Shown here: positions 1-57,104 of the stretch, in pieces
How positions within the stretch are numbered: position 1 is the first letter of the stretch
How the letters are laid out: each line of letters starts with the position of its first letter
NCBI GenBank assembly: GCA_003731685.1
Contig: RCNO01000007.1
Span: 270-57,373 of the forward strand
Length of the DNA: 57,104 bases
Origin: Bacteroidetes/Chlorobi group bacterium MS-B_bin-24
GTDB taxonomy: Bacteria; Bacteroidota; Ignavibacteria; Kapaibacteriales; UBA2268
Direction: 5' to 3'
Made by a program: the position numbers and the translations under genes
Notes under the pieces: model-generated
Databases searched by the model: none
What the model saw: only the letters and a program-made list of their open reading frames with translations
Told to the model about the DNA's origin: nothing

Positions 1-162
1 GTTCAAAGAATGGTTCAATTCAAAGATTTGCGTTTCCCCCTGCTTCCAATCCCTTGCCAATGATTGGGAAATGGTTAAAGATGCCCGAAATTGCGCAAAA
101 ATTGAAATTGGGAAAAAAAGAACACAATAAACGCTAATTCTGGCTTTCTTGACTTTCCACAA
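1..162 (-). CDS. 5' part of a putative exported/outer-membrane protein, runs off the window (possibly DUF3078-like)
   Basis: Not in the ORF track. Manual translation from TTG at 162 gives MWKVKKARISVYCVLFFPISIFAQFRASLTISQSLARDWKQGETQIFELNHSLN: basic N-region, hydrophobic core, A-Q cleavage, open to the window edge. Confidence 0.45.
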   Translation of the reverse strand, partial: MWKVKKARISVYCVLFFPISIFAQFRASLTISQSLARDWKQGETQIFELNHSLN

Positions 163-1987
163 GATATTTAAGATACTTCGAAGTTTCGGGTGAATAGCCA
201 ACAAAGAAATTTGTAACTTTACCATCACGACCGATAACAATTGTTGTTGGGTAATTGGATACACCAAAATAACTTACTAATTCTGAACCATTTTTAACAA
301 TCGGGAAGCTAAAATTTTTTAATTTATAGAGATGTTCGATAACTTCTTTGGGTTCGTAAGATATTGAGAATACTTTAACTTTTTTGAAATTAAAATTATT
401 AGTAATCTGTCGTAAAAACTCCATTTCTTCAATACAAAATTTACAATTAGTTGTAAAAAACGTTAAAATAATCAACTCTTGGTTGGGTTTCGAAAGTTCA
501 ATATTCCCATTCGACGTTTGAATTGTAATGTCAGGTTTTATTTCGGGTAATAAATATGATTTTATTTTAGGAAGATTTTCATTTATCCACTTCTTTGGGT
601 CGACTCCGGGATATTTTGCTTCGACAAGTGGAACTAATTTTTCAATTATGTCTTCGTTTTCGGGCATAATTTTCAAAGCAAGTAAGTAGTAAGTTATTGA
701 AGAATCAATTTGCGATAAAGATTGAAAATTTTCTGCAATTAAATTTAGGTATTCGAAAGTTGAATATTCAAACGGTTTTAAAGTCTGCAAACTCCTTTGT
801 AAAAAATTATTAGATTCTTGATATTTACCGAGTTTTCTCAAAGCAAGCCCAAGATGTAAACCCAATATTTGCCTTTTGGTAAGGATTGGATATGGAAACC
901 CTTTGTAAATTTCCGGGTAACTATTTAAGAATAGGTAATTGAAATATTTGACCATTTGGGGTAAGTAAAATGAAAGTGAATCGAGCGAAGACTTATCATA
1001 AAAAATAATAAATTTAGCTAAATCCTCACCGAATGTTCCTAATCCATTTTCATTTTTTTGTTTTATTCTTTCATTAAAAGCGGAAATAAGAATAGGATTT
1101 GACTCCATTCTTAAAAAAGAAAGTATATTAATACTTCTTTCAAAAAGTAATGTCAAAGGATTTCTTAAAAGTAAGTTCTCGAAATTTTTTGGGAAAGGTT
1201 TTTTAAGTTCATTTATGTCGGGGGAATAAAAGAATTCCAAAAAATTATCGACATAGGGGTCATTTAATTCTGAAAGGTTTTTATACATCAAAATTGTGTC
1301 CATATAATGTTGAATGTAAGAAGGGTTTTCTTTCAATAAATTCAGCCCAATTAGTTTAAGAACAAGACGTGTGGTTTTAATGGGACAAGTATCTATTGCT
1401 TTAAGGTCTTCCAAAAGAGTTTCCTTTTTTAATAATTTTTTATCAAGTAACCAATACCATAAAGAGGCATAATTTAGAAAATTTTGATGCGTTTTAATTT
1501 CATATTCTAAATTTTGTCTTAGCTCGTTTTCTTTGTCAAAGAAAGGAGCAAAGCAAACGGTAGCTCCCGCCTCAAATTCACCATCTGCCCGTTTAATAGG
1601 TAATTTGGGGGAAGTTGCTAGGAAATTTACATCTTTGCTAAAATCACATATTGAAATTTCTAATTGTGAAGTTCCCTTTGGAATAAGAAATTCTTTCGAT
1701 TCGAAAATATTTTCTTCTTTATGATTTAACCTAAGTACGGAGAAAAGGTCAAACCTTCCATCATTAGGTTTATAAAAAAGTATTATAGCATAAAGTGGAA
1801 CATTTTTATTTTTGTATTTTTCTATATCTTGTTCATTACCATAGAAATTTACTTTGTAACTTTTACCTTGAACGTAAAATGAGTCATTGGTAAAATCTTG
1901 AACAACAATCTTTCTTTCGTAAGTTTTTGTTTTGGTTGAATTGCTATTACAGCCAAAAAAAATAAATAAAATTAATAATAGCCACAT
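134..1987 (-). CDS. Lipoprotein with TPR-like helices and a C-terminal TlpA/redoxin (thioredoxin-fold) domain
   Basis: Lipobox FFGC; TPR-like LGLALRKLGKYQESNNFLQRSL and LIAENFQSLSQIDSSITYYLLALKIMPE; TFFTTNCKFC (CxxC) and FGVSNYPTTIVIGRDGKV cis-Pro loop. Confidence 0.8.
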   Translation of the reverse strand: MWLLLILFIFFGCNSNSTKTKTYERKIVVQDFTNDSFYVQGKSYKVNFYGNEQDIEKYKNKNVPLYAIILFYKPNDGRFDLFSVLRLNHKEENIFESKEFLIPKGTSQLEISICDFSKDVNFLATSPKLPIKRADGEFEAGATVCFAPFFDKENELRQNLEYEIKTHQNFLNYASLWYWLLDKKLLKKETLLEDLKAIDTCPIKTTRLVLKLIGLNLLKENPSYIQHYMDTILMYKNLSELNDPYVDNFLEFFYSPDINELKKPFPKNFENLLLRNPLTLLFERSINILSFLRMESNPILISAFNERIKQKNENGLGTFGEDLAKFIIFYDKSSLDSLSFYLPQMVKYFNYLFLNSYPEIYKGFPYPILTKRQILGLHLGLALRKLGKYQESNNFLQRSLQTLKPFEYSTFEYLNLIAENFQSLSQIDSSITYYLLALKIMPENEDIIEKLVPLVEAKYPGVDPKKWINENLPKIKSYLLPEIKPDITIQTSNGNIELSKPNQELIILTFFTTNCKFCIEEMEFLRQITNNFNFKKVKVFSISYEPKEVIEHLYKLKNFSFPIVKNGSELVSYFGVSNYPTTIVIGRDGKVTNFFVGYSPETSKYLKYLVESQESQN

Positions 1988-2006
1988 AACTTACCCTTTC
2001 TTAATT

Positions 2007-2033
2007 AAACATAAACAGGCCCCTTTCGGGGCC
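2007..2033 (-). terminator. Intrinsic terminator/attenuator between the small secreted protein and the redoxin lipoprotein
   Basis: Minus strand GGCCCC-GAAA-GGGGCC followed by TGTTTATGTTT. Confidence 0.65.
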
Positions 2034-2045
2034 CAAAATGAAAAA

Positions 2046-2429
2046 TTAGGGACAAAAATATTTACCAGAGACAGGGTCATAAACAACCGAATCGCAGTCA
2101 AATTGTAGCGGAGGTCCATAATTACCACTAGATCCTGGAGGTTCAGGTGCAACTAAAGGGTACCACCAGGTCACCCAATCCCAAATATGACATTGATCTC
2201 CACCTGGTTGACACTGGTTTTCTCCCCATTTTAAATCACCCAATTCATCACGGTGTACCGACATTCTTTCCCAATGCCCCAACACTCCCGGGGACCCTAA
2301 ATAAGGATACAATTTCCAACTGGCTCCTGGGGGCACAAGTGGCATTGAGATGGAACTTTGTGTATTCGAAAGTAATAAAATAATGAACAAAAACAGAACT
2401 AATGGCAATATAAAACCAATCTTTTTCAT
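2046..2429 (-). CDS. Small secreted Trp/Cys/Pro/Gly-rich hypothetical protein
   Basis: AAGGAG RBS; MKK plus hydrophobic signal peptide; 7 Trp and 4 Cys in the mature part. Confidence 0.75.
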   Translation of the reverse strand: MKKIGFILPLVLFLFIILLLSNTQSSISMPLVPPGASWKLYPYLGSPGVLGHWERMSVHRDELGDLKWGENQCQPGGDQCHIWDWVTWWYPLVAPEPPGSSGNYGPPLQFDCDSVVYDPVSGKYFCP

Positions 2430-2531
2430 TTTTTCTCCTTTAAAATTTGTTAAACATAATTTTTTTGAAATTGTTTAAGAAATTTTTAAGGCGAATTGGG
2501 AACAAGCGGACGCGGTGCATTGTTTAATTCG

Positions 2532-2753
2532 TCAGCTTGATGATACAAACAGGTGGAGGTCGGGCAAGCAGAACGCAACCATCGAGCGCACGCTTCTTAC
2601 GGGAACATCTATTTCGGAGTTTGATTTCTGAATATACTCTCTCTCTCTCTCTCCAGTCAGGCAAACAGAATTAAACACAAAAGGAGCCTCAAATGGAATT
2701 ATCCCCCGCATAGCAAGATTAGAAAACACTTTACGGCACCATTGCCAAAACAT
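2532..2753 (-). CDS. Possible leader ORF containing an (AG)8 tract (GERERE)
   Basis: ATG at 2753 just downstream of a promoter-like motif; no recognisable homology; may be non-coding. Confidence 0.3.
   Translation of the reverse strand: MFWQWCRKVFSNLAMRGIIPFEAPFVFNSVCLTGEREREYIQKSNSEIDVPVRSVRSMVAFCLPDLHLFVSSS
2637..2652. repeat. (CT)8/(AG)8 dinucleotide microsatellite
   Basis: ctctctctctctctct seen directly. Confidence 0.95.
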
Positions 2754-2779
2754 TTTCAAAATCTGCTAAAGTTCAAATT

Positions 2780-2810
2780 GCAATATACGAAAAAATTTCA
2801 AATTTCCAAA
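2780..2810 (-). promoter_or_regulatory. Putative Bacteroidota-type housekeeping promoter (-33 TTTG / -7 TAnnTTG)
   Basis: Minus strand TTTG-19 nt-TATATTGC in AT-rich context upstream of the cassette. Confidence 0.45.
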
Positions 2811-2977
2811 TTTTTTTTAAAAAATTTTTTGATTTCTTTAAGTCTAACTGTTTCAATAAAAATTGCGGAGATGTTGTTAAATTTTAATGTCGAGGAAGCC
2901 TTTGGCTATTTGTGCTTGGGCTTGTGTAAGTTTTGGTAATCTTGTGCAGAGGATGCACTTCCCCTTGCCCTGCGGAA

Positions 2978-3051
2978 AGACATCGGATGTTTCGCAAACA
3001 TCCGATGTTTGTGGAAATAATTGTGGGGGCGACCGGACCGGTCGCCCCAGC
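2978..3051. repeat. Composite REP-like element, locus 1 (33-bp double palindrome plus GTAG-type hairpin)
   Basis: AGACATCGGATGTTT-CGC-AAACATCCGATGTTT then GTGGGGGCGACCGGACCGGTCGCCCC, just 3' of glmS. Confidence 0.9.
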
Positions 3052-3061
3052 AAGATTTTAC

Positions 3062-4894
3062 TTATTCAACTGTTACGCTTTTGGCAAGATTGCGTGGTTG
3101 GTCGACGTTGCAACCAAGTTCTACTGCAATGTAGTATGCAAGCAATTGCAAAGGAATTACTGTAAGAATTGGTGTTAGCATTGGTAAAGTATCGGGAATA
3201 TAAATCACTCTTTCGGCATAACGGGTGATGGTTTCGTCGTTTTCGGTTGCAATGGCAATGACACGACCTTTGCGAGAGCGAACTTCTTCGATATTCGATA
3301 TAACCTTGTCGTATATTTCATCTTTTGGGGCGATGAACACCACGGGCATATTTTCGTCGATAAGTGCTATTGGTCCGTGCTTCATCTCTGCCGATGGATA
3401 ACCTTCGGCGTGTATGTAGGATATTTCCTTCAACTTCAATGCACCCTCCAAAGCCACAGGGAAATTGTATCCCCGACCCAAATACAGAAAGTTTCTGGAA
3501 TATTTAAATTCTCTTGCAATTTCTTTTATCTGGTCGGCTTTTTCTAATATTTTTTCGACTTTTTCGGGTAGTTCTTTTATTCCTCGTGCAATTCGTATCC
3601 CTTCGATTTTCGATAGGTTCCGCATCCGACCCAAAAGTAGGGAAATCAAGGTAAGAACAACAAGCTGGGATGTAAAAGCTTTGGTCGAGGCAACACCAAT
3701 CTCTGGTCCAGCGTGAATATAGACACCTGCATCTGTTTGCCGAGCGATTGAACTGCCAACAACATTTACAATTCCAAGAACCGTGGCGTTCTTTTGTTTA
3801 GCTTCCTGAACAGCAGCCAAAGTGTCGGCAGTTTCGCCGCTTTGGGAAATTGCAATTACAATGTCATTTTTCCGCAGAATCGGGTTGCGGTATCGGAATT
3901 CCGAAGCATATTCGACCTCGACGGGAATTTCGCAAAGGTTCTCGATGAGATATTCCCCAACCAAGCCAGCATGCCACGAAGTTCCGCAACCAGTGATTAT
4001 TATCCTATCGACTTCTCGGAGTTTGTCGAGAACGGGAAGCAGACCACCAAGTCGGGCGATTCCTTCTTCAACAATCAAACGACCACGACAGGCATCGCGG
4101 ATTGTCTGCGGCTGTTCAAAAATTTCCTTCAACATAAAGTGTTCGAACCCGCCCTTTTCGATTTTGCTCAAATCGAAATCTACCAAGTGAACTATGTTGT
4201 TCGTACGGATGTTATCTATGGTCTTTGTATAATAATTTTCGTTATTCAAAGTAACCATCTCGTTGTCCGAAAGGTAAATGACTTGTCGGGTATACTGGAT
4301 AATTGCCGAAGCGTCCGAAGCCACGATAAATTCCTCTTCGCCCAAGCCAACTATCATTGGACTGCCACGGCGGGCGGCGATAATTTTGTTCGGCTCATAG
4401 GTTGAAAGCACAGCCAGCCCAAATGTTCCTTGCACTTCGGTCAATGCGGTTCGAACCGCCTCTTCTAAATCCTTTACTTTCTCGTAGAAATAGCCTATAA
4501 GAACAGCAAGGACTTCGGTATCGGTTGCAGAAACAAATTTATACCCCTTGGAGATAAGCATTTGCTTCAACGATGCGTAGTTTTCGATGATTCCGTTGTG
4601 TACAATCGCAATGTTGCCAGAATTATCGTGATGGGGGTGTGCATTAATGTCGCTTGGTTCGCCGTGTGTTGCCCAGCGAGTGTGTGCAATACCAATGTTT
4701 GCTTTGAATTCTTTCCCTTCCAAAACCTTGATGAGTTCTTTAACTTTGCCCTGCTTTTTGAAAGTCAAAAGATTTCCATCTTCGATTATAGAAAGTCCAG
4801 CGGAATCGTATCCACGATATTCTAACCGCTGAAGCCCATTCAACAAAACAGTTACTGCGTTCCTTTTCCCAATGTATCCAACTATTCCACACAT
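3062..4894 (-). CDS. glmS: Glutamine-fructose-6-phosphate transaminase (isomerizing)
   Basis: MCGIVG N-terminus, RGYDSAG, HTRWATHG, SQSGETADT, C-terminal PRNLAKSVTVE. Confidence 0.99.
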   Translation of the reverse strand: MCGIVGYIGKRNAVTVLLNGLQRLEYRGYDSAGLSIIEDGNLLTFKKQGKVKELIKVLEGKEFKANIGIAHTRWATHGEPSDINAHPHHDNSGNIAIVHNGIIENYASLKQMLISKGYKFVSATDTEVLAVLIGYFYEKVKDLEEAVRTALTEVQGTFGLAVLSTYEPNKIIAARRGSPMIVGLGEEEFIVASDASAIIQYTRQVIYLSDNEMVTLNNENYYTKTIDNIRTNNIVHLVDFDLSKIEKGGFEHFMLKEIFEQPQTIRDACRGRLIVEEGIARLGGLLPVLDKLREVDRIIITGCGTSWHAGLVGEYLIENLCEIPVEVEYASEFRYRNPILRKNDIVIAISQSGETADTLAAVQEAKQKNATVLGIVNVVGSSIARQTDAGVYIHAGPEIGVASTKAFTSQLVVLTLISLLLGRMRNLSKIEGIRIARGIKELPEKVEKILEKADQIKEIAREFKYSRNFLYLGRGYNFPVALEGALKLKEISYIHAEGYPSAEMKHGPIALIDENMPVVFIAPKDEIYDKVISNIEEVRSRKGRVIAIATENDETITRYAERVIYIPDTLPMLTPILTVIPLQLLAYYIAVELGCNVDQPRNLAKSVTVE

Positions 4895-4926
4895 TTTTTT
4901 AATTTGGAATTTGGTTTTATAAAAAA

Positions 4927-6822
4927 ATGCAAATTAATTTAAATAGAATACTTAATCACAACCCGATATTAAAACTTTTATTGTTTGTTCCAATTGGAAT
5001 CTCAATTGGCTTTACAATTCCACACCAGTTTTTATTCCCAATTTTAATTGCACTTTCAATTTTTGCCCTGATTTTTTTGCAATTCAAACAAAGAACGCCA
5101 TCCTACATACTGATTACCATTGCTATCGGATTGATTCTTTCGGTTAACTTCAAACACTTCAAACTCTTGAGTACAACAGATAAATTTCAAGAAGTTAAAG
5201 GAAAAATCTATGGTGAAATAACCGAAGTTTTTGCTTCTGAACCCGATTTTGCCTCTGTTCGGATTGTTGGAACAATTTCGCTTGGGAATCAGACATATAA
5301 TGATGTTCCAGCCCTTCTTAAAATTTACTCAAAAAAAAACACTTTGAGGAAATTTAGAGCAAACGCCAAAATTCTTGCTATTGCAAGCATAAGACCACCG
5401 AGAAGAACCAATCTGCCCACCGATATCGCAGAAATTCCGCTTGCTTTAAGCCACGAAGTTTTACTTTTTGCTCGAACTTCCAATGATTTGATTATAAGAT
5501 TTTGGGAAAGTCCCGTCACAGCGGAAAACATCTTTGCCCGATTGAGAGAGAAACTTGAATCGAATTTGAACAAAATGTTCTCGGCGGAATATTTCCCATA
5601 TTTCGATGAGATGCTTCTTGGAAATAAGCAATTACTCGAGGGCGAGCAACGGGACAAGTTCGCAATAACTGGCATTTCGCATCTTCTTTCGATAAGTGGA
5701 TTCCATTTCGGCATTGTCTTTGCAATTGTCTTTGCCCTGTTTTCGATTTTTCCAAACAAATGGGTCAGATTTGTCTTATTGTCATTATTTATGTTTTTTT
5801 ACCTTTATATTATCGACTTTCCCCCTTCGGGAATTAGAGCATTCATTATGATTGCTGCATTCCTTTATGCAAATACACTGGAAAGAAAAGTTTCGCCCTA
5901 CAATGTTCTTGCTATCATCATTTTAGTTATGTTGATTTTAAAACCAAGTTTATTGTTTTCTGTGGGTTTTCAATTGTCTTTTCTGGCAGTTTTGGGAATA
6001 ATTATGTTTCAAAAAAGGATTTACACTGGGTTGGCAAAAGCCTTGCCCGTGCGAAACGCCGTTACAAATTTCCTGCTTATGCTTTTGTCTGTAACCATTT
6101 CAGCCCAGTTGTTTGTTTCGCCTGTGGTTGCCTACTACTTTGGTTATTACACATTTATCTCCTTCTTTTCCAACTTGGTTTTAGTGCCAATTTTCAGCAT
6201 ATCACTGACTTTTGCCTTTCTGGCAATGCTCTTTTCTGTTGCAACTATTGAAATCGGGGAAATTTTTGCCGTCCCAGCCGAAATCCTTCTCTCGTTGGGT
6301 GTCAAATTCAACAATATCTTGGCGGAAAAGTTAAGTCCTTTGGTTATCAACAACAATGGGGTAGTTCTGCTCTCGATTTTGCTTTCCGTATTGATTATCT
6401 GGGTTTTGTTCGCCAAAACATTCAAATCTTTTGTTTTCCGATTCGGTGCGTTAATTCTTCTTCTTATCGGGTTCGCTTTGAATCTAAATGATGGAAATGG
6501 GAAGGAGATAGAAATTTATCCAAGAGCAAAGTATGTAGCGTTGATTTTCAAGAATTCTGGCAAGAACTATTGCTTGCTTTTCGACCGCAAGCCACATCTT
6601 TTCCCTTCACGGGATTTGGCAATGGAAAAATACATTTCTCGGCTCAATGGTGATGTAATTTTGGCTGTAAATGGCAATGTTGGTATTGCTATTAGCGACC
6701 AAATAAAAAAACAACGAATGATTAGAATCGTCGAAGTCCCTTCGGATGTTCAATTTGCTATATCTAATGCACTTGGAAAAAACCAAAGTATTTTCAAACT
6801 TGGGTTAGGCGATGACGATTAA
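4927..6822 (+). CDS. comEC: ComEC/Rec2 family competence membrane protein
   Basis: Multi-TM; TGISHLLSISGFH, PSGIRA, GFQLSFLAV motifs. Confidence 0.9.
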   Translation: MQINLNRILNHNPILKLLLFVPIGISIGFTIPHQFLFPILIALSIFALIFLQFKQRTPSYILITIAIGLILSVNFKHFKLLSTTDKFQEVKGKIYGEITEVFASEPDFASVRIVGTISLGNQTYNDVPALLKIYSKKNTLRKFRANAKILAIASIRPPRRTNLPTDIAEIPLALSHEVLLFARTSNDLIIRFWESPVTAENIFARLREKLESNLNKMFSAEYFPYFDEMLLGNKQLLEGEQRDKFAITGISHLLSISGFHFGIVFAIVFALFSIFPNKWVRFVLLSLFMFFYLYIIDFPPSGIRAFIMIAAFLYANTLERKVSPYNVLAIIILVMLILKPSLLFSVGFQLSFLAVLGIIMFQKRIYTGLAKALPVRNAVTNFLLMLLSVTISAQLFVSPVVAYYFGYYTFISFFSNLVLVPIFSISLTFAFLAMLFSVATIEIGEIFAVPAEILLSLGVKFNNILAEKLSPLVINNNGVVLLSILLSVLIIWVLFAKTFKSFVFRFGALILLLIGFALNLNDGNGKEIEIYPRAKYVALIFKNSGKNYCLLFDRKPHLFPSRDLAMEKYISRLNGDVILAVNGNVGIAISDQIKKQRMIRIVEVPSDVQFAISNALGKNQSIFKLGLGDDD

Positions 6823-7603
6823 CTTAATTGTTCCAAATATTTTCCCAAAGGACAAAATTTTGGCTGGTGTTACAGAACGAAACTGCCATATTTATCCCGA
6901 TGGCTTATCTTTTGGAATTACCGAACACTTTGACTCCCAAACAGTTCGAAAGCATCGCAAATTGCTTGCAGATTATCTTGGAGTGAAAGTCGAGGATTTT
7001 GTTCTTCTCCATCAGGTGCATTCCGACATAATTCATATTGTCGAGGCAATGGAAACGAATGGTTATGGAAAAACCATCCAAAGTATGCCAAGTTCATTTT
7101 CAAACAATTTAGATTCAAATTTCGATGGCGACGCTTTGATTACTTCAATTAAAGGGAAAATTCTTGGGGTGAAAATTGCCGATTGTGCAGGAATTTTAAT
7201 GTATGACATAAAAAAGGAAATAGTTTCGGCTGTGCATTCGGGATGGCGTGGGAGTGCCCAAAAAATTCTACCGAAGACGATTAGCAAAATGCAGGAGCGG
7301 TTTGGCACGAATCCAAAGGATATACTTGTTTTTATCTCCCCCGTGCCAGATGCACAAAAGTATGAAGTAGGGCAAGAAGTTGCTGAACTTTTCCCCCGTT
7401 CAACGGTGATTTCGCCCGATGGGAAATACTTTTTCGACAATCGCAAAGAATTGCTTTTGCAACTGCTTCAAAGCGGAATTGAGGAACGGAACATCGAAAT
7501 TTCGCCAATTTGCACAATCTCGAACTTAAATTTACATTCATATCGCCGAGACAAAGACAAATCGGGACGAATGCTTGCCTTTATTGGAATGAAAACAACA
7601 TAA
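6812..7603 (+). CDS. pgeF: Peptidoglycan editing factor PgeF / YfiH laccase-domain protein
   Basis: QVHS, DALIT, ADC, AVHSGWRG, CT...SYRR...GR motifs. Confidence 0.92.
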   Translation: MTINLIVPNIFPKDKILAGVTERNCHIYPDGLSFGITEHFDSQTVRKHRKLLADYLGVKVEDFVLLHQVHSDIIHIVEAMETNGYGKTIQSMPSSFSNNLDSNFDGDALITSIKGKILGVKIADCAGILMYDIKKEIVSAVHSGWRGSAQKILPKTISKMQERFGTNPKDILVFISPVPDAQKYEVGQEVAELFPRSTVISPDGKYFFDNRKELLLQLLQSGIEERNIEISPICTISNLNLHSYRRDKDKSGRMLAFIGMKTT

Positions 7604-7616
7604 GTTCAATCTGAAA

Positions 7617-7685
7617 AGACATCGGATGTTTTGCAAACATCCGATGTCTGGGGAATTGTAGGTGCGACGGGCCGGTAGCCCCTAC
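7617..7685. repeat. Composite REP-like element, locus 2
   Basis: AGACATCGGATGTTT-TGC-AAACATCCGATGTCT plus GTAGGTGCGACGGGCCGGTAGCCCCTAC between convergent genes. Confidence 0.9.
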
Positions 7686-8420
7686 TTAGACCAAAGAGTA
7701 TTTAAGATTAAAGAATATGCAATCTTCGCGCTTGCAGGAGCGATTGCGGAGCGAAAAGTTGCATTTCGCCTCGCTCACAGGCAAAAGTATGCCATATTTC
7801 TGGCGAAGGAACTCGGTGGCTTCTTCGAGTGCAATGTATGTATCGCGCTTACAGCAACGGGGACTACCGAGCTCTGCAATTCGCTTTAAACTATTCGAAA
7901 CGATTAGATTACCTTCGGTCCAAGAATTTTCGTCCTCGGGGTCGAGTCCTTTCCAAACAATTAAAAAAATCGAAGTTCCGAGAGCCGCTCCGCAAGTTCC
8001 CAGATGCCAGCTGCAAGTGGGAGCGAATTTCGTTGCAAGGTCTTCGGCTTTCTGGATTTGCTCTTCCAGTTCGTTTCGGGAGTTTGTATAGTTTGCAACT
8101 ACCGTTAAAAGCACAGCGGGGGTGATAAAGTGATGATCAGGCCCGTGCATTTTAATCGCTGGCGATGCCATTATCTCCATTGCCAAGTCGATTGGGTCTG
8201 TTTTAGCCGAACGCAGGCACACCAGCTTGACAATTTCTTTTGCTTCGAGCTTCAGGCAATCGTCGCAAACATAGTGGTTTTCGACGCAAGCCGAATCAGC
8301 CAAAAAAGTTTTCCCGCAGAAGGAACACTCCGCAGATACTGGCTTTACAAGATGGATAACCTCGTTCCCGCAAACAAGGCAATAGTTTTCGTTCTCTATT
8401 GAATTTTTTGTCTGTTCCAT
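7686..8420 (-). CDS. Cys-rich DUF5714-like protein with N-terminal zinc-ribbon-like region
   Basis: CLVCG, CSFCG, C-x3-HYVCDDC, MHGPDHH, GTCGAA, PRCCKR, C-terminal CKREDC. Confidence 0.75.
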   Translation of the reverse strand: MEQTKNSIENENYCLVCGNEVIHLVKPVSAECSFCGKTFLADSACVENHYVCDDCLKLEAKEIVKLVCLRSAKTDPIDLAMEIMASPAIKMHGPDHHFITPAVLLTVVANYTNSRNELEEQIQKAEDLATKFAPTCSWHLGTCGAALGTSIFLIVWKGLDPEDENSWTEGNLIVSNSLKRIAELGSPRCCKRDTYIALEEATEFLRQKYGILLPVSEAKCNFSLRNRSCKREDCIFFNLKYSLV

Positions 8421-8602
8421 TTCGCATACTTATATTTTTAAAAAATGCATTTTACAAAAATTCATTGACATAAACAATAAAATTTTAGTTTTGTACAATT
8501 TTTAATTTTCATTTTCATAAATTTGGGTTGCAAAAAATTTACAGTTTCTTAATATTTATGTGAAAAAAATTAATTAGTTTTGAATTTTTATTATGTGATT
8601 AT

Positions 8603-8941
8603 ATGGCAAAGATTAAAGTCGAAGAGCAGATAGGTGGTGTTGTTGTCTATTTAAAGGGGGACTTCATCGGTGGAGAGGAAACCGATGAGCTTCGTGATAC
8701 TTTAAAGAAACTTGCCGAAGGACCCAAGAACAAGATTATCATCGATATGGGGAAAGTAACCTATTTGAATTCTACTGCTCTCGGGGTGTTAATATCTGCC
8801 CACGCAACGGTAGCCAAGAAAGGGGGAATGATTGCATTGTGCGATTTGGATAAATCGGTTGAAAATCTTTTTGTGATTACTAAATTGACACTTGTATTTC
8901 CAATTTATCCTAATTTAGAAGAAGCAATTAAAAGTTTATAG
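8603..8941 (+). CDS. STAS domain anti-sigma factor antagonist
   Basis: IIDMGKVTYLNSTALGVL motif, ITKL...PIY, 112 aa. Confidence 0.9.
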   Translation: MAKIKVEEQIGGVVVYLKGDFIGGEETDELRDTLKKLAEGPKNKIIIDMGKVTYLNSTALGVLISAHATVAKKGGMIALCDLDKSVENLFVITKLTLVFPIYPNLEEAIKSL

Positions 8942-8974
8942 AATTATGTTCAATAATATTAATGAAGGGATTAT

Positions 8975-9757
8975 ATGAAACGGTTATTTAATGTTATCGT
9001 AATAACATTAGCACTAATCATCGCCTTTTCGATTTACTTTTTCTATTTTGGCAATCCGAACAATTTCGAAGACCCTGCAACAAAGAAGAAACCCAAGAAA
9101 GGTAGCGTTGTTGGAGCAATTTACACTGGCGGTCCAATCGTTGGAATATTGATGAGCTTGATTATTATCGCAATTACATTTGTTTTCGAGCGAACATTTT
9201 CGATTAACAAGGCACGCGGGAAAGGGGATACAGCAGTATTTGTTAAAAAAGTTCTCGATTATCTTGCGAAAGGAGAGTTCGACGCCGCCTTGAAGGAATG
9301 TGACAACCAGCGCGGTAGTCTGGCTAACATACTACGCGCTGGGATAGAACGGTTCAAGCAGGTCGAAAACGACCCGAACTTCCCTGTCGAAAAGAAATTG
9401 ACAGAAGTTCAAAGAGCAATCGACGAGGCAACGAATTTGGAGACTCCTCTGCTCGAAAAGAATCTGGTTATCCTTTCGACGATTGCTTCCGTGTCGGTTT
9501 TGTTCGGTCTTTTGGGAACAACTATCGGTATGATTCGTGCATTTGCTGCTTTTGGCGAAACGGGAACAGTCGATGCTACCCAGCTGGCTATTGGTATTTC
9601 CGAAGCTCTTTATAACACGGCTGGTGGTTTGGCTGCTGCAATCATCGCCATTATCTTCTTTAACTTCTTTACCACACGGGTCGATAATTACTTGTATATG
9701 ATAGATGAAGCAATTCTTAATGTAACTCAAATCTTTACATTAAGATTGAAACAATAG
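8975..9757 (+). CDS. exbB: MotA/TolQ/ExbB proton channel protein
   Basis: GLLGTTIGMIRAF, GISEALYNTAGGL. Confidence 0.92.
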   Translation: MKRLFNVIVITLALIIAFSIYFFYFGNPNNFEDPATKKKPKKGSVVGAIYTGGPIVGILMSLIIIAITFVFERTFSINKARGKGDTAVFVKKVLDYLAKGEFDAALKECDNQRGSLANILRAGIERFKQVENDPNFPVEKKLTEVQRAIDEATNLETPLLEKNLVILSTIASVSVLFGLLGTTIGMIRAFAAFGETGTVDATQLAIGISEALYNTAGGLAAAIIAIIFFNFFTTRVDNYLYMIDEAILNVTQIFTLRLKQ

Positions 9758-9773
9758 CCAAAAGGAGGCAGTC

Positions 9774-10313
9774 GTGCCAAAAATTAAAAAGAAAAGGATG
9801 GGATTTGTAATCGACCTAACTCCATTGGTCGATATTACATTCCTTTTGTTGACTTTTTTGATGTTTACAGCAAAGTTCAAATCCGAAGCAGAAGCCGAAA
9901 AGCAATTCACAATTCGTCGTCCTACTGCTTCTCCCGATACAACTCGTCTTCCTGAACGTGACCTTGCCATTATCAACATTGCTATCGATGATAAAAATCC
10001 GAACGACACTTCATACTACTATGGCTTAACAAACACGAAGGACTTACTTCAGGTTTATCAACTTGTGCCCGAAATTCCACAGGAATACTACAATAAAGCT
10101 CTTGTCAAAGTTGATACAACGGTGCTGGGCAAATTAATCCGTGCAACTCTTTCGGTGCGGAGTTCCACCCGCTTTGCAATCGATGCAGACCGAAGGGTAC
10201 GATACAAATGGGTTGAAGATGCTATGAACATAATGCGAAGGAATCGTGCTTTCGTGTTTAATTTCGTAACCGATAAGCGACGAGCGGAAGAAGAAAAAGC
10301 AGGTGGCAAATAA
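9774..10313 (+). CDS. exbD: Biopolymer transporter ExbD/TolR
   Basis: IDLTPLVDITFLLLTFLM; IDAD motif. Confidence 0.9.
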   Translation: MPKIKKKRMGFVIDLTPLVDITFLLLTFLMFTAKFKSEAEAEKQFTIRRPTASPDTTRLPERDLAIINIAIDDKNPNDTSYYYGLTNTKDLLQVYQLVPEIPQEYYNKALVKVDTTVLGKLIRATLSVRSSTRFAIDADRRVRYKWVEDAMNIMRRNRAFVFNFVTDKRRAEEEKAGGK

Positions 10314-10391
10314 GAATAATTTTTTGAGTTTTTCGTGTAACTTTTTGGTGTATTATTTGTTTAAATATTTGGAAAACATAGGAGAATAAAA

Positions 10392-10982
10392 ATGGCTGGT
10401 GGTGGTGGCGCACTCGAAATACCCGAAAGGCAAAAACGGGGCAAAATAGTTAGAAGAAAAAAGAAAAAGAGAATTGGCTTTCGTATAGATTTAACTCCAT
10501 TGGTCGATATTACTTTTCTTTTGCTAACGTTCTTTATGTTCACTACGACTATGCTGAAGCCCCAAATAATGGAGATGAGAATACCGCCCGAGATGTATGC
10601 CAAAGTCGAAGTTCGTGCTTCCGAGCTTTTAACTTTGATGTTGACTGCCGATAATAAATTATATTGGTACAAAGGAATTGCCGATGCCAATAACAAGCCG
10701 CAAGAAATTCCCATCCCCAAGCTTCGTGCTTTGGTAATCGAAAAAAATCTTGAACCAATGGTAAAGAACCGTTTGATTACAGTTTTGAAGATTTCCCCCG
10801 ATGCCAATTATGCCAAAGTAATTCAAGTTCTCGATGAGCTAAATCTTGCTGAAATACCGATTACCGAAGCCTTGTCGAAGGAAGTTGACGAAAAAGGGGA
10901 ACCAGTGAAACGACAAAGAAAATTTACAATTGCGCCTTTGACAGAAGAAGATTTGAAATTAATACAAGGGGAGGTAAAATGA
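10392..10982 (+). CDS. exbD: Biopolymer transporter ExbD/TolR (second copy)
   Basis: RIDLTPLVDITFLLLTFFMFTTT; VLDEL. Confidence 0.9.
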   Translation: MAGGGGALEIPERQKRGKIVRRKKKKRIGFRIDLTPLVDITFLLLTFFMFTTTMLKPQIMEMRIPPEMYAKVEVRASELLTLMLTADNKLYWYKGIADANNKPQEIPIPKLRALVIEKNLEPMVKNRLITVLKISPDANYAKVIQVLDELNLAEIPITEALSKEVDEKGEPVKRQRKFTIAPLTEEDLKLIQGEVK

Positions 10983-11761
10983 CAAACAAAGTTATCGAAC
11001 TACCGCCCCAACCCACTTATGGGTTTGCAGAATTGAAGTTGGTGATTCCACGGAACACAATGCGTGGATTCATCATCACTGTTTCGATTATCCTATTGCT
11101 TCTACTTGCCTATTTCATATATGCAAAAGCCAGCGAGCGAAGTCAGGTCGCATTGCTAAGAGCCCCAATAAGCAAAATAACACTTGGCGGTCCTGTGCAA
11201 CAACTCGAAGAGCAGAAAGAAGATGCACCGCCTCCGCCACCTACGCAGCAGTTTATGGAAATTGCGACCGCTGCGAAAGCAGGAACCCCCGTGCCAGTTC
11301 CTGATGCAGAAATCAAGGAGGATTTGAAAGAATTTGCGACTTTCGAAAAACTTAGCGAATCGCTTGCTCGCGAAAAAGGTCAGGAAATCGACATTAATCA
11401 ACTGCCGCAAGATTTTAATCTTGACCAAAAAGTTGAAATCAAGCAGAAAGAAGAAGAGCCTAACATCGACGAATTCATACCCGTCGAGAAGGAACCATAC
11501 ATCGATTTGGCAGACTTGCAAAAGCGAATCGTCTACCCCGAGATGGCTCGCAAAGCTGGTATCGAAGGGCAGGTTGTTGTTCGTGTACTTGTCGACAAGA
11601 ACGGGAAGCCAAAGAAAGTCGTGGTTCAATCTTCCGATTCGCAGATGTTGAACCAAGCAGCTATCGATGCGGTAATGAAATCCACCTTTACACCAGCAAT
11701 TCAGAACGGACAACCTGTTATGTGTTGGGTTAGCATCCCAATCCGCTTTAAGTTAAGGTAA
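10979..11761 (+). CDS. tonB: Energy transducer TonB
   Basis: N-terminal TM, PPPPP linker, YPEMARKAGIEGQVVVRVLVDKNG, FTPAIQNGQPV. Confidence 0.92.
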   Translation: MTNKVIELPPQPTYGFAELKLVIPRNTMRGFIITVSIILLLLLAYFIYAKASERSQVALLRAPISKITLGGPVQQLEEQKEDAPPPPPTQQFMEIATAAKAGTPVPVPDAEIKEDLKEFATFEKLSESLAREKGQEIDINQLPQDFNLDQKVEIKQKEEEPNIDEFIPVEKEPYIDLADLQKRIVYPEMARKAGIEGQVVVRVLVDKNGKPKKVVVQSSDSQMLNQAAIDAVMKSTFTPAIQNGQPVMCWVSIPIRFKLR

Positions 11762-11779
11762 GAAGGTTATTTCCGAATT

Positions 11780-11813
11780 AAAGGGACTGCCTCGTAAAGG
11801 CAGTCCCTTTTTT
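11780..11813 (+). terminator. Intrinsic terminator after tonB
   Basis: AAAGGGACTGCCT-loop-AGGCAGTCCCTTT followed by a T run. Confidence 0.88.
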
Positions 11814-11861
11814 GTTTAATTCATTTATCTTGGAATTTTTTTCTGCAAAATGGCATCTTAA

Positions 11862-12019
11862 AGACATCGGATGTTTTTGAAACATCCGATGTCTGGAAAA
11901 TGCACAAGGGTGAAAAAGTTGAAAAGGCTGGTGAAAGAGGTGGCATTGCTTGGTTAAGAAAAAGTTGTCGCCTCTGCCCTGCAAAAGACATTGCCTGTTT
12001 TTTGAAACATCCGATGTCT
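11862..12019. repeat. REP-like element, locus 3 (two double palindromes, the second degenerate)
   Basis: 11862-11894 AGACATCGGATGTTTTTGAAACATCCGATGTCT; 11986-12019 degenerate copy preceded by the GCCCTGCAAA linker end. Confidence 0.85.
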
Positions 12020-12089
12020 CATTTTTTAGTTGTCAAACTCTTCTAATCAATTCCAGATAGCAGGATAAATTTGGAAGTGGCTCAAGCCC

Positions 12090-13175
12090 TTAGCATATTC
12101 GGGCGAAGCTTTGCGAAAGGTAATTCGAGATGAGCTCTACCAATGTGATTACTTTTGGATAGTTCATTCGTTTGGGTCCGAGCAAGCCAATGTAGCCAGT
12201 GGCGTTCCTAATCCAATATGGAGAGGCTATGATTGAATAATCCAAAAGTAATTCGTTGCCAGTTTCGGAGCCAATTAAAACAGTCAGATTCGGATTGTTC
12301 TTTTTGAATTGATTTATGACATTCAGTATTGTTTGCGTGTTTTCCAAAATTGTAATCATATTTTTTATATGGTCGGGATTTTGAAATTCTGGGTAAAGAA
12401 GCAGGTTTCGGGCTCCTGCGATAAATGTTCGCTCGTAATCTTGTAGATTTTCTTGAATCTTATCGAAAATATTAATTATCAACTTAATTATTGGCGAATC
12501 TTGATACTCGGAAACAGCAAACAGGTCGGAAAAATTTTCGTAAATGAATCTCAGCGTTTTACCAGAAATTTTTTCATTCACAAATTGAGAAACTTTTTCA
12601 ATTTGGTCTTCTTCGACATCAATATTTGCATCTATCGTCAAAGTATGAATTATGTTCGAATTTAAAGCCAAAACGAAAAGCAATCGATTCGAGGTTATCG
12701 GTATCAATTCAATTTTCTCGACCGTTATGTCTTGGATTTCGGGAACGATGACGATACTCAGGTATTTCGAAAGGACGCCCAGCACTTTGGAAGCTGTTTT
12801 CAGTATGTCATCAAAATTTGTAGGCTCAATCTTGTTGAGCTCTTCTTGGATTTTGCGAATTTCCTTCTCTGTTGGCTTCCTTTGGACGAGCAGGGAGTCG
12901 ATGAAATAGCGATAGCCTTTATCGGTTGGAATTCTGCCCGAGGATGCGTGTGTTTGATGGAGCAAATCCATTTCCTCGAGTTCGTAAAGGATGTTGCGAA
13001 TCGAGGCGGGGCTTAGTTTCAAACGATTACCTAAATAGCGTGCAACCAAACGCGAACCAACAGGCTGGGCACTTGTTATGTAAAGTTGGACAACTGCCCG
13101 AAAAACAAGTTTGTTCCTTTCGCTCAGTTCAAACGGCGTTTCGACTTTATTTATCTTACCAACATTTGGTTTCAT
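12090..13175 (-). CDS. hrcA: Heat-inducible transcription repressor HrcA
   Basis: PVGS, LSPASIRN, THASSGRIPTDKGYRYFID, GLLGPKRMNY; start codon uncertain. Confidence 0.96.
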   Translation of the reverse strand: MKPNVGKINKVETPFELSERNKLVFRAVVQLYITSAQPVGSRLVARYLGNRLKLSPASIRNILYELEEMDLLHQTHASSGRIPTDKGYRYFIDSLLVQRKPTEKEIRKIQEELNKIEPTNFDDILKTASKVLGVLSKYLSIVIVPEIQDITVEKIELIPITSNRLLFVLALNSNIIHTLTIDANIDVEEDQIEKVSQFVNEKISGKTLRFIYENFSDLFAVSEYQDSPIIKLIINIFDKIQENLQDYERTFIAGARNLLLYPEFQNPDHIKNMITILENTQTILNVINQFKKNNPNLTVLIGSETGNELLLDYSIIASPYWIRNATGYIGLLGPKRMNYPKVITLVELISNYLSQSFARIC

Positions 13176-13243
13176 AGCAAAAAAAGTAATATTTTTATCC
13201 TTTTTAAAAGACAAAAATTATGGAAAAATATTTTGGTAATCAA

Positions 13244-14368
13244 ATGAAAAGGGTAGCTATATTACTTGCAGGTGGTTCGGGCGAAAGATTTTGGCCCGTA
13301 AGTCGAAAATCGAGACCAAAGCAATTGCTTGCTTTGAACTCCGAAAAAACTTTAATCGAAGAAGCTGTTGAAAGAATAACTTCGTTTATATCCCCGCAAG
13401 ATATTTTTGTTTTTACAAATGAAATTACTTTGCAACCCATACGTAATGTTTTGCGAAACATTCCACCCGAGAACATTGTTGCCGAGCCATACAAGAAGAA
13501 CACAGCCCCAGCACTTGCTTTTGCAGGAAGCTTTTTGCTTGCAAAGTATGGGAAAGAACTTTCGCCCGATGAAATTTCCGTTGGTGTTTTTACATCCGAC
13601 CAAAGAATTGAACCACTTGTTGGCTTCCAAAAAACTGTCGAGCTTGCTTTTGGTTTCGTCGAAAACAATCCCAAGATTGCAACTATTGGCATAGTACCAA
13701 CAAGGCCCGACACAGCCTTTGGCTACATTGAAGTCCCTGTGAATTTTAAAGAGGCCAACGAAAGCATCCTGCCTGTTGTTCAATTCAAAGAGAAACCCGA
13801 TGTCGAAACCGCTCGATTTTATGTCGATTCGGGTCGTTTCTTCTGGAATAGTGGAATGTTCTTTTGGCGACTCGATACTTTCCTTTCGCAACTCGAAAAA
13901 TATTTACCCGAAATTTATAATAAAGTTTCTTCTTTGGTTGAGCTTTTAAAAGATAAAACCGAGATTCCATTTTCGGGCTCAATTCCCGAAATCGAGAATA
14001 TCTACATCACATTCCCAGATATTTCGATTGATTACGCATTGATGGAAAAGACCCGCGACATTGTTGTAGTCAAATCATATTTCGATTGGGATGATATTGG
14101 CTCTTGGGATGCTCTCGACCGCACCAAGCCGCACGATGCAAACCGCAATGTGAATTTGGGGAATAATATCCTTTTGGATACGCAAAATTCAATCGTGGTA
14201 AATGAATCGACAAATGGTAATATAAAAGTATGTTGCTTGGGGCTAACGGATTTGGTGGTCGTGGTTGCCGACGATGCTGTTTTGGTTTGCCACAAAGCTC
14301 AAGTTCAGAATGTGAAAAAGTGTGTCGAAGCAATAAAACAAGAAGAAAATTCCAGCAAGTGGTTGTAA
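13244..14368 (+). CDS. manC: Mannose-1-phosphate guanylyltransferase
   Basis: LAGGSGERFWPVSRKSRPKQ, EPYKKNTAP, FKEKP, WNSGMF, SIDYALMEK, WDDIGSW. Confidence 0.93.
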   Translation: MKRVAILLAGGSGERFWPVSRKSRPKQLLALNSEKTLIEEAVERITSFISPQDIFVFTNEITLQPIRNVLRNIPPENIVAEPYKKNTAPALAFAGSFLLAKYGKELSPDEISVGVFTSDQRIEPLVGFQKTVELAFGFVENNPKIATIGIVPTRPDTAFGYIEVPVNFKEANESILPVVQFKEKPDVETARFYVDSGRFFWNSGMFFWRLDTFLSQLEKYLPEIYNKVSSLVELLKDKTEIPFSGSIPEIENIYITFPDISIDYALMEKTRDIVVVKSYFDWDDIGSWDALDRTKPHDANRNVNLGNNILLDTQNSIVVNESTNGNIKVCCLGLTDLVVVVADDAVLVCHKAQVQNVKKCVEAIKQEENSSKWL

Positions 14369-14384
14369 AAATGATATATCAGAA

Positions 14385-15650
14385 ATGAAAGTGCTTTTTA
14401 AAAACATTTCATCGCTAGTTACAATTTGTCGAAATGGCGAGCGATTCCTTGCAGGTGAAGATATGAACTACGTTAGCGAAATAAAGGATGGAGCCATCTT
14501 TTTTGATGAAAAAATTCTTTGGGTTGGGGAAACTGTTGACGCAGAGGAACAAATTCGCTTCGGAAAAATCAAGCCCGACAAGATTTACGATTTGAAAGGG
14601 AAAAGCGTTATCCCCGGTTTCGTGGATTCCCACACGCATACGGTTTTTGCAGGCGACCGTTCCGATGAGTTTGCCCAAAGAGTCGCCGGGGCTACTTACC
14701 AAGAGATTGCAGCTCGTGGCGGAGGAATTTTGAAGACCGTGAGCGCAACGCGAAAAGCATCGGTAGAACAACTTTTTGATAATGCTTCTCGGTTTCTGAA
14801 AAATGCTATTGCCCACGGCACTGTTGCGTTGGAAATCAAAAGCGGATACGGACTCGATGTCGAAACCGAACTGAAAATCCTGCGTGTGATTCGCCGGCTT
14901 GCGGAAAATTTCCCTGTGGATATTGTTCCGACTTTTCTTGGTGCTCACGATTTCCCTCCGGAATACCGAAACCGCCCCGACGAATATGTCGACCTGATTT
15001 GCAATGTAATGATTCCGCGCGTAGCCGAGGAAAACCTTGCCCAATATTGCGATTGCTTTGTCGATAAAGGATATTTCACAATTGACCAAGCCCGAAGGAT
15101 TTTTGAAACAGCCACCAAGTTTGGATTGAAAATCCGAATGCACGCCGATGAACTTGCAGACGTCGGGGCTGCGAAGCTCGCAGCAGAGCTTTGGGCAGTT
15201 TCTGCCGACCATTTGCTCTTCGTTTCGGACGAAAGTCTGGACGCAATGCAAAAAGCCGGAACAATTGCAACCTTGCTGCCGGGGACATCCTATTTCATTC
15301 GGATGCCCTATGCCCCTGCAAAAAAGATTTTGCAGAAGGGGATTCCGATTGCCCTTGCAAGCGATTTTAATCCCGGTTCGTGTTTCACCGAAAATATGCA
15401 AATCATCCTTTCCCTTGCTGTAATAAATCTCGGGCTGAATTGCCAGCAATCTATGGTTGCTTCGACACTGAACGGAGCATATTCGCTGGGCATTTCCCAC
15501 CGGCTTGGCTCGATTGAAGTTGGAAAAGACGCCACCTTTGCCATTCTCGATTGTCCTTCCTATCTTGAAATGTTCTATCATTTCGGAGTTAACCACGTCG
15601 AAAGCATCTGGATAAAGGGAGAAAAGGTGGAAATTGATTCAGGGGTATAG
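14385..15650 (+). CDS. hutI: Imidazolonepropionase
   Basis: PGFVDSHTH, EIKSGYGL, FLGAH, MHADE, SADHL, ASDFNPGS. Confidence 0.96.
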   Translation: MKVLFKNISSLVTICRNGERFLAGEDMNYVSEIKDGAIFFDEKILWVGETVDAEEQIRFGKIKPDKIYDLKGKSVIPGFVDSHTHTVFAGDRSDEFAQRVAGATYQEIAARGGGILKTVSATRKASVEQLFDNASRFLKNAIAHGTVALEIKSGYGLDVETELKILRVIRRLAENFPVDIVPTFLGAHDFPPEYRNRPDEYVDLICNVMIPRVAEENLAQYCDCFVDKGYFTIDQARRIFETATKFGLKIRMHADELADVGAAKLAAELWAVSADHLLFVSDESLDAMQKAGTIATLLPGTSYFIRMPYAPAKKILQKGIPIALASDFNPGSCFTENMQIILSLAVINLGLNCQQSMVASTLNGAYSLGISHRLGSIEVGKDATFAILDCPSYLEMFYHFGVNHVESIWIKGEKVEIDSGV

Positions 15651-15682
15651 AGAGGGGATGAGCAGGAGACAACAGTGGCTTC

Positions 15683-15715
15683 AGACATCGGATGTTTCGC
15701 AAACATCCGATGTCT
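15683..15715. repeat. REP-like double palindrome, locus 4
   Basis: AGACATCGGATGTTT-CGC-AAACATCCGATGTCT, perfect 15-bp arms. Confidence 0.92.
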
Positions 15716-15858
15716 TTCCGAAAGTACTTCTGCCTTTCTTTTTTCACGGCTCGATGGAGCTTTACAACTTTGGGGAAATTTTAATAACTTCTATTCTTTT
15801 TAAATTTGTTAATTTTGTAACTCATTTTTTAATTAAGGGTTTATTTTTGGAGTGAAAA

Positions 15859-16014
15859 ATGAAAAGGACGTATCAACCGAGTCGACGGCATCGATTGAAC
15901 ACGCACGGGTTCCGTGCCCGAATGGCAACGAAGGATGGTCGCAAAGTCTTGGCAAGGCGACGCGCCAAAGGACGCTACAAACTGACTGTTTCCGACGAAA
16001 AGAAAAAATATTGA
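15859..16014 (+). CDS. rpmH: 50S ribosomal protein L34
   Basis: Below the ORF-track cutoff; [51 protein letters not shown]; GGAG RBS. Confidence 0.98.
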
Positions 16015-16021
16015 GCTAATT

Positions 16022-16438
16022 TTGGTAAAGTATAAGCTTGAAACTATTAAACGCAAAAAGGAATTTGAACTTCTGTTCCAACAAGGTAAAAGATTTTACC
16101 GAGATAATATCAGTGCAGTTGTTTTGCCCAAAAGCCAATCGGAGCTCGAAGCGGAGAAGTTCCTTGTTCGTTATGCTGTGCAGGTAAGCCGAAAAGTTAC
16201 AAAAAAAGCGGTCGTTAGAAATCGAATTAAAAGGTTATTGAGGGAATCCATCAGAAAATTGGCAAAGGAAGATATGAACGAGAAACTTTTTATTTTTAAA
16301 TACATATTTTTGAACTGGAGTTCGGCTCCGAAACGACCTTGCGAAATCCATTTGGCAGATGTTTTTCCTTTTGCCCACTCTGTACTCGAAGATGCTTATT
16401 CATTCTTTTCCAAAAACTTAGCACGAGGGGAAAATTGA
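16022..16438 (+). CDS. rnpA: Ribonuclease P protein component
   Basis: [22 protein letters not shown]; position after rpmH. Confidence 0.93.
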
Positions 16439-16644
16439 AGTACATTCTGATTGCACTTGTCAAGCTCTATAAACTTTTTATATCGCCACTTTTCCCTCCG
16501 AGCTGTCGATTCTATCCGACTTGTTCCGATTATTCCATCGAGGCGTTGAGAAAATATGGTGCTTTCAAGGGCTTAATCTTGTCTGTTCGACGGGTTTCTC
16601 GGTGTCATCCTTTCCATCCTGGTGGATATGACCCTGTTCCTTAA
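16435..16644 (+). CDS. yidD: Membrane protein insertion efficiency factor YidD
   Basis: TTG start after GAGGGG; [32 protein letters not shown]. Confidence 0.96.
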
Positions 16645-16665
16645 TCAAAATAAATTTGGTATGCT

Positions 16666-18531
16666 ATGGACAGAAAATCGATTTTGGCTATTATAATTAT
16701 CACGATAATTTTGACAATTTGGACATTTTACATTTCAATCAAAGTGGTTCCACCTACGAAGCCCACTCAAAATCGAGATACAACAACACTTGTTGCGGAC
16801 ACCAATCTGAAAAACGTCGATGTGAAAAAGGAAGTCAGCAGCGTAGTTCCCGATTCGCTGAAATTAGTCAGCCAATTTGGTCCGACTTTTGCTCCCTACA
16901 CTGGTGGAATTGAAAAAGTAATAACCATCGAAAACGATTTGGTTCAAGCACAAATAACCTCGAAGGGTGCAACCCTTTTGAACTGGACACTGAAAAAATT
17001 TAAATCTTGGAACGGCTTCCCTACTCAACTTATTTGGGCAAAAGGCGGAACACCTTCGCTCTTGATTAACAGCAGAGACAATGTTCAAATAGACGACAGG
17101 AACTTGAATTATTCATTTAACACCGAAAATAATCACATAAAAATTTCGGGGAACGATTCGGTTGAAATTATTGCCAAAATCGATTTTGGGAATAATCGAT
17201 ACATCGCCAAAAGATTAGTTTTTTACGGGAATAAATATCATTTTAGAAAGGAAATCATTTTTTCTAATGTTGATGAATATGTAACGACGAGAGGATACAA
17301 TCTTCAATGGCAGAATGGACTCCGCTACCAAGAAATGAACTCTGTGGACGAGTCGTCGGAGGCAAAAGCTATTGTGTCGCTCAACGGCGAACTTGTGGAA
17401 GCCGACGCATCGAGCGATGAGCCTGTACAAATTTCCCCTGCGGGCAAACTGGATTTTGCTGCTGTTAAAATCAAGTACTTTACAGCGGCAATAATTCCTG
17501 AACCGAAAGGCTCTTTCGATGGAACTGTGTATGTTAATGGCTATCAAACTCACGTCGAAAACAATGGGGTGATTGAAAAATATAATCTTGCTTTGAATAT
17601 TCCTTATCGAGGGGGAACTCAACAAAAATCTTTCGATATTTACATTGGACCTATAGATTACGGCATTGTAAGTAGCTACGGCATTTCTGCGGTTGTCAAT
17701 TTTGGATGGCGGTTTTTGGTTCGTCCCATCGGCGAATTCTTTATGTTGCCAATTTTTAAACTTATTTACTCAATCATTGGGAATTATGGCATAAGCATAA
17801 TCATCTTTGCGTTGATAATGAAAATAATCCTTTATCCATTGACTATTTCACAGATGCGCTCATCGCAAAGGATGCAGCTTATTGCTCCTGAACTGCAAAA
17901 GATTCGCGACAAATATAAAGACGACCCACAGAAAATGAATCAGGAGATAATGAAGTTATATTCCGAATATGGAATAAATCCGATGGGGGGATGCTTGCCT
18001 TTGCTTTTGCAATTGCCTATACTTTATGCTTTGTGGGCAGTATTGCGAACGGCAATTGAACTTCGGCAGGCACCATTTATCTTGTGGATTAGCGATTTGT
18101 CGCTTCCCGACTACATTTTGACCTTGCCAATTTCGCTTTTAGGGATAAAGCATATTTCCGGGCTTTCGGTTCTGATGGGTGTAACACTTTTCTTCCAGCA
18201 AAAGCTTACCATAACCGACCCAAGGCAAAAGTCGATGATTTACATTATGCCAATTCTATTTATTTTCCTGTTCTCATACTTCCCTTCGGGCTTAAACTTG
18301 TATTACTTCACTTTCAACCTTTTCAGTATCCTGCACCAAATTTATCTAAATAAATTTTCGAGGAAGAAGCTTACGCTTGCGGATTTGAAGAAGCAGCCCA
18401 AAAAAGAAGGCTGGTTCCAACGCAAACTTCGCGAAGCACAAGAAATTGCCGAAGCACAAGGTAGGCGTGTCCCAGGACAAACAACCCGTCCATCAACGCA
18501 AAAGCCTCGTCCACCGAAGAAGAAGAAATAA
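16666..18531 (+). CDS. yidC: Membrane protein insertase YidC
   Basis: NYGISII, NPMGGCLPLLLQLPI, APFILWISDLS, PSGLNLYY. Confidence 0.97.
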   Translation: MDRKSILAIIIITIILTIWTFYISIKVVPPTKPTQNRDTTTLVADTNLKNVDVKKEVSSVVPDSLKLVSQFGPTFAPYTGGIEKVITIENDLVQAQITSKGATLLNWTLKKFKSWNGFPTQLIWAKGGTPSLLINSRDNVQIDDRNLNYSFNTENNHIKISGNDSVEIIAKIDFGNNRYIAKRLVFYGNKYHFRKEIIFSNVDEYVTTRGYNLQWQNGLRYQEMNSVDESSEAKAIVSLNGELVEADASSDEPVQISPAGKLDFAAVKIKYFTAAIIPEPKGSFDGTVYVNGYQTHVENNGVIEKYNLALNIPYRGGTQQKSFDIYIGPIDYGIVSSYGISAVVNFGWRFLVRPIGEFFMLPIFKLIYSIIGNYGISIIIFALIMKIILYPLTISQMRSSQRMQLIAPELQKIRDKYKDDPQKMNQEIMKLYSEYGINPMGGCLPLLLQLPILYALWAVLRTAIELRQAPFILWISDLSLPDYILTLPISLLGIKHISGLSVLMGVTLFFQQKLTITDPRQKSMIYIMPILFIFLFSYFPSGLNLYYFTFNLFSILHQIYLNKFSRKKLTLADLKKQPKKEGWFQRKLREAQEIAEAQGRRVPGQTTRPSTQKPRPPKKKK

Positions 18532-18553
18532 GGAACAATGTGAAAATGTAATA

Positions 18554-18801
18554 AGACATCGGGTGTTTTAGAAACATTCGATGTCTTTCGTCATTCCGTT
18601 GTCTGAATCTGGGAAGACATCCGATGTTTGCGAAACATCGGATGTCTGAGAAAATCCACAAGGAATTAAACCAAAAGTTCACAAGCAAGGGAATGGAAAA
18701 GACTAAATGGGAACAAGAGGAAATTGCTTCTTGCCGAAAGCGATTTGGCTGGAACAATTTTTCCTAAAATGCATCGGATGTTTTAGAAACATTCGATGTC
18801 T
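18554..18801. repeat. REP-like element, locus 5 (three double palindromes)
   Basis: Copies at 18554-18586, 18615-18647 (central bases swapped) and about 18769-18801. Confidence 0.85.
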
Positions 18802-19062
18802 GTAATAATCTACTTGTTTAATTGTTGGATAGAGCTGGGTTGGTGCTTCCTTGCAACAAGCAATATTGCTTTTATCCTTTGCAACACGAACAACACAATA
18901 AATTCAATAGATAAAATTACTTAGAAATAATTTCTAAAAGCGAGTTTTAACAGCTAATTTTTCTTTTGGGAAATTCAGAGTTACAGATATGCAAATAATG
19001 GGGTTAATTGGCTGAATTATTTCTAATTTTGCTTTTTTGTTATAACATTAAAAGGGAAATAA

Positions 19063-22000
19063 ATGAGCGAAAAGAAATTTGCAGTAATGGATGGAAACGA
19101 AGCCGCAGCGTATGTGGCTTTTCGGGTCAACGAAGTTATTGCTATCTACCCGATAACACCTTCGTCGAATATGGGCGAATGGTGCGATGAGTGGGCAGCA
19201 AAGGGTTATAAGAATATCTGGGGCGTCACCCCAACTGTGGTCGAAATGCAAAGCGAAGGCGGTGCGGCAGGGGCAGTTCACGGTGCTCTGCAAGCAGGAG
19301 CATTAACAACTACTTTCACAGCCGCGCAAGGTCTTTTGCTAAAAATTCCAAATATGTTTAAAATTGCTGGCGAGTTGACTCCAACTGTGTTCAATATCAG
19401 TGCTCGTACGATTGCAACCCATGCTCTTTCGATTTTCGGCGACCACAGCGATGTTATGGCTGCTCGTTCGACCGGCTTTGGGTTGATGGCTTCCGGTTCT
19501 GTTCAGGAAGTAATGGACTTAGGCTTGATTTCCTATGCTTCCACTTTGAAATCGCGTATCCCGATGATACACTTTTTCGATGGCTTCCGAACCTCCCACG
19601 AGGAGAATAAAATCGAAGTTGTTCCCGATGAGATTATGCGAGAAATGATTCCCGACGACCTGGTCCGAGAACATCGAATGCGTGCTTTAAATCCTGAACG
19701 ACCTGTAATTCGTGGTACGGCACAGAACCCCGACGTGTTTTTCCAAAACCGTGAGACTGTTAATCGTTACTATGATGCCTGCCCCGATATTGTTCAGGAA
19801 CAGATGGACAAGTTTGCAAGTCTAACAGGTAGGCAATATCATTTGTTCGACTATATCGGGCACCCCGAAGCCGAAAGAGTTATTGTGATTATGGCGAGCG
19901 GAGGCGAAACAGCACAAGAAACTGTGAAATATCTGGTCGAAAAATTTGACGAAAAGGTTGGAGTTGTTCGAGTTCGATTGTACCGACCATTTAGCATTGA
20001 GCACTTCATAGAAGCTCTACCAGCTACTGTCAAGGTTATTGGAGTGTTGGATAGAACCAAAGAACCCGGGGCAACGGGCGAGCCATTGTATTTGGATGTT
20101 GTTAATGCAATCAATGAATATTTTGCAAATGGAAATACAAAATTTTCTGCATTCCCGAAAATTGTTGGAGGACGCTACGGATTATCGTCGAAGGAATTCA
20201 CTCCTGCAATGGTTAAGGCTGTCTTTGATAATTTGAAACAAGACAAGCCAAGAAATCATTTTACCGTTGGAATAATCGACGATGTTACGCATACCAGTTT
20301 GGATTTTGACCCTGAATTCTCGATTGAATCCGATGACGTTGTTCGCGCAATGTTCTTTGGATTGGGCTCCGATGGTACTGTTGGTGCAAATAAGAACTCC
20401 GTTAAAATTATTGGTGAGCATACCGATTTGTATGCCCAAGGATATTATGTTTACGATTCCCGAAAAGCAGGAACTTTGACCGTGTCCCACCTGCGATTTG
20501 GACCACGCCCGATTAAGGCACCGTATTTAATCACGAAGGCAAATTTCGTTGCTTGCCACCAAACAGTATTTATCGAAAAATATTTTATGCTCGATAATTT
20601 AGTTCCCGGAGGTACTTTCCTTATCAATGCACCTTTCGAGGGCGAAGAACTTTGGAATTACTTTCCGAAATCGGTCCAACAGCAAATACTCGATAAAAAG
20701 ATAAAAGTTTATTACATCGATGCACAAAAAGTAGCCGAAGCAAGCGGAATGGGGCGAAGAATAAATACAATAATGCAAACCTGCTTCTTTGCAATTTCGG
20801 GAATTTTACCAAGAGAACAAGCTGTTCAATCAATCAAAGATTCAATAATTAGAACCTATGGCAAGAAAGGCGACGAGATTGTCCGAATGAATATCCAAGC
20901 GGTCGAGAACACTCTCGAAAATCTTCGCGAGCTCAGGATTCCCGAAAAGATTACTACAACCCACGACATTCGACCACCCGTACCCGATTACGCTCCCGAG
21001 TTTGTGAAGAAAGTAATTGGTCCAATGATTGCGGGGCGTGGGGATTGGTTGCCCGTAAGTGTATTCCCTGCGGATGGAACCTGGCCCACGGCAACTACTC
21101 AATACGAAAAGCGAAACATAGCTTTGGAAATCCCTGTTTGGGACGAGAAAATCTGTATTCAATGTGGCAAGTGTGCTTTGGTTTGTCCACACGCAACAAT
21201 TCGGATAAAAGTTTACGACCCGAAATATTTGGAAAATGCTCCTGCAACATTTAAATACACTGATGCACGCGACAAAGAGTTTGCTGGTATGAAATATACT
21301 ATTCAAGTAGCTCCGGAGGATTGCACCGGATGCGGCGTTTGCGTGGATGTTTGCCCAGTGAAAGACAAAACAAATCCGAAGCACAAAGCTTTGGATATGC
21401 AACCACAATTACCTTTGCGTGAACAGGAAGCCAAGAATTGGGACTTCTTCTTGTCGATTCCTGATGTCGACCGCCGAATAATTAAAGTGTCGACTTTAAG
21501 GCAACAGCAGTTGCAAAGGCCATTGTTTGAATTTTCGGGGGCTTGTGCTGGATGCGGCGAAACGCCTTATGTCAAGCTGGTTTCGCAGTTGTTCGGCGAC
21601 CGAGCAATCATTGCAAATGCCACAGGTTGTTCATCGATTTATGGTGGAAATCTGCCAACAACGCCTTGGGCAAAAGATGAAAACGGGCGAGGCCCGGCTT
21701 GGTCGAACTCTTTGTTCGAGGATAATGCTGAATTTGGCTTTGGCTTCCGCCTTGCAATTGATAAACAAAAAGAAATTGCAATCCGATTGTTGAAATCTCT
21801 TGCTTCCCAAGTTGGCGAGCAATTGGTCGATGAAATTATAAATGCCAAGCAAAAGACCGAGGCGGAAATTTACGAGCAGCGGGAAAGAGTTGCTATCCTT
21901 GTGGAAAAATTAAAGCAAATAAACACGCCCGAAGCACAAAAGCTTTTGAGCATAGCCGATTATTTGGTTAAGAAAAGTGTATGGATTATTGGTGGCGATG

Positions 22001-22632
22001 GTTGGGCATACGACATTGGCTACGGAGGACTCGACCACGTCATTGCAATGGGAAAGGATGTTAATCTTTTAGTTCTGGACACCGAAGTTTATTCAAATAC
22101 GGGCGGGCAAGCCTCGAAATCAACTCCACTTGGTGCAGTGGCAAAATTTGCTGCAAACGGTAAACCTGCTTTCAAGAAAGACCTCGGTTGGATGGCAATG
22201 GCTTATGGCAACGTCTATGTTGCTACTGTTGCCTTTGGTGCCAAGGATGAACATACTTTGAAAGCCTTTCTCGAAGCCGAAGCCTACGAAGGTCCTTCGA
22301 TAATTATTGCTTATTCTCATTGTATTGCACACGGAATTGATATGAGCCAACCATTGAAGCAACACAAACTTGCCGTCGATACCGGGCAATGGATTTTGTA
22401 TCGATACAATCCAGAACTTGCAAAAGAAGGCGAGAATCCTTTGATTCTCGATTCCAAAGAGCCATCGGTTCCAATTGGACAGTATATGAATTCCGAGATT
22501 CGTTTCCGAATGCTTGCTAAAAGCAATCCCGAATTGAGCAAATACTTGCAGGAAGTTGCTCAAGAATATGTTAAGAAGCGTTATCAAATGTATAAGCATC
22601 TCGCTTTGATGAAAATGAATGGAAATGAATGA
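19063..22632 (+). CDS. nifJ: Pyruvate:ferredoxin (flavodoxin) oxidoreductase
   Basis: YPITPSS, MQSEGGAAG, CIQCGKCALVCP and CTGCGVCVDVCP ferredoxin motifs, GACAGCGE, GGDGWAYDIG. Confidence 0.98.
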   Translation: MSEKKFAVMDGNEAAAYVAFRVNEVIAIYPITPSSNMGEWCDEWAAKGYKNIWGVTPTVVEMQSEGGAAGAVHGALQAGALTTTFTAAQGLLLKIPNMFKIAGELTPTVFNISARTIATHALSIFGDHSDVMAARSTGFGLMASGSVQEVMDLGLISYASTLKSRIPMIHFFDGFRTSHEENKIEVVPDEIMREMIPDDLVREHRMRALNPERPVIRGTAQNPDVFFQNRETVNRYYDACPDIVQEQMDKFASLTGRQYHLFDYIGHPEAERVIVIMASGGETAQETVKYLVEKFDEKVGVVRVRLYRPFSIEHFIEALPATVKVIGVLDRTKEPGATGEPLYLDVVNAINEYFANGNTKFSAFPKIVGGRYGLSSKEFTPAMVKAVFDNLKQDKPRNHFTVGIIDDVTHTSLDFDPEFSIESDDVVRAMFFGLGSDGTVGANKNSVKIIGEHTDLYAQGYYVYDSRKAGTLTVSHLRFGPRPIKAPYLITKANFVACHQTVFIEKYFMLDNLVPGGTFLINAPFEGEELWNYFPKSVQQQILDKKIKVYYIDAQKVAEASGMGRRINTIMQTCFFAISGILPREQAVQSIKDSIIRTYGKKGDEIVRMNIQAVENTLENLRELRIPEKITTTHDIRPPVPDYAPEFVKKVIGPMIAGRGDWLPVSVFPADGTWPTATTQYEKRNIALEIPVWDEKICIQCGKCALVCPHATIRIKVYDPKYLENAPATFKYTDARDKEFAGMKYTIQVAPEDCTGCGVCVDVCPVKDKTNPKHKALDMQPQLPLREQEAKNWDFFLSIPDVDRRIIKVSTLRQQQLQRPLFEFSGACAGCGETPYVKLVSQLFGDRAIIANATGCSSIYGGNLPTTPWAKDENGRGPAWSNSLFEDNAEFGFGFRLAIDKQKEIAIRLLKSLASQVGEQLVDEIINAKQKTEAEIYEQRERVAILVEKLKQINTPEAQKLLSIADYLVKKSVWIIGGDGWAYDIGYGGLDHVIAMGKDVNLLVLDTEVYSNTGGQASKSTPLGAVAKFAANGKPAFKKDLGWMAMAYGNVYVATVAFGAKDEHTLKAFLEAEAYEGPSIIIAYSHCIAHGIDMSQPLKQHKLAVDTGQWILYRYNPELAKEGENPLILDSKEPSVPIGQYMNSEIRFRMLAKSNPELSKYLQEVAQEYVKKRYQMYKHLALMKMNGNE

Positions 22633-22661
22633 TGAATAGAACTGGGAAAGAAATATACAGG

Positions 22662-22706
22662 GCGGGTTTCTTCTTTGCACAAAGCTGGGGAGAATCCTGC
22701 TTTTTT
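22662..22706 (+). terminator. Possible imperfect terminator between nifJ and the DHOD-like gene
   Basis: GCGGGTTTCTTC...GGAGAATCCTGC followed by TTTTTT. Confidence 0.5.
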
Positions 22707-22738
22707 GTTTAAATTTCAAAATATTTTAGGGGAAAAAT

Positions 22739-23731
22739 ATGGATATCACAACAAAATATTTAGGAATGACTCTTAAATCGCCATTGGTTGCCTCTGCTTC
22801 GCCAATTACTGAAGATATAAAAAACATTAAGAAGCTCGAGGAAGCAGGTGCAGCGGCAGTGGTGTTGCCATCGATTTTCGAAGAACAAATTCGCTCCGAA
22901 CAGATGGATTTACATTTTTACCAAACACAGGGCACATATACCTATGCCGAGTCGCTTACCTACTTCCCAGAAATGGATGAATACCGGTTTGCACTGGATA
23001 ACTACCTCGATTTAATACGAAAAGCCAAAGAAAGCGTTGGTATTCCAATCATCGCAAGCCTTAATGGTGTTACTCCTGGTGGTTGGACAGAATTTGCAAA
23101 GAAAATCGAGGAGGCAGGGGCAGATGCTTTGGAATTGAATTTGTATTTCATTCCAACCGATTTGGAGCAACCCGGAGAATTAGTCGAGAATACTTACATC
23201 GAAATAATCAAGATGGTGAAGAATGCAGTAAAAATACCTTTGGCTGTTAAGCTCAGTCCATTTTTCACCAATTTTGCAAATTTTGCTCGCCGTGTTGAAC
23301 AAGTTGGGGCAAATGCTCTTGTCCTTTTCAATCGTTTTTACCAACCCGATGTTGATTTGGAGAATCTCGAAGTCAAGCCCTCGATACATTTGAGCACTTC
23401 GCATGCAAACCGTTTGCCAATGCGATGGATTGCTATTTTGAAGAATAAAATCAATTTGGATTTTGCTGCAACAAGCGGAATCCACTCTTCCGATGATGTT
23501 ATCAAAATGCTCCTTGTTGGAGCAAATGTTACGATGCTTTGCTCTGCTTTGCTCAAAAATGGAATCTTTTACCTTTTGCAACTCGAACGAGAATTGATTG
23601 AATGGATGGAAGAACACGAATACGAAAGCATACAACAGATGATTGGGGTGATGTCGCAGGACAAAACAAGCAATCCCAGCGAATACGAACGAGCCCAATA
23701 TGTCCGTGCCATCACAAGCTACAAATTTTAA
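22739..23731 (+). CDS. Dihydroorotate dehydrogenase-like FMN protein (nifJ-associated type)
   Basis: YLGMTLKSPLVASASP, ADALELN, VKLSP, LVLFNRFYQPD; lacks the SCPN catalytic loop. Confidence 0.9.
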   Translation: MDITTKYLGMTLKSPLVASASPITEDIKNIKKLEEAGAAAVVLPSIFEEQIRSEQMDLHFYQTQGTYTYAESLTYFPEMDEYRFALDNYLDLIRKAKESVGIPIIASLNGVTPGGWTEFAKKIEEAGADALELNLYFIPTDLEQPGELVENTYIEIIKMVKNAVKIPLAVKLSPFFTNFANFARRVEQVGANALVLFNRFYQPDVDLENLEVKPSIHLSTSHANRLPMRWIAILKNKINLDFAATSGIHSSDDVIKMLLVGANVTMLCSALLKNGIFYLLQLERELIEWMEEHEYESIQQMIGVMSQDKTSNPSEYERAQYVRAITSYKF

Positions 23732-23815
23732 TTTCCTTTTGGTTATAACACATAGGATATTTAATAATAATAGATTTAACAAATTGAGCATTCAGTTCCA
23801 TCCTACTTTTTTGAA

Positions 23816-24211
23816 AGACATCGGATGTCTGCCAGACATCCGATGTCTGGAAACCCCTTGTTCGGTGAAATGCCTCTGTGATAAATAGCCCTCGACCTGC
23901 TAAAAGACATCGGCTGTTTTAGAAACAACCGATGTCTGGGAAATTGTAGGGGTGACCGGCTGGTCGCCCTTACGTGGCACAGGATTATGGGTCGAACAGG
24001 CAGGAACAGGAGGCGAATAATTATTAGCCCCTACACGATATTATAATCGCAGAACCAATTTCGTTTCCCAAATGGAATTCATCACGGTTAGACATCGGAT
24101 GTCTGCCAGACATCCGATGTCTGGAAACCCCTTGTTCGGTGAAATGCCTCTGTGATAAATAGCCCTCGACCTGCCAAAAGACATCGGATGTTTCAGAAAC
24201 AATCGATGTCT
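23816..24211. repeat. Composite repeat, locus 6: about 1.5 units in reverse orientation, with a ~124-bp direct repeat at 274-bp period
   Basis: 23816-23939 is nearly repeated at 24090-24211; four double palindromes and two GTAG hairpins; linkers match the reverse complement of those at 50211-50893. Confidence 0.92.
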
Positions 24212-24296
24212 GAAACCTACATCCCGAATTTGTTCCCTTTAAAATAAATCCTTGATTTTATCGCCTCTTAAAATTAAATTTTGATTAGTTTAAGAA

Positions 24297-25559
24297 ATGA
24301 TAAATTTTTTATATCAAATTTGGGTGCTTTTTGTCGAGATGTCTCCATATCTACTTCTTGGAATAACTTTTGTTGCAATTTTGGATGCATTTGTTACAAA
24401 GGATTTTATTTCACGGCAAGTGCGGAAAAATAATTTGAGTTCCATTGTCAAAACTGCATTGTTTGGAATTCCTTTGCCGCTTTGCTCTTGTGGGGTTGTG
24501 CCAACCAGTGTCTATTTAAGGAAAAGTGGGGCATCGAAGCCTTCGGTTGTTTCGTTTTTGATTGCAACGCCACAGACAGGAGTCGATAGCATTGTTGCCA
24601 CCTATGGTATGCTCGGACCAATCTTTGCAGTTTTCCGTCCGCTGGCTGCGCTTGCTATGGGCATTTTGGGCGGAATCGTTACTATGTTCTTCTCAAAATC
24701 CGAAAAGGAAGAAAGCACTTCACCAACGAACTCATTTGCGTTTGAAGATATAAGTGTACAGAAAAAAACGAATTTTCCCGCAAAGATAAAAAAGTCCTTG
24801 CGTTATGCGTTTGTCGAGTTCATCGACGATATTTCTACGCAGTTTCTTTTTGGACTTGTTATTGCAGGAGCCATTGCGTTTTTCGTTCCCGACGACTTTT
24901 TTGCGTCTCTATTCAAAGGTAATGAATTACTTGCGATGATTTCGATTCTAATCTTTGCCGTCCCAATGTATGTATGCGCCACAGCGTCGATACCCGTTGC
25001 TGTTAGTTTGATGATGAAAGGATTTTCGCCCGGAGTGGCTTATGTTTTACTTGTTGCTGGACCGGTTTCGAACGCCGCATCATTGGCTATATTGAATAAA
25101 GTTCTGGGCAAGAAACTTCTTGCCATTTATGTGCTTGTGGTCTCTTTGAGTTCGATCATCTTCGGGTTTCTTTTGAATTTTATTTTTGAATGGACGAATG
25201 TTAACCCTCACTCTCAAATGTCCCATTCTCATATCCACAATACAAATTTTTCGCTTTTTGATTATCTATTTGCTCTAATCTTTTTAATTTTGATTTTGAG
25301 TTCAATTTACAGAAAATATTTTGTTAAAACGAAAGGGGAAGTAATGGAAATCCAGAATGCAAAAACTTTTAAAATAGAAGGAATGACTTGTAACCATTGT
25401 GTTATGAATGTGGAAAAAGCAATTCGTAGCATACCGGGAGTTAGCGATGTCCGAGTGGTTTTGAACGAAGGAGTTGCTATTGTGAAGGGAGATTATAGCA
25501 TCGAAGCAATAAAGAATGCAGTGGAAAATATAGGTTATAGATTCGCAGGGGAAAAATAG
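24297..25559 (+). CDS. SO_0444-like permease (DUF318/ArsP family) with C-terminal HMA domain
   Basis: PLPLCSCGVVP, TPQTGVDS, PMYVCATASIP, His-rich loop, GMTCNHC. Confidence 0.88.
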   Translation: MINFLYQIWVLFVEMSPYLLLGITFVAILDAFVTKDFISRQVRKNNLSSIVKTALFGIPLPLCSCGVVPTSVYLRKSGASKPSVVSFLIATPQTGVDSIVATYGMLGPIFAVFRPLAALAMGILGGIVTMFFSKSEKEESTSPTNSFAFEDISVQKKTNFPAKIKKSLRYAFVEFIDDISTQFLFGLVIAGAIAFFVPDDFFASLFKGNELLAMISILIFAVPMYVCATASIPVAVSLMMKGFSPGVAYVLLVAGPVSNAASLAILNKVLGKKLLAIYVLVVSLSSIIFGFLLNFIFEWTNVNPHSQMSHSHIHNTNFSLFDYLFALIFLILILSSIYRKYFVKTKGEVMEIQNAKTFKIEGMTCNHCVMNVEKAIRSIPGVSDVRVVLNEGVAIVKGDYSIEAIKNAVENIGYRFAGEK

Positions 25560-26038
25560 TGGGGAAAATAGCAATTTATCCGGGAACTTTCGACCCCATA
25601 ACGAATGGACATATTGATGTAATCGAAAGAGCCTTGAAAATTTTCGACAAAGTTATTGTTGTTATTGGTAGGAATCCCAAAAAACAAACACTTTTCACCG
25701 AAGAAGAACGAATTGAATTAATTCGGGAATCCTTAAAGCATTTGGCAAATATCGAAGTTACAGCAACCGAAAAATTAACTGTTGAGTTTGCTCGGAGTGT
25801 GAACGCCAATGCAATTATCCGTGGTATTCGTGCAGTTTCGGATTTTGAATATGAATTTCAGATTGCATTGATGAATCGTAAACTTTGCCCAGATGTTACT
25901 ACGATTTTTTTGATGCCAAACGAAAAATTTACCTATTTGAATTCCTCAATAATTCGTGAATTGGCTCAATATGGAGCCGACATCAGCGATTTTGTTCCCC
26001 TCTGTGTGGAGAAAAAATTAAAAGAAAAATTTTCATAG
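25559..26038 (+). CDS. coaD: Pantetheine-phosphate adenylyltransferase
   Basis: YPGTFDPITNGHID, RGIRAVSDFEYE, SSIIRE. Confidence 0.97.
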   Translation: MGKIAIYPGTFDPITNGHIDVIERALKIFDKVIVVIGRNPKKQTLFTEEERIELIRESLKHLANIEVTATEKLTVEFARSVNANAIIRGIRAVSDFEYEFQIALMNRKLCPDVTTIFLMPNEKFTYLNSSIIRELAQYGADISDFVPLCVEKKLKEKFS

Positions 26039-26079
26039 TTTTTAAAATACAATATACAAAAAGTTGCATCGTCATCTTG

Positions 26080-26106
26080 TTAGCACTCGGTTAAGGCGAG
26101 TGCTAA
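26080..26106 (+). promoter_or_regulatory. CIRCE operator (HrcA binding site)
   Basis: Exact TTAGCACTC-N9-GAGTGCTAA 41 bp upstream of groES. Confidence 0.97.
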
Positions 26107-26147
26107 TAAATGTTAGTGAAATGTTGAACAAATAAGGAGGTACAAAG

Positions 26148-26435
26148 ATGAACTTAGCACCATTGCACGACAGAGTGATTATTAAGCCATCGCAACCCGA
26201 AGAAGTAACCAAAGGGGGAATAATTATCCCCGACACAGCAAAGGAAAAGCCAATGCAGGGCGAAGTCGTCGCAGTAGGTCCCGGCAAACTTACCGAGGAC
26301 GGCAAAGTTATTCCATTAACAGTTAAGGTTGGCGACAAAGTGCTCTATGGAAAATACTCGGGCACAGAAGTCGAAATTAACGGCGAGCAATTCCTAATTA
26401 TGAGAGAATCAGACATTTTCGCAATCATTAAATAA
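26148..26435 (+). CDS. groES: Co-chaperonin GroES
   Basis: [34 protein letters not shown]; AAGGAGG RBS. Confidence 0.99.
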
Positions 26436-26477
26436 TTACAAATTTCATTATGTTAAACAAAAAAATGGAGGTATAAT

Positions 26478-28100
26478 ATGGGAGCTAAAATAATCACATT
26501 TGATTTTGAAGCAAGAAATGCTTTAAAACGAGGTGTCGACCAATTAACAAATGCAGTCAAAGTTACTCTTGGTCCCAAAGGTCGAAATGTTATCATCGAT
26601 AAAAAGTTTGGTGCACCAACTGTTACCAAAGACGGTGTTACTGTTGCAAAAGAAATTGAATTAGAGGACCCAATCGAAAATATGGGCGCCCAGATGGTAC
26701 GCGAAGTTGCATCGAAAACAAGCGATGTTGCTGGCGATGGAACCACAACTGCTACTGTCCTTGCCCAAGCTATCTTCTCCGAAGGATTGAAAAATGTTAC
26801 CGCTGGGGCAAACCCAATGGATTTGAAGCGTGGAATTGATATGGCTGTCGAGGCTATTACCAAAGAGTTGAAGAAAATTAGCAAAGAGGTCGAAGGGAAG
26901 AAGGAAATTGCCAATGTTGGGGCTATTTCGGCTAACAACGACAAAGCAATCGGCGAACTCATTGCCGATGCAATGGAAAGAGTTGGTAAAGATGGTGTTA
27001 TTACAGTCGAAGAAGCAAAAGGCACCGAGACTTCTATGGAAGTTGTCGAAGGAATGCAGTTCGACCGTGGTTACCTTTCCCCATACTTTGTTACCGACGC
27101 CGAAACGATGGAAGCAGTTCTCGAAAATCCATACATTTTGATACACGACAAGAAGATATCTGCTGTAAAAGATATTCTTCCAATACTTGAGAAGATTTCG
27201 CAATCGGGCAGGTCGTTGTTGATTATTGCCGAAGATGTCGAAGGCGAAGCTTTGGCAACGCTTGTTGTGAACAAATTGCGCGGAACCTTGAAAGTCTGCG
27301 CCGTCAAAGCTCCGGGCTTCGGTGACCGACGCAAAGCAATGCTCGAGGACATTGCAATTCTTACCAATGGTACAGTGATAAGCGAAGAGAAAGGCTTCAA
27401 GCTCGAAAACGCTACGCTCGCTTATCTTGGAACTGCTAAGAAAGTTGTTGTCGACAAAGACAACACAACGATAGTCGAAGGTAGCGGCAAACCAGAGGAA
27501 ATTAAGAAGCGAATTAACGAAATAAAGATTCAAATCGAAAAGACCACAAGCGAATACGACAGAGAAAAACTACAAGAGCGACTTGCCAAATTGAGCGGTG
27601 GGGTTGCTGTTTTGAAGATTGGTGCAGCCACCGAGGTCGAGATGAAAGAAAAGAAAGCCCGAGTGGAAGATGCTTTGCACGCTACCCGCGCAGCAGTCGA
27701 GGAAGGAATCGTTCCCGGTGGTGGCGTTGCCTATCTCCGATGTCTGCACGCTCTCGACGACTTGAAGCCCGAGAACGAAGACCAGAAGATTGGCATCGAG
27801 ATTGTCCGCCGAGCTTTGGAGGAACCAGCTCGACAGATTGTCGCAAACGCTGGGTTAGAGCCTTCGGTTATTGTTAATAAAATCAAAGAGGGCAAGGGTT
27901 CGTTTGGATTTAACGCCCAAACAGAACAATTCGAGGATTTATTCGAAAGTGGTGTTATCGACCCAACCAAAGTTGCGCGAGTGGCTTTGGAAAACGCTGC
28001 TTCGGTTGCAGGTTTGCTCTTAACAACTGAATGCACAATAGTCGAAAAGCCCGAAAAGAAAGAAACCCCGCCGATGCCTCGCGGATACGATGAATACTAA
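26478..28100 (+). CDS. groL: Chaperonin GroEL
   Basis: [37 protein letters not shown]. Confidence 0.99.
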
Positions 28101-28119
28101 TGTTTCTGCTAAAAATTTT

Positions 28120-28153
28120 AGGGGCTGTCTCGGTTTAGAGTCAGCCCCTTTTT
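28120..28153 (+). terminator. Intrinsic terminator after groEL
   Basis: AGGGGCTG...CAGCCCCT followed by a T run. Confidence 0.85.
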
Positions 28154-28225
28154 GTTTTCTTAAGTAATCAGCATCTGGAATGTTTGCCTGCTAAGGAAAT
28201 AGATGAAGTCGCCTTTCGAAATTAG

Positions 28226-28855
28226 TTAAACGAGCCCATTTTTTATTGCATAGTGGGTGATTTCGGCATTCGAACGCATCCCCATTTTCTCGAGAATTCG
28301 GATTCTGTATGTACTAACTGTATTTGCGCTGAGATGCAATTCTTTCGCTATTTCTTTAATTGTCTTTCCTGAAGCAATCAAACACATAACTTGGAACTCG
28401 CGGTCGGAAAGTTGCTCGTGCAAAGGAACTGGGCTGGTTTCTTCCAATTTCGTGGCAAGGAGCTCGGCGAGGTTTTCCGAGACATATTTCCTTCCCATTG
28501 CAACGCGATGAATTGCCTCGATAAGTTCTTCGGGTTCGCATTCCTTGTTCAAGTAGCCCGATGCCCCAGCTTTCAAAAGCCGAACAGCGTATTGGTCTTC
28601 GGGATACACTGTGAAGATCAACACGGGAAGTTTCGGATTAATTCTTTTAATGTCCTTCAAGGTAGCCAAGCCATCTTTGCCGGGCATCGAAATATCCAAA
28701 AGCACAACATCGTAGTTGCCTTCGCGAATCTTTTCGAGTAGTTCAAACCCGGAACTGGCTTCCCCAGTCACTTTCAGATTGGGGTCTTGTTCGATTATTT
28801 GCTTCAAGCCAGTTCGAACTACCGCGTGGTCATCTGCAATTATTATTTTAATCAT
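28226..28855 (-). CDS. NarL/UvrY family response regulator (REC plus LuxR HTH)
   Basis: ADDHAVVR, LLDISMP, GASGYLNK, LSDREFQV, TVSTYR. Confidence 0.95.
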   Translation of the reverse strand: MIKIIIADDHAVVRTGLKQIIEQDPNLKVTGEASSGFELLEKIREGNYDVVLLDISMPGKDGLATLKDIKRINPKLPVLIFTVYPEDQYAVRLLKAGASGYLNKECEPEELIEAIHRVAMGRKYVSENLAELLATKLEETSPVPLHEQLSDREFQVMCLIASGKTIKEIAKELHLSANTVSTYRIRILEKMGMRSNAEITHYAIKNGLV

Positions 28856-28857
28856 AG

Positions 28858-31056
28858 TTAATTTATTGGAATTGTTAATGTTACCGTTGTTCCAATGTTC
28901 GAAACACCGCTTATCGTGAGTTTTCCGTTAACCGAGCGGGCTCGCTCTTTCATTCCAAAAATTCCAAGTGATTTCTTTGCCGAAATATCTTCGGGCTTGA
29001 TTCCTTTCCCATTGTCCGCAACTGTTAGCACAAGGTTATTCCCTTCGATATCGAGATGAATATCCACTCGTGTTGCATTTGCGTGGCGTGCAATGTTTGT
29101 CAGTATTTCCTGAAAGACGCGAAACACTACGATAGACTTGGCTTCGCTCAATTGAATTTCCTGCTTGGGTAAATTTAAACGGCAACGGATTGCAGTTTGT
29201 TTTTGGAATTCTTTGGCTTGCCATTCTATTGCAGCGGTAATTCCAAAATGGTCTAAAACGCTCGGTCGTAACTGCGAGGAAATAGAGCGAACTTTCCGAA
29301 TCATCGAATCAATCATATCAATCATCTTATGTAATTTCTCGTGCAAAACTTCCTCGCGGAGGAATTTCTTCTTCAAGACCCAAGACAATTCTAATTTCAT
29401 CGCCGTTAGAATATGCCCCAATTCGTCGTGGATTTCGAAAGCCAGCTTTTTCTTTTCTTCTTCGCGAAGCGACTCGAAATACATCGCAAGATTTCTCATC
29501 TCCTCTTGCGAAGATTTTAATCTCTCTTCGGCTTGCTTCTGCTCATCTATGTCGAATGTAATGCAGTCCAAATACAAAATCTTGCCTCGACTGTCGACTA
29601 AATTTTCTACTAAGGTCTCGACCCAAACAATTTCCCCATTTGCCTTTTTGATTCTATACTCAAAAGTTTTCGACAGGTTTGGAAAATGAAACATCTCGGA
29701 AAAATTATTCTGAACACGGAAATAATCATCGGGATAAACTATCTCGACCCAACCGTTGCCTTTCCCAACGAATTCTTCAACTTTATACCCTGTGATTTCA
29801 TAGAAAGAACCTGTAACATCTGTAATTTTAAAGTTGGAGTCAATCTTAAACAGAACAGATTTGGTTTTCCTTTCAACCTTTGCAAGAGTTTGTTTTAAAC
29901 TGTTTAGTTCTTGTTCAATGTTTTTGAATTGTGTCAAATCATCAATTACGTAAGAGTTGTAATGGGCTCGTGTGGAGCGAGTTTTAATTGGATAGCCTTC
30001 GACAAGGAATGTGTTTTCCGTATTGGAATTTGCAGCTGTAATTTGAGCTTGCCCTTGTCTAAATATTTGTTCTTTGTGCTTTAAAACTTCGTTTAAAAAT
30101 TCGGGAAATTCTTTGAAAATTTTACCTGCTTTGTCGTTCTGGTAAACTATTTGGCCCAAATCGTTTTGGACAAAGATGCCCGAATCACCATTTTCAATCA
30201 ATTTGGTAAAAATTTCATACCGCTCTTGCTCAAAAGTAGTCCGAACGTCATCTTCCGTAGTTAAATAAAACAAACTGACAATGTATTCCGTGCTATCTTG
30301 GCTTTGAATTGGAACAAATTCTATTGTAACAGGAATTCTCTTTGCAGAGTGGGAACTTATCTCGCTGGTAAAAACAACTTTTTCACTATTTGCAAGCCGA
30401 GTCGAAATCTCCTCGATTGGCAATTTGCCTTTAAAGTTACAAATATCGAATAAACTTCTGTTTAAGACTTTATCCGAAGGATTTAAAAATTCTTTAAAAG
30501 TCTTGTTAAGATATAAAACATTAAAATTCAAATCAGTTAAAATTATCGGGATTGACAAATTTTCGAACAAGAAGAGTAATTTGTTTAATTCAGGACTTTC
30601 TTTGAAGACCGAATTATCAGATGTTTCATGCCCCTTCGTGCTTGGGATTTCCTTTTCGAGCACAAAGTTGAGCGAAAAGATTTGCCTATCGATTTCGACA
30701 GGAACGGCAAAAACTTGCAGCGAAACTTTTGTGCCGTTGTCTTCGTGTGTTGCAACGAACTTATCGAGCGGTTGATTCTTTTGGAATGCTGCAATCGCAG
30801 GGCAATTTTGGCAAATCGTTGAAGATTTCAAGAAGATATTGTAACATTTCGAATCTTTCGAGAAGGAAAAGTTTTCGCGGAATTTCTTGTTTGCCCAAAC
30901 AAGTTCATAGGTTGAGTTGATTAAGTAAACTGATGTGTTCTGGCTTTCGTACAACGACGAAAGTAAATTTAGTAAGCCATTTCCGCTGGTTTGCGAATCG
31001 ATTGATTCGCTTTGGTTTGAATTTTTTGTAAATATTTTTAAAAAGCCAAAATTCAT
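28858..31056 (-). CDS. Cytoplasmic multi-PAS sensor histidine kinase (HisKA_3)
   Basis: PAS/PAC repeats, EIHDELGH, LRPSVLDHFG, QEILTNIARHA, DNGKG, GIFGMKERA; no TM segment seen. Confidence 0.92.
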   Translation of the reverse strand: MNFGFLKIFTKNSNQSESIDSQTSGNGLLNLLSSLYESQNTSVYLINSTYELVWANKKFRENFSFSKDSKCYNIFLKSSTICQNCPAIAAFQKNQPLDKFVATHEDNGTKVSLQVFAVPVEIDRQIFSLNFVLEKEIPSTKGHETSDNSVFKESPELNKLLFLFENLSIPIILTDLNFNVLYLNKTFKEFLNPSDKVLNRSLFDICNFKGKLPIEEISTRLANSEKVVFTSEISSHSAKRIPVTIEFVPIQSQDSTEYIVSLFYLTTEDDVRTTFEQERYEIFTKLIENGDSGIFVQNDLGQIVYQNDKAGKIFKEFPEFLNEVLKHKEQIFRQGQAQITAANSNTENTFLVEGYPIKTRSTRAHYNSYVIDDLTQFKNIEQELNSLKQTLAKVERKTKSVLFKIDSNFKITDVTGSFYEITGYKVEEFVGKGNGWVEIVYPDDYFRVQNNFSEMFHFPNLSKTFEYRIKKANGEIVWVETLVENLVDSRGKILYLDCITFDIDEQKQAEERLKSSQEEMRNLAMYFESLREEEKKKLAFEIHDELGHILTAMKLELSWVLKKKFLREEVLHEKLHKMIDMIDSMIRKVRSISSQLRPSVLDHFGITAAIEWQAKEFQKQTAIRCRLNLPKQEIQLSEAKSIVVFRVFQEILTNIARHANATRVDIHLDIEGNNLVLTVADNGKGIKPEDISAKKSLGIFGMKERARSVNGKLTISGVSNIGTTVTLTIPIN

Positions 31057-31106
31057 TTCAAAAAACTAAATACATAAATAATAACAAGTTCCAAACAAAA
31101 ATATTG

Positions 31107-32147
31107 TTAAAATTTCTCGTCGGAGTTGAAAACAATTTCGACTTCGTTTTCGAGCCAGATTCCGAATTTTTCAAAAACATCGTTGCGTATCGAACGAGCG
31201 AAATCAACAATTTCTCTGCCCGATTTAACACCAAAATTTACAATCACGAGCGAATGCTTTTCGTAAGTTCCTACATTTCCAATTCGTTTGCCCTTCCATC
31301 CTGCTTTCTCAATTAGCCAACCTGCTGGAATTTTGAACAAATCGTTTTCAACGGGGAAAAAGGGAACATCGGGATACTTGCTCTTCACTCTTTCTAAAAT
31401 ATCGTTCGTTACAACAGGATTTTTGAAAAATGAACCAGCATTTGGAAATTGTGTAATATCGGGCAACTTCGATTTACGCAGTCGGCAAACAGTCTCGAAT
31501 ACATACTTTGGGTCGGGTTGGATAAATGGAAATTTCTTCACTTCCTTCTTCAACTCGGGATACGAAAGATTTACATTTGGTTTTCGATAAAGTTTGAATT
31601 TTGCAGAAGTGATTATGAATTTATTTTTCAACTCGTTCTTAAAAATCGAATTCCGATAGCCGAAGGAGCATTCTTCTGCCGAAAGGTTTTTAAATTCCAT
31701 CGAGGCAACATCGACTCCACGAACTTCGAAGACAAAATTCTTCAACTCGCTCCCGTAAGCCCCGATGTTTTGTGCAACTGCTCCGCCAACATTTCCAGGT
31801 ATCAATGCCAAATTCTCCAAACCATAAAATTTATTTTTGATGGCAATTTCGACGAAATTGTGCCAACTTATTCCAGCTTCAACTTCGAGAAGTATAAATT
31901 TTTTGTTGCTTTCGATGATTTTAATCCCCCGATTTACAGGATTTATAACAATGCCGTCGAAATCGTCTGCAAACAAAGTGTTCGAGCCCCCGCCCAAAAT
32001 ATATCGCGCACTTTGCTGGAAAGCTTGCGAGTCGAGAACAGAAAGCATATCAGATTCATTGCGAACTTCCGCAAAAAATCGTGCTTTCGACTCAACAGCA
32101 AAAGTTGTTTTCTCTTTAAGCGAAAAATTTTCTAAAATTTTTACCAT
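31107..32147 (-). CDS. murB: UDP-N-acetylmuramate dehydrogenase
   Basis: LGGGSN, GLENLALIPGNVGG, FGYRNSIFK, NAGSFFKNP, AGWLIE. Confidence 0.97.
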   Translation of the reverse strand: MVKILENFSLKEKTTFAVESKARFFAEVRNESDMLSVLDSQAFQQSARYILGGGSNTLFADDFDGIVINPVNRGIKIIESNKKFILLEVEAGISWHNFVEIAIKNKFYGLENLALIPGNVGGAVAQNIGAYGSELKNFVFEVRGVDVASMEFKNLSAEECSFGYRNSIFKNELKNKFIITSAKFKLYRKPNVNLSYPELKKEVKKFPFIQPDPKYVFETVCRLRKSKLPDITQFPNAGSFFKNPVVTNDILERVKSKYPDVPFFPVENDLFKIPAGWLIEKAGWKGKRIGNVGTYEKHSLVIVNFGVKSGREIVDFARSIRNDVFEKFGIWLENEVEIVFNSDEKF

Positions 32148-32256
32148 AGAATACAAATTTAGAGAAAAATAGCGAAGGGAACCCAGCGATTTATGTAAAT
32201 TTTCGCCGAGTTCCCTGTTTAAACGAGTTGACTTTTGAATATGATTAAAACGAAAT

Positions 32257-32961
32257 TTAGATACCTATTCCAAGAATCATTCGGAAGAGGAGTTCAGGTT
32301 TTCCAGCTGTATTTTTCGAAAACATCAAAGTTGGTGAAGCTGCGACCCAAAGATGCTCTTGACCGTGGGAAACAACAAGCCCTGCGTAGTGGGCATCTTT
32401 ATCTCCCTTGAATTCCATTCCCAAACGGAAGAGTTTGCTAAACTCATACCGAAAGCCAACGGCATAGGCATAGGTAAATTCCGTTTCGTCTTCGACCTCA
32501 AGCTCGAATATCTGATTAATCGCAAAGTTGAAACGACCAATGTCTTTTGCAAGGATTAATTTGCCTTCGAATTTGTGCTTCGATAAGTTGAAATTCGACC
32601 CATATTCCAAATAGATTAATGGGTCTAAAAAGAACTGGTTTTTTTCGCCAATCAAAAACCTACTGCGTAAATCGAAACCCGAGTAGTAGAGATTGCCCTC
32701 CGAGCTTTGCTTGAAATTTTGGTAAATCGAGAAGTCGAAGTGGTTAGTCATACCAATTTCGACTTCCAGCTTGTGTTCAATCGTGGCTTTTCCTTTGATT
32801 TCGCCGAGTTTTGGAACCGAGATAGTCATATAGTGTTCAACTTCTGCTTTTCCCGGTTCCATAATCATATACTCATAAGTCCAAACATAGGAACGCATAT
32901 CCGCTTTGGCTCCATAAGCGAACATAAGGCAGAACAGAACAAAGCAAAATAATTTTTTCAT
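32257..32961 (-). CDS. Putative small outer-membrane beta-barrel protein (possibly DUF6662-like)
   Basis: Signal peptide ending AKA-D; alternating aromatic/polar beta-strand pattern; ends MILGIGI. Confidence 0.65.
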   Translation of the reverse strand: MKKLFCFVLFCLMFAYGAKADMRSYVWTYEYMIMEPGKAEVEHYMTISVPKLGEIKGKATIEHKLEVEIGMTNHFDFSIYQNFKQSSEGNLYYSGFDLRSRFLIGEKNQFFLDPLIYLEYGSNFNLSKHKFEGKLILAKDIGRFNFAINQIFELEVEDETEFTYAYAVGFRYEFSKLFRLGMEFKGDKDAHYAGLVVSHGQEHLWVAASPTLMFSKNTAGKPELLFRMILGIGI

Positions 32962-33120
32962 ATCAAAACACAATTGTTAAATAAAACGAAAAGCAAAATT
33001 AGGCTAATCAAACTTAAAAATTCACTCAAAGAAGATTTTGTATTCAATTTGTTGCAAGGGAAATATCTAAATTTGGCCTAAAAACTTGATTTCTTGACCC
33101 CAGAGGAATTCTTCACAGAG

Positions 33121-33190
33121 AGACATCGTATGTTTTTGAAACATCCGATGTCTGGAAATTTTGTAGGGGCCACCGGCTGGTCGCCCCTAC
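33121..33190. repeat. Composite REP-like element, locus 7
   Basis: Double palindrome 33121-33153 plus GTAGGGGCCACCGGCTGGTCGCCCCTAC 33163-33190. Confidence 0.9.
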
Positions 33191-33332
33191 GAATTATAAA
33201 ATTTTGAAATACTTTTTTTATGTTTAAATTTTTTTTCTTTATCAGCAATGCATTCTGTTAAAAATTTTCCCAAAAGACAATTTTTTCATTTATTTAACGA
33301 TTATAATACTTTCAAACAATTTTGAGGGGAAT

Positions 33333-33572
33333 ATGAGTGAACCTGTTATTGCACAAAAGTCTCCATACCAAGTCAAGTTGACTGCTGGAACCTATTATTG
33401 GTGTGCTTGTGGTGAATCGAAACGTCAACCTTTTTGCGATGGCAGCCACAAAGCTAAAGGTGCTTTCACTCCTGTTCGATTTGATTTGAACGAGGACAAA
33501 GTGGTTTGGCTTTGTGCATGCAAAAGGACATCGAATTCGCCTTTCTGCGACGGAACTCATAAGAAATTATAA
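33333..33572 (+). CDS. Tandem CDGSH iron-sulfur domain protein (MiNT/CISD3-like)
   Basis: WCACGES..QPFCDGSH and LCACKRT..SPFCDGTH. Confidence 0.93.
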   Translation: MSEPVIAQKSPYQVKLTAGTYYWCACGESKRQPFCDGSHKAKGAFTPVRFDLNEDKVVWLCACKRTSNSPFCDGTHKKL

Positions 33573-33573
33573 A

Positions 33574-34923
33574 ATGGCTGAACCGATTGTTGCATTATCA
33601 ACCCCGCCGGGAATCTCGGGTATCGCTGTTATTCGAGCCTCTGGCGAGGGCGTTTTCCAAATCCTGGATTTGTGCTTCGAGGGAAAAGTAAAAATATCCG
33701 AAACAAAGACCCATACAATTCATTATGGTAAGTTCCACGATAACCAAAATCTTATCGACTTTGTTACGGTTTCGGTTTTTCGGGCTCCCAATTCCTACAC
33801 AGGCGAAGATGTAGCCGAAATTTCCTGCCACGGCGGTTATATCGTGGCGGAAAAGGTCATCGAAACGCTAATCAAATACGGTTGTCGGCTTGCCGAACCG
33901 GGGGAATTCACCCGCAGAGCATTTCTAAATGGCAAACTCGATTTAGCTCAAGTCGAGGCTGTTGCCGATTTGATTCATTCAACTTCGGAAGCCAGCTACC
34001 AAGTGGCAGTTCGCCAGTTGGCTGGCGAATTTAGCCGGCGGATAAGTGAATTCCGCAAAAAACTACTGGATGCTGCAAGCCTGCTGGAATTAGAATTGGA
34101 TTTTGCCGACGAAGGGTTTGAATTTGTCGATAGAAACATAATTGTCAACTCAATTGACCAAGCCATAAATTTTTGCGAGGATTTGACGGCATCATACCAT
34201 TCCGCCGAAATTATGCGTTCGGGTTATTTTGTTGGCATTGCAGGTTTCCCGAATTCGGGTAAATCCACTCTCTTTAACTCCCTTTTGCAAAGGAAAAGAG
34301 CGATTGTGAGCGAAATTCCCGGAACCACTCGAGACTACTTGGAAGAGACAATTTTTATCGACGGATTTGCTGTTAAACTGATTGACACAGCGGGATTGCG
34401 TAAGACAGCAGACATAATTGAAATCGAAGGGATTCGAATGGTTGAATCCCTTTTGGCACAATCAAATTTAATTCTTGTGCTGAACGACATAACCCAAGGC
34501 AGGGAACATTCCGATTCGCTTTTTGCTGAGCTTAAAGCTCGTTATGCAAATTGCAGAGTGCTGTTGGTTCAGAACAAAATTGACCTGTTGGATACACTTC
34601 CGCCAGCGCGCGAAGCCGAAATTTTTATTTCTGCAAAACATAGCGTTGGACTCGAAAAAATCAAAGAGTTTATCAGCGAAGAGTTGAAGAAAGAACGAAC
34701 CCACATTCAAGATGTTTTGCTGAACCAAAGACATTACTTGCTTTTAAAGAAAGCGAGCGAAGAATTGCGGAATGCCAAAAAGAGTCTTCTGCAAGGAGCG
34801 GGGAATGAGCTTGTTGCCGACGATTTACGCAGAGCGGTCAAAACGCTGGGGGAAATCATCGGCGAAAGTTTCAGCCAAGATGTTTTGAACAATATCTTTT
34901 CCAAATTTTGCATTGGGAAGTAA
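33574..34923 (+). CDS. mnmE: tRNA modification GTPase MnmE
   Basis: ATG 33574 [13 protein letters not shown]; [42 protein letters not shown]-terminal FCIGK. Confidence 0.97.
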
Positions 34924-34924
34924 A

Positions 34925-34940
34925 TGTTCCACGTGGAACA
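34925..34940. promoter_or_regulatory. parS centromere-like site (ParB binding)
   Basis: Perfect palindrome TGTTCCACGTGGAACA matching the TGTTNCACGTGNAACA consensus. Confidence 0.85.
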
Positions 34941-35030
34941 TTTACTTTGACACTTCAAAACAAAAATTTTGGTTAAATCCTTAAAAAATATTATTTTTGT
35001 TGTCTATTTTTTGTTAAAATCGGTAAAGTT

Positions 35031-38000
35031 ATGTTTGAACCTTTGCCCGAAAGATTTAATTATTCGGAACTGGAACATAAAATTTTGGACTTCTGGGAGA
35101 AGAACAAAATATTCGAAAAATCGCTGGAACAGAGAGAGAATTGTCCATTCTTTAGTTTTTACGAAGGTCCGCCAACGGTTAATGGCAAGCCCGGTTTGCA
35201 CCATCTTATGGCGCGAACAATTAAAGACACTGTTTGCCGATATAAAACAATGCAAGGCTACTACGTCCGCCGCCAAGCAGGTTGGGATACTCATGGACTG
35301 CCGGTTGAACTCGCAGTGGAACAAATGCTTGGCTTCAAAGTTAAATCGGACATCGAAAAATATGGCATCGACCGTTTCAATCAAAAATGTAAGGAGTTTG
35401 TTTATTATAACATCGAAATGAACCAAGGCTGGCGCGATTTAACCCGCCGAATGGGCTATTGGCTCGACCTCGACAAAGCTTACATTACTTGCACAAATGA
35501 ATATATTGAATCCGTTTGGTGGGCTCTGAAAAAATTCTTCGACAAGAGATTGATTTACAAAGGTTTTAAAGTCGTTCCGCAATCTCCAACAATTGAAACT
35601 CCGCTGAGCAGTCACGAACTTTCGTTGGGCTACAAAGAAGTCCGCGACCCAAACCTATTCATTATTCCTAAAATCGTTGATTCCCCAATGAAAGAGCTAA
35701 TTGGCTCGCATTTGTTAGTGTGGACAACAACGCCTTGGACTTTGCTTGCTAATGTTGCTATGGCAGTTGGCGAAGATATCGATTATGTTTGGGTCGAGAA
35801 TATTCGCAAAACCAAAGAGGGCGAGGAGACAATTCGGCTGGTGCTTGCCCATAGCCGCCTTTCGGTGCTCGATGGCGAGGTTAAGATTCTGAAAAAATTC
35901 AAAGGGAAGGAGTTGATTGGAACTGAGTATGAACAGATATTTACCTATGCTAAAATCGACAAAGCAAATTACCCGGATGCATTAAAAGTTTTGCCCGGCG
36001 ACTTTGTTTCGACAGAAGAAGGAAGCGGAATTGTACACATTGCACCAGCATTTGGCGAGGACGACTACGAAATGTCGAAGAAGTTCAAAATTCCATTCCT
36101 TCAGCCCGTAACTCCTAATGGACACTTTACCGAAGATATGGGAGAATTCGCAGGCAGGGCAATCAAAGATTTCGTTTATCCTGACCACAAGGAGGAAGGA
36201 GCCGACAGAGATATTATCAAGGCTCTAAAACTTAATGGCAAGGTATACAAAGCCTCGTTCGATTATGTTCATAGTTACCCACATTGCTGGCGTACGGGCA
36301 ATCCAATTATGTATTATGCCCGTGAATCTTGGTTCATCAAGTCCCCTGAATATCGGGATTTGATGATTGAGTTGAACAAGCAAATAAAATGGCAACCACC
36401 CGAAATAGGTGCTGGGCGATTTGGGAATTGGCTCGCAGAAGTTAAAGACTGGTCCCTTTCGAGAGATAGATATTGGGGCACTCCTTTGCCAATTTGGGTA
36501 AGCGAAGATGGAACGGAAAGCTTTGCAATTGGTTCAATCGCAGAGCTAAAAGAAGGATTTATGCTCGACGAGCAAGGCAACAGAATATACTTGAAAGATT
36601 CGAATATCGAGATAGATTTGCATCGTCCATTTGTCGATAAAATATATTTCAAACGGAACGGAAAAATCTTCAAGAGGGTCCCCGAAGTAATCGATGTTTG
36701 GTTCGATTCTGGGGCAATGCCCTTTGCCCAGTTCCATTATCCTTTCGAAAATCAGGAACTTTTCGAAAAAAGCTTCCCTGCAGATTTCATTGCCGAAGGT
36801 GTTGACCAAACTCGGGGATGGTTCTACACTTTGCACAACATCGCAACGGCTATTTTCAACAAGCCAGCGTTCAAAAATATCGTTGTGAACGAACTCATAT
36901 TGGACAAAAAAGGCGAAAAAATGTCAAAATCGAAGGGGAATGTAATCGACCCCTTCGAGGTTATGGAAAAATATTCAGCAGATGCTGTGCGGTGGTATCT
37001 CCTTGTAAATAATCCACCTTGGAAGGCTACACTTTTCAACGAGGAAGACATCGAAAAGAGCATCCTTTCGGATTTCTTCCGTTCGCTAACAAATTCTTAT
37101 TCATTTTTTGCTCTTTATGCTAATATTGACAAATACACAGGGGACGAACCCGAAATTCCAATTCAAGAGCGATTAGAAATCGACCGCTGGATTATTTCCA
37201 GATTGAACACCTTAATCCGAAATTATATCAAATATATGGAAGATTTCGACTTGACTCGTGCATTCAGGATGGTTCAGAGCTTTGTTATCGATGAACTTTC
37301 GAATTGGTACATACGAAGGAACCGACGGAGATTCTGGAAAGGCGAAAACGACAAAGATAAACTTTCGGCATACCAAACACTTCATTATGTGTTGCTGAAT
37401 GTTTCAATCTTGATGGCACCAGCCGCTCCGTTCCTTTCGGAAGTGTTCTACCAAAGAATCCGAAGGGGCGACCAGCCCGAATCGGTGCATCTGCTCGAAA
37501 TCCCCGTGGTTAAAGATGAATTAATCGATACAGAGCTGGAAGAAAAGATGTGGCTCGCCCAAACGATAGTCCGAATTGTTCGTTCATTGCGCGAAAAAGC
37601 AAAAATACGAACTCGACAGCCTTTGGCAAAAATTTTAATCCCTGTGATGAATCCTCAGCAAAGAAGGAATATTCAATACTTCGAAGATGTTATCAAAGAA
37701 GAAATTAATGTTAAAACAATTGAATATGTTTCTGCCGAGACAGAATTTGTAAAAAAGAAAGCCAAACCAAACTTCAAGGTTATTGGAAAGAAATTTGGGA
37801 AATTGACCCAAGCAGTGGCAAACAAAATCAAAGAACTAACCCACGATGAAATTGTTAAAATCGAAGCAGGAGGATTGAAAATCGATATCAACGGAGAAGT
37901 TGTTACTATTCAACCCGAAGACTTGGAAATTTACAGCGATACTATCGAGGGCTGGCTTGTTGGCACCGAAGATAATCTTACCGTTGCTCTCGATACACAT

Positions 38001-38270
38001 ATCACCGAAGAACTTCGCATCGAAGGCATTGCACGGGAATTTATCAACCGCATCCAAAAGCTAAGAAAAGATTCAAACTTCGATGTTACCGATAGGATAG
38101 AAATCTACGCGATGGTTCCGCCTGAATTTAAAGAACCTTTGCTGGTTTCGAAAGATTATATTTCGAAAGAAACCTTGGCGGAGAGATTTCAACTGGTCGA
38201 AAGTTTAGAAAATGGAACAGAAATTGAAATTGATGAAAAAAAATTGTTAATTTCGCTGAAAAAAGTTTGA
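35031..38270 (+). CDS. ileS: Isoleucine-tRNA ligase (type 2)
   Basis: EGPPTVNGKPGLHH, GWDTHGLPVE, WTTTPWTL, SRDRYWGTPLP, DQTRGWFY, KMSKS; IleRS2-type C-terminus. Confidence 0.98.
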   Translation: MFEPLPERFNYSELEHKILDFWEKNKIFEKSLEQRENCPFFSFYEGPPTVNGKPGLHHLMARTIKDTVCRYKTMQGYYVRRQAGWDTHGLPVELAVEQMLGFKVKSDIEKYGIDRFNQKCKEFVYYNIEMNQGWRDLTRRMGYWLDLDKAYITCTNEYIESVWWALKKFFDKRLIYKGFKVVPQSPTIETPLSSHELSLGYKEVRDPNLFIIPKIVDSPMKELIGSHLLVWTTTPWTLLANVAMAVGEDIDYVWVENIRKTKEGEETIRLVLAHSRLSVLDGEVKILKKFKGKELIGTEYEQIFTYAKIDKANYPDALKVLPGDFVSTEEGSGIVHIAPAFGEDDYEMSKKFKIPFLQPVTPNGHFTEDMGEFAGRAIKDFVYPDHKEEGADRDIIKALKLNGKVYKASFDYVHSYPHCWRTGNPIMYYARESWFIKSPEYRDLMIELNKQIKWQPPEIGAGRFGNWLAEVKDWSLSRDRYWGTPLPIWVSEDGTESFAIGSIAELKEGFMLDEQGNRIYLKDSNIEIDLHRPFVDKIYFKRNGKIFKRVPEVIDVWFDSGAMPFAQFHYPFENQELFEKSFPADFIAEGVDQTRGWFYTLHNIATAIFNKPAFKNIVVNELILDKKGEKMSKSKGNVIDPFEVMEKYSADAVRWYLLVNNPPWKATLFNEEDIEKSILSDFFRSLTNSYSFFALYANIDKYTGDEPEIPIQERLEIDRWIISRLNTLIRNYIKYMEDFDLTRAFRMVQSFVIDELSNWYIRRNRRRFWKGENDKDKLSAYQTLHYVLLNVSILMAPAAPFLSEVFYQRIRRGDQPESVHLLEIPVVKDELIDTELEEKMWLAQTIVRIVRSLREKAKIRTRQPLAKILIPVMNPQQRRNIQYFEDVIKEEINVKTIEYVSAETEFVKKKAKPNFKVIGKKFGKLTQAVANKIKELTHDEIVKIEAGGLKIDINGEVVTIQPEDLEIYSDTIEGWLVGTEDNLTVALDTHITEELRIEGIAREFINRIQKLRKDSNFDVTDRIEIYAMVPPEFKEPLLVSKDYISKETLAERFQLVESLENGTEIEIDEKKLLISLKKV

Positions 38271-38336
38271 AAAGTTATGATAATTTTTTGCTAAATAGTT
38301 AGTTTTTTATATATTGTATTTTTTGAAAGGAGTTTT

Positions 38337-39494
38337 ATGGCTGCAAAAAAAGAAAAGAAGGAAAAAGTTGCAACACCAGAGACGAAAGAAACCAAACCGA
38401 AGCGAGTTTGTAAGCCACGAAAGAAACAGGTGGAAGAACCGCAGGAGCCAAAGTCGACTTCTAAATTAAAGGTTGGTGGGGCAGAAACTACCGGAACCAA
38501 AGAGCCTAAATCGAAAGAAAAGGAAATTGCACAGCCAAAAGGAGCCAAAAAAGAGGCTCAAATAAAAAAGAACGCAAAGGAAACCGTGGTAAAGGAAGAA
38601 AAAAAGGATTCAGCACAAGGCAAAACCAAAGCTACAAAAGAAGTGGAAGCGAAAAAGACTAAAACCGCAACGGAAACAAAAGCAAACAAAAAGGAATCCT
38701 CGAAGAAGAAGAAAGAAATAGCAGAGGAAATAGTTGTAAAGGAAGAGAAAAAGGATTCAGCAAAGAGCAAAACCAAATCGACCAAAGAAAAAGCGGAGAA
38801 GAAGACCAAAGCAGCCACCACTACAGAAACCACAAAAGTAGAAACTCCAAAGAACAAAAAAGAAACTACAAAGGAAACAAAAACAAAGAAGGCAGAAAAA
38901 CCTACTGAAACTGTTAAAGCTACGGAAAAGAAAGTTGCGGAAACCAAAGAAGCCAAACAACAGAAGGAAACGAAAGCATCGGAGAAGGGAAGCGCCCCCG
39001 CCGTAAAAGAGAAATACCAGTCGCAGCTGGACGAGGATAAAGTTTCGGGAAAAGTTGCTCAACCTGCTCCCAAGCCACAAGTGCGATATTCCGACGAAGA
39101 CTTGGAGATATTCAGGAAAAGAATTCTGGAAGTGAAGAAGGAAGCTCTCGAAGAACTCGAGATGCTGAAAGAAAGGCTCGAAGACTTAAACGCCTACGAC
39201 CTTGCAGAAGAAGGCTCAATCTACTCTATGCATATGGCTGAGCAAGGCTCCGAAATTTTCGAAAAAGAAAAAGTTTACGCACAAATCCAAAGAATCAATG
39301 AATACATCAAAAAACTTGACGAGGCACTGAAAAGAATCGACGACAAAACTTATGGGATTTGCCGTGTTTGCGGTATACTGATTGCAAAGGAGCGGTTGCT
39401 CGCCGTTCCAATCACAACGCTTTCTGCCTCGTATAAAATTCACAAGAAATGTCCCGAAGATGGTATCGACAGAATCGAACCGCTTGGGAAGTAA
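38337..39494 (+). CDS. TraR/DksA-family protein with a long Lys/Glu/Thr-rich N-terminal extension
   Basis: C-terminal HMAEQGS, ALKRIDDKTYGICRVCG..IAKERLLAVP; position between ileS and lspA. Confidence 0.85.
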   Translation: MAAKKEKKEKVATPETKETKPKRVCKPRKKQVEEPQEPKSTSKLKVGGAETTGTKEPKSKEKEIAQPKGAKKEAQIKKNAKETVVKEEKKDSAQGKTKATKEVEAKKTKTATETKANKKESSKKKKEIAEEIVVKEEKKDSAKSKTKSTKEKAEKKTKAATTTETTKVETPKNKKETTKETKTKKAEKPTETVKATEKKVAETKEAKQQKETKASEKGSAPAVKEKYQSQLDEDKVSGKVAQPAPKPQVRYSDEDLEIFRKRILEVKKEALEELEMLKERLEDLNAYDLAEEGSIYSMHMAEQGSEIFEKEKVYAQIQRINEYIKKLDEALKRIDDKTYGICRVCGILIAKERLLAVPITTLSASYKIHKKCPEDGIDRIEPLGK

Positions 39495-39662
39495 GTCGCT
39501 GGAAAATGTTATTCGGTAAAACCATTTTATATTTTTTCGATGCAAATTTATTTTACAATAACATTTTTAAAATCTTATTTTTTTTACTTCTTTCGATAAC
39601 TTTACAAAACAAAACACATTCCTGCCACTTGTTCGTTTATTTATTTCTTTAAGTGAGTTAAA

Positions 39663-40268
39663 ATGAAAAAACAGACATTAATTGTTTTTGCAATTGTATT
39701 ACTACTGATTATAATCGACCAAGTGTCAAAGTATTTGATTTATGAGCATTTCAAGGTGCAACATTTAGGTTCACAAAGCTATGTTGTGTCCAACCCTGAT
39801 GCAGAGATAAAAATAATTGGAGACATGGTCAAATTTGTTTATGTCGAGAACGCAGGGATGGCGTTTGGAATTCAGTTCGGTGAATTTAAAATAATTTTAA
39901 GTCTTTTCTCGATTTTTGCAAGCATTCTTCTTATCTGGCTGATAATTAAAATTCAAGATTCTCCGATTGTAATTCAGATTGCATTTGGTTTTATCCTTGC
40001 TGGAGCCGTTGGCAATCTAATCGACCGAGTGTTTTACGGCGTAATTTTTGGTTATGCGCCATTATTCTATGGGAGAGTAATTGATTTTATTCAAGTGGAT
40101 ATTCCCGATATTCACATTGGCAATTTGATTAATTACACACACTGGCCCGTGTTCAATGTTGCCGACTCTTGCGTAACAATTGGCGTTGCTTTGTTAATCA
40201 TATTCAACAGGAAACTACCTAATTTTTCGGCTTTGTTAAAACGCAAAGAACCGAACACAATCAATTAG
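39663..40268 (+). CDS. lspA: Lipoprotein signal peptidase II
   Basis: DQVSK, NAGMAFG, GAVGNLIDR, VIDFI, FNVADS. Confidence 0.96.
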   Translation: MKKQTLIVFAIVLLLIIIDQVSKYLIYEHFKVQHLGSQSYVVSNPDAEIKIIGDMVKFVYVENAGMAFGIQFGEFKIILSLFSIFASILLIWLIIKIQDSPIVIQIAFGFILAGAVGNLIDRVFYGVIFGYAPLFYGRVIDFIQVDIPDIHIGNLINYTHWPVFNVADSCVTIGVALLIIFNRKLPNFSALLKRKEPNTIN

Positions 40269-40272
40269 AAAA

Positions 40273-41355
40273 ATGAATCAGAGCGAAAGCATCGTAAATA
40301 CGCTCGATGGGTTCTACATTGTGGAACACACTTTGGAAGTTCCCCCCGGCAAGGTACCGGAGCGAATCGACACATTCCTTGCACGCCACTTACGTAATGT
40401 ATCGAGAACGAAAATCCAAAGAGCAATCGAAAACGGCGATGTTACGGTTAACAATCAGCTCGTTAAAGCGAATAGAAAGGTCAAGCCCAAAGATGTTATC
40501 GTTTGTCGACTTCGACGGCTCCCCCCTTTGAAACTTGTACCCGAAAACATCCCGCTCGACATTGTTTACGAAGATGATTATCTTATGGTCATCAACAAAC
40601 CTGCTGGAATGGTAACACATCCGGGCTATGGCAATCGAACTGGCACATTGGTCAATGCAATTCTTTACCATCTTGGCTATCGCGAAGAAATTGAAATTTC
40701 GGGCGATAGCTTGGAAGAATTAGAAGAAGACCAAGACGAAGGCAAAATTTTTGCTGCACAAGAAATACGCCCGGGCATTGTCCACCGATTGGACAAAAAC
40801 ACAACCGGCTTATTGGTGGTGTCGAAAGACCCTTCGATTCATCAGCAACTTTCGGAGCAGTTTGCTAAACGCACCGTCGAACGCTTCTATTTCGCAATTG
40901 TCTGGGGAAATTTCAAAGAAGACTTTGGTACATTCGAAGGGGACATTGGCCGCTCGCCCCGCGACCGAAAACTTTTCGCCGTTGTCCGAACAAACGGCAA
41001 ACCCGCTATTACAGATTACTGGGTCGAAGAACGTTTCGATTATTTGTCCCTTGTAAAAATTAAATTAAGGACAGGTAGAAACCACCAGATTCGTGTCCAT
41101 TTTTCCCATAACAAGCATCCTGTTTTTGGCGACCCTTCTTATGGCGGTAATTCAGTTGTATATGGTGGACATAATCCCCGCTTTCGACAATTTGCTACAA
41201 CTCTGCTGAAATCAATCAATAGGCAAATGCTACACGCCAAGACATTAGGATTTTTCCACCCCGTCCTGAAAAAACAAATACAATTCGAAGTCGACTTCCC
41301 GGAAGACTTCAAGTATGTCCTTACCGAATTAAGAAACTACACCAAGCAGTCATAA
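40273..41355 (+). CDS. rluD: RluA/RluD family 23S rRNA pseudouridine synthase with S4 domain
   Basis: RIDTFL..SR, NKPAGMVTHP, GIVHRLDKNTTG, TGRNHQIRVH, LHAKTLGF. Confidence 0.92.
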   Translation: MNQSESIVNTLDGFYIVEHTLEVPPGKVPERIDTFLARHLRNVSRTKIQRAIENGDVTVNNQLVKANRKVKPKDVIVCRLRRLPPLKLVPENIPLDIVYEDDYLMVINKPAGMVTHPGYGNRTGTLVNAILYHLGYREEIEISGDSLEELEEDQDEGKIFAAQEIRPGIVHRLDKNTTGLLVVSKDPSIHQQLSEQFAKRTVERFYFAIVWGNFKEDFGTFEGDIGRSPRDRKLFAVVRTNGKPAITDYWVEERFDYLSLVKIKLRTGRNHQIRVHFSHNKHPVFGDPSYGGNSVVYGGHNPRFRQFATTLLKSINRQMLHAKTLGFFHPVLKKQIQFEVDFPEDFKYVLTELRNYTKQS

Positions 41356-41457
41356 GTACAACTGGGAGAAGCTTCAAGAAGAATGACCCCTGTTTTTAAT
41401 CGATATTGATTGGAATATCTTATTTAAGCAGTATTTTGGGTTGTGGGTATAATCATT

Positions 41458-41507
41458 AGACATCGGAAGAACAGAGACATCGGATGTTTCAAAAACATCC
41501 GATGTCT
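41458..41507. repeat. REP-like double palindrome, locus 8 (plus an upstream half-site)
   Basis: AGACATCGGATGTTT-CAA-AAACATCCGATGTCT at 41475-41507; AGACATCGGA at 41458. Confidence 0.88.
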
Positions 41508-41589
41508 TTCAATACCCTAATTTGCCTGTAAATTTTGCCAGACCTGTTTGGAATGAAGAGAAAATTTTTTTAATTTGTAATTCTGAAAG

Positions 41590-43917
41590 GTGAAAATTGG
41601 GGGGATGTTGATGAGGTATGTGTTTTGTCTTTTGGCTTTAACTTTTTTGCTTGTAAACTTTGGTTATGGTCAAACCAAAAGCCCGAACAAGCAAGTTCGG
41701 ATATTCCCCGACGAATATTCCGAACTTGATGATGTTACTGTCTCGAAACAACTGGACGACCCTTTTGTAATGAAAACGCTCGAAAGAGCACGGGTAAAGT
41801 ATTTGCGGGCTTTGAATTTTATCGAAAAGAAGGACACTGCCTCTGCCGAAGAAAATTTTGAACAGGCAATTGATATTCTGAATTCTATCAGTTATTATCC
41901 AAATATTCATTCATATCGAGACTATACCGATTTAATTCAATCTATTTTAGAGGATTACGAGAAATACATTCAGGACATAAAGAATTTGGACGAGAGTTCT
42001 TCTTTGTTCATTTTGCGCGAAACATTGAACAAGGAACTCGAACGTTCGGCGAAAACGAAAACCCCTGCGGTTGGGAAGATTACACGCACCGTGAAAGATA
42101 CAACGAAAGCGGGGGAGCGAATGCAGATTCTCGGTTTCCAAATTCCAATGGACGACAATGAATATGTTAAAAAGAGCATAGAATTTCTTACCCAAAAGCC
42201 AATCGGACGGAAATTTGTTCGGACGAGCCTTGCTCGGAGTACTGCTTGGGGCAACCTAATCAAGAAGATAATTGCCGAGGAAGGAATGCCCGCGGAGTTA
42301 TTCTATCTTGCGATGGTCGAAAGCGGCTTTAATCCTTTTGCTGTTTCGCGAGCAAAGGCTGTAGGAATCTGGCAATTCATTATGTCCACTGGTCAACTTT
42401 ATGGATTGAACGCCGACGGGTCGCAATGGATTGATGAACGCCGCGACCCAATCAAATCTACTCGCGCTGCAATGCGACACTTGCGGGACCTTTACAACGA
42501 ACTGGGCGATTGGCATCTCGCTATTGCCGCTTACAACTGCGGGATTAATGCCGTTCAACGGGCTATTGCTCAATATGGCAAACCCGATAGCGTTTCCTTT
42601 TGGACAATTATGCAGTATCTTCCGCGAGAAACTCGAAACTATGTCCCTCTGTTTATTGCTGTTGTCAAAGTTGTTCATAATCTCGAAGAGTTTGGATTTA
42701 ATCTAAATGAAATCGAGTACGCTCCCGAAATTCAATTCGATAAATATGCTTTGAAGGAACCTGTTAGCTTGACTGCAATTGCAAAGTGTGCAAACACAAC
42801 AGTCGATAAAATCCGTGAGTTGAACCCAGAACTGGTTTTCTCGTTCACCCCACCGACAACCAACGAATATGAGATTCGCATTCCTTATGGTTTAAAACAA
42901 ACTTTTGTGGCAAATTTTCTCAATCTTACCCCCGAAGAGAAAAGGCCTTATCTTTCTTACAAAACCGAAAAGCACGAAACCATTGAGCAAATTGCTAAAA
43001 AGTTTGAAGTCGACCCAAATGAAGTCCTTTTGGTCAACAACATTACATCTGCGACCAAAAAATTGCCAAAAGGTACGACTTTGAAAATCCCAGTTGGAGG
43101 CACTGCATATCCACAGCAAAATGCTTTGGCAAGCAACGATAGTCCCGAGACATCGAATACTCAATCGACCACACCACGAAGCAAATCCGATGCCCTTGCA
43201 TCGCCCGAGAAACCATTGGAAAAGAGCAAAAATTTGGCTACCCAAAGCGTGATTCGTTATGTGGTAAAAGAAAATGAAAACCTTAACAAAATAAGCGAAA
43301 AATACAATATCCCCGCAGATAGCATTGTTGTTTGGAATGGTTTGAGGAACAAAGTTCTTACTCCGGGACAGACGCTGCGAATTTACTTCTGTGGGGAAGC
43401 TAATCGAACCGAAAGAAATCTCGCCGACCCGAAACCCAAAACCAATGAAGTTGAACCCAAAACTACAGCGAAAGCCAGCAATGATGACGAAGAGCGATTA
43501 GTTCCTGCAAAAACTAAAAAGGAACAGGCAAAAGCCAAGGAAATTGTTCACAAGGTTCGACGCGGCGAAACATTGGAATCAATCTCGAAAAAATATGATG
43601 TTTCGATGGATGAAATCATTGCCAACAACAAGGATTTGAAAAAAAGGAAGGGAAAGCTTCTTGCTGGGGAAAAACTTGTTATCCGAACTACTCAGAAGGA
43701 AAAGTCGAGTGTAGCCCAGAAGAGTAACTCGAAGGGGAAAAGTTCAAAAAGCAAGAAATCGGAGAAAGTAAAGCCTCGTTACCATACAGTTCAAAAAGGA
43801 GAAAATCTTTCATCAATTGCGAAAAAATACAAGGTCGATTTAAATGATATATATGCAATGAACCCAAGGGTGAAACAGCAAAAGCTAAAAGTTGGTCAAA
43901 AGATACGAGTCAAATAG
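41590..43917 (+). CDS. mltD: MltD-like lytic transglycosylase with multiple LysM domains
   Basis: LAMVES, AVGIWQF, DERRDP, AAYNCG, ETRNYVP; LysM repeats (HKVRRGETL, HTVQKGENL); start may be 41611. Confidence 0.9.
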   Translation: MKIGGMLMRYVFCLLALTFLLVNFGYGQTKSPNKQVRIFPDEYSELDDVTVSKQLDDPFVMKTLERARVKYLRALNFIEKKDTASAEENFEQAIDILNSISYYPNIHSYRDYTDLIQSILEDYEKYIQDIKNLDESSSLFILRETLNKELERSAKTKTPAVGKITRTVKDTTKAGERMQILGFQIPMDDNEYVKKSIEFLTQKPIGRKFVRTSLARSTAWGNLIKKIIAEEGMPAELFYLAMVESGFNPFAVSRAKAVGIWQFIMSTGQLYGLNADGSQWIDERRDPIKSTRAAMRHLRDLYNELGDWHLAIAAYNCGINAVQRAIAQYGKPDSVSFWTIMQYLPRETRNYVPLFIAVVKVVHNLEEFGFNLNEIEYAPEIQFDKYALKEPVSLTAIAKCANTTVDKIRELNPELVFSFTPPTTNEYEIRIPYGLKQTFVANFLNLTPEEKRPYLSYKTEKHETIEQIAKKFEVDPNEVLLVNNITSATKKLPKGTTLKIPVGGTAYPQQNALASNDSPETSNTQSTTPRSKSDALASPEKPLEKSKNLATQSVIRYVVKENENLNKISEKYNIPADSIVVWNGLRNKVLTPGQTLRIYFCGEANRTERNLADPKPKTNEVEPKTTAKASNDDEERLVPAKTKKEQAKAKEIVHKVRRGETLESISKKYDVSMDEIIANNKDLKKRKGKLLAGEKLVIRTTQKEKSSVAQKSNSKGKSSKSKKSEKVKPRYHTVQKGENLSSIAKKYKVDLNDIYAMNPRVKQQKLKVGQKIRVK

Positions 43918-43963
43918 CAAAAGGGTGAATTGGGGAGAGACAAGCGGACGATTCTAAAATTCT

Positions 43964-43995
43964 GGGAGGTGCAGGTGAAAGAAACTGCACCTCCC
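43964..43995. terminator. Hairpin between convergent mltD and nrfA
   Basis: GGGAGGTGCAG-loop-CTGCACCTCCC. Confidence 0.7.
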
Positions 43996-44051
43996 GTCGT
44001 TTAAGCAGATAGAGAATCAAATCCGAGAAAAACAAAGCAAATTCTCAAGCA

Positions 44052-45530
44052 TTAATATTTATACAAAGTGCCTTGCCTTTTCTTTGCTAAGGAATCCCAA
44101 AGAGGAACAATCGTTCGTAGAAATTCATTTTTATCCTCCCAAAGCAATTTCATATCTAACTGAATATACCGCTGTGCTTTCTCTTTTGTCGAAATATCGG
44201 GATAATCGATTGGCAACTTAACACCCATTCGGGTAAACAAGGCGGCGAGCATACCTCGTGCTTTTTCTGCTTTTTCAATGGATGTACTCAAAACACGAAG
44301 CGCTTCTACAGGGGCGTGGAAACCAACACCATTTGCTGCTGCTACCCAGTCCCAACGCCATTGTGCCGAGCGAATAAGTTTCAAAATTGGTTCCATATCC
44401 TTTTCTGTCGCACCATAGCGCCAAGCCATTTCCGCTTCCAAATGTGCCTTTGCTATTGATTGTTCTGCGATTTTCCGCACTTCACGAACTCTATCTTGTC
44501 TTTCGTATACATCCCGAATCAACTCCTGTTCGCTTTGACGATGGCAAACCTGACACGAGTTGGCAATATTTGCCAAGGGACTACGAATGTGGTGGTCTGT
44601 GAATTTAACGCCGCCTTCAACTTTATAGGGCATATGACAATCGGCACACGACACTCCGCGTTTAGCGTGTATTCCTGTCATATATAGTTCATAATCGGGA
44701 TGTTGAGCCTTCAACATCTTTGCCTTGCTCAACTTATGTGTCCAATCGGAAAAATTAATTTCATCAAAATAGGCTTCCATCGAATCAGCACTAAATCCTT
44801 TATCCCAAGGAAAAGTAAGATACTTTCCTTCGCCCTTGAAATAGTATTCAACGTGGCATTGGGCGCAAACAAGGGAACGCATTTCTTGGTGAGTTATGTT
44901 TTCCAATTTTACTCCCCTTCGCTGAAGAGCCTCGATTAGGGCAGGTCTGGTGATGCGCAAATTCATAGTCTTTGGGTCGTGGCAATCTTGGCACCCAATA
45001 GGATTGACCATTTCAGGTCCCATTTCGAACCACTTTTTCTTATAAAAAGCTTCGGCTCCAAGTTTAGCAACCATTCTCGGGAAATCGGTCGTTTTACAAG
45101 ACCAGCAAGTTGCAGGTTGAGGCGATTCTTTAACGCCGCCTGTTCGTAAAGTACTTCGTAAATCCTCGATAGCCCAAGCGTGTCCACGAGCCTGATTGTA
45201 ATCTTTGGCAAAAGCATAGCCAGCCCACATAATTACCGATTCGGGGCAATCTTCCAGCAAGTCAATATGACCCGAACCAAGATATTTGCTCCTAAAGCTT
45301 GTGTCCAGAGTCCTTTTGTACGACTCGAATTCACGAGGGAAGTTTTCGCCCCAAACTTCGTTTCTTGGTTCCCAATCGGCAATAGGTTTGACGATTTGAA
45401 ATCTTGCTATCGATTCGGCGCGTCGCTCAAGTATTGTCGAAACAAACAACCCCACAATAATGACGATAACGACAGCAAAGATGAATATTGCAAGATAAAG
45501 AAATCGTTTTTGGTTTGGTTTTGTTTCCAT
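44052..45530 (-). CDS. nrfA: Ammonia-forming cytochrome c nitrite reductase NrfA
   Basis: CWSCK plus four CxxCH hemes (CQDCH, CAQCH, CADCH, CQVCH); KAQH motif. Confidence 0.97.
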   Translation of the reverse strand: METKPNQKRFLYLAIFIFAVVIVIIVGLFVSTILERRAESIARFQIVKPIADWEPRNEVWGENFPREFESYKRTLDTSFRSKYLGSGHIDLLEDCPESVIMWAGYAFAKDYNQARGHAWAIEDLRSTLRTGGVKESPQPATCWSCKTTDFPRMVAKLGAEAFYKKKWFEMGPEMVNPIGCQDCHDPKTMNLRITRPALIEALQRRGVKLENITHQEMRSLVCAQCHVEYYFKGEGKYLTFPWDKGFSADSMEAYFDEINFSDWTHKLSKAKMLKAQHPDYELYMTGIHAKRGVSCADCHMPYKVEGGVKFTDHHIRSPLANIANSCQVCHRQSEQELIRDVYERQDRVREVRKIAEQSIAKAHLEAEMAWRYGATEKDMEPILKLIRSAQWRWDWVAAANGVGFHAPVEALRVLSTSIEKAEKARGMLAALFTRMGVKLPIDYPDISTKEKAQRYIQLDMKLLWEDKNEFLRTIVPLWDSLAKKRQGTLYKY

Positions 45531-45557
45531 TGTTCTTTCCGATTTTGTTATACATAT

Positions 45558-46133
45558 TTATTCATTCGAGATATATTTCTTTAACCAATCTGGTGTTAAT
45601 TGGTAATTTACCGGAACACGACCATAGGGAGTTGAAGCTTGGCTTGCAATACGCCCATGCGGAACCTCCCGATGACAATTCCAGCAATAACTTTGTTCGT
45701 CTTTGTGGAATCCTTTTTTCTGCACAAAGGGGAAAACATAATTAATTTGTTCTTTGTGGCATCGGATGCAGTTCTCCTGAACAACTTTTGCGCCCGCTTC
45801 TCTTAATCGAATCACTTGTGGATAAGCATTAAAAGTAAAAAGAGTCGAATGCCGAAGTCCATCGTTCAACTTAAACCATAATGATTTAGCAGTATTTCCG
45901 TGTGGGATATGGCAATCGTTACAAGTTGTTTGATTACGATGACTGCTGTGAAACCAAGTGATATAAAATGGATTCATAATGTGACAATTAATACAAGCAT
46001 TGGGATTGTCGGAAAAGTAAGAATGTAGCCGCGATGAATAAATTCCAAAAACGAACAATCCGCAAAGACACCCGAAAACAATCGAGTATCCTATTTTGTA
46101 AAATTTCGTTGGCGCAAACTTTTTAAGTTCCAT
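45558..46133 (-). CDS. nrfH: Cytochrome c nitrite reductase small subunit NrfH
   Basis: N-terminal TM; CINCH, CNDCH, CIRCH, CWNCH. Confidence 0.95.
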   Translation of the reverse strand: MELKKFAPTKFYKIGYSIVFGCLCGLFVFGIYSSRLHSYFSDNPNACINCHIMNPFYITWFHSSHRNQTTCNDCHIPHGNTAKSLWFKLNDGLRHSTLFTFNAYPQVIRLREAGAKVVQENCIRCHKEQINYVFPFVQKKGFHKDEQSYCWNCHREVPHGRIASQASTPYGRVPVNYQLTPDWLKKYISNE

Positions 46134-46336
46134 TGCAACCTTAAACTTTTAAAAATGCAAAATAAGAAAAAAATATCTTATTTTAAAAAATAAAAATTAT
46201 GTTTGTAATCAATAATATTAATAAAGTGTTGCAAGTTTTACCTTAAACATCAACAAAACTTATTTGAGGAGTTGCAATTTTGTAGAGAATTAGCCACATC
46301 TTACGAAAAAAAAACATTGCCTGCCGGATTTGGTGA

Positions 46337-46807
46337 TTATTTTCCCTCCCCTTTTATCTTCTGGATTATTTTGGTGGTGGATTTGCCTTCGACGAAGGGT
46401 ATGATTTCGACTTTCCCGCCGTAGGACATAACAAATTCGGAGCCAACAATTTCCTCGACCTTGTAATCTCCGCCTTTGACAAGCACATCGGGCTTGACCA
46501 TCTGAATGAGGTGAAGCGGGGTGTCTTCTTCGAAAATCACAACATAATCCACTGGCTTCAGTGCATCGAGAATGCGTGCACGGTCGGATTCGGAGTTTAT
46601 TGGTCTATCTTTTCCTTTCAATCGTTGGACCGAGGTGTCGCTATTCAAACCAACAATTAGAACATCGCCAAATTCTTTTGCCTTCGTAAGGTATTCTATA
46701 TGACCGCGGTGCAGAATATCGAAACAACCATTTGTGAATACAATCTTTTTGTTCTGTTCCCTCAGCGAATTGCAGATTTTTTCAATTTCATTGAAATCGA
46801 CAATCAT
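46337..46807 (-). CDS. rfaE2: D-glycero-beta-D-manno-heptose 1-phosphate adenylyltransferase
   Basis: ATG 46807 overlapping the rfaE1 stop; [26 protein letters not shown]. Confidence 0.95.
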
Positions 46808-47811
46808 CGAATGCCATTCTTTTTGTTGTTTTTCCGGATTGAATCCAGAAGTTTGTCGATAGTAATTGGCACGACGCCTGGTTCCTCGCAAACAACGCCT
46901 GCGGCGTAGTTGGCAATTGTAGCGCATTCCTTCAAACTTGCCCCAGCCGAATAAATTGCTGCGAAAGTGGCAATTGTTGTATCGCCAGCGCCCGAGACGT
47001 CGGCAACTTTTCGCGCCCGAGTGGAAACGAGCGAAACCTCGCCGTTCGACTCGAACAGCGCCATACCGTCGGCTCCGAGAGTCAAAAGCACGGCTTGGGG
47101 CTCGAGCCTTTGCATCAGTTCGTTCCCGGCGGAAACAATTTGCTCACGATTTTGGATTTTTCGATTCAATGCTTGCTGGGCTTCCTTTCGATTGGGTTTG
47201 AAAACGGTAGAATTTCTGTATTCGAAAAAGTTATCGAACTTTGGGTCGACAAAAGTTGGAATCCCTCGCTCATTGGCTATTTTAATCAGTGAATGTATTA
47301 ACCGCGCTGTTATCGTTCCTTTGTTGTAATCTTGGAAGATAATCCCATCAAGATTTTTCTCGTTGGCGATGACTTTTATTATTGAATCGGTGATATGGTC
47401 GGGGATTGGGTCGCGAACTTCGCGGTCGACACGAACCACGTGTTGATTATTTGCAATGATTCTGGTTTTTACAGTCGTGGGTCGCGAACTATCGACGAAC
47501 AGCCCGGAAATATCGATTCCGTTCTGCTGGGCAATTTCTAAAAACATCTTCCCGCTGTTGTCGTCCCCAACGACACCGCAAAGTAGTGGGACAATGCCAA
47601 GATTGTTCAAATTGTTAGCAACATTCGAGGCGCCCCCCAGATGTGCGGTCTCTTCTTCCAAATCGACAACAGGGACTGGGGCTTCGGGCGAAATTCTGTT
47701 CACCGTGCCCCAAAAGAAGCGGTCCAGCATCACATCGCCCACGACAGCGATACGCTTGCCGCTGCAGTTTTCGAGCAGCTCCCTCGCTCTTTCTAATGTA
47801 ACTTCCAACAT
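46804..47811 (-). CDS. rfaE1: D-glycero-beta-D-manno-heptose-7-phosphate kinase
   Basis: [34 protein letters not shown]. Confidence 0.95.
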
Positions 47812-47962
47812 AGCATATCGAAAAAAAACAAAATTACAAAAATATTTCCACGCAATCCATCACGGGTGGTGGAGCTTGAAAATCACAATATGGATTTACG
47901 CTATTTTCGTTCGTTTTCTCTTTCTTAACATTTTGAATTAACAGAAAAATTGGAAAGTTACT

Positions 47963-48200
47963 TAGGGGCAACTGACCGGTCCACATACAAGTGTTTTCAG
48001 CTATCGGATGTTTCAAAAACATCCGATGTCTTTCCGCTGGGCTATCGCCGATTATTACAATCGCATTTGACCGAACAAGGGACTTCCAGACATCGGATGT
48101 CTGGCAGACATCCGATGTCTAACCAAAATGAATTCCGTTTGGCAAACGAAATCGGTTTTAGGATTATAATATCTCCTGGGGGCGAATAATTCGCCCCTAC
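47963..48200. repeat. Composite repeat, locus 9: one full unit (hairpin-A-linker-B-linker-hairpin)
   Basis: Aligns with the 218-bp unit at 50211 (GAACAAGGGACTTCCAGACATCGG..., AACCAAAATGAATTCCGTTTGGCAAACGAAATCGG). Confidence 0.9.
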
Positions 48201-48351
48201 ATATTGAATTGAGTTATAACAAAAAATTTTTTTAAAAGGATTAATTTTGAATTTTTATTTTTATCTTTGTATTTTCTTTTCAACTTGGATTGAAAAGAAC
48301 AAAAAAGCTAAATTCTATAATTAATTTTGTTTAACTAATTCAGGAGAAGAT

Positions 48352-48990
48352 ATGAAACTTGAACACCACAAACTTTTGAACAATGGATACAAAATGATTG
48401 TATTCCTTCTCTTTACCACAGTTCTTATCGGTTGCGGCAAAGGGAAAAATGAAAAAGCAGAAATAGTTGATACATACTACAGCCCCGAACTTGGTTGGAA
48501 GATGCAAATCGTCAAAGGTTGGGAAAAAATCGACAGCAACAAGGTCGCTGAAATGACTAACAAAGGAATTTCGGCAATACAATCCCAAACTGGAATAGAC
48601 AGCGTCGATGTGAGTGCAACAAAACAGTTGTTAAATCTTCAACTCTCGGGGAACAAAACAAACAAATTCCTTTCTAATATCGAGAAATGGGATTTTGCAT
48701 CCGAAAAAGAGTTCACCGAACATTTAAATTTATTACTTGGACTTGTTTACGATACTTTTACTGGGCTTAAGTTTAATGTCGAAAAAATTGAAAACCCTGA
48801 TGTAATAATCGACGGCGTCAAGTTCAAACATATTACTTTTAAATTGTCCCAAAATGGATACAATTTGGAAGAGAATATGTATATCGCTTATCACAAGGGC
48901 TATTTGTTTACTGTTACAATCGTAACTACACAGGAAAGCTACAAAAAGGAGATAGAAATAGCATTCCTAAATTCCAAGTTCAGTAAATAA
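48352..48990 (+). CDS. Hypothetical lipoprotein (possibly PsbP/Mog1-like fold)
   Basis: AGGAG RBS; lipobox LIGC; W.MQ..KGW, IDGVKF and C-terminal helix pattern. Confidence 0.7.
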   Translation: MKLEHHKLLNNGYKMIVFLLFTTVLIGCGKGKNEKAEIVDTYYSPELGWKMQIVKGWEKIDSNKVAEMTNKGISAIQSQTGIDSVDVSATKQLLNLQLSGNKTNKFLSNIEKWDFASEKEFTEHLNLLLGLVYDTFTGLKFNVEKIENPDVIIDGVKFKHITFKLSQNGYNLEENMYIAYHKGYLFTVTIVTTQESYKKEIEIAFLNSKFSK

Positions 48991-49002
48991 ATTTAGATGA
49001 AA

Positions 49003-49056
49003 GGGGAGTGTGGTGAAAGTATTCAGCCTCGGAATTTGATTACGGCAACACTCCCC
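49003..49056. terminator. Long-loop hairpin between convergent genes
   Basis: GGGGAGTGT...ACACTCCCC with a 36-nt loop. Confidence 0.4.
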
Positions 49057-49063
49057 AAAATCT

Positions 49064-49501
49064 TTATCCAACAACCCCAGAGATGTAGTCTTTAAGGTAT
49101 TTATTTTCTGTCTCTGTTTCTTTTAGCATCGACTTGACAATGTCGCCAATGGAAATCAAACCAACAAGAACTTTGTTATGGATGACAGGAATATGCCTGC
49201 AACGGTTTTGAGTCATAACTTTTTCGACATATTCCAAATCGTCCTCGGGTTCAACGACGATAACTTGTTGGGTCATCACATCTTTTACTTTTTTCGAGAG
49301 GCTGTTGGCTAGGTCGGAGGCAAGGGTGCGAATAATATCCCTTTCGCTTATTATACCGACAATTTTTGCTTCGGACGAAAGAACCAGAAGCACACCGATG
49401 TTGTTTGCCGCAAGAATTTTCACTGCATCGGCAAGAGTTTTTTCTTCGCCGATTGTAAATACTTCCGGTCCCTTTTGCTTTAGAATATCCTTGACTTTCA
49501 T
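49064..49501 (-). CDS. CBS-pair domain protein
   Basis: MKVKDIL, VGIISERD, VKDVMT, RHIPV, GLISIGD. Confidence 0.93.
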   Translation of the reverse strand: MKVKDILKQKGPEVFTIGEEKTLADAVKILAANNIGVLLVLSSEAKIVGIISERDIIRTLASDLANSLSKKVKDVMTQQVIVVEPEDDLEYVEKVMTQNRCRHIPVIHNKVLVGLISIGDIVKSMLKETETENKYLKDYISGVVG

Positions 49502-49519
49502 TAAAACCTCACCAAATTG

Positions 49520-50137
49520 TTATTCTTTTACCAATTTTAGATTGTTTTTGATTCTTTCGAGCATTTGTGTTTCCAAGATTCCATTAGATTTCCAGAAATG
49601 AACTTGATGGGTAACGAAATCCTCGAACCCGCTCAATTGCCCTTTAAATGAAATGAACACCGAGCCATCGGGATTCTCTTTGACCTTGAAAGTGTACTGG
49701 ATTCTGCCGTTTATCCAAATCCCCCCGCGAATCAGTGGCATTTCGTAACTATACCGTTTAAGGACTTGGAAAGTTGTATCCTTGCCGAAGGAAAACACGC
49801 AAAAGTCCGATTTCAATGTCCCGGTAAAATATCCCTCGTCGTTTTGCTGATATTTCTCGTATGAAATCATACAACCGATATCATCGAGCGACTTTTTGAT
49901 AGCACGCCAAACCATGTCGAAGCTTTCGCTGAAGGTTTCCTCGTATCGTTCCTTGTAAAATTTTAATCGCTCGGGAACAGTCTCTTGTTGGTCTTTGCCC
50001 GGGGTAATCTCTTCTTGAAATTGCGGAGTTTCTTCTTCCTCTTTCTTCTTTTCTTTTTCCTGGCTGAACGCGGTCGAAATAAACAAAGTAAACATACAGA
50101 GAATGGAAATCAACCAACGAAAATTTGCCTTTTTCAT
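49520..50137 (-). CDS. Hypothetical exported protein
   Basis: Signal peptide ending AFS-Q; possible BamC-like helix-grip pattern (weak). Confidence 0.7.
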   Translation of the reverse strand: MKKANFRWLISILCMFTLFISTAFSQEKEKKKEEEETPQFQEEITPGKDQQETVPERLKFYKERYEETFSESFDMVWRAIKKSLDDIGCMISYEKYQQNDEGYFTGTLKSDFCVFSFGKDTTFQVLKRYSYEMPLIRGGIWINGRIQYTFKVKENPDGSVFISFKGQLSGFEDFVTHQVHFWKSNGILETQMLERIKNNLKLVKE

Positions 50138-50210
50138 TTCAAATTCTCTTTATTGTTTATTAAAGTTTCAAATTTATCAAAAAAACAGAAAAATCAAAAG
50201 CAAAATTTTC

Positions 50211-50893
50211 GTAGGGGGCGAATGATTATTTCGCCCCCTACATTTTTCCCAGACATCGGATGTTTCGAAAACATCCGATGTCTTTTGGCAGGGCAAGCGA
50301 TATTTGTTCCAGATGCATTTCATCGAACAAGGGGACTTCCAGACATCGGATGTCTGGCAGACATCCGATGTCTAACCAAAATGAATTCCGTTTGGCAAAC
50401 GAAATCGGTTTTGGGATTATGATATTTCGTAAGGGGGCAAATGATTATTTAGCCCCTACAATTTTCCCACACTTCGGATGCTTCAAAAACATCCGATGTC
50501 TTGTGGCAAGGCGAGCGCTGTTTGTTTTGGATGCATTTCGTTGAACAAGGGGTTTTCCCAGACATCGGCTGTCTGGCAGACATCCGATGTCTAACAAAAT
50601 GAATTCCGTTTGGGGGAACGAAATCGGTTTTGGGATTATGATATCTTGTAGGGGCGAAAAATTATTATCCCCTACAATTTCCCAGACATCGGATGTTTCA
50701 AAAACATCCGATGTCTTTTTGGCAAGGGCAAGCGCTGTTTGTTCCAGGTGCATTTCATCGAACAAGGGGTTTTCCAGACATCGGATGTCTGGCAGACATC
50801 CGATGTCTAACCAAAATGACTTCCGTTTGGGGAAACGAAATCGGTTTTAGGATTATGATATTTCGTAGGGTGCGAAAAATTATTCCCCCATAC
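50211..50893. repeat. Tandem array of the ~218-bp composite repeat (3 units plus terminal hairpin), locus 10
   Basis: Unit starts at 50211, 50429, 50648 and 50865 (periods 218, 219, 217); six double palindromes and four GTAG hairpins. Confidence 0.95.
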
Positions 50894-50895
50894 AA

Positions 50896-53037
50896 TTAAA
50901 ATTTAATTACTTTTAGTATTGCTTCTTTTACATCTTCTTTGTTGGGCAGGATGGCATTTTCGTATTCTTTTGCAAAACCGACTGGACAATCTTTCGAGCC
51001 TACTCGTAGTATGGGCGCATCCAAATAATTGAAGACATTTTCGGCGATTTTGCCGGCAATTTCGCCACCAAAGCCACCAGTTACTTTATCCTCGTGGGCA
51101 ATGACAACGCGATTTGTTTTGCGAATGGATTCGTACACAAGCTCTTCGTCCCAAGGTATCAAAGAACGCAAATCGATAACTTCGACATCGATGCCTTCGG
51201 CTTCGAGGTCCTTCGCTGCGAATAATGCAAGATGGACTGCTGTGCCATAGGCAACAACGGTAACATCGGTGCCGGCTCGGCGAATCTTTGCCTTACCAAA
51301 GGGGACCACAAACTCGGGGTGGGGCTTCTTTGCATACGCGTTTTTGAAATTATACAAAAACTTGGGTTCCAAATACATCGTTACCCCACGCGAACGAATT
51401 GCATTTCGCATAAGTCCAACAGCATCGTCGGCAAAAGCAGGAGCTACAATGCGAATTCCGGGAAGCGTTACTAATGCTCCTTCGATGTTCTGCGAATGAT
51501 ATAATCCCCCTTGAATATAACCACCACTGGCAAGACGAATCACAATATTCGGGGTGAATTGCCCCTTTGTCCTCCAATAGTCGTGTGAGCATTCAACAAG
51601 TTGTTCCATTGCGGGCCAGAAGTAATCGGCAAATTCGGCACCTTCGATGACAACACGAATGTCATCGCGGTATCGGCAGAATCCGTTTGCGGTTCCAACA
51701 ATATTATCCTCTGCAATCGGGGCGTTAAAAACTCTTTCTTTACCAAACATCTGGGGCATTCCTTTTACAACATTGAACACCCCGCCTTTGCCAATGTCCT
51801 GTCCCCAAAGAAATGTGTTTGGATTCCTTTGGAACTCTTCAATTAGAGTTTGATTGATTGCCTCGCGTAGAGAAATCAAAGGTGCATCGGGATCGGGTTC
51901 GTATTCTTCGGTTTTAGCATCTTTTGGAATATATGGTTCCGGAATAATGAACTTATTCCATTGAGAGCCGTCGGCATTTGGCATTTTTTCGGCTTGGTCT
52001 GCTGCTTCGAAAATAATCCGTTGGTTTTCGGATTCTATTTCCTGTAGTTCCTCTTCTGTTGCAATGCCACGACTTAGAATGTAGTATCGAAATTGAAGTA
52101 GAGGGTCACGGCGGGCTACGGTTTGCAATTCTTCGGGTGTGCGGTAAAGTTCGTGATTGTCGGAATTAGAGTGGGAGCCAATTCGGTCACATTCTGCGTG
52201 CACAATTGCAGGACCATTGCCACTTTCGACCCATTCAATTGCACTTTGCAAAGCACGATAGGAGTCGAACGGGTCTCGACCATCGCAGTTTATTATTTTT
52301 AAGTTTTTCAAGCCCGAAAAGTTCTCGGCTACATTCAAATTTCCCATCACTTCGTGTAGCGGAACCGAGATGCCATATTTATTGTTTTGGATTACGAACA
52401 CGACTGGCAATTTTTCGGTCGAGGCGCAGTTGACTGCTTCGAAATAATATCCTTCGGCAGTGGCAGATTCACCAGTTGAACAGAAAACAATCTCGTCGCC
52501 ATTGTATCTACGGATAGCCCTGCCCAGCCCAGCAGCGTGTTGGGCGTGATTTCCTGTGCACGAGGACACGTTTTGTATTCTTATCTCGGGCTTAGCAAAA
52601 TGATTGCTCATATGGCGTCCGCCACCTGCAACATCGGCGTCTTTGCTCAAACCATTCAAAATTATCTCGTATGGGGTAATACCAGCAGCAAGGCAGGTTA
52701 GCATATCGCGATAATACGGGAAAAGAAAATCTTTCCCCGCCCGAAACACAAGACCTAAAGCCAGCTGTATCCCATCGTGCCCGCCAAATGGGGCGTGATA
52801 GGACCATCCCTTTGCCATCTTCAAGTACAACGCAGCCTTCTCGTCGAGCCTTCTGCCCAACTGGTTTAATTTATACCATTTCAGGATAGTTTCCTTGTCG
52901 AATCCAGTAAAATCGAACTTGCTGTAAAGCTCGACTTCGCGTTCCTTCCCCAGATAGGTCATCTTTACAATCTTTGCCTTGCCGTTTGGCTTTGATTCAA
53001 TTTTCTTTTCGCTTAATTTTGCTTTTGCATTTTTCAT
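50896..53037 (-). CDS. Fused E1 alpha/beta 2-oxoacid (probably 2-oxoisovalerate) dehydrogenase
   Basis: PYYRD, GGRHMSNHF, GES..EG...NN TPP motif, SHSNSD, GQD, PIAE, HSQ, IDLRSL. Confidence 0.92.
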   Translation of the reverse strand: MKNAKAKLSEKKIESKPNGKAKIVKMTYLGKEREVELYSKFDFTGFDKETILKWYKLNQLGRRLDEKAALYLKMAKGWSYHAPFGGHDGIQLALGLVFRAGKDFLFPYYRDMLTCLAAGITPYEIILNGLSKDADVAGGGRHMSNHFAKPEIRIQNVSSCTGNHAQHAAGLGRAIRRYNGDEIVFCSTGESATAEGYYFEAVNCASTEKLPVVFVIQNNKYGISVPLHEVMGNLNVAENFSGLKNLKIINCDGRDPFDSYRALQSAIEWVESGNGPAIVHAECDRIGSHSNSDNHELYRTPEELQTVARRDPLLQFRYYILSRGIATEEELQEIESENQRIIFEAADQAEKMPNADGSQWNKFIIPEPYIPKDAKTEEYEPDPDAPLISLREAINQTLIEEFQRNPNTFLWGQDIGKGGVFNVVKGMPQMFGKERVFNAPIAEDNIVGTANGFCRYRDDIRVVIEGAEFADYFWPAMEQLVECSHDYWRTKGQFTPNIVIRLASGGYIQGGLYHSQNIEGALVTLPGIRIVAPAFADDAVGLMRNAIRSRGVTMYLEPKFLYNFKNAYAKKPHPEFVVPFGKAKIRRAGTDVTVVAYGTAVHLALFAAKDLEAEGIDVEVIDLRSLIPWDEELVYESIRKTNRVVIAHEDKVTGGFGGEIAGKIAENVFNYLDAPILRVGSKDCPVGFAKEYENAILPNKEDVKEAILKVIKF

Positions 53038-53132
53038 ATATACTTAATTTTTGTTAAACTAACTTTAAAATTTAAGAAACGAAAAAATTTTAATTTGCTT
53101 TTAAACATAAAAAACAAATATATGGAAATTTT

Positions 53133-53810
53133 ATGAAAGAAAGAAGAATAGTAATCGGGGATGTTCATGGTTGTTATCGAACTTTGGTTGAACTAATAGA
53201 AAATAAAGTTAAGGCTACTGCCGGCGATAAGTTGTATTTTCTTGGGGATTTGATTGACCGCGGACCACGCGTCCGCCAAACCGTCGACTATGTCGTAGAT
53301 TTATGTGAGCGGGGCAGGGCGGTGGTAATTCGCGGTAACCACGAAGAAATGCTGTTGCAATCATTAACCGATGCCATAGCCTTTTCCACTTGGATTTACA
53401 ATGGATGCGAATCGACCCTTGCAGGCTTTGGAGTTCAACATCCATTGGAAATTCCCGAAAAGTATTTGAATTTCTTCCAAAATCTGCTCTATTTTGTTGA
53501 ATTCGACGATTTTATACTTGTCCATGGCGATTTAGATTTTGATGCCGAGAACCCATTCGAGAACAAATACTGGATGGTGTGGGGACGGAGTTTATGCGCT
53601 CGACCCGAAAAAATTGGCTATCGGAAAGTTGTGGTTGGGCACACGCCAACGCCCTTGCCCAGAATTCAAAAGTCGCTGAAAGAGTGGAAAATCTATCTCG
53701 ATGGTGGATGTGTGTATGCAAACAATCCTTTCCGCCCCGATTTAGGCTACCTTTGTGCCCTCGAGTTGGATACATCAACTCTTCATTATGTTTATAACAT
53801 TGATTTTTAG
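53133..53810 (+). CDS. Ser/Thr phosphatase-like metallophosphoesterase (PphA/ApaH family)
   Basis: GDVHG, GDLIDRG, RGNHE, VHG, GHTP, DGG. Confidence 0.92.
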   Translation: MKERRIVIGDVHGCYRTLVELIENKVKATAGDKLYFLGDLIDRGPRVRQTVDYVVDLCERGRAVVIRGNHEEMLLQSLTDAIAFSTWIYNGCESTLAGFGVQHPLEIPEKYLNFFQNLLYFVEFDDFILVHGDLDFDAENPFENKYWMVWGRSLCARPEKIGYRKVVVGHTPTPLPRIQKSLKEWKIYLDGGCVYANNPFRPDLGYLCALELDTSTLHYVYNIDF

Positions 53811-53868
53811 GCAAACCTAAATTCAATTTTTTTATTAATTTTGTTATTTTGAAAAATAAATTTTTAAA

Positions 53869-54912
53869 ATGTTTATTAGAAGAATAATTATTCTGATTTC
53901 TTTATTTTCGTTGGTAGTTGGTTTAACAGCGGGAATTACTCGTGCTGGGGAATTTAACCTTTTGTTCTATATAAATCAATATCATTTTCTAATTATGATT
54001 GGAAGTTTTCTGGGCACTTTAATAACATTGGAAAGAGTTGTGACAATTGAAAACAAAGTGTTTCACTATCTACCTTTGTTAAATGGTTCAAGCCTTATTT
54101 TCTTTCTTCTGAATGAGCCCGAAATTGCAAACTTAATGTTGGTTTTGGGTGGATTAATACTTACTTTGATATTTCTCTACTTTTTGTTTTCGCATAACGA
54201 CCTTGTTCATTGGCTATTTTTGCTCTCGGGAATAGCATATACATTGGGAATGCTTGTATTTTATTTGGATAAAGACCTATTTTTGAGTGTAAGACTGCTC
54301 GAAATGTTCCTTTTGATTACGATTATCGCCGAAAGACTTGAATTGAGTAAGTTTATTGGCATTTCAAATTTTAAAAAATACATTCTTTTGCTTTTTCTGA
54401 TACTTTCTGGCTTTTTCTTGAAAATCAATGAAATTGCTTATGGTGTTTCAATAATTCTTATTGCCCTTTGGTTAATGCAAAACGATATAGCAAGGATAAA
54501 TATTAAAAAGTCCGAACCTTTTCGCTTTCGTGGTATTGCATTGATGTTTGGCTATTTTGGGTTGCTGATAAATGGTTTGACAATTGTGTTGCCAAAGTAT
54601 TCAACATACGACCTGCAAATACACTCTTTCTTCCTTGGTTTTGTAATGAATATGATTTTTGCACATATATCAATAATCTTACCTGCTGTTTTGAAAGTGA
54701 AAATTAAAGAAAACTACTTTTTAAACTATACTGTTCTCATCACATTTCAAATTGTTTTAATTTTGCGGTTCCTTTCTACAATTTTATTTGGGAGTAGTTT
54801 CCCGCATTTAGCATTAGTAAACGCAATTGTGCTTCTTCTTTTCTTTATTGTTAATCTTTTTAGCATTCTATCAGAGAAAATTCATAAAAGTCTACAAGGT
54901 CCTAATGTTTAA
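53869..54912 (+). CDS. Polytopic membrane protein with conserved His (NnrS/heme-copper-fold-like family)
   Basis: About 12 TM; H..IM.G.FLGTLITLER and IH.FFLGFVM.MIFAH..IILPAVL motifs. Confidence 0.6.
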   Translation: MFIRRIIILISLFSLVVGLTAGITRAGEFNLLFYINQYHFLIMIGSFLGTLITLERVVTIENKVFHYLPLLNGSSLIFFLLNEPEIANLMLVLGGLILTLIFLYFLFSHNDLVHWLFLLSGIAYTLGMLVFYLDKDLFLSVRLLEMFLLITIIAERLELSKFIGISNFKKYILLLFLILSGFFLKINEIAYGVSIILIALWLMQNDIARINIKKSEPFRFRGIALMFGYFGLLINGLTIVLPKYSTYDLQIHSFFLGFVMNMIFAHISIILPAVLKVKIKENYFLNYTVLITFQIVLILRFLSTILFGSSFPHLALVNAIVLLLFFIVNLFSILSEKIHKSLQGPNV

Positions 54913-54928
54913 CATTTAGAGGTTTCTT

Positions 54929-55585
54929 ATGGATTACTATGTAACAAAAACAAATCTTGCTCAAAAAACAAATCAATGGCTGAACAGAATCGCTCCGTTT
55001 AATACGCACAAACTCGCTTTAAACCCATCAAAATCTGCACTACTTGTTATCGATATGCAAAAGTTTTTCCTCGACCCCGAGTCGCCCACATTTACTTGCG
55101 GAGGTCTTGCGATAATTGATAATTTAAAGAGCTTAATTGATGCATATCGAAGGAAAGGGCTACCGGTGATTTTTACCTGCCACGTCCACGACCCCAAGGG
55201 GATTGATTCTGGGATAATGAAATGGTGGTGGGAAGGAATGTGTATAGAAAATAGTCCCGAAAGTAAGGTAATAGATGAAATTGCCCCACGAGAAGAGGAG
55301 AAAATAATCTACAAGCACCGTTATTCTGCTTTTTACAACACCGATTTGGAAACCTATCTTCGTGGCTTAAAAGTCGAAGACCTTGTTGTAACAGGAATTA
55401 TGACCAATATGTGCTGTGAGTCGACTGCTCGCGATGCTTACTACCGTGACTACAGGGTGTTTTTCCTTGCCGATGCAACAGGTTCTATTAACGAAGAGAT
55501 GCATATTGCCTCTTTACTTAATCTGGCTTTGGGTTTTGCCTATGTTACACACACCCAAGAAATTTTGAATTTTTTGGAAACTTAA
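54929..55585 (+). CDS. Isochorismatase-family cysteine hydrolase
   Basis: LLVIDMQ, KHRYSAF, GIMTNMCCESTARDA. Confidence 0.92.
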   Translation: MDYYVTKTNLAQKTNQWLNRIAPFNTHKLALNPSKSALLVIDMQKFFLDPESPTFTCGGLAIIDNLKSLIDAYRRKGLPVIFTCHVHDPKGIDSGIMKWWWEGMCIENSPESKVIDEIAPREEEKIIYKHRYSAFYNTDLETYLRGLKVEDLVVTGIMTNMCCESTARDAYYRDYRVFFLADATGSINEEMHIASLLNLALGFAYVTHTQEILNFLET

Positions 55586-55724
55586 TTTTGGAATTAAAGC
55601 GTGCCTAAATCAACACTGTTTTTTAAGTTCAAGCGCGGAAGTTTTTGTTTTAAATAAATTTGATATTTGCTCAATACAATCAACCCTTTAAATAAAGATA
55701 GAAAATTTTTCATATTATCGTCTC

Positions 55725-55881
55725 GTAGGGGCGAGCGGCCGCTCGCCCCTACAATTTTCCAGACATCGGATGTCTGGCAGACATCCGATGTCTTTTTGTA
55801 AAGGGTCGCGAACGAGAGTTATTCGGTCAAGCCACCAAATAATTTATTATCTCTTAAGGGCGAATAATTATCCGCCCCTAC
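55725..55881. repeat. Composite REP-like element, locus 11
   Basis: Perfect GTAGGGGCGAGCGGCCGCTCGCCCCTAC (55725-55752), B-type double palindrome 55761-55793, AT-centre hairpin at about 55855-55881. Confidence 0.9.
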
Positions 55882-56001
55882 ATAAATTTTGTTTCATTGT
55901 TATTTCAATGTTCAACACAAATTTTATTGATAATTAAAAGCATTTCCTTTAAATAATATTAAATTGCTTAAATTTAATTTTTTCAAAATTGATAATTGAA
56001 A

Positions 56002-57104
56002 ATGGATGAAAAGAACAAGCAGTTGGTGGAAGCCAAAATCAAGCAGATGTTCGAACTTAAAGGCAAGGCTCTCGAAGGTGGCGGGAAAGACCGCATCGAG
56101 GCACAGCATAAAAAAGGGAAGCTGACTGCACGCGAGCGAATCGATTTGCTTTTGGACAAGGGGAGCTTTTACGAAATCGATATGCTTGTCCATCATCATT
56201 CTCACGATTTTGGCTTGGACAAAAATGTCTTCTTTGGCGATGGCGTTGTTACCGGCTACGGAACAATCGAAGGGCGAAAGGTTTTTGTATTTTCACAAGA
56301 TTTTACCGTTCTTGGTGGCAGTCTCGCTGCTGAACACGGGCGAAAAATTTGCAAAATTATGGATATGGCTATGAAACTTGGATGCCCTGTGATTGGGTTG
56401 AACGATTCGGGTGGGGCTCGTGTGCAAGAAGGCGTAATCTCGCTTGGTGCTTATGCCGATATTTTCCTACGCAATACGCTTGCTTCGGGTGTTATTCCGC
56501 AAATTTCGGTTATTATGGGACCTTGCGCCGGCGGCGCTGTCTACTCCCCCGCTATTACCGATTTTATCATAATGGTGGAAAAAACATCGTATATGTTTGT
56601 TACAGGTCCAAAGGTTGTAAAGACTGTTCTACACGAGGAATATACCTCCGAAGAGCTTGGCGGGGCTAATGTCCACGCTACGAAAAGCGGAGTAGCCCAT
56701 TTTACAGCTCCGAACGATTTGGAAGCCCTGCGTCTTGTTCGGAAACTCCTTTCCTTTATTCCATCGAACAACAGCGAAGACCCGCCATTTATACCAAACG
56801 ATGACCCAATCGACCGAGAAGATGAGGAGCTGAACTACATCGTCCCTGCAAATCCCAATCAACCATACGATATGAAGGATATAATTCGTAAAATTGCCGA
56901 CAATGGGGAATTTCTGGAAGTTCATAAGGATTGGGCACCTAATATCATTGTTGGGTTCATACGGCTTGGGGGCTATTCTGTTGGGGTTGTTGCCAACCAG
57001 CCGGCTGTGCTTGCTGGCGTTTTGGATATTAATTCTTCGAGGAAGGGTGCCCGCTTTGTTCGATTTTGCGATGCTTTCAATATTCCTCTGCTTGTTCTCG
57101 AAGA
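56002..57104 (+). CDS. pccB: Acyl-CoA carboxylase carboxyltransferase subunit (PccB/MmdA-like), partial
   Basis: Absent from the ORF track because it has no stop. Manual translation MDEKNKQL...[60 protein letters not shown]. Confidence 0.92.

What the first reader, a model, noticed from the sequence alone, without database searches (positions are those of the whole stretch)
134..2810. Candidate secreted Trp/Cys-rich peptide plus TPR-thioredoxin lipoprotein cassette
Seen: an AT-rich minus-strand unit of promoter, ~340-nt leader, a 127-aa signal-peptide protein (7 Trp, 4 Cys as CQPGGDQC and C..YFCP, Pro/Gly-rich), a GNRA terminator hairpin, then a 617-aa lipoprotein with TPR-like helices and a CKFC TlpA domain. 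Known: TlpA-type CxxC domains catalyse thiol-disulfide exchange and TPRs bind peptides. Inference: a dedicated precursor plus membrane-anchored disulfide maturase/receptor/immunity pair, with the internal terminator giving excess precursor over partner, as in many peptide systems. I do not recognise the small protein family.
Basis: partly seen in the sequence, partly recalled or inferred. Interest (0 to 1): 0.7.

Follow-up and report, generated by a model that had tools for sequence, protein, structure and literature searches.

The report
Secreted mini-protein with dedicated disulfide partner
A hot-spring bacterium encodes a small protein of an uncatalogued family, predicted to be exported, directly in front of a predicted membrane-anchored disulfide enzyme that has been inherited with it and likely folds it; unrelated protein pairs sit behind copies of the same control region elsewhere in the genome, and what the small proteins do is untested.

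Summary
The anatomy is confirmed. The 127-aa protein belongs to an uncatalogued family of 34 aligned members, with no Pfam, NCBIfam or PDB match. It is predicted to be a folded, acidic beta mini-domain; only the Cys73/Cys80 pair is conserved. In 21 of 21 genomic hits (18 of 254 genomes of the order) the next gene is the same beta-sandwich/helical-repeat/TlpA lipoprotein, and the two trees share 10 of 16 splits (random 0.28). The pairing is real, but binding could not be modelled and function is untested. (1) The leader is a repeat with 13 copies in this genome, carrying a conserved upstream ORF and a variable (GA)n tract. (2) Three loci share both flanks but hold unrelated small-protein/partner pairs. 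(3) Population alleles vary in the small protein's core and in one 31-residue patch of the partner. Best reading: a dedicated folding/redox partner for an exported, diversifying mini-protein. Immunity and receptor roles remain open. This scan found similar Cys-peptide/thioredoxin cassettes (with propeller partners) earlier on other DNA, but not this family.

The parts
2780..2810 (-). Likely promoter: TTTG (2810-2807), 19-nt spacer, TATATTGC (2787-2780); fits the Bacteroidota-type -33/-7 layout (consensus recalled, not from a call)
   Evidence: Sequence; kept in most leader copies; sigma-70 scan alone not above chance
2430..2780 (-). Repeated leader region, 13 copies plus 1 partial in this genome; no Rfam family, no unusual folding energy
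   Evidence: (z -0.91)
2532..2753 (-). Upstream ORF of 73 codons starting MFWQWCR; start and first ~35 codons kept in leader copies; frame after the GA tract differs between copies; translation untested
   Evidence: variable columns 9/9/15 of 19 at codon positions 1/2/3; no Pfam hit
2637..2653 (-). (GA)8 tract; 10-38 nt in other copies; longer forms occur in public contigs laid on this leader (copy of origin not resolved)
   Evidence: +8 nt; +6 nt
2046..2429 (-). Small predicted-secreted protein P0001, 127 aa; core W53, W68-G69, C73-x3-G77-x2-C80, D84-W85-x-T87-x-W89; predicted beta mini-domain; net charge -6
2016..2035 (-). GC-rich hairpin with GAAA loop followed by a T-rich tail; likely partial terminator or RNA-stabilising end
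   Evidence: weak RNA hint
134..1987 (-). Partner lipoprotein P0002, 617 aa: Cys13 anchor, beta-rich domain (~26-132), helical solenoid with TPR-like end (~142-471), TlpA/ResA-fold domain with CKFC and Pro580
860..952 (-). Codons 346-376 of the partner: allele-variable patch, 13 of 27 differences from a population allele
1..133 (-). 5' end of a DUF3078-type gene that forms the shared downstream flank; three near-identical copies in the genome; exact start not determined

Best explanation
The small gene encodes a conserved mini-protein predicted to be exported and to fold into a beta-rich domain, and the co-inherited lipoprotein likely binds it and sets its single conserved disulfide (Cys73-Cys80), acting as a dedicated folding partner for a product that likely works outside the cell. 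Steps. (1) Shown: both genes are neighbours in every locus found and have matching trees. (2) Inferred: one promoter drives both, and the hairpin leaves more RNA of the small gene. (3) Predicted: Sec export of the small protein and lipid anchoring of the partner. (4) Inferred: the helical solenoid, through residues 346-376, reads the disulfide loop, and the CxxC domain forms, shuffles or reduces the bond; the direction is unknown, and the closest solved folds (ResA, DsbE, StoA) are reductases or isomerases (roles recalled). (5) Inferred: the folded product meets a changing outside target, because its core changes by 21 residues between alleles whose partners differ by 15 of 617. (6) Shown: the pair is one of several unrelated pairs placed behind copies of one leader. 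Inferred: slippage of the GA tract in the upstream ORF would tune or switch each copy.
For: Forward pairing 21 of 21: 16 partners intact with CxxC, 3 broken by a stop, 2 cut by the end of the DNA read. Trees of 19 pairs share 10 of 16 splits, against mean 0.28 and maximum 3 in 2000 shuffles; Mantel r 0.24-0.30, p 0.013-0.019. Both active-site Cys and the Pro580 position are kept in all 18 partners that reach that domain. The two loop Cys are kept in 34 and 33 of 34 small proteins. AlphaFold2 gives pLDDT 90.9 for the small protein and 85.5 for the partner; the thioredoxin domain matches ResA/DsbE/StoA. All 5 allele pairs with an xGGEC loop carry partner patch II, and both pairs with a GGD[QE]C loop carry patch I or one like it. 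The sister cassettes also pair a Cys-bearing secreted protein with a CxxC protein. Precedent: deleting the thiol oxidoreductase gene lowers bacteroidetocin activity, and that gene did not protect cells (PMC6671954, passages).
Against: Neighbouring genes share trees through linkage alone, so congruence does not show binding. Five of the seven allele pairings rest on equal contig lengths, the patch was chosen after seeing the data, and a recombined block explains it equally well. Partners persist without an intact small gene: 2 with truncated remnants, 1 beside a small gene with a stop, 1 close homologue with none, and 5 distant homologues with none. A pure maturase should decay once its client is lost. 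Similar 620-670-aa TlpA proteins are widespread in Bacteroidota (TM up to 0.64). The Mantel test against the thioredoxin domain alone is not significant (p 0.06). No target, transporter or activity was found.
Confidence: 0.5

Rival explanations
1. Antagonist and immunity pair: the small protein harms related bacteria, and the lipoprotein protects the producer by catching it and reducing its disulfide.
For: Intact partners remain beside truncated or stop-containing small genes (G526, G489, G368:C14), like orphan immunity genes. Distribution is patchy (18 of 254 genomes; 1 of 9 in the same genus). Cassettes are variable, the partner evolves fast, and the small protein's core differs between alleles.
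Against: In G368:C20 and G520:C37 the partner is broken while the small gene is intact, though each genome has a second, distant partner. 31 of 34 family members are acidic, unlike cationic bacteriocins. No toxin domain or fold match was found. In bacteroidetocin loci the oxidoreductase gave no protection (PMC6671954, passages).
Confidence: 0.2
2. Ligand and receptor (kin or cell-density signal): the lipoprotein is the allele-specific receptor for the small protein and relays a redox signal.
For: Loop type and partner patch covary in 7 of 7 pairs. Other cassettes behind the same leader pair Cys-rich proteins with Vps10/BNR propeller proteins that gave no thioredoxin Pfam hit in the two checked, which suits binding better than catalysis.
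Against: No kinase, sigma factor or TonB transducer is a constant neighbour in the 17 loci listed. Alleles differing in 21 residues share the same partner patch.
Confidence: 0.17
3. The small protein is a stable subunit or redox shuttle of the lipoprotein, and the complex serves another client in the envelope.
For: The small protein is more conserved than its partner between genomes and has a Trp-rich folded core.
Against: The hairpin between the genes and the RNA hint point to unequal amounts. The gene is freely replaced by unrelated small proteins at sister loci.
Confidence: 0.1
4. An ordinary TlpA-family reductase with a chance small neighbour.
For: Similar TlpA proteins are common in Bacteroidota, and 6 homologues have no small gene upstream.
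Against: 21 of 21 forward pairing at mostly unrelated chromosomal sites, and congruent trees.
Confidence: 0.03

Closest known systems
Bacteroidetocin loci of Bacteroidetes (PMC6671954; passages read)
   Same: Small exported Cys-bearing product with an adjacent thiol oxidoreductase needed for full activity; related phylum.
   Different: Bacteroidetocins have a 15-16-aa double-glycine leader, a 42-aa mature peptide, a peptidase ABC transporter and a five-helix membrane protein. Here there is a Sec-type signal, a folded acidic ~100-aa domain, no transporter, and a 617-aa multi-domain lipoprotein.
Pediocin PA-1 with PedC (PMC4919988; title and start of abstract in the search listing only)
   Same: A peptide with a dedicated putative thiol-disulfide oxidoreductase.
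   Different: Class IIa peptide of Gram-positive bacteria with ABC transporter and immunity gene; no sequence likeness.
TlpA/ResA/DsbE/StoA membrane-anchored thioredoxins (PDB 1st9, 3gl3, 3erw)
   Same: Fold of residues ~480-615 (rmsd 2.4-3.1 A over ~130 columns), CxxC and conserved Pro.
   Different: Fused here to a 450-residue beta-sandwich and helical solenoid. The two residues between the cysteines vary widely (KF, GP, SA, SV, PY, AA, GL, TF, SG). The client is likely the neighbouring protein.
Cys-rich peptide / propeller / thioredoxin cassettes of Bacteroidota (NVEALA PF14055 and DUF5128 neighbourhoods; names recalled and seen in earlier scan notes)
   Same: Small secreted Cys protein first, then large envelope partners with CxxC; strain-variable. 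The C98 sister cassette looks like this type.
   Different: No member of this family hits PF14055. The partner is one fused solenoid-TlpA lipoprotein with no propeller.
Bacteroidota 620-670-aa 'TlpA family protein disulfide reductase' clusters (ESM Atlas)
   Same: Predicted structure of the non-thioredoxin part aligns with TM 0.55-0.64.
   Different: Their gene neighbours were not examined; the distant homologues checked here have no small gene upstream.

Membership tests
TlpA/ResA-type thioredoxin (partner C-terminal domain) | Thioredoxin fold with CxxC and conserved Pro | tested here: met
TlpA/ResA-type thioredoxin (partner C-terminal domain) | Membrane anchor outside the cytoplasm | tested here: inconclusive
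   Cys13 after a hydrophobic stretch, kept in 18 of 19 aligned partners; no signal-peptide predictor available
TlpA/ResA-type thioredoxin (partner C-terminal domain) | Thiol-disulfide exchange activity and its direction | not testable with these tools
   needs a redox assay
TPR proteins | Pfam TPR score above cut-off | tested here: inconclusive
   TPR_12 E 8.9e-5, below cut-off; partner profile hits consensus TPR structures; helical solenoid in the model
Bacteroidetocins | Double-glycine leader and ~42-aa mature peptide | tested here: not met
   Hydrophobic signal and ~100-aa domain
Bacteroidetocins | Adjacent peptidase ABC transporter and five-helix membrane protein | tested here: not met
   Not seen beside the pair in the window or in the 17 loci listed
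Bacteroidetocins | Adjacent thiol oxidoreductase | tested here: met
Bacteroidetocins | Antibacterial activity | not testable with these tools
   needs purified protein
Class IIa bacteriocins | YGNGVXC motif (as given in PMC6671954), cationic peptide | tested here: not met
   Motif absent from the family alignment; 31 of 34 members acidic
NVEALA small proteins (PF14055) | Pfam match | tested here: not met
   0 of 34 members hit PF14055 at E <= 1
Polymorphic toxin-immunity systems | Recognisable toxin domain | tested here: inconclusive
   No family or fold match
Polymorphic toxin-immunity systems | Second gene indispensable when the first is intact | tested here: inconclusive
   Partner broken beside an intact small gene in 2 loci, but both genomes hold another partner
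Phase-variable contingency loci | Simple repeat whose length varies and changes a reading frame | tested here: inconclusive
   Length varies between copies and shifts the upstream ORF; variation at one copy within a population not resolved
Phase-variable contingency loci | Repeat length controls expression | not testable with these tools
   needs reporters or long reads

The most novel reading that the evidence does not exclude
Mat-dwelling bacteria of this order carry a multi-locus repertoire of exported disulfide mini-proteins with an unmatched fold. Each has its own allele-specific redox partner. The pairs are exchanged as cassettes between loci through shared flanks and switched by a slipping GA repeat inside a leader peptide. 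This would be an undescribed, diversifying recognition or conflict system in which a thioredoxin lipoprotein both matures and recognises its cognate ligand.
Probability: 0.25. Interest if true: 0.82.

Novelty: new variant of a known kind. Interest (0 to 1): 0.62.

Why it matters
It gives a defined, testable pair: an uncatalogued secreted mini-protein family with a confident model that matches nothing in the PDB searches, plus natural allele pairs that point to a 31-residue recognition patch. It offers a likely client for one branch of the large, poorly annotated class of multi-domain TlpA lipoproteins of Bacteroidota and relatives. If the shared leader with its upstream ORF and GA tract is a switch, it shows how an uncultured mat bacterium controls about a dozen variable secreted-protein cassettes. 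The general idea of a Cys peptide with its own disulfide enzyme is known, which caps the score.

Tried and rejected

Fold searches of the small protein gave nothing: Foldseek 0 matches at E <= 0.001; VIA-align best Z 3.6, rmsd 4.6 over 65 residues, among 48,161 chains. This does not show that the fold is new. Pfam, NCBIfam and PDB-sequence searches of 34 members gave only scattered single weak hits or none. The ESM Atlas gave no usable hit for P0001. The GTDB pattern scan with P0001 found 0 relatives among 366 candidate stretches; it finds close relatives only. Five profile hits (P0034, P0036, P0039, P0040, P0043) were dropped from the family: 3 were read and are long repeat proteins matching a short motif, 2 were dropped for length and repeated short matches.

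Leader as a structured RNA: no Rfam match near a gathering score, folding z -0.91; not supported.

I first read C7, C102 and C98 as strain alleles of one locus. That was dropped in favour of three co-resident loci: the downstream gene continues into three different neighbourhoods, and in DNA runs this cassette and the C98-type one each have about the depth of the glmS flank while the shared leader has about three times as much. The tool warns that contig depth is not a copy number.

RNA step-down: contig depth over the small gene was 23.4, 21.7, 12.4 and 14 against about 2-6.5 on partner pieces. The runs were chosen for holding the small gene, contig depth cannot rank genes, and in X6 one contig runs 770 nt into the partner. 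Kept as a weak hint only.

The first tree run had one small protein (G059) in the wrong frame; it was redone.

Literature: seven searches found no paper on this family; PMC12419801 was checked by passages and is unrelated. The library lacks most subscription papers, and no supplements were read.
Full report
Observation. Pfam gives the 617-aa protein a thioredoxin-like domain above cut-off and TPR hits below cut-off, and gives the 127-aa protein nothing. The promoter and terminator scans are not above chance on their own; support comes from the sister cassettes. The window is the start of contig C7 of a 2.6-Mb genome. DNA holding it comes from hot-spring and microbial-mat runs. Earlier scan notes call the organism Kapabacteria-like (not tested here).

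The small protein is a real family. A word search found 2 relatives, and genome searches added 3. A profile of these gave 36 hits among 1.84 billion representatives, of which 5 long repeat proteins were dropped. In the 34-sequence alignment W53, W68, C73, G77, C80, D84, T87 and W89 are kept in 31-34 members, but C112 and C126 in only 3 and 4. 31 of 34 are net acidic. AlphaFold2 predicts a beta-rich domain at pLDDT 90.9. No family, sequence or fold match was found. It looks like a folded mini-protein with one likely disulfide, not a leader-plus-core peptide.

The pairing is strict in one direction. The profile hits 21 places in 18 of 254 genomes of the order, and 6 of 401 genomes drawn from the class, all within that order. 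In all 21 the next gene on the same strand is a homologous lipoprotein: 16 intact with a C-terminal CxxC, 3 broken by a stop, 2 cut by the end of the DNA read. A profile of the partner without its thioredoxin domain hit 41 places in 37 of 254 genomes. 21 of these are the same loci. Of the other 20 I read 13; the 7 left matched only the TPR part. Of the 13, four have a small gene upstream (three divergent, one cut by a contig edge), two have only a truncated remnant, one has none in the 115 bases before the contig end, and six have none, five of them distant hits. Trees of 19 pairs share 10 of 16 splits against 0.28 expected; left out were G521 (identical to G520), both G368 loci, G035, G481 and G050. 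Linkage alone can give this, so it shows long co-inheritance, not binding.

The partner. The model (pLDDT 85.5) has a beta-rich domain, a long helical solenoid and a TlpA/ResA-fold domain. Both active-site cysteines are kept while the two residues between them vary. Similar architectures are common in Bacteroidota, so the paired form is likely a specialised branch.

Contigs C102 and C98 share this locus's leader (94%) and downstream DUF3078-type gene (95-96%) but carry unrelated pairs: a 162-aa, 12-Cys protein with a 568-aa TlpA protein, and a 135-aa protein with a 590-aa CxxC protein. Each has a strong hairpin between its genes. The downstream gene continues into three different neighbourhoods, and contig depths in three DNA runs fit three co-resident loci (with the tool's caveat). 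More distant leader copies precede 210-233-aa proteins with 16-20 Cys and large partners, two of which gave Vps10/BNR hits. Several genomes of the same genus show the same small-then-large layout behind a similar proximal leader, and two genomes of another genus carry a C102-type pair and a P0001-type pair in tandem.

The leader has 13 copies and one partial copy in the genome. The 12 copies whose 5' part is assembled all start an ORF with Met-Phe-Trp; across 10 distinct versions, 15 of 19 third codon positions vary against 9 and 9 at the other two, a modest sign of coding. Seven of the ten GA tracts of 10 nt or more in the genome lie in these leaders, eight with the partial copy, at lengths of 10-38 nt, and the ORF ends at different places as a result. 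A slippage switch is an inference; nothing here links tract length to expression.

Population alleles. Among 11 close small-protein sequences the signal peptide and tail are nearly fixed while the core varies by up to 24 residues. Between P0002 and population alleles, 13-15 of 26-37 differences fall in residues 346-376 (window chosen after the fact). Pairing genes by equal contig length, five alleles with an xGGEC loop all have patch II. This locus (GGDQC) has patch I, and a relative (GGDEC, pair linked by locus L032) has a patch like it. Alleles 21 residues apart elsewhere in the core share patch II. This fits a partner that reads the disulfide loop while the rest of the surface tracks something outside; recombination of linked blocks fits too.

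Expression. Six RNA runs hold the stretch. In the four laid, contigs cover both genes and cross the hairpin, with higher depth over the small gene. Selection and the nature of contigs make this a weak hint, and DNA carry-over was not excluded.

Mechanism and rivals. The best reading is a dedicated folding or redox partner for an exported, diversifying mini-protein (0.5). It works like the oxidoreductase of bacteroidetocin loci (PMC6671954, passages read) but fails membership there. Immunity (0.2) is favoured by orphan partners and opposed by broken partners beside intact small genes. Receptor (0.17) and stable subunit (0.1) remain open, and chance neighbours are largely excluded (0.03). Complex modelling was unavailable, which leaves binding untested.

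Novelty. New here are the family, the fused solenoid-TlpA partner, the multi-copy leader with upstream ORF and GA tract, and the allele pattern. Seven paper searches found no description; coverage is limited and no supplements were read. Verdict: new variant of a known kind, interest 0.62.

Noticed in passing
window 2976-3048: Palindromic repeat with very many copies across the genome; matches the REP family in an earlier scan note. It lies just upstream of this leader and just downstream of the DUF3078-type genes, so it borders the cassette units.
   Followed up: no
G000:C48, C22, C46 ends; window 1-133: The DUF3078-type gene has three copies at about 98% protein identity; its 5' end differs with each cassette, so the switch point lies in its signal-peptide region. 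A distant homologue lies upstream of the tandem cassettes in L077.
   Followed up: partly
L099-L108 (G000:C102, C98, C97, C104, C100, C67, C7:68.6k, C14, C59, C4): At least three further unnamed families of secreted Cys proteins, each with its own large partner type; none of the small proteins scanned has a meaningful Pfam match.
   Followed up: partly
window 2419, loose ends in runs X2, X6, X13, X17, X18: At least one more cassette begins behind the same leader and is not among the three found in this assembly.
   Followed up: no
L023/L028 (G035) and G368:C14: Small-gene homologues with one in-frame stop; in G035 it falls at a conserved Trp codon and the partner is split too. Decay or sequencing error.
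   Followed up: partly
L028:7581-11408: Two HipA/HipB-like modules lie directly upstream of the G035 cassette (recognised by eye).
   Followed up: no
L035 and L049 (698-1288, 676-1287), L096:2905-3438, L085:773-1354: ECF sigma-factor-like genes (by eye) lie next to several cassettes in relatives, though not in this window.
   Followed up: no
window 38337-39494: TraR/DksA-like protein (by eye) with a long Lys/Glu/Thr-rich N-terminal extension.
   Followed up: no
G000:C7:63040-65749 (outside the window): Phage-like genes (protease-like, repressor-like, Mor-like; by eye) lie a few kb from the second cassette on this contig.
   Followed up: no

Follow-up and report, generated by a model that had tools for sequence, protein, structure and literature searches.

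Dense intergenic repeats of a hot-spring bacterium read as two interleaved families of REP hairpins

A stretch of 57,104 nucleotides from the hot-spring bacterium MS-B_bin-24 (the window) carries short palindromes at 11 places between its genes, which raises the question of whether these repeats are one mobile element or several. An earlier note, made from the letters alone, had read them as a lineage-specific REP- or BIME-like system in which two unrelated palindrome classes are joined as one mobile unit. We found that the repeats are two interleaved families of REP hairpins, which we call module A and module B.

We defined module A by the motif AGACATCSGATGTYT-NNN-ARACATCSGATGTCT and counted as full any copy with three or fewer mismatches. 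The window holds 22 full copies and one decayed copy, in agreement with the roughly 23 copies of a 33-bp double palindrome reported before. An 11-nt half-motif of module A matched 42 times against 0.67 expected, a number attained by none of 100 shuffled sequences. The module A hairpin is untagged and 33 nt long; its stem has 15 bp, its loop 3 variable nt, and each of its arms is itself palindromic (7+1+7). The perfect copy at 7617–7649 folded into this 15-bp stem and 3-nt loop at −16 kcal/mol (z −8.1). A short T run lies on one side of each copy. Brought into one orientation, 168 A1 and 26 A2 copies gave a consensus flanked by AAA and TGR in which neither GTAG nor CGTC appears. A relaxed form of the module B pattern, GTAGGGGC..GCCCCTAC, matched 16 times in the window, and 11 of these matches are genuine; with a partial copy at 24012–24035, this is close to the earlier figure of about 13 GTAG-tagged hairpins. 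The five discarded matches were chance occurrences inside genes (three) and terminator-like hairpins (two). Module B is a GTAG...CTAC palindrome of 28–30 nt with subtypes B1 to B4. Both modules are 20–40-nt palindromes in high copy outside genes, as REPs are, and module B is a REP of the GTAG-tagged kind, since GTAG, paired with CTAC, opens its 28-nt palindromes.

Using the ORF list and Pfam names to assign loci, we found that all 11 lie outside the 43 retained ORFs and that nine, as previously counted, lie 3′ of a gene (three convergent, six tandem); the divergent two are 33121–33190 and 47999–48200. A perfect module A stands solo at 41475–41507. Another perfect copy (11862–11894) is followed by the decayed one (11987–12019), which has its right arm intact and has lost the left; the copy at 15683–15715 has the loop CGC; and further copies lie at 18554–18586 (two mismatches, with G:T pairs), 18615–18647 (central G..C changed to C..G, a compensated variant) and 18769–18801 (three mismatches). 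Module A adjoins module B at 2978–3010 (one mismatch) and 3023–3051 (B1-like, starting with GTGG and ending 10 nt from a glmS-like stop at 3062), at 7617–7649 and 7658–7685 (a decayed B1), and in a divergent intergenic region at 33121–33153 (one mismatch) and 33163–33190 (B1). The abutment of stop codons noted earlier at two sites is borne out: the module B end at 7685 adjoins a stop at 7686, and that at 50893 lies near a stop at 50896.

The mosaics also contain a module A variant, A2 (..GTCT-GCC-AGAC..), and two linkers, L1 and L2. One mosaic comprises A2 (23816–23848), L1 in reverse orientation on the minus strand (23849–23904), module A with two mismatches (23905–23937), B1 (23946–23973), the partial B, a B2 without its left end, L2 in reverse orientation (24036–24089, minus strand), A2 (24090–24122), L1, again reversed (24123–24178, minus strand), and module A with two mismatches (24179–24211). 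Another runs from module A with two mismatches (47999–48031) through an L1-like linker (48032–48087, plus strand), A2 (48088–48120) and L2 (48121–48175, plus strand) to a short B2 (48176–48200), and at 55725–55752 a B1-like hairpin with a GAGCGGCCGCTC core is followed by A2 (55761–55793) and a B2 starting with TTAA (55854–55881). A plus-strand tandem array at 50211–50893 consists of three units of 215–218 nt (B2, 8–9 nt, A1, L1, A2, L2) with a fourth B at the end: module B at 50211–50241, 50429–50459, 50648–50675 and 50865–50893; A1 at 50251–50283, 50469–50501 and 50684–50716; L1 at 50284–50340, 50502–50559 and 50717–50775; A2 at 50341–50373, 50560–50592 and 50776–50808; and L2 at 50374–50428, 50593–50647 and 50809–50864.

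Conservation of the linkers, already noted, extended to the genome, with 8 blastn matches for L1 and 16 for L2, and we added a third linker, L3, which is related to L2 and lies 5′ of 71 of the 199 oriented module A copies. The recurrence of L1, L2 and L3 among clustered REPs, including the three-unit array, is the arrangement of a BIME, with the proviso that the alternating orientation of REPs in a BIME cannot be judged for near-perfect palindromes. A 261-nt composite folded into six separate local hairpins and not, as a REPIN would, into one long hairpin formed by two inverted REPs; the fold of the 50211–50893 array was also a chain of local hairpins, without long-range pairing. Two other readings of the repeats were dropped: CRISPR, because the supposed spacers (the linkers) are conserved repeats themselves, and sequencing adapters, because of the variable loops, the compensated variants and the fixed genomic sites common to independent assemblies.

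The genome-wide count that the earlier note had called for gave 213 copies of module A at five or fewer mismatches, 130 of them perfect, and 102–123 copies of module B. Naive ORFs make up 88% of the genome, and 187 of 212 module A copies examined lie outside them; the 25 copies 'inside' lie in short ORFs running across repeat arrays or in over-extended starts. Of the intergenic regions, 37 of 193 convergent ones hold module A loci, compared with 62 of 980 tandem and 21 of 223 divergent ones, an enrichment where genes converge. We considered whether A, B and the linkers are a single composite unit, moved as a block by one RAYT of the type encoded on contig C73, with solo A copies as decay products. 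L3 and B are both present at 24 of the 199 oriented A copies, an L3-A-B4 composite is repeated on several contigs (including C1, C2, C17, C26, C27 and C28), and both modules have expanded in this species, as expected of such a unit: module A has 189 copies in this assembly and none in 40 relatives, nine congeners included, and module B has 73 copies in this species against 0–5 in congeners. By contrast, neither L3 nor B accompanies A at 79 of the 199 copies. Module B lies 5–22 nt 3′ of A at 73 of the 199 (54 of these 73 at 9–12 nt), and these partners are of several subtypes, the same L3-A being joined to B1, B3 or B4.

The two modules also occur apart in other genomes. Module B is found without A throughout the order: among 41 genomes, 19 contain 28-nt palindromes of the B type and 26 have RAYT-family matches. 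Module A has multiplied without B in other Bacteroidota and in many Chloroflexota: at least 23 other assemblies contain the identical 31 module A bases, copy numbers range from 5 to 49 per genome, and many genomes have solo 33-nt units. B was absent from four of five A-bearing other genomes tested, the fifth giving two doubtful matches. None of 20 Y1 loci and none of five C73-like RAYT loci in A-bearing other genomes holds A, and these C73-like RAYTs carry GTAG palindromes of their own. The system was thus rightly called lineage-specific in that module A, missing from the 40 relatives, has spread in this lineage, but not in that the same 31 bases recur in other assemblies.

Consistent with the proposed REP or BIME nature of the repeats, a search for RAYT genes was positive. 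The PF01797 (Y1_Tnp) profile matched twice in this assembly, in the proteins that we assign to module B as its RAYTs: the protein from contig C108 scored 33.4 bits and that from C73 22.6 bits, just below the Pfam cut-off of 23, and against NF047646 (REP_Tyr_transpos; cut-off 80 bits) they scored 82 and 60, respectively. The C73 gene is surrounded on both sides by B hairpins, four of them at distances of up to 400 nt, with one module A upstream among them, and carries B-like hairpins in frame between its HUH and Tyr motifs. That upstream A speaks for the composite unit and makes cross-mobilisation conceivable; within the C73 and C108 genes, the hairpins are exclusively B-type, which speaks against such a unit. 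The C108 gene has no flanking room, and its neighbours, read from sequence alone, are hsdS-like and hsdR-like.

Module A has a boxed RAYT of its own. The earlier statement that the window contains no transposase holds for this assembly but not for a conspecific strain, in which a contig 97–98% identical to the window carries, at the site of the module A copy at 15683–15715, a gene for a 184-amino-acid HUH/Tyr RAYT in the order A, RAYT gene, A, 44 nt, A (one A copy 42 nt upstream, the others 11 and 88 nt downstream). The RAYT-bearing segment, 686 nt by blastn coordinates, is missing from this assembly, which has kept one A; loss of the cassette by recombination between flanking A copies fits this arrangement. 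In another Kapaibacterium genome (G050), a 166-amino-acid homologue, 52.5% identical, is boxed by 13 A-variant hairpins, four upstream and nine downstream, and another homologue, the third (L302), has A within its reading frame. The C73 gene (with B), the conspecific gene (with A) and the G050 gene are all flanked by cognate REPs, as in a REPtron. The present assembly has 22 A-bounded intervals, and Pfam assigned CBS to one of three window ORFs among them and nothing to the other two; the sole gene found boxed by A is the HUH/Y1 gene. Given separate RAYT clades, solo A copies and genomes with one module only, the joining of both classes as one mobile unit did not hold up, and we consider a composite unit moved by a single C73-type RAYT unlikely.

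In raw reads, contigs from four of four runs cover the RAYT piece, at word depths relative to the right flank of 56.8/54.2, 35.9/50, 44.4/76.5 and 4.3/17, with contigs breaking at every A. Several read joints skip 678–683 nt with sides of less than 30 nt. Because the contigs are broken at A and other A loci could yield such joints, neither depth ratios nor joints establish a presence/absence polymorphism.

The A-type protein and its G050 homologue scored 28 and 29.5 bits against PF01797 (cut-off 23) and 68.4 and 61.4 against NF047646, both below the cut-off of 80. H54, H56 and Y125 are invariant in nine of nine aligned proteins, and the HUH motif, Y125 and N129 correspond in the alignment to H59/H61, Y115 and N119 of E. 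coli TnpA-REP (RayT; PDB entry 4ER8). An AF2 model of the A-type protein (pLDDT 79) had 4ER8_A as its best Foldseek match (E 2e-8, TM 0.61/0.67), whereas IS200/IS605 chains reached at best E 4.7e-5 and TM 0.47 (ranks 2–25, TM 0.38–0.47). The predicted fold of the A-type RAYT is therefore closer to TnpA-REP than to IS200/IS605 TnpA. Among 12 loci of A-type RAYT homologues, seven carry 31–33-nt hairpins of the same design and other sequence; two (G015 and G014) carry GTAG-type hairpins and three carry none, so the matching of clade to hairpin is not strict. In 14 hairpins of this design, for which within-arm palindromy was no selection criterion, the arms were 92.3% paired, against 72% in shuffles and 28–47% in slid controls, and 12 of 14 pairs had changes on both sides. 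An A-type RAYT was not found in this assembly (G000) or in G042, G044 and G047, and was found weakly in G045, despite 12–35 A copies in each of the latter four genomes; many A families are thus orphans, or the genomes are incomplete.

The earlier note had also proposed a comparison of sister genomes for presence and absence. Strains differ by whole repeat-bounded units of 107 and 148 nt, and of 53 A sites compared between strains, 50 are shared, two differ by array units and one by decay; no new solo A insertion was seen at these 53 comparable sites, a sample biased to A-bearing loci. In a comparison with congeners, at 64–81% DNA identity, the repeat loci at window 2000–20000 all lay at synteny breaks, and no orthologous empty site was alignable there. 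The sharing of 50 sites suits a reading of the hairpins as static functional motifs (terminators, mRNA 3′ stabilisers or protein-binding sites) kept by selection, with transposition no longer involved. So do the position of nine of the 11 window loci 3′ of genes, the high stability of the hairpins, the T run beside each A and the REP roles in termination and mRNA stability reported in PMC3733652. Nine congeners with the same operons have no A copy, however, so those genes can do without the motif. Module A has no orientation bias with respect to transcription (40 versus 43 and 28 versus 22), forms tandem arrays of three to four units and occurs with the same sequence across phyla, and in frame inside leuS; and Rfam gave no family match at gathering score, with two matches at chance level (E 0.37 and 0.66). 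We therefore regard purely static motifs as very improbable; a secondary use as terminators could coexist with two REP classes.

The architecture of module A, an inverted repeat, three variable bases and an inverted repeat, together with the solo 33-nt units of many genomes, would also suit a minimal MITE in which the terminal inverted repeats, 15 bp each, of a DDE-type insertion sequence abut across a 3-bp spacer. We give this reading almost no credence: no target-site duplication lies beside the copies, whose flanks are AAA...TGR, changes in the two arms are compensatory, as expected of a hairpin, and the only A-boxed gene found is of the HUH/Y1 kind. Insertion of IS200/IS605 elements is biased to the lagging strand. 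No bias of this kind was visible in the orientation of module A, which had no link to GC skew at 5, 10 or 20 kb (Fisher p 0.63–1.0). A search of viral contigs as possible vectors gave no match.

These data make it likely that the window contains BIME-like mosaics of two REP classes that are independent of each other, and that each class has a separate HUH/Y1 nuclease of the RAYT kind. Observed directly are the anatomy, copy numbers, intergenic restriction and lineage distribution of the repeats, the adjacency of genes and hairpins, the protein motifs with the predicted fold and the differences in array length; current transposition is what we infer. By analogy with E. coli TnpA-REP and IS200/IS605, each RAYT would bind its own hairpin on single-stranded DNA, cut beside it through a 5′-phosphotyrosine link and rejoin it elsewhere. 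Copies would survive where they are least harmful, above all between convergent genes, and recombination between copies may duplicate or delete adjacent REPs of both classes, with the hairpin-bearing linkers, as whole blocks.

Systems of this kind are known, and the present one has some unusual features. The REP/BIME and TnpA-REP 'REPtron' of E. coli, as described in PMC3479197, likewise has high-copy short extragenic palindromes, mosaics with conserved linkers and a gene for an HUH/Tyr nuclease that its own hairpins box in, and GTAG is there required for TnpA-REP binding and cleavage. Module B shares this GTAG, and the predicted A-type fold is nearest to 4ER8, with HUH, Tyr and Asn aligned. 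Unlike in E. coli REPs, the GTAG of module B is paired with CTAC in a perfect palindrome without an unpaired 5′ foot, module A has no GTAG at all, and two interleaved classes go with two RAYT clades in a different host phylum. Di Nocera et al. 2013 (PMC3733652) describe TIRtrons, in which untagged repeats that are partly self-complementary or 'double palindromic' lie on either side of RAYT-like genes (TIRYT), and GTAG units that adjoin unrelated stem-loops in P. putida and P. fluorescens. A RAYT-like gene boxed by non-GTAG repeats that are also dispersed as a family, and coexistence with GTAG REPs in one genome, are common to TIRtrons and the present case; compared by that description, the unit here differs in being one 33-nt hairpin, in about 200 copies, with the same sequence across phyla. 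Pseudomonas REPINs (PMC3116915 and PMC3337134) are also non-autonomous, REP-derived units of lineage-specific families, multiplied by a single-copy RAYT; unlike their two inverted REPs in one long hairpin, the composite here is a chain of separate local hairpins. With IS200/IS605 TnpA (2VJV, 2XM3 and others) the A-type RAYT would share an HUH/Y1 fold and hairpin recognition; TnpA-REP is the closer fold match (TM 0.61 versus 0.38–0.47), there is no IS body and no strand bias was seen.

A literature search by motif words found no paper with these sequences, the matches listed being unrelated primers. We raise, as a tentative idea, that module A is an undescribed GTAG-less REP class with a two-fold symmetric 15-bp stem, whose symmetry is kept across lineages with hairpins unrelated in sequence. 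By this symmetry the cognate RAYT might work in the same way on either flank, which would make one 33-nt hairpin a complete transposon; this class would have moved between Bacteroidota and Chloroflexota and come to lie in frame in essential genes such as leuS in Anaerolineae.

For specialists, the interest lies in a RAYT clade with hairpins that do without GTAG, the tag on which E. coli TnpA-REP depends, and in the conserved dyad symmetry of the stem. The case also warns that a metagenome-assembled genome may lack a RAYT cassette present in sister strains at the same site. REP systems are usually described as vertically inherited; the recurrence of one 31-base hairpin core in distant phyla, in some cases translated as part of leuS, speaks for the horizontal spread of such a system. 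One small genome can house two REP/RAYT systems with their hairpins intermixed as mosaics, and a composite repeat should therefore not be taken as one element.

The repeats of the window sit in a stretch of core chromosome from a 2.6-Mb assembly (38.5% GC, 109 contigs), among housekeeping operons that, by Pfam, include glmS, comEC, exbBD-tonB, hrcA, yidC, PFOR, groEL, murB, mnmE, ileS and nrfAH. The closest named relative of its GroEL belongs to a Candidatus Kapaibacterium MAG (84% identity), with 77–83% identity to other Bacteroidota, Ignavibacteria-like and Kapaibacterium MAGs. Module A, AGACATCSGATGTYT-NNN-ARACATCSGATGTCT, is present in 22 full copies and a decayed one (11987–12019), and as single-stranded DNA it is predicted to form a hairpin of 15 bp closed by a 3-nt loop (−16 kcal/mol; z, about −8). 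Module B, GTAGGGGC..GCCCCTAC, is mostly 28 nt long and has 11 true copies and one partial copy. All of these copies lie at 11 intergenic loci, 9 of them 3' of a gene and two abutting stop codons. The A half-motif matches the window 42 times against 0.67 expected, so the density of A is not due to chance. Copy counts and positions thus bear out the dense, intergenic two-palindrome family at 11 loci that an earlier note had described.

Between 2000 and 20000, the repeats mark operon borders with reshuffled gene order: the loci at 2978, 7617, 11862, 15683 and 18554 are ends of synteny blocks relative to nine congeners. The window also holds GC-rich hairpins that are neither A nor B, at 11787–11815, 28118–28151 and 43965–43994, after tonB-, groEL- and LysM/SLT-type genes. 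By eye these are terminator-like, with a T run after the hairpin near 11787–11815, so this genome also contains such hairpins outside the two repeat classes. Separately, two tandem 147-nt units, 70% alike, occupy 38565–38858 within an ORF (38337..39494) whose sole Pfam match is a C-terminal DksA/TraR zinc finger, and positions 1–2000 (30% GC versus about 40% elsewhere) code for a protein of 617 aa whose C-terminal domain is of the AhpC/TSA-redoxin type.

Across the source genome we counted 213 copies of A at up to five mismatches, 130 of them perfect, and 102–123 copies of B, varying with the pattern used. B falls into subtypes with the cores ..CGACCGGCCGGTCG.. (B1), ..CGAATAATTATTCG.. (B2) and ..CAATTCAAGAATTG.. 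(B3), and a fourth, B4 (..CGAACCTATGTGTTCG..), was found adjoining A copies. Of 212 A copies, 187 fall outside naive ORFs, which together take up 88% of the DNA; the other 25 overlap short ORFs called across repeat arrays or ORFs with starts placed too far upstream, and none of those inspected was a convincing in-gene copy. A occupies 37 of the 193 intergenic regions between convergent genes, 21 of the 223 between divergent genes and 62 of the 980 between genes in tandem. Its polarity is weak, seen in AAA...TGR flanks and preferred loops, and in this genome it showed no link with transcription or GC skew.

A and B are different things, two separate systems, and not parts of the single BIME/REPIN-like mobile unit proposed in the earlier note. 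At up to two mismatches, A has 189 copies in the source genome and none in 40 relatives, nine of them congeneric species. In the order, 19 of 41 genomes have B-type palindromes, whose inner sequences vary by lineage, and 26 of 41 have RAYT-family matches; under an order-wide pattern, B has 73 copies in the source genome versus 0–5 in congeners. The exact A sequence was found in at least 23 other assemblies; among the matches listed, these are mostly labelled Chloroflexota/Anaerolineae or other Bacteroidota, with Neolewinella marina and a Kapaibacterium from Lac Pavin among the latter. Counts in 10 such genomes gave 5–49 copies in eight and one copy in each of the other two, often of a variant particular to the lineage, with compensating changes in both arms. 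A search for B in five A-bearing genomes gave no match in four and two doubtful matches in the fifth, where a control also matched. Two A-bearing contigs of a MAG labelled Hyphomicrobiales (L274, L291) have 36–39% GC, odd for that order; they may be mis-binned, making the alphaproteobacterial occurrence untrustworthy.

A PF01797 profile search of the source genome returned two genes, on contigs C73 and C108, which scored 60 and 82, respectively, with the NCBIfam RAYT equivalog (cut-off 80). B hairpins flank the C73 RAYT on both sides, and a single A lies among them; the gene also contains B-like hairpins, in frame, between the HUH and Tyr motifs, and the C108 RAYT has a B3-like hairpin in frame. 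Among the five A-bearing genomes, A was absent from all 20 Y1 loci and from all five C73-like RAYT loci, and these C73-like RAYTs adjoin their own 28-nt GTAG...CTAC palindromes. Given the B-boxed C73 gene, the in-frame B hairpins and the A-free RAYT loci elsewhere, B is an ordinary GTAG REP of a RAYT clade common in the order. Hairpin copies or remnants in frame between HUH and Tyr were seen in both RAYT clades (L002:1453–2094 on C73, L001:1083–1676 on C108, L158:3074–3628, L302 and L329), where they encode low-complexity inserts such as VGADLCVCPENADLRVCP and GEHIGQGEHIGSPL. The C108 gene is wedged, at spacings of 28 nt and 3 nt, between ORFs that look hsdS-like and hsdR-like (type I restriction) from sequence alone; the hsdS-like ORF ends with a repeated SHRENCKGD peptide resembling translated repeat DNA.

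A has a different RAYT beside it. In the Lac Pavin Kapaibacterium genome, two A-variant copies about 0.8 kb apart flank a 166-aa gene with a HUH motif, with four hairpins upstream and nine downstream. Among the loci compared, its best relative lies on a metagenome contig that is 97–98% identical to contig C7 of the source genome. There, the orthologue of the amidohydrolase gene (14385..15650) comes first, then a 184-aa gene enclosed by an A with loop CAA on its left and one with loop TAA on its right, then 44 nt, a third A (loop CGC) and the window's right flank. At the same site (15683–15715), a single A (loop CGC) joins the two flanks in the source genome, and the RAYT cassette is absent from the assembly. 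The claim that the window lacks a transposase thus holds for this assembly, but not for the near-identical strain. The junction falls within an A copy and so fits recombination between flanking copies; insertion in the other strain could also account for the difference.

The 184-aa protein passed the Pfam Y1_Tnp cut-off (28 bits; cut-off 23) and scored below that of NF047646 (68.4; cut-off 80). In alignment with E. coli TnpA-REP, its HUH, Tyr and Asn fall on H59/H61, Y115 and N119, residues named in PMC3479197. The best structural match of its AF2 model (mean pLDDT 79) was TnpA-REP (4ER8_A; E 2e-8, TM 0.61/0.67), with weaker matches to IS200/IS605 transposases. Between HUH and Tyr, the gene also includes an in-frame, partial A-like sequence. 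Its clade was found in eight of the 41 genomes searched (the source genome and 40 relatives) and one Chloroflexota genome (44% identity), and not in the source genome or nine congeners.

Seven of 12 loci with homologues of this A-type RAYT have 31–33-nt hairpins beside or inside the gene, two have GTAG-type hairpins and three have none. The seven differ in sequence (AAGTGCCAGGCACTT.., AACCTTCCGAAGGTT.., AACTTTCCGAAAGTT.., AGACCTGTCAGGTTT..) and share a layout: a 15–16-bp stem, a 1–3-nt loop and arms that are each palindromic. Across 14 hairpins the long stem is 99% paired, a circular figure because a hairpin finder picked them; within-arm palindromy, which was not selected for, is 92.3% paired versus 72% in shuffles and 28–47% in slid controls. 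Twelve of 14 pairs have changes on both sides. Some families, such as the G046/G047 variant, keep the long stem with within-arm symmetry broken, so the long hairpin is the stronger constraint. Our guess is that two-fold symmetry of the stem might make both flanks of one hairpin look alike to the enzyme.

Elsewhere, A hairpins also lie inside genes. Four Anaerolineae leuS genes (L287:1791–4247, L301, L292 and L277; proteins 59–90% identical) have an in-frame A hairpin, placed at the same loop in all four. It codes for (E/Q/K)TSDVS(K/E)TSDV, with TSDV from both arms, directly before the conserved TTRPDT motif, at which point LeuRS of the source genome is eight residues shorter. An Ardenticatenaceae MAG has one in frame (GKTSDVSKTSDVW) within a 365-aa ORF (L288:2064–3161; similar flanks in L282), read as a putative glycosyltransferase.

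Where A and B meet, they form mosaics. B lies 5–22 nt beyond the TGR side of 73 of 199 oriented A copies (54 of the 73 at 9–12 nt) and the conserved linker L3 on the opposite side of 71, with both at 24 and neither at 79; L3-A is joined to B1, B3 or B4, depending on the locus. In the extended consensus, a linker of about 65 nt separates B2 from A, and a further B lies about 12 nt beyond A. The array at 50211–50893 repeats B2, A1, L1, A2, L2 (A1 and A2, variants of A; L1 and L2, linkers) three times at 215–218-nt spacing and is closed by a fourth B. Folded as single-stranded DNA, 261 nt of this array gave six separate hairpins, with small hairpins in the linkers and no long-range pairing, and the composite is therefore BIME-like rather than REPIN-like. 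Strains differ by loss or gain of whole, repeat-bounded units of 107 and 148 nt. No new solo A copy was seen between the strains compared, which share 50 of 53 comparable A sites, in a sample biased towards loci fetched for holding A. A 20-nt strain difference in an (AG)n microsatellite was also seen (L165 versus C7:68426).

On the model of TnpA-REP and IS200/IS605, each RAYT would act on single-stranded DNA, recognising its own hairpin, cutting next to it and rejoining it at another place. Both A and B expanded in this species; they would settle in the same harmless intergenic positions, and recombination would afterwards copy or drop blocks. Such movement is our inference; the data themselves show the adjacency of genes and hairpins, the protein motifs and fold, bursts particular to lineages, and changes in the arrays. 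Several points weigh against this picture or qualify it: no A-type RAYT could be detected in several A-rich genomes, RAYT clades and hairpin types do not match strictly, one A adjoins the C73 RAYT, and neither strand bias of A nor fresh insertion was seen.

REPs, BIMEs and RAYTs are well described in the consulted parts of PMC3479197, PMC2817692, PMC3116915 and PMC3337134. The consulted part of Di Nocera et al. (PMC3733652) describes single species that hold several REP families, each with REPtrons specific to the repeat; RAYT-like 'TIRYT' genes bordered by repeats that lack the tag and are partly self-complementary or 'double palindromic'; in Pseudomonas, GTAG units next to unrelated stem-loops; and REPs within genes. 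It lists GTAG repeats for Proteobacteria, Cyanobacteria, Chloroflexi and the PVC group, and Bacteroidetes under CGTC repeats only. Given these precedents, A and B belong to an already known kind of system. As far as the consulted parts of these sources go, they are extended here by the conserved symmetry of the stem, by a hairpin sequence shared between phyla and by a RAYT cassette that is polymorphic at a site in the window.
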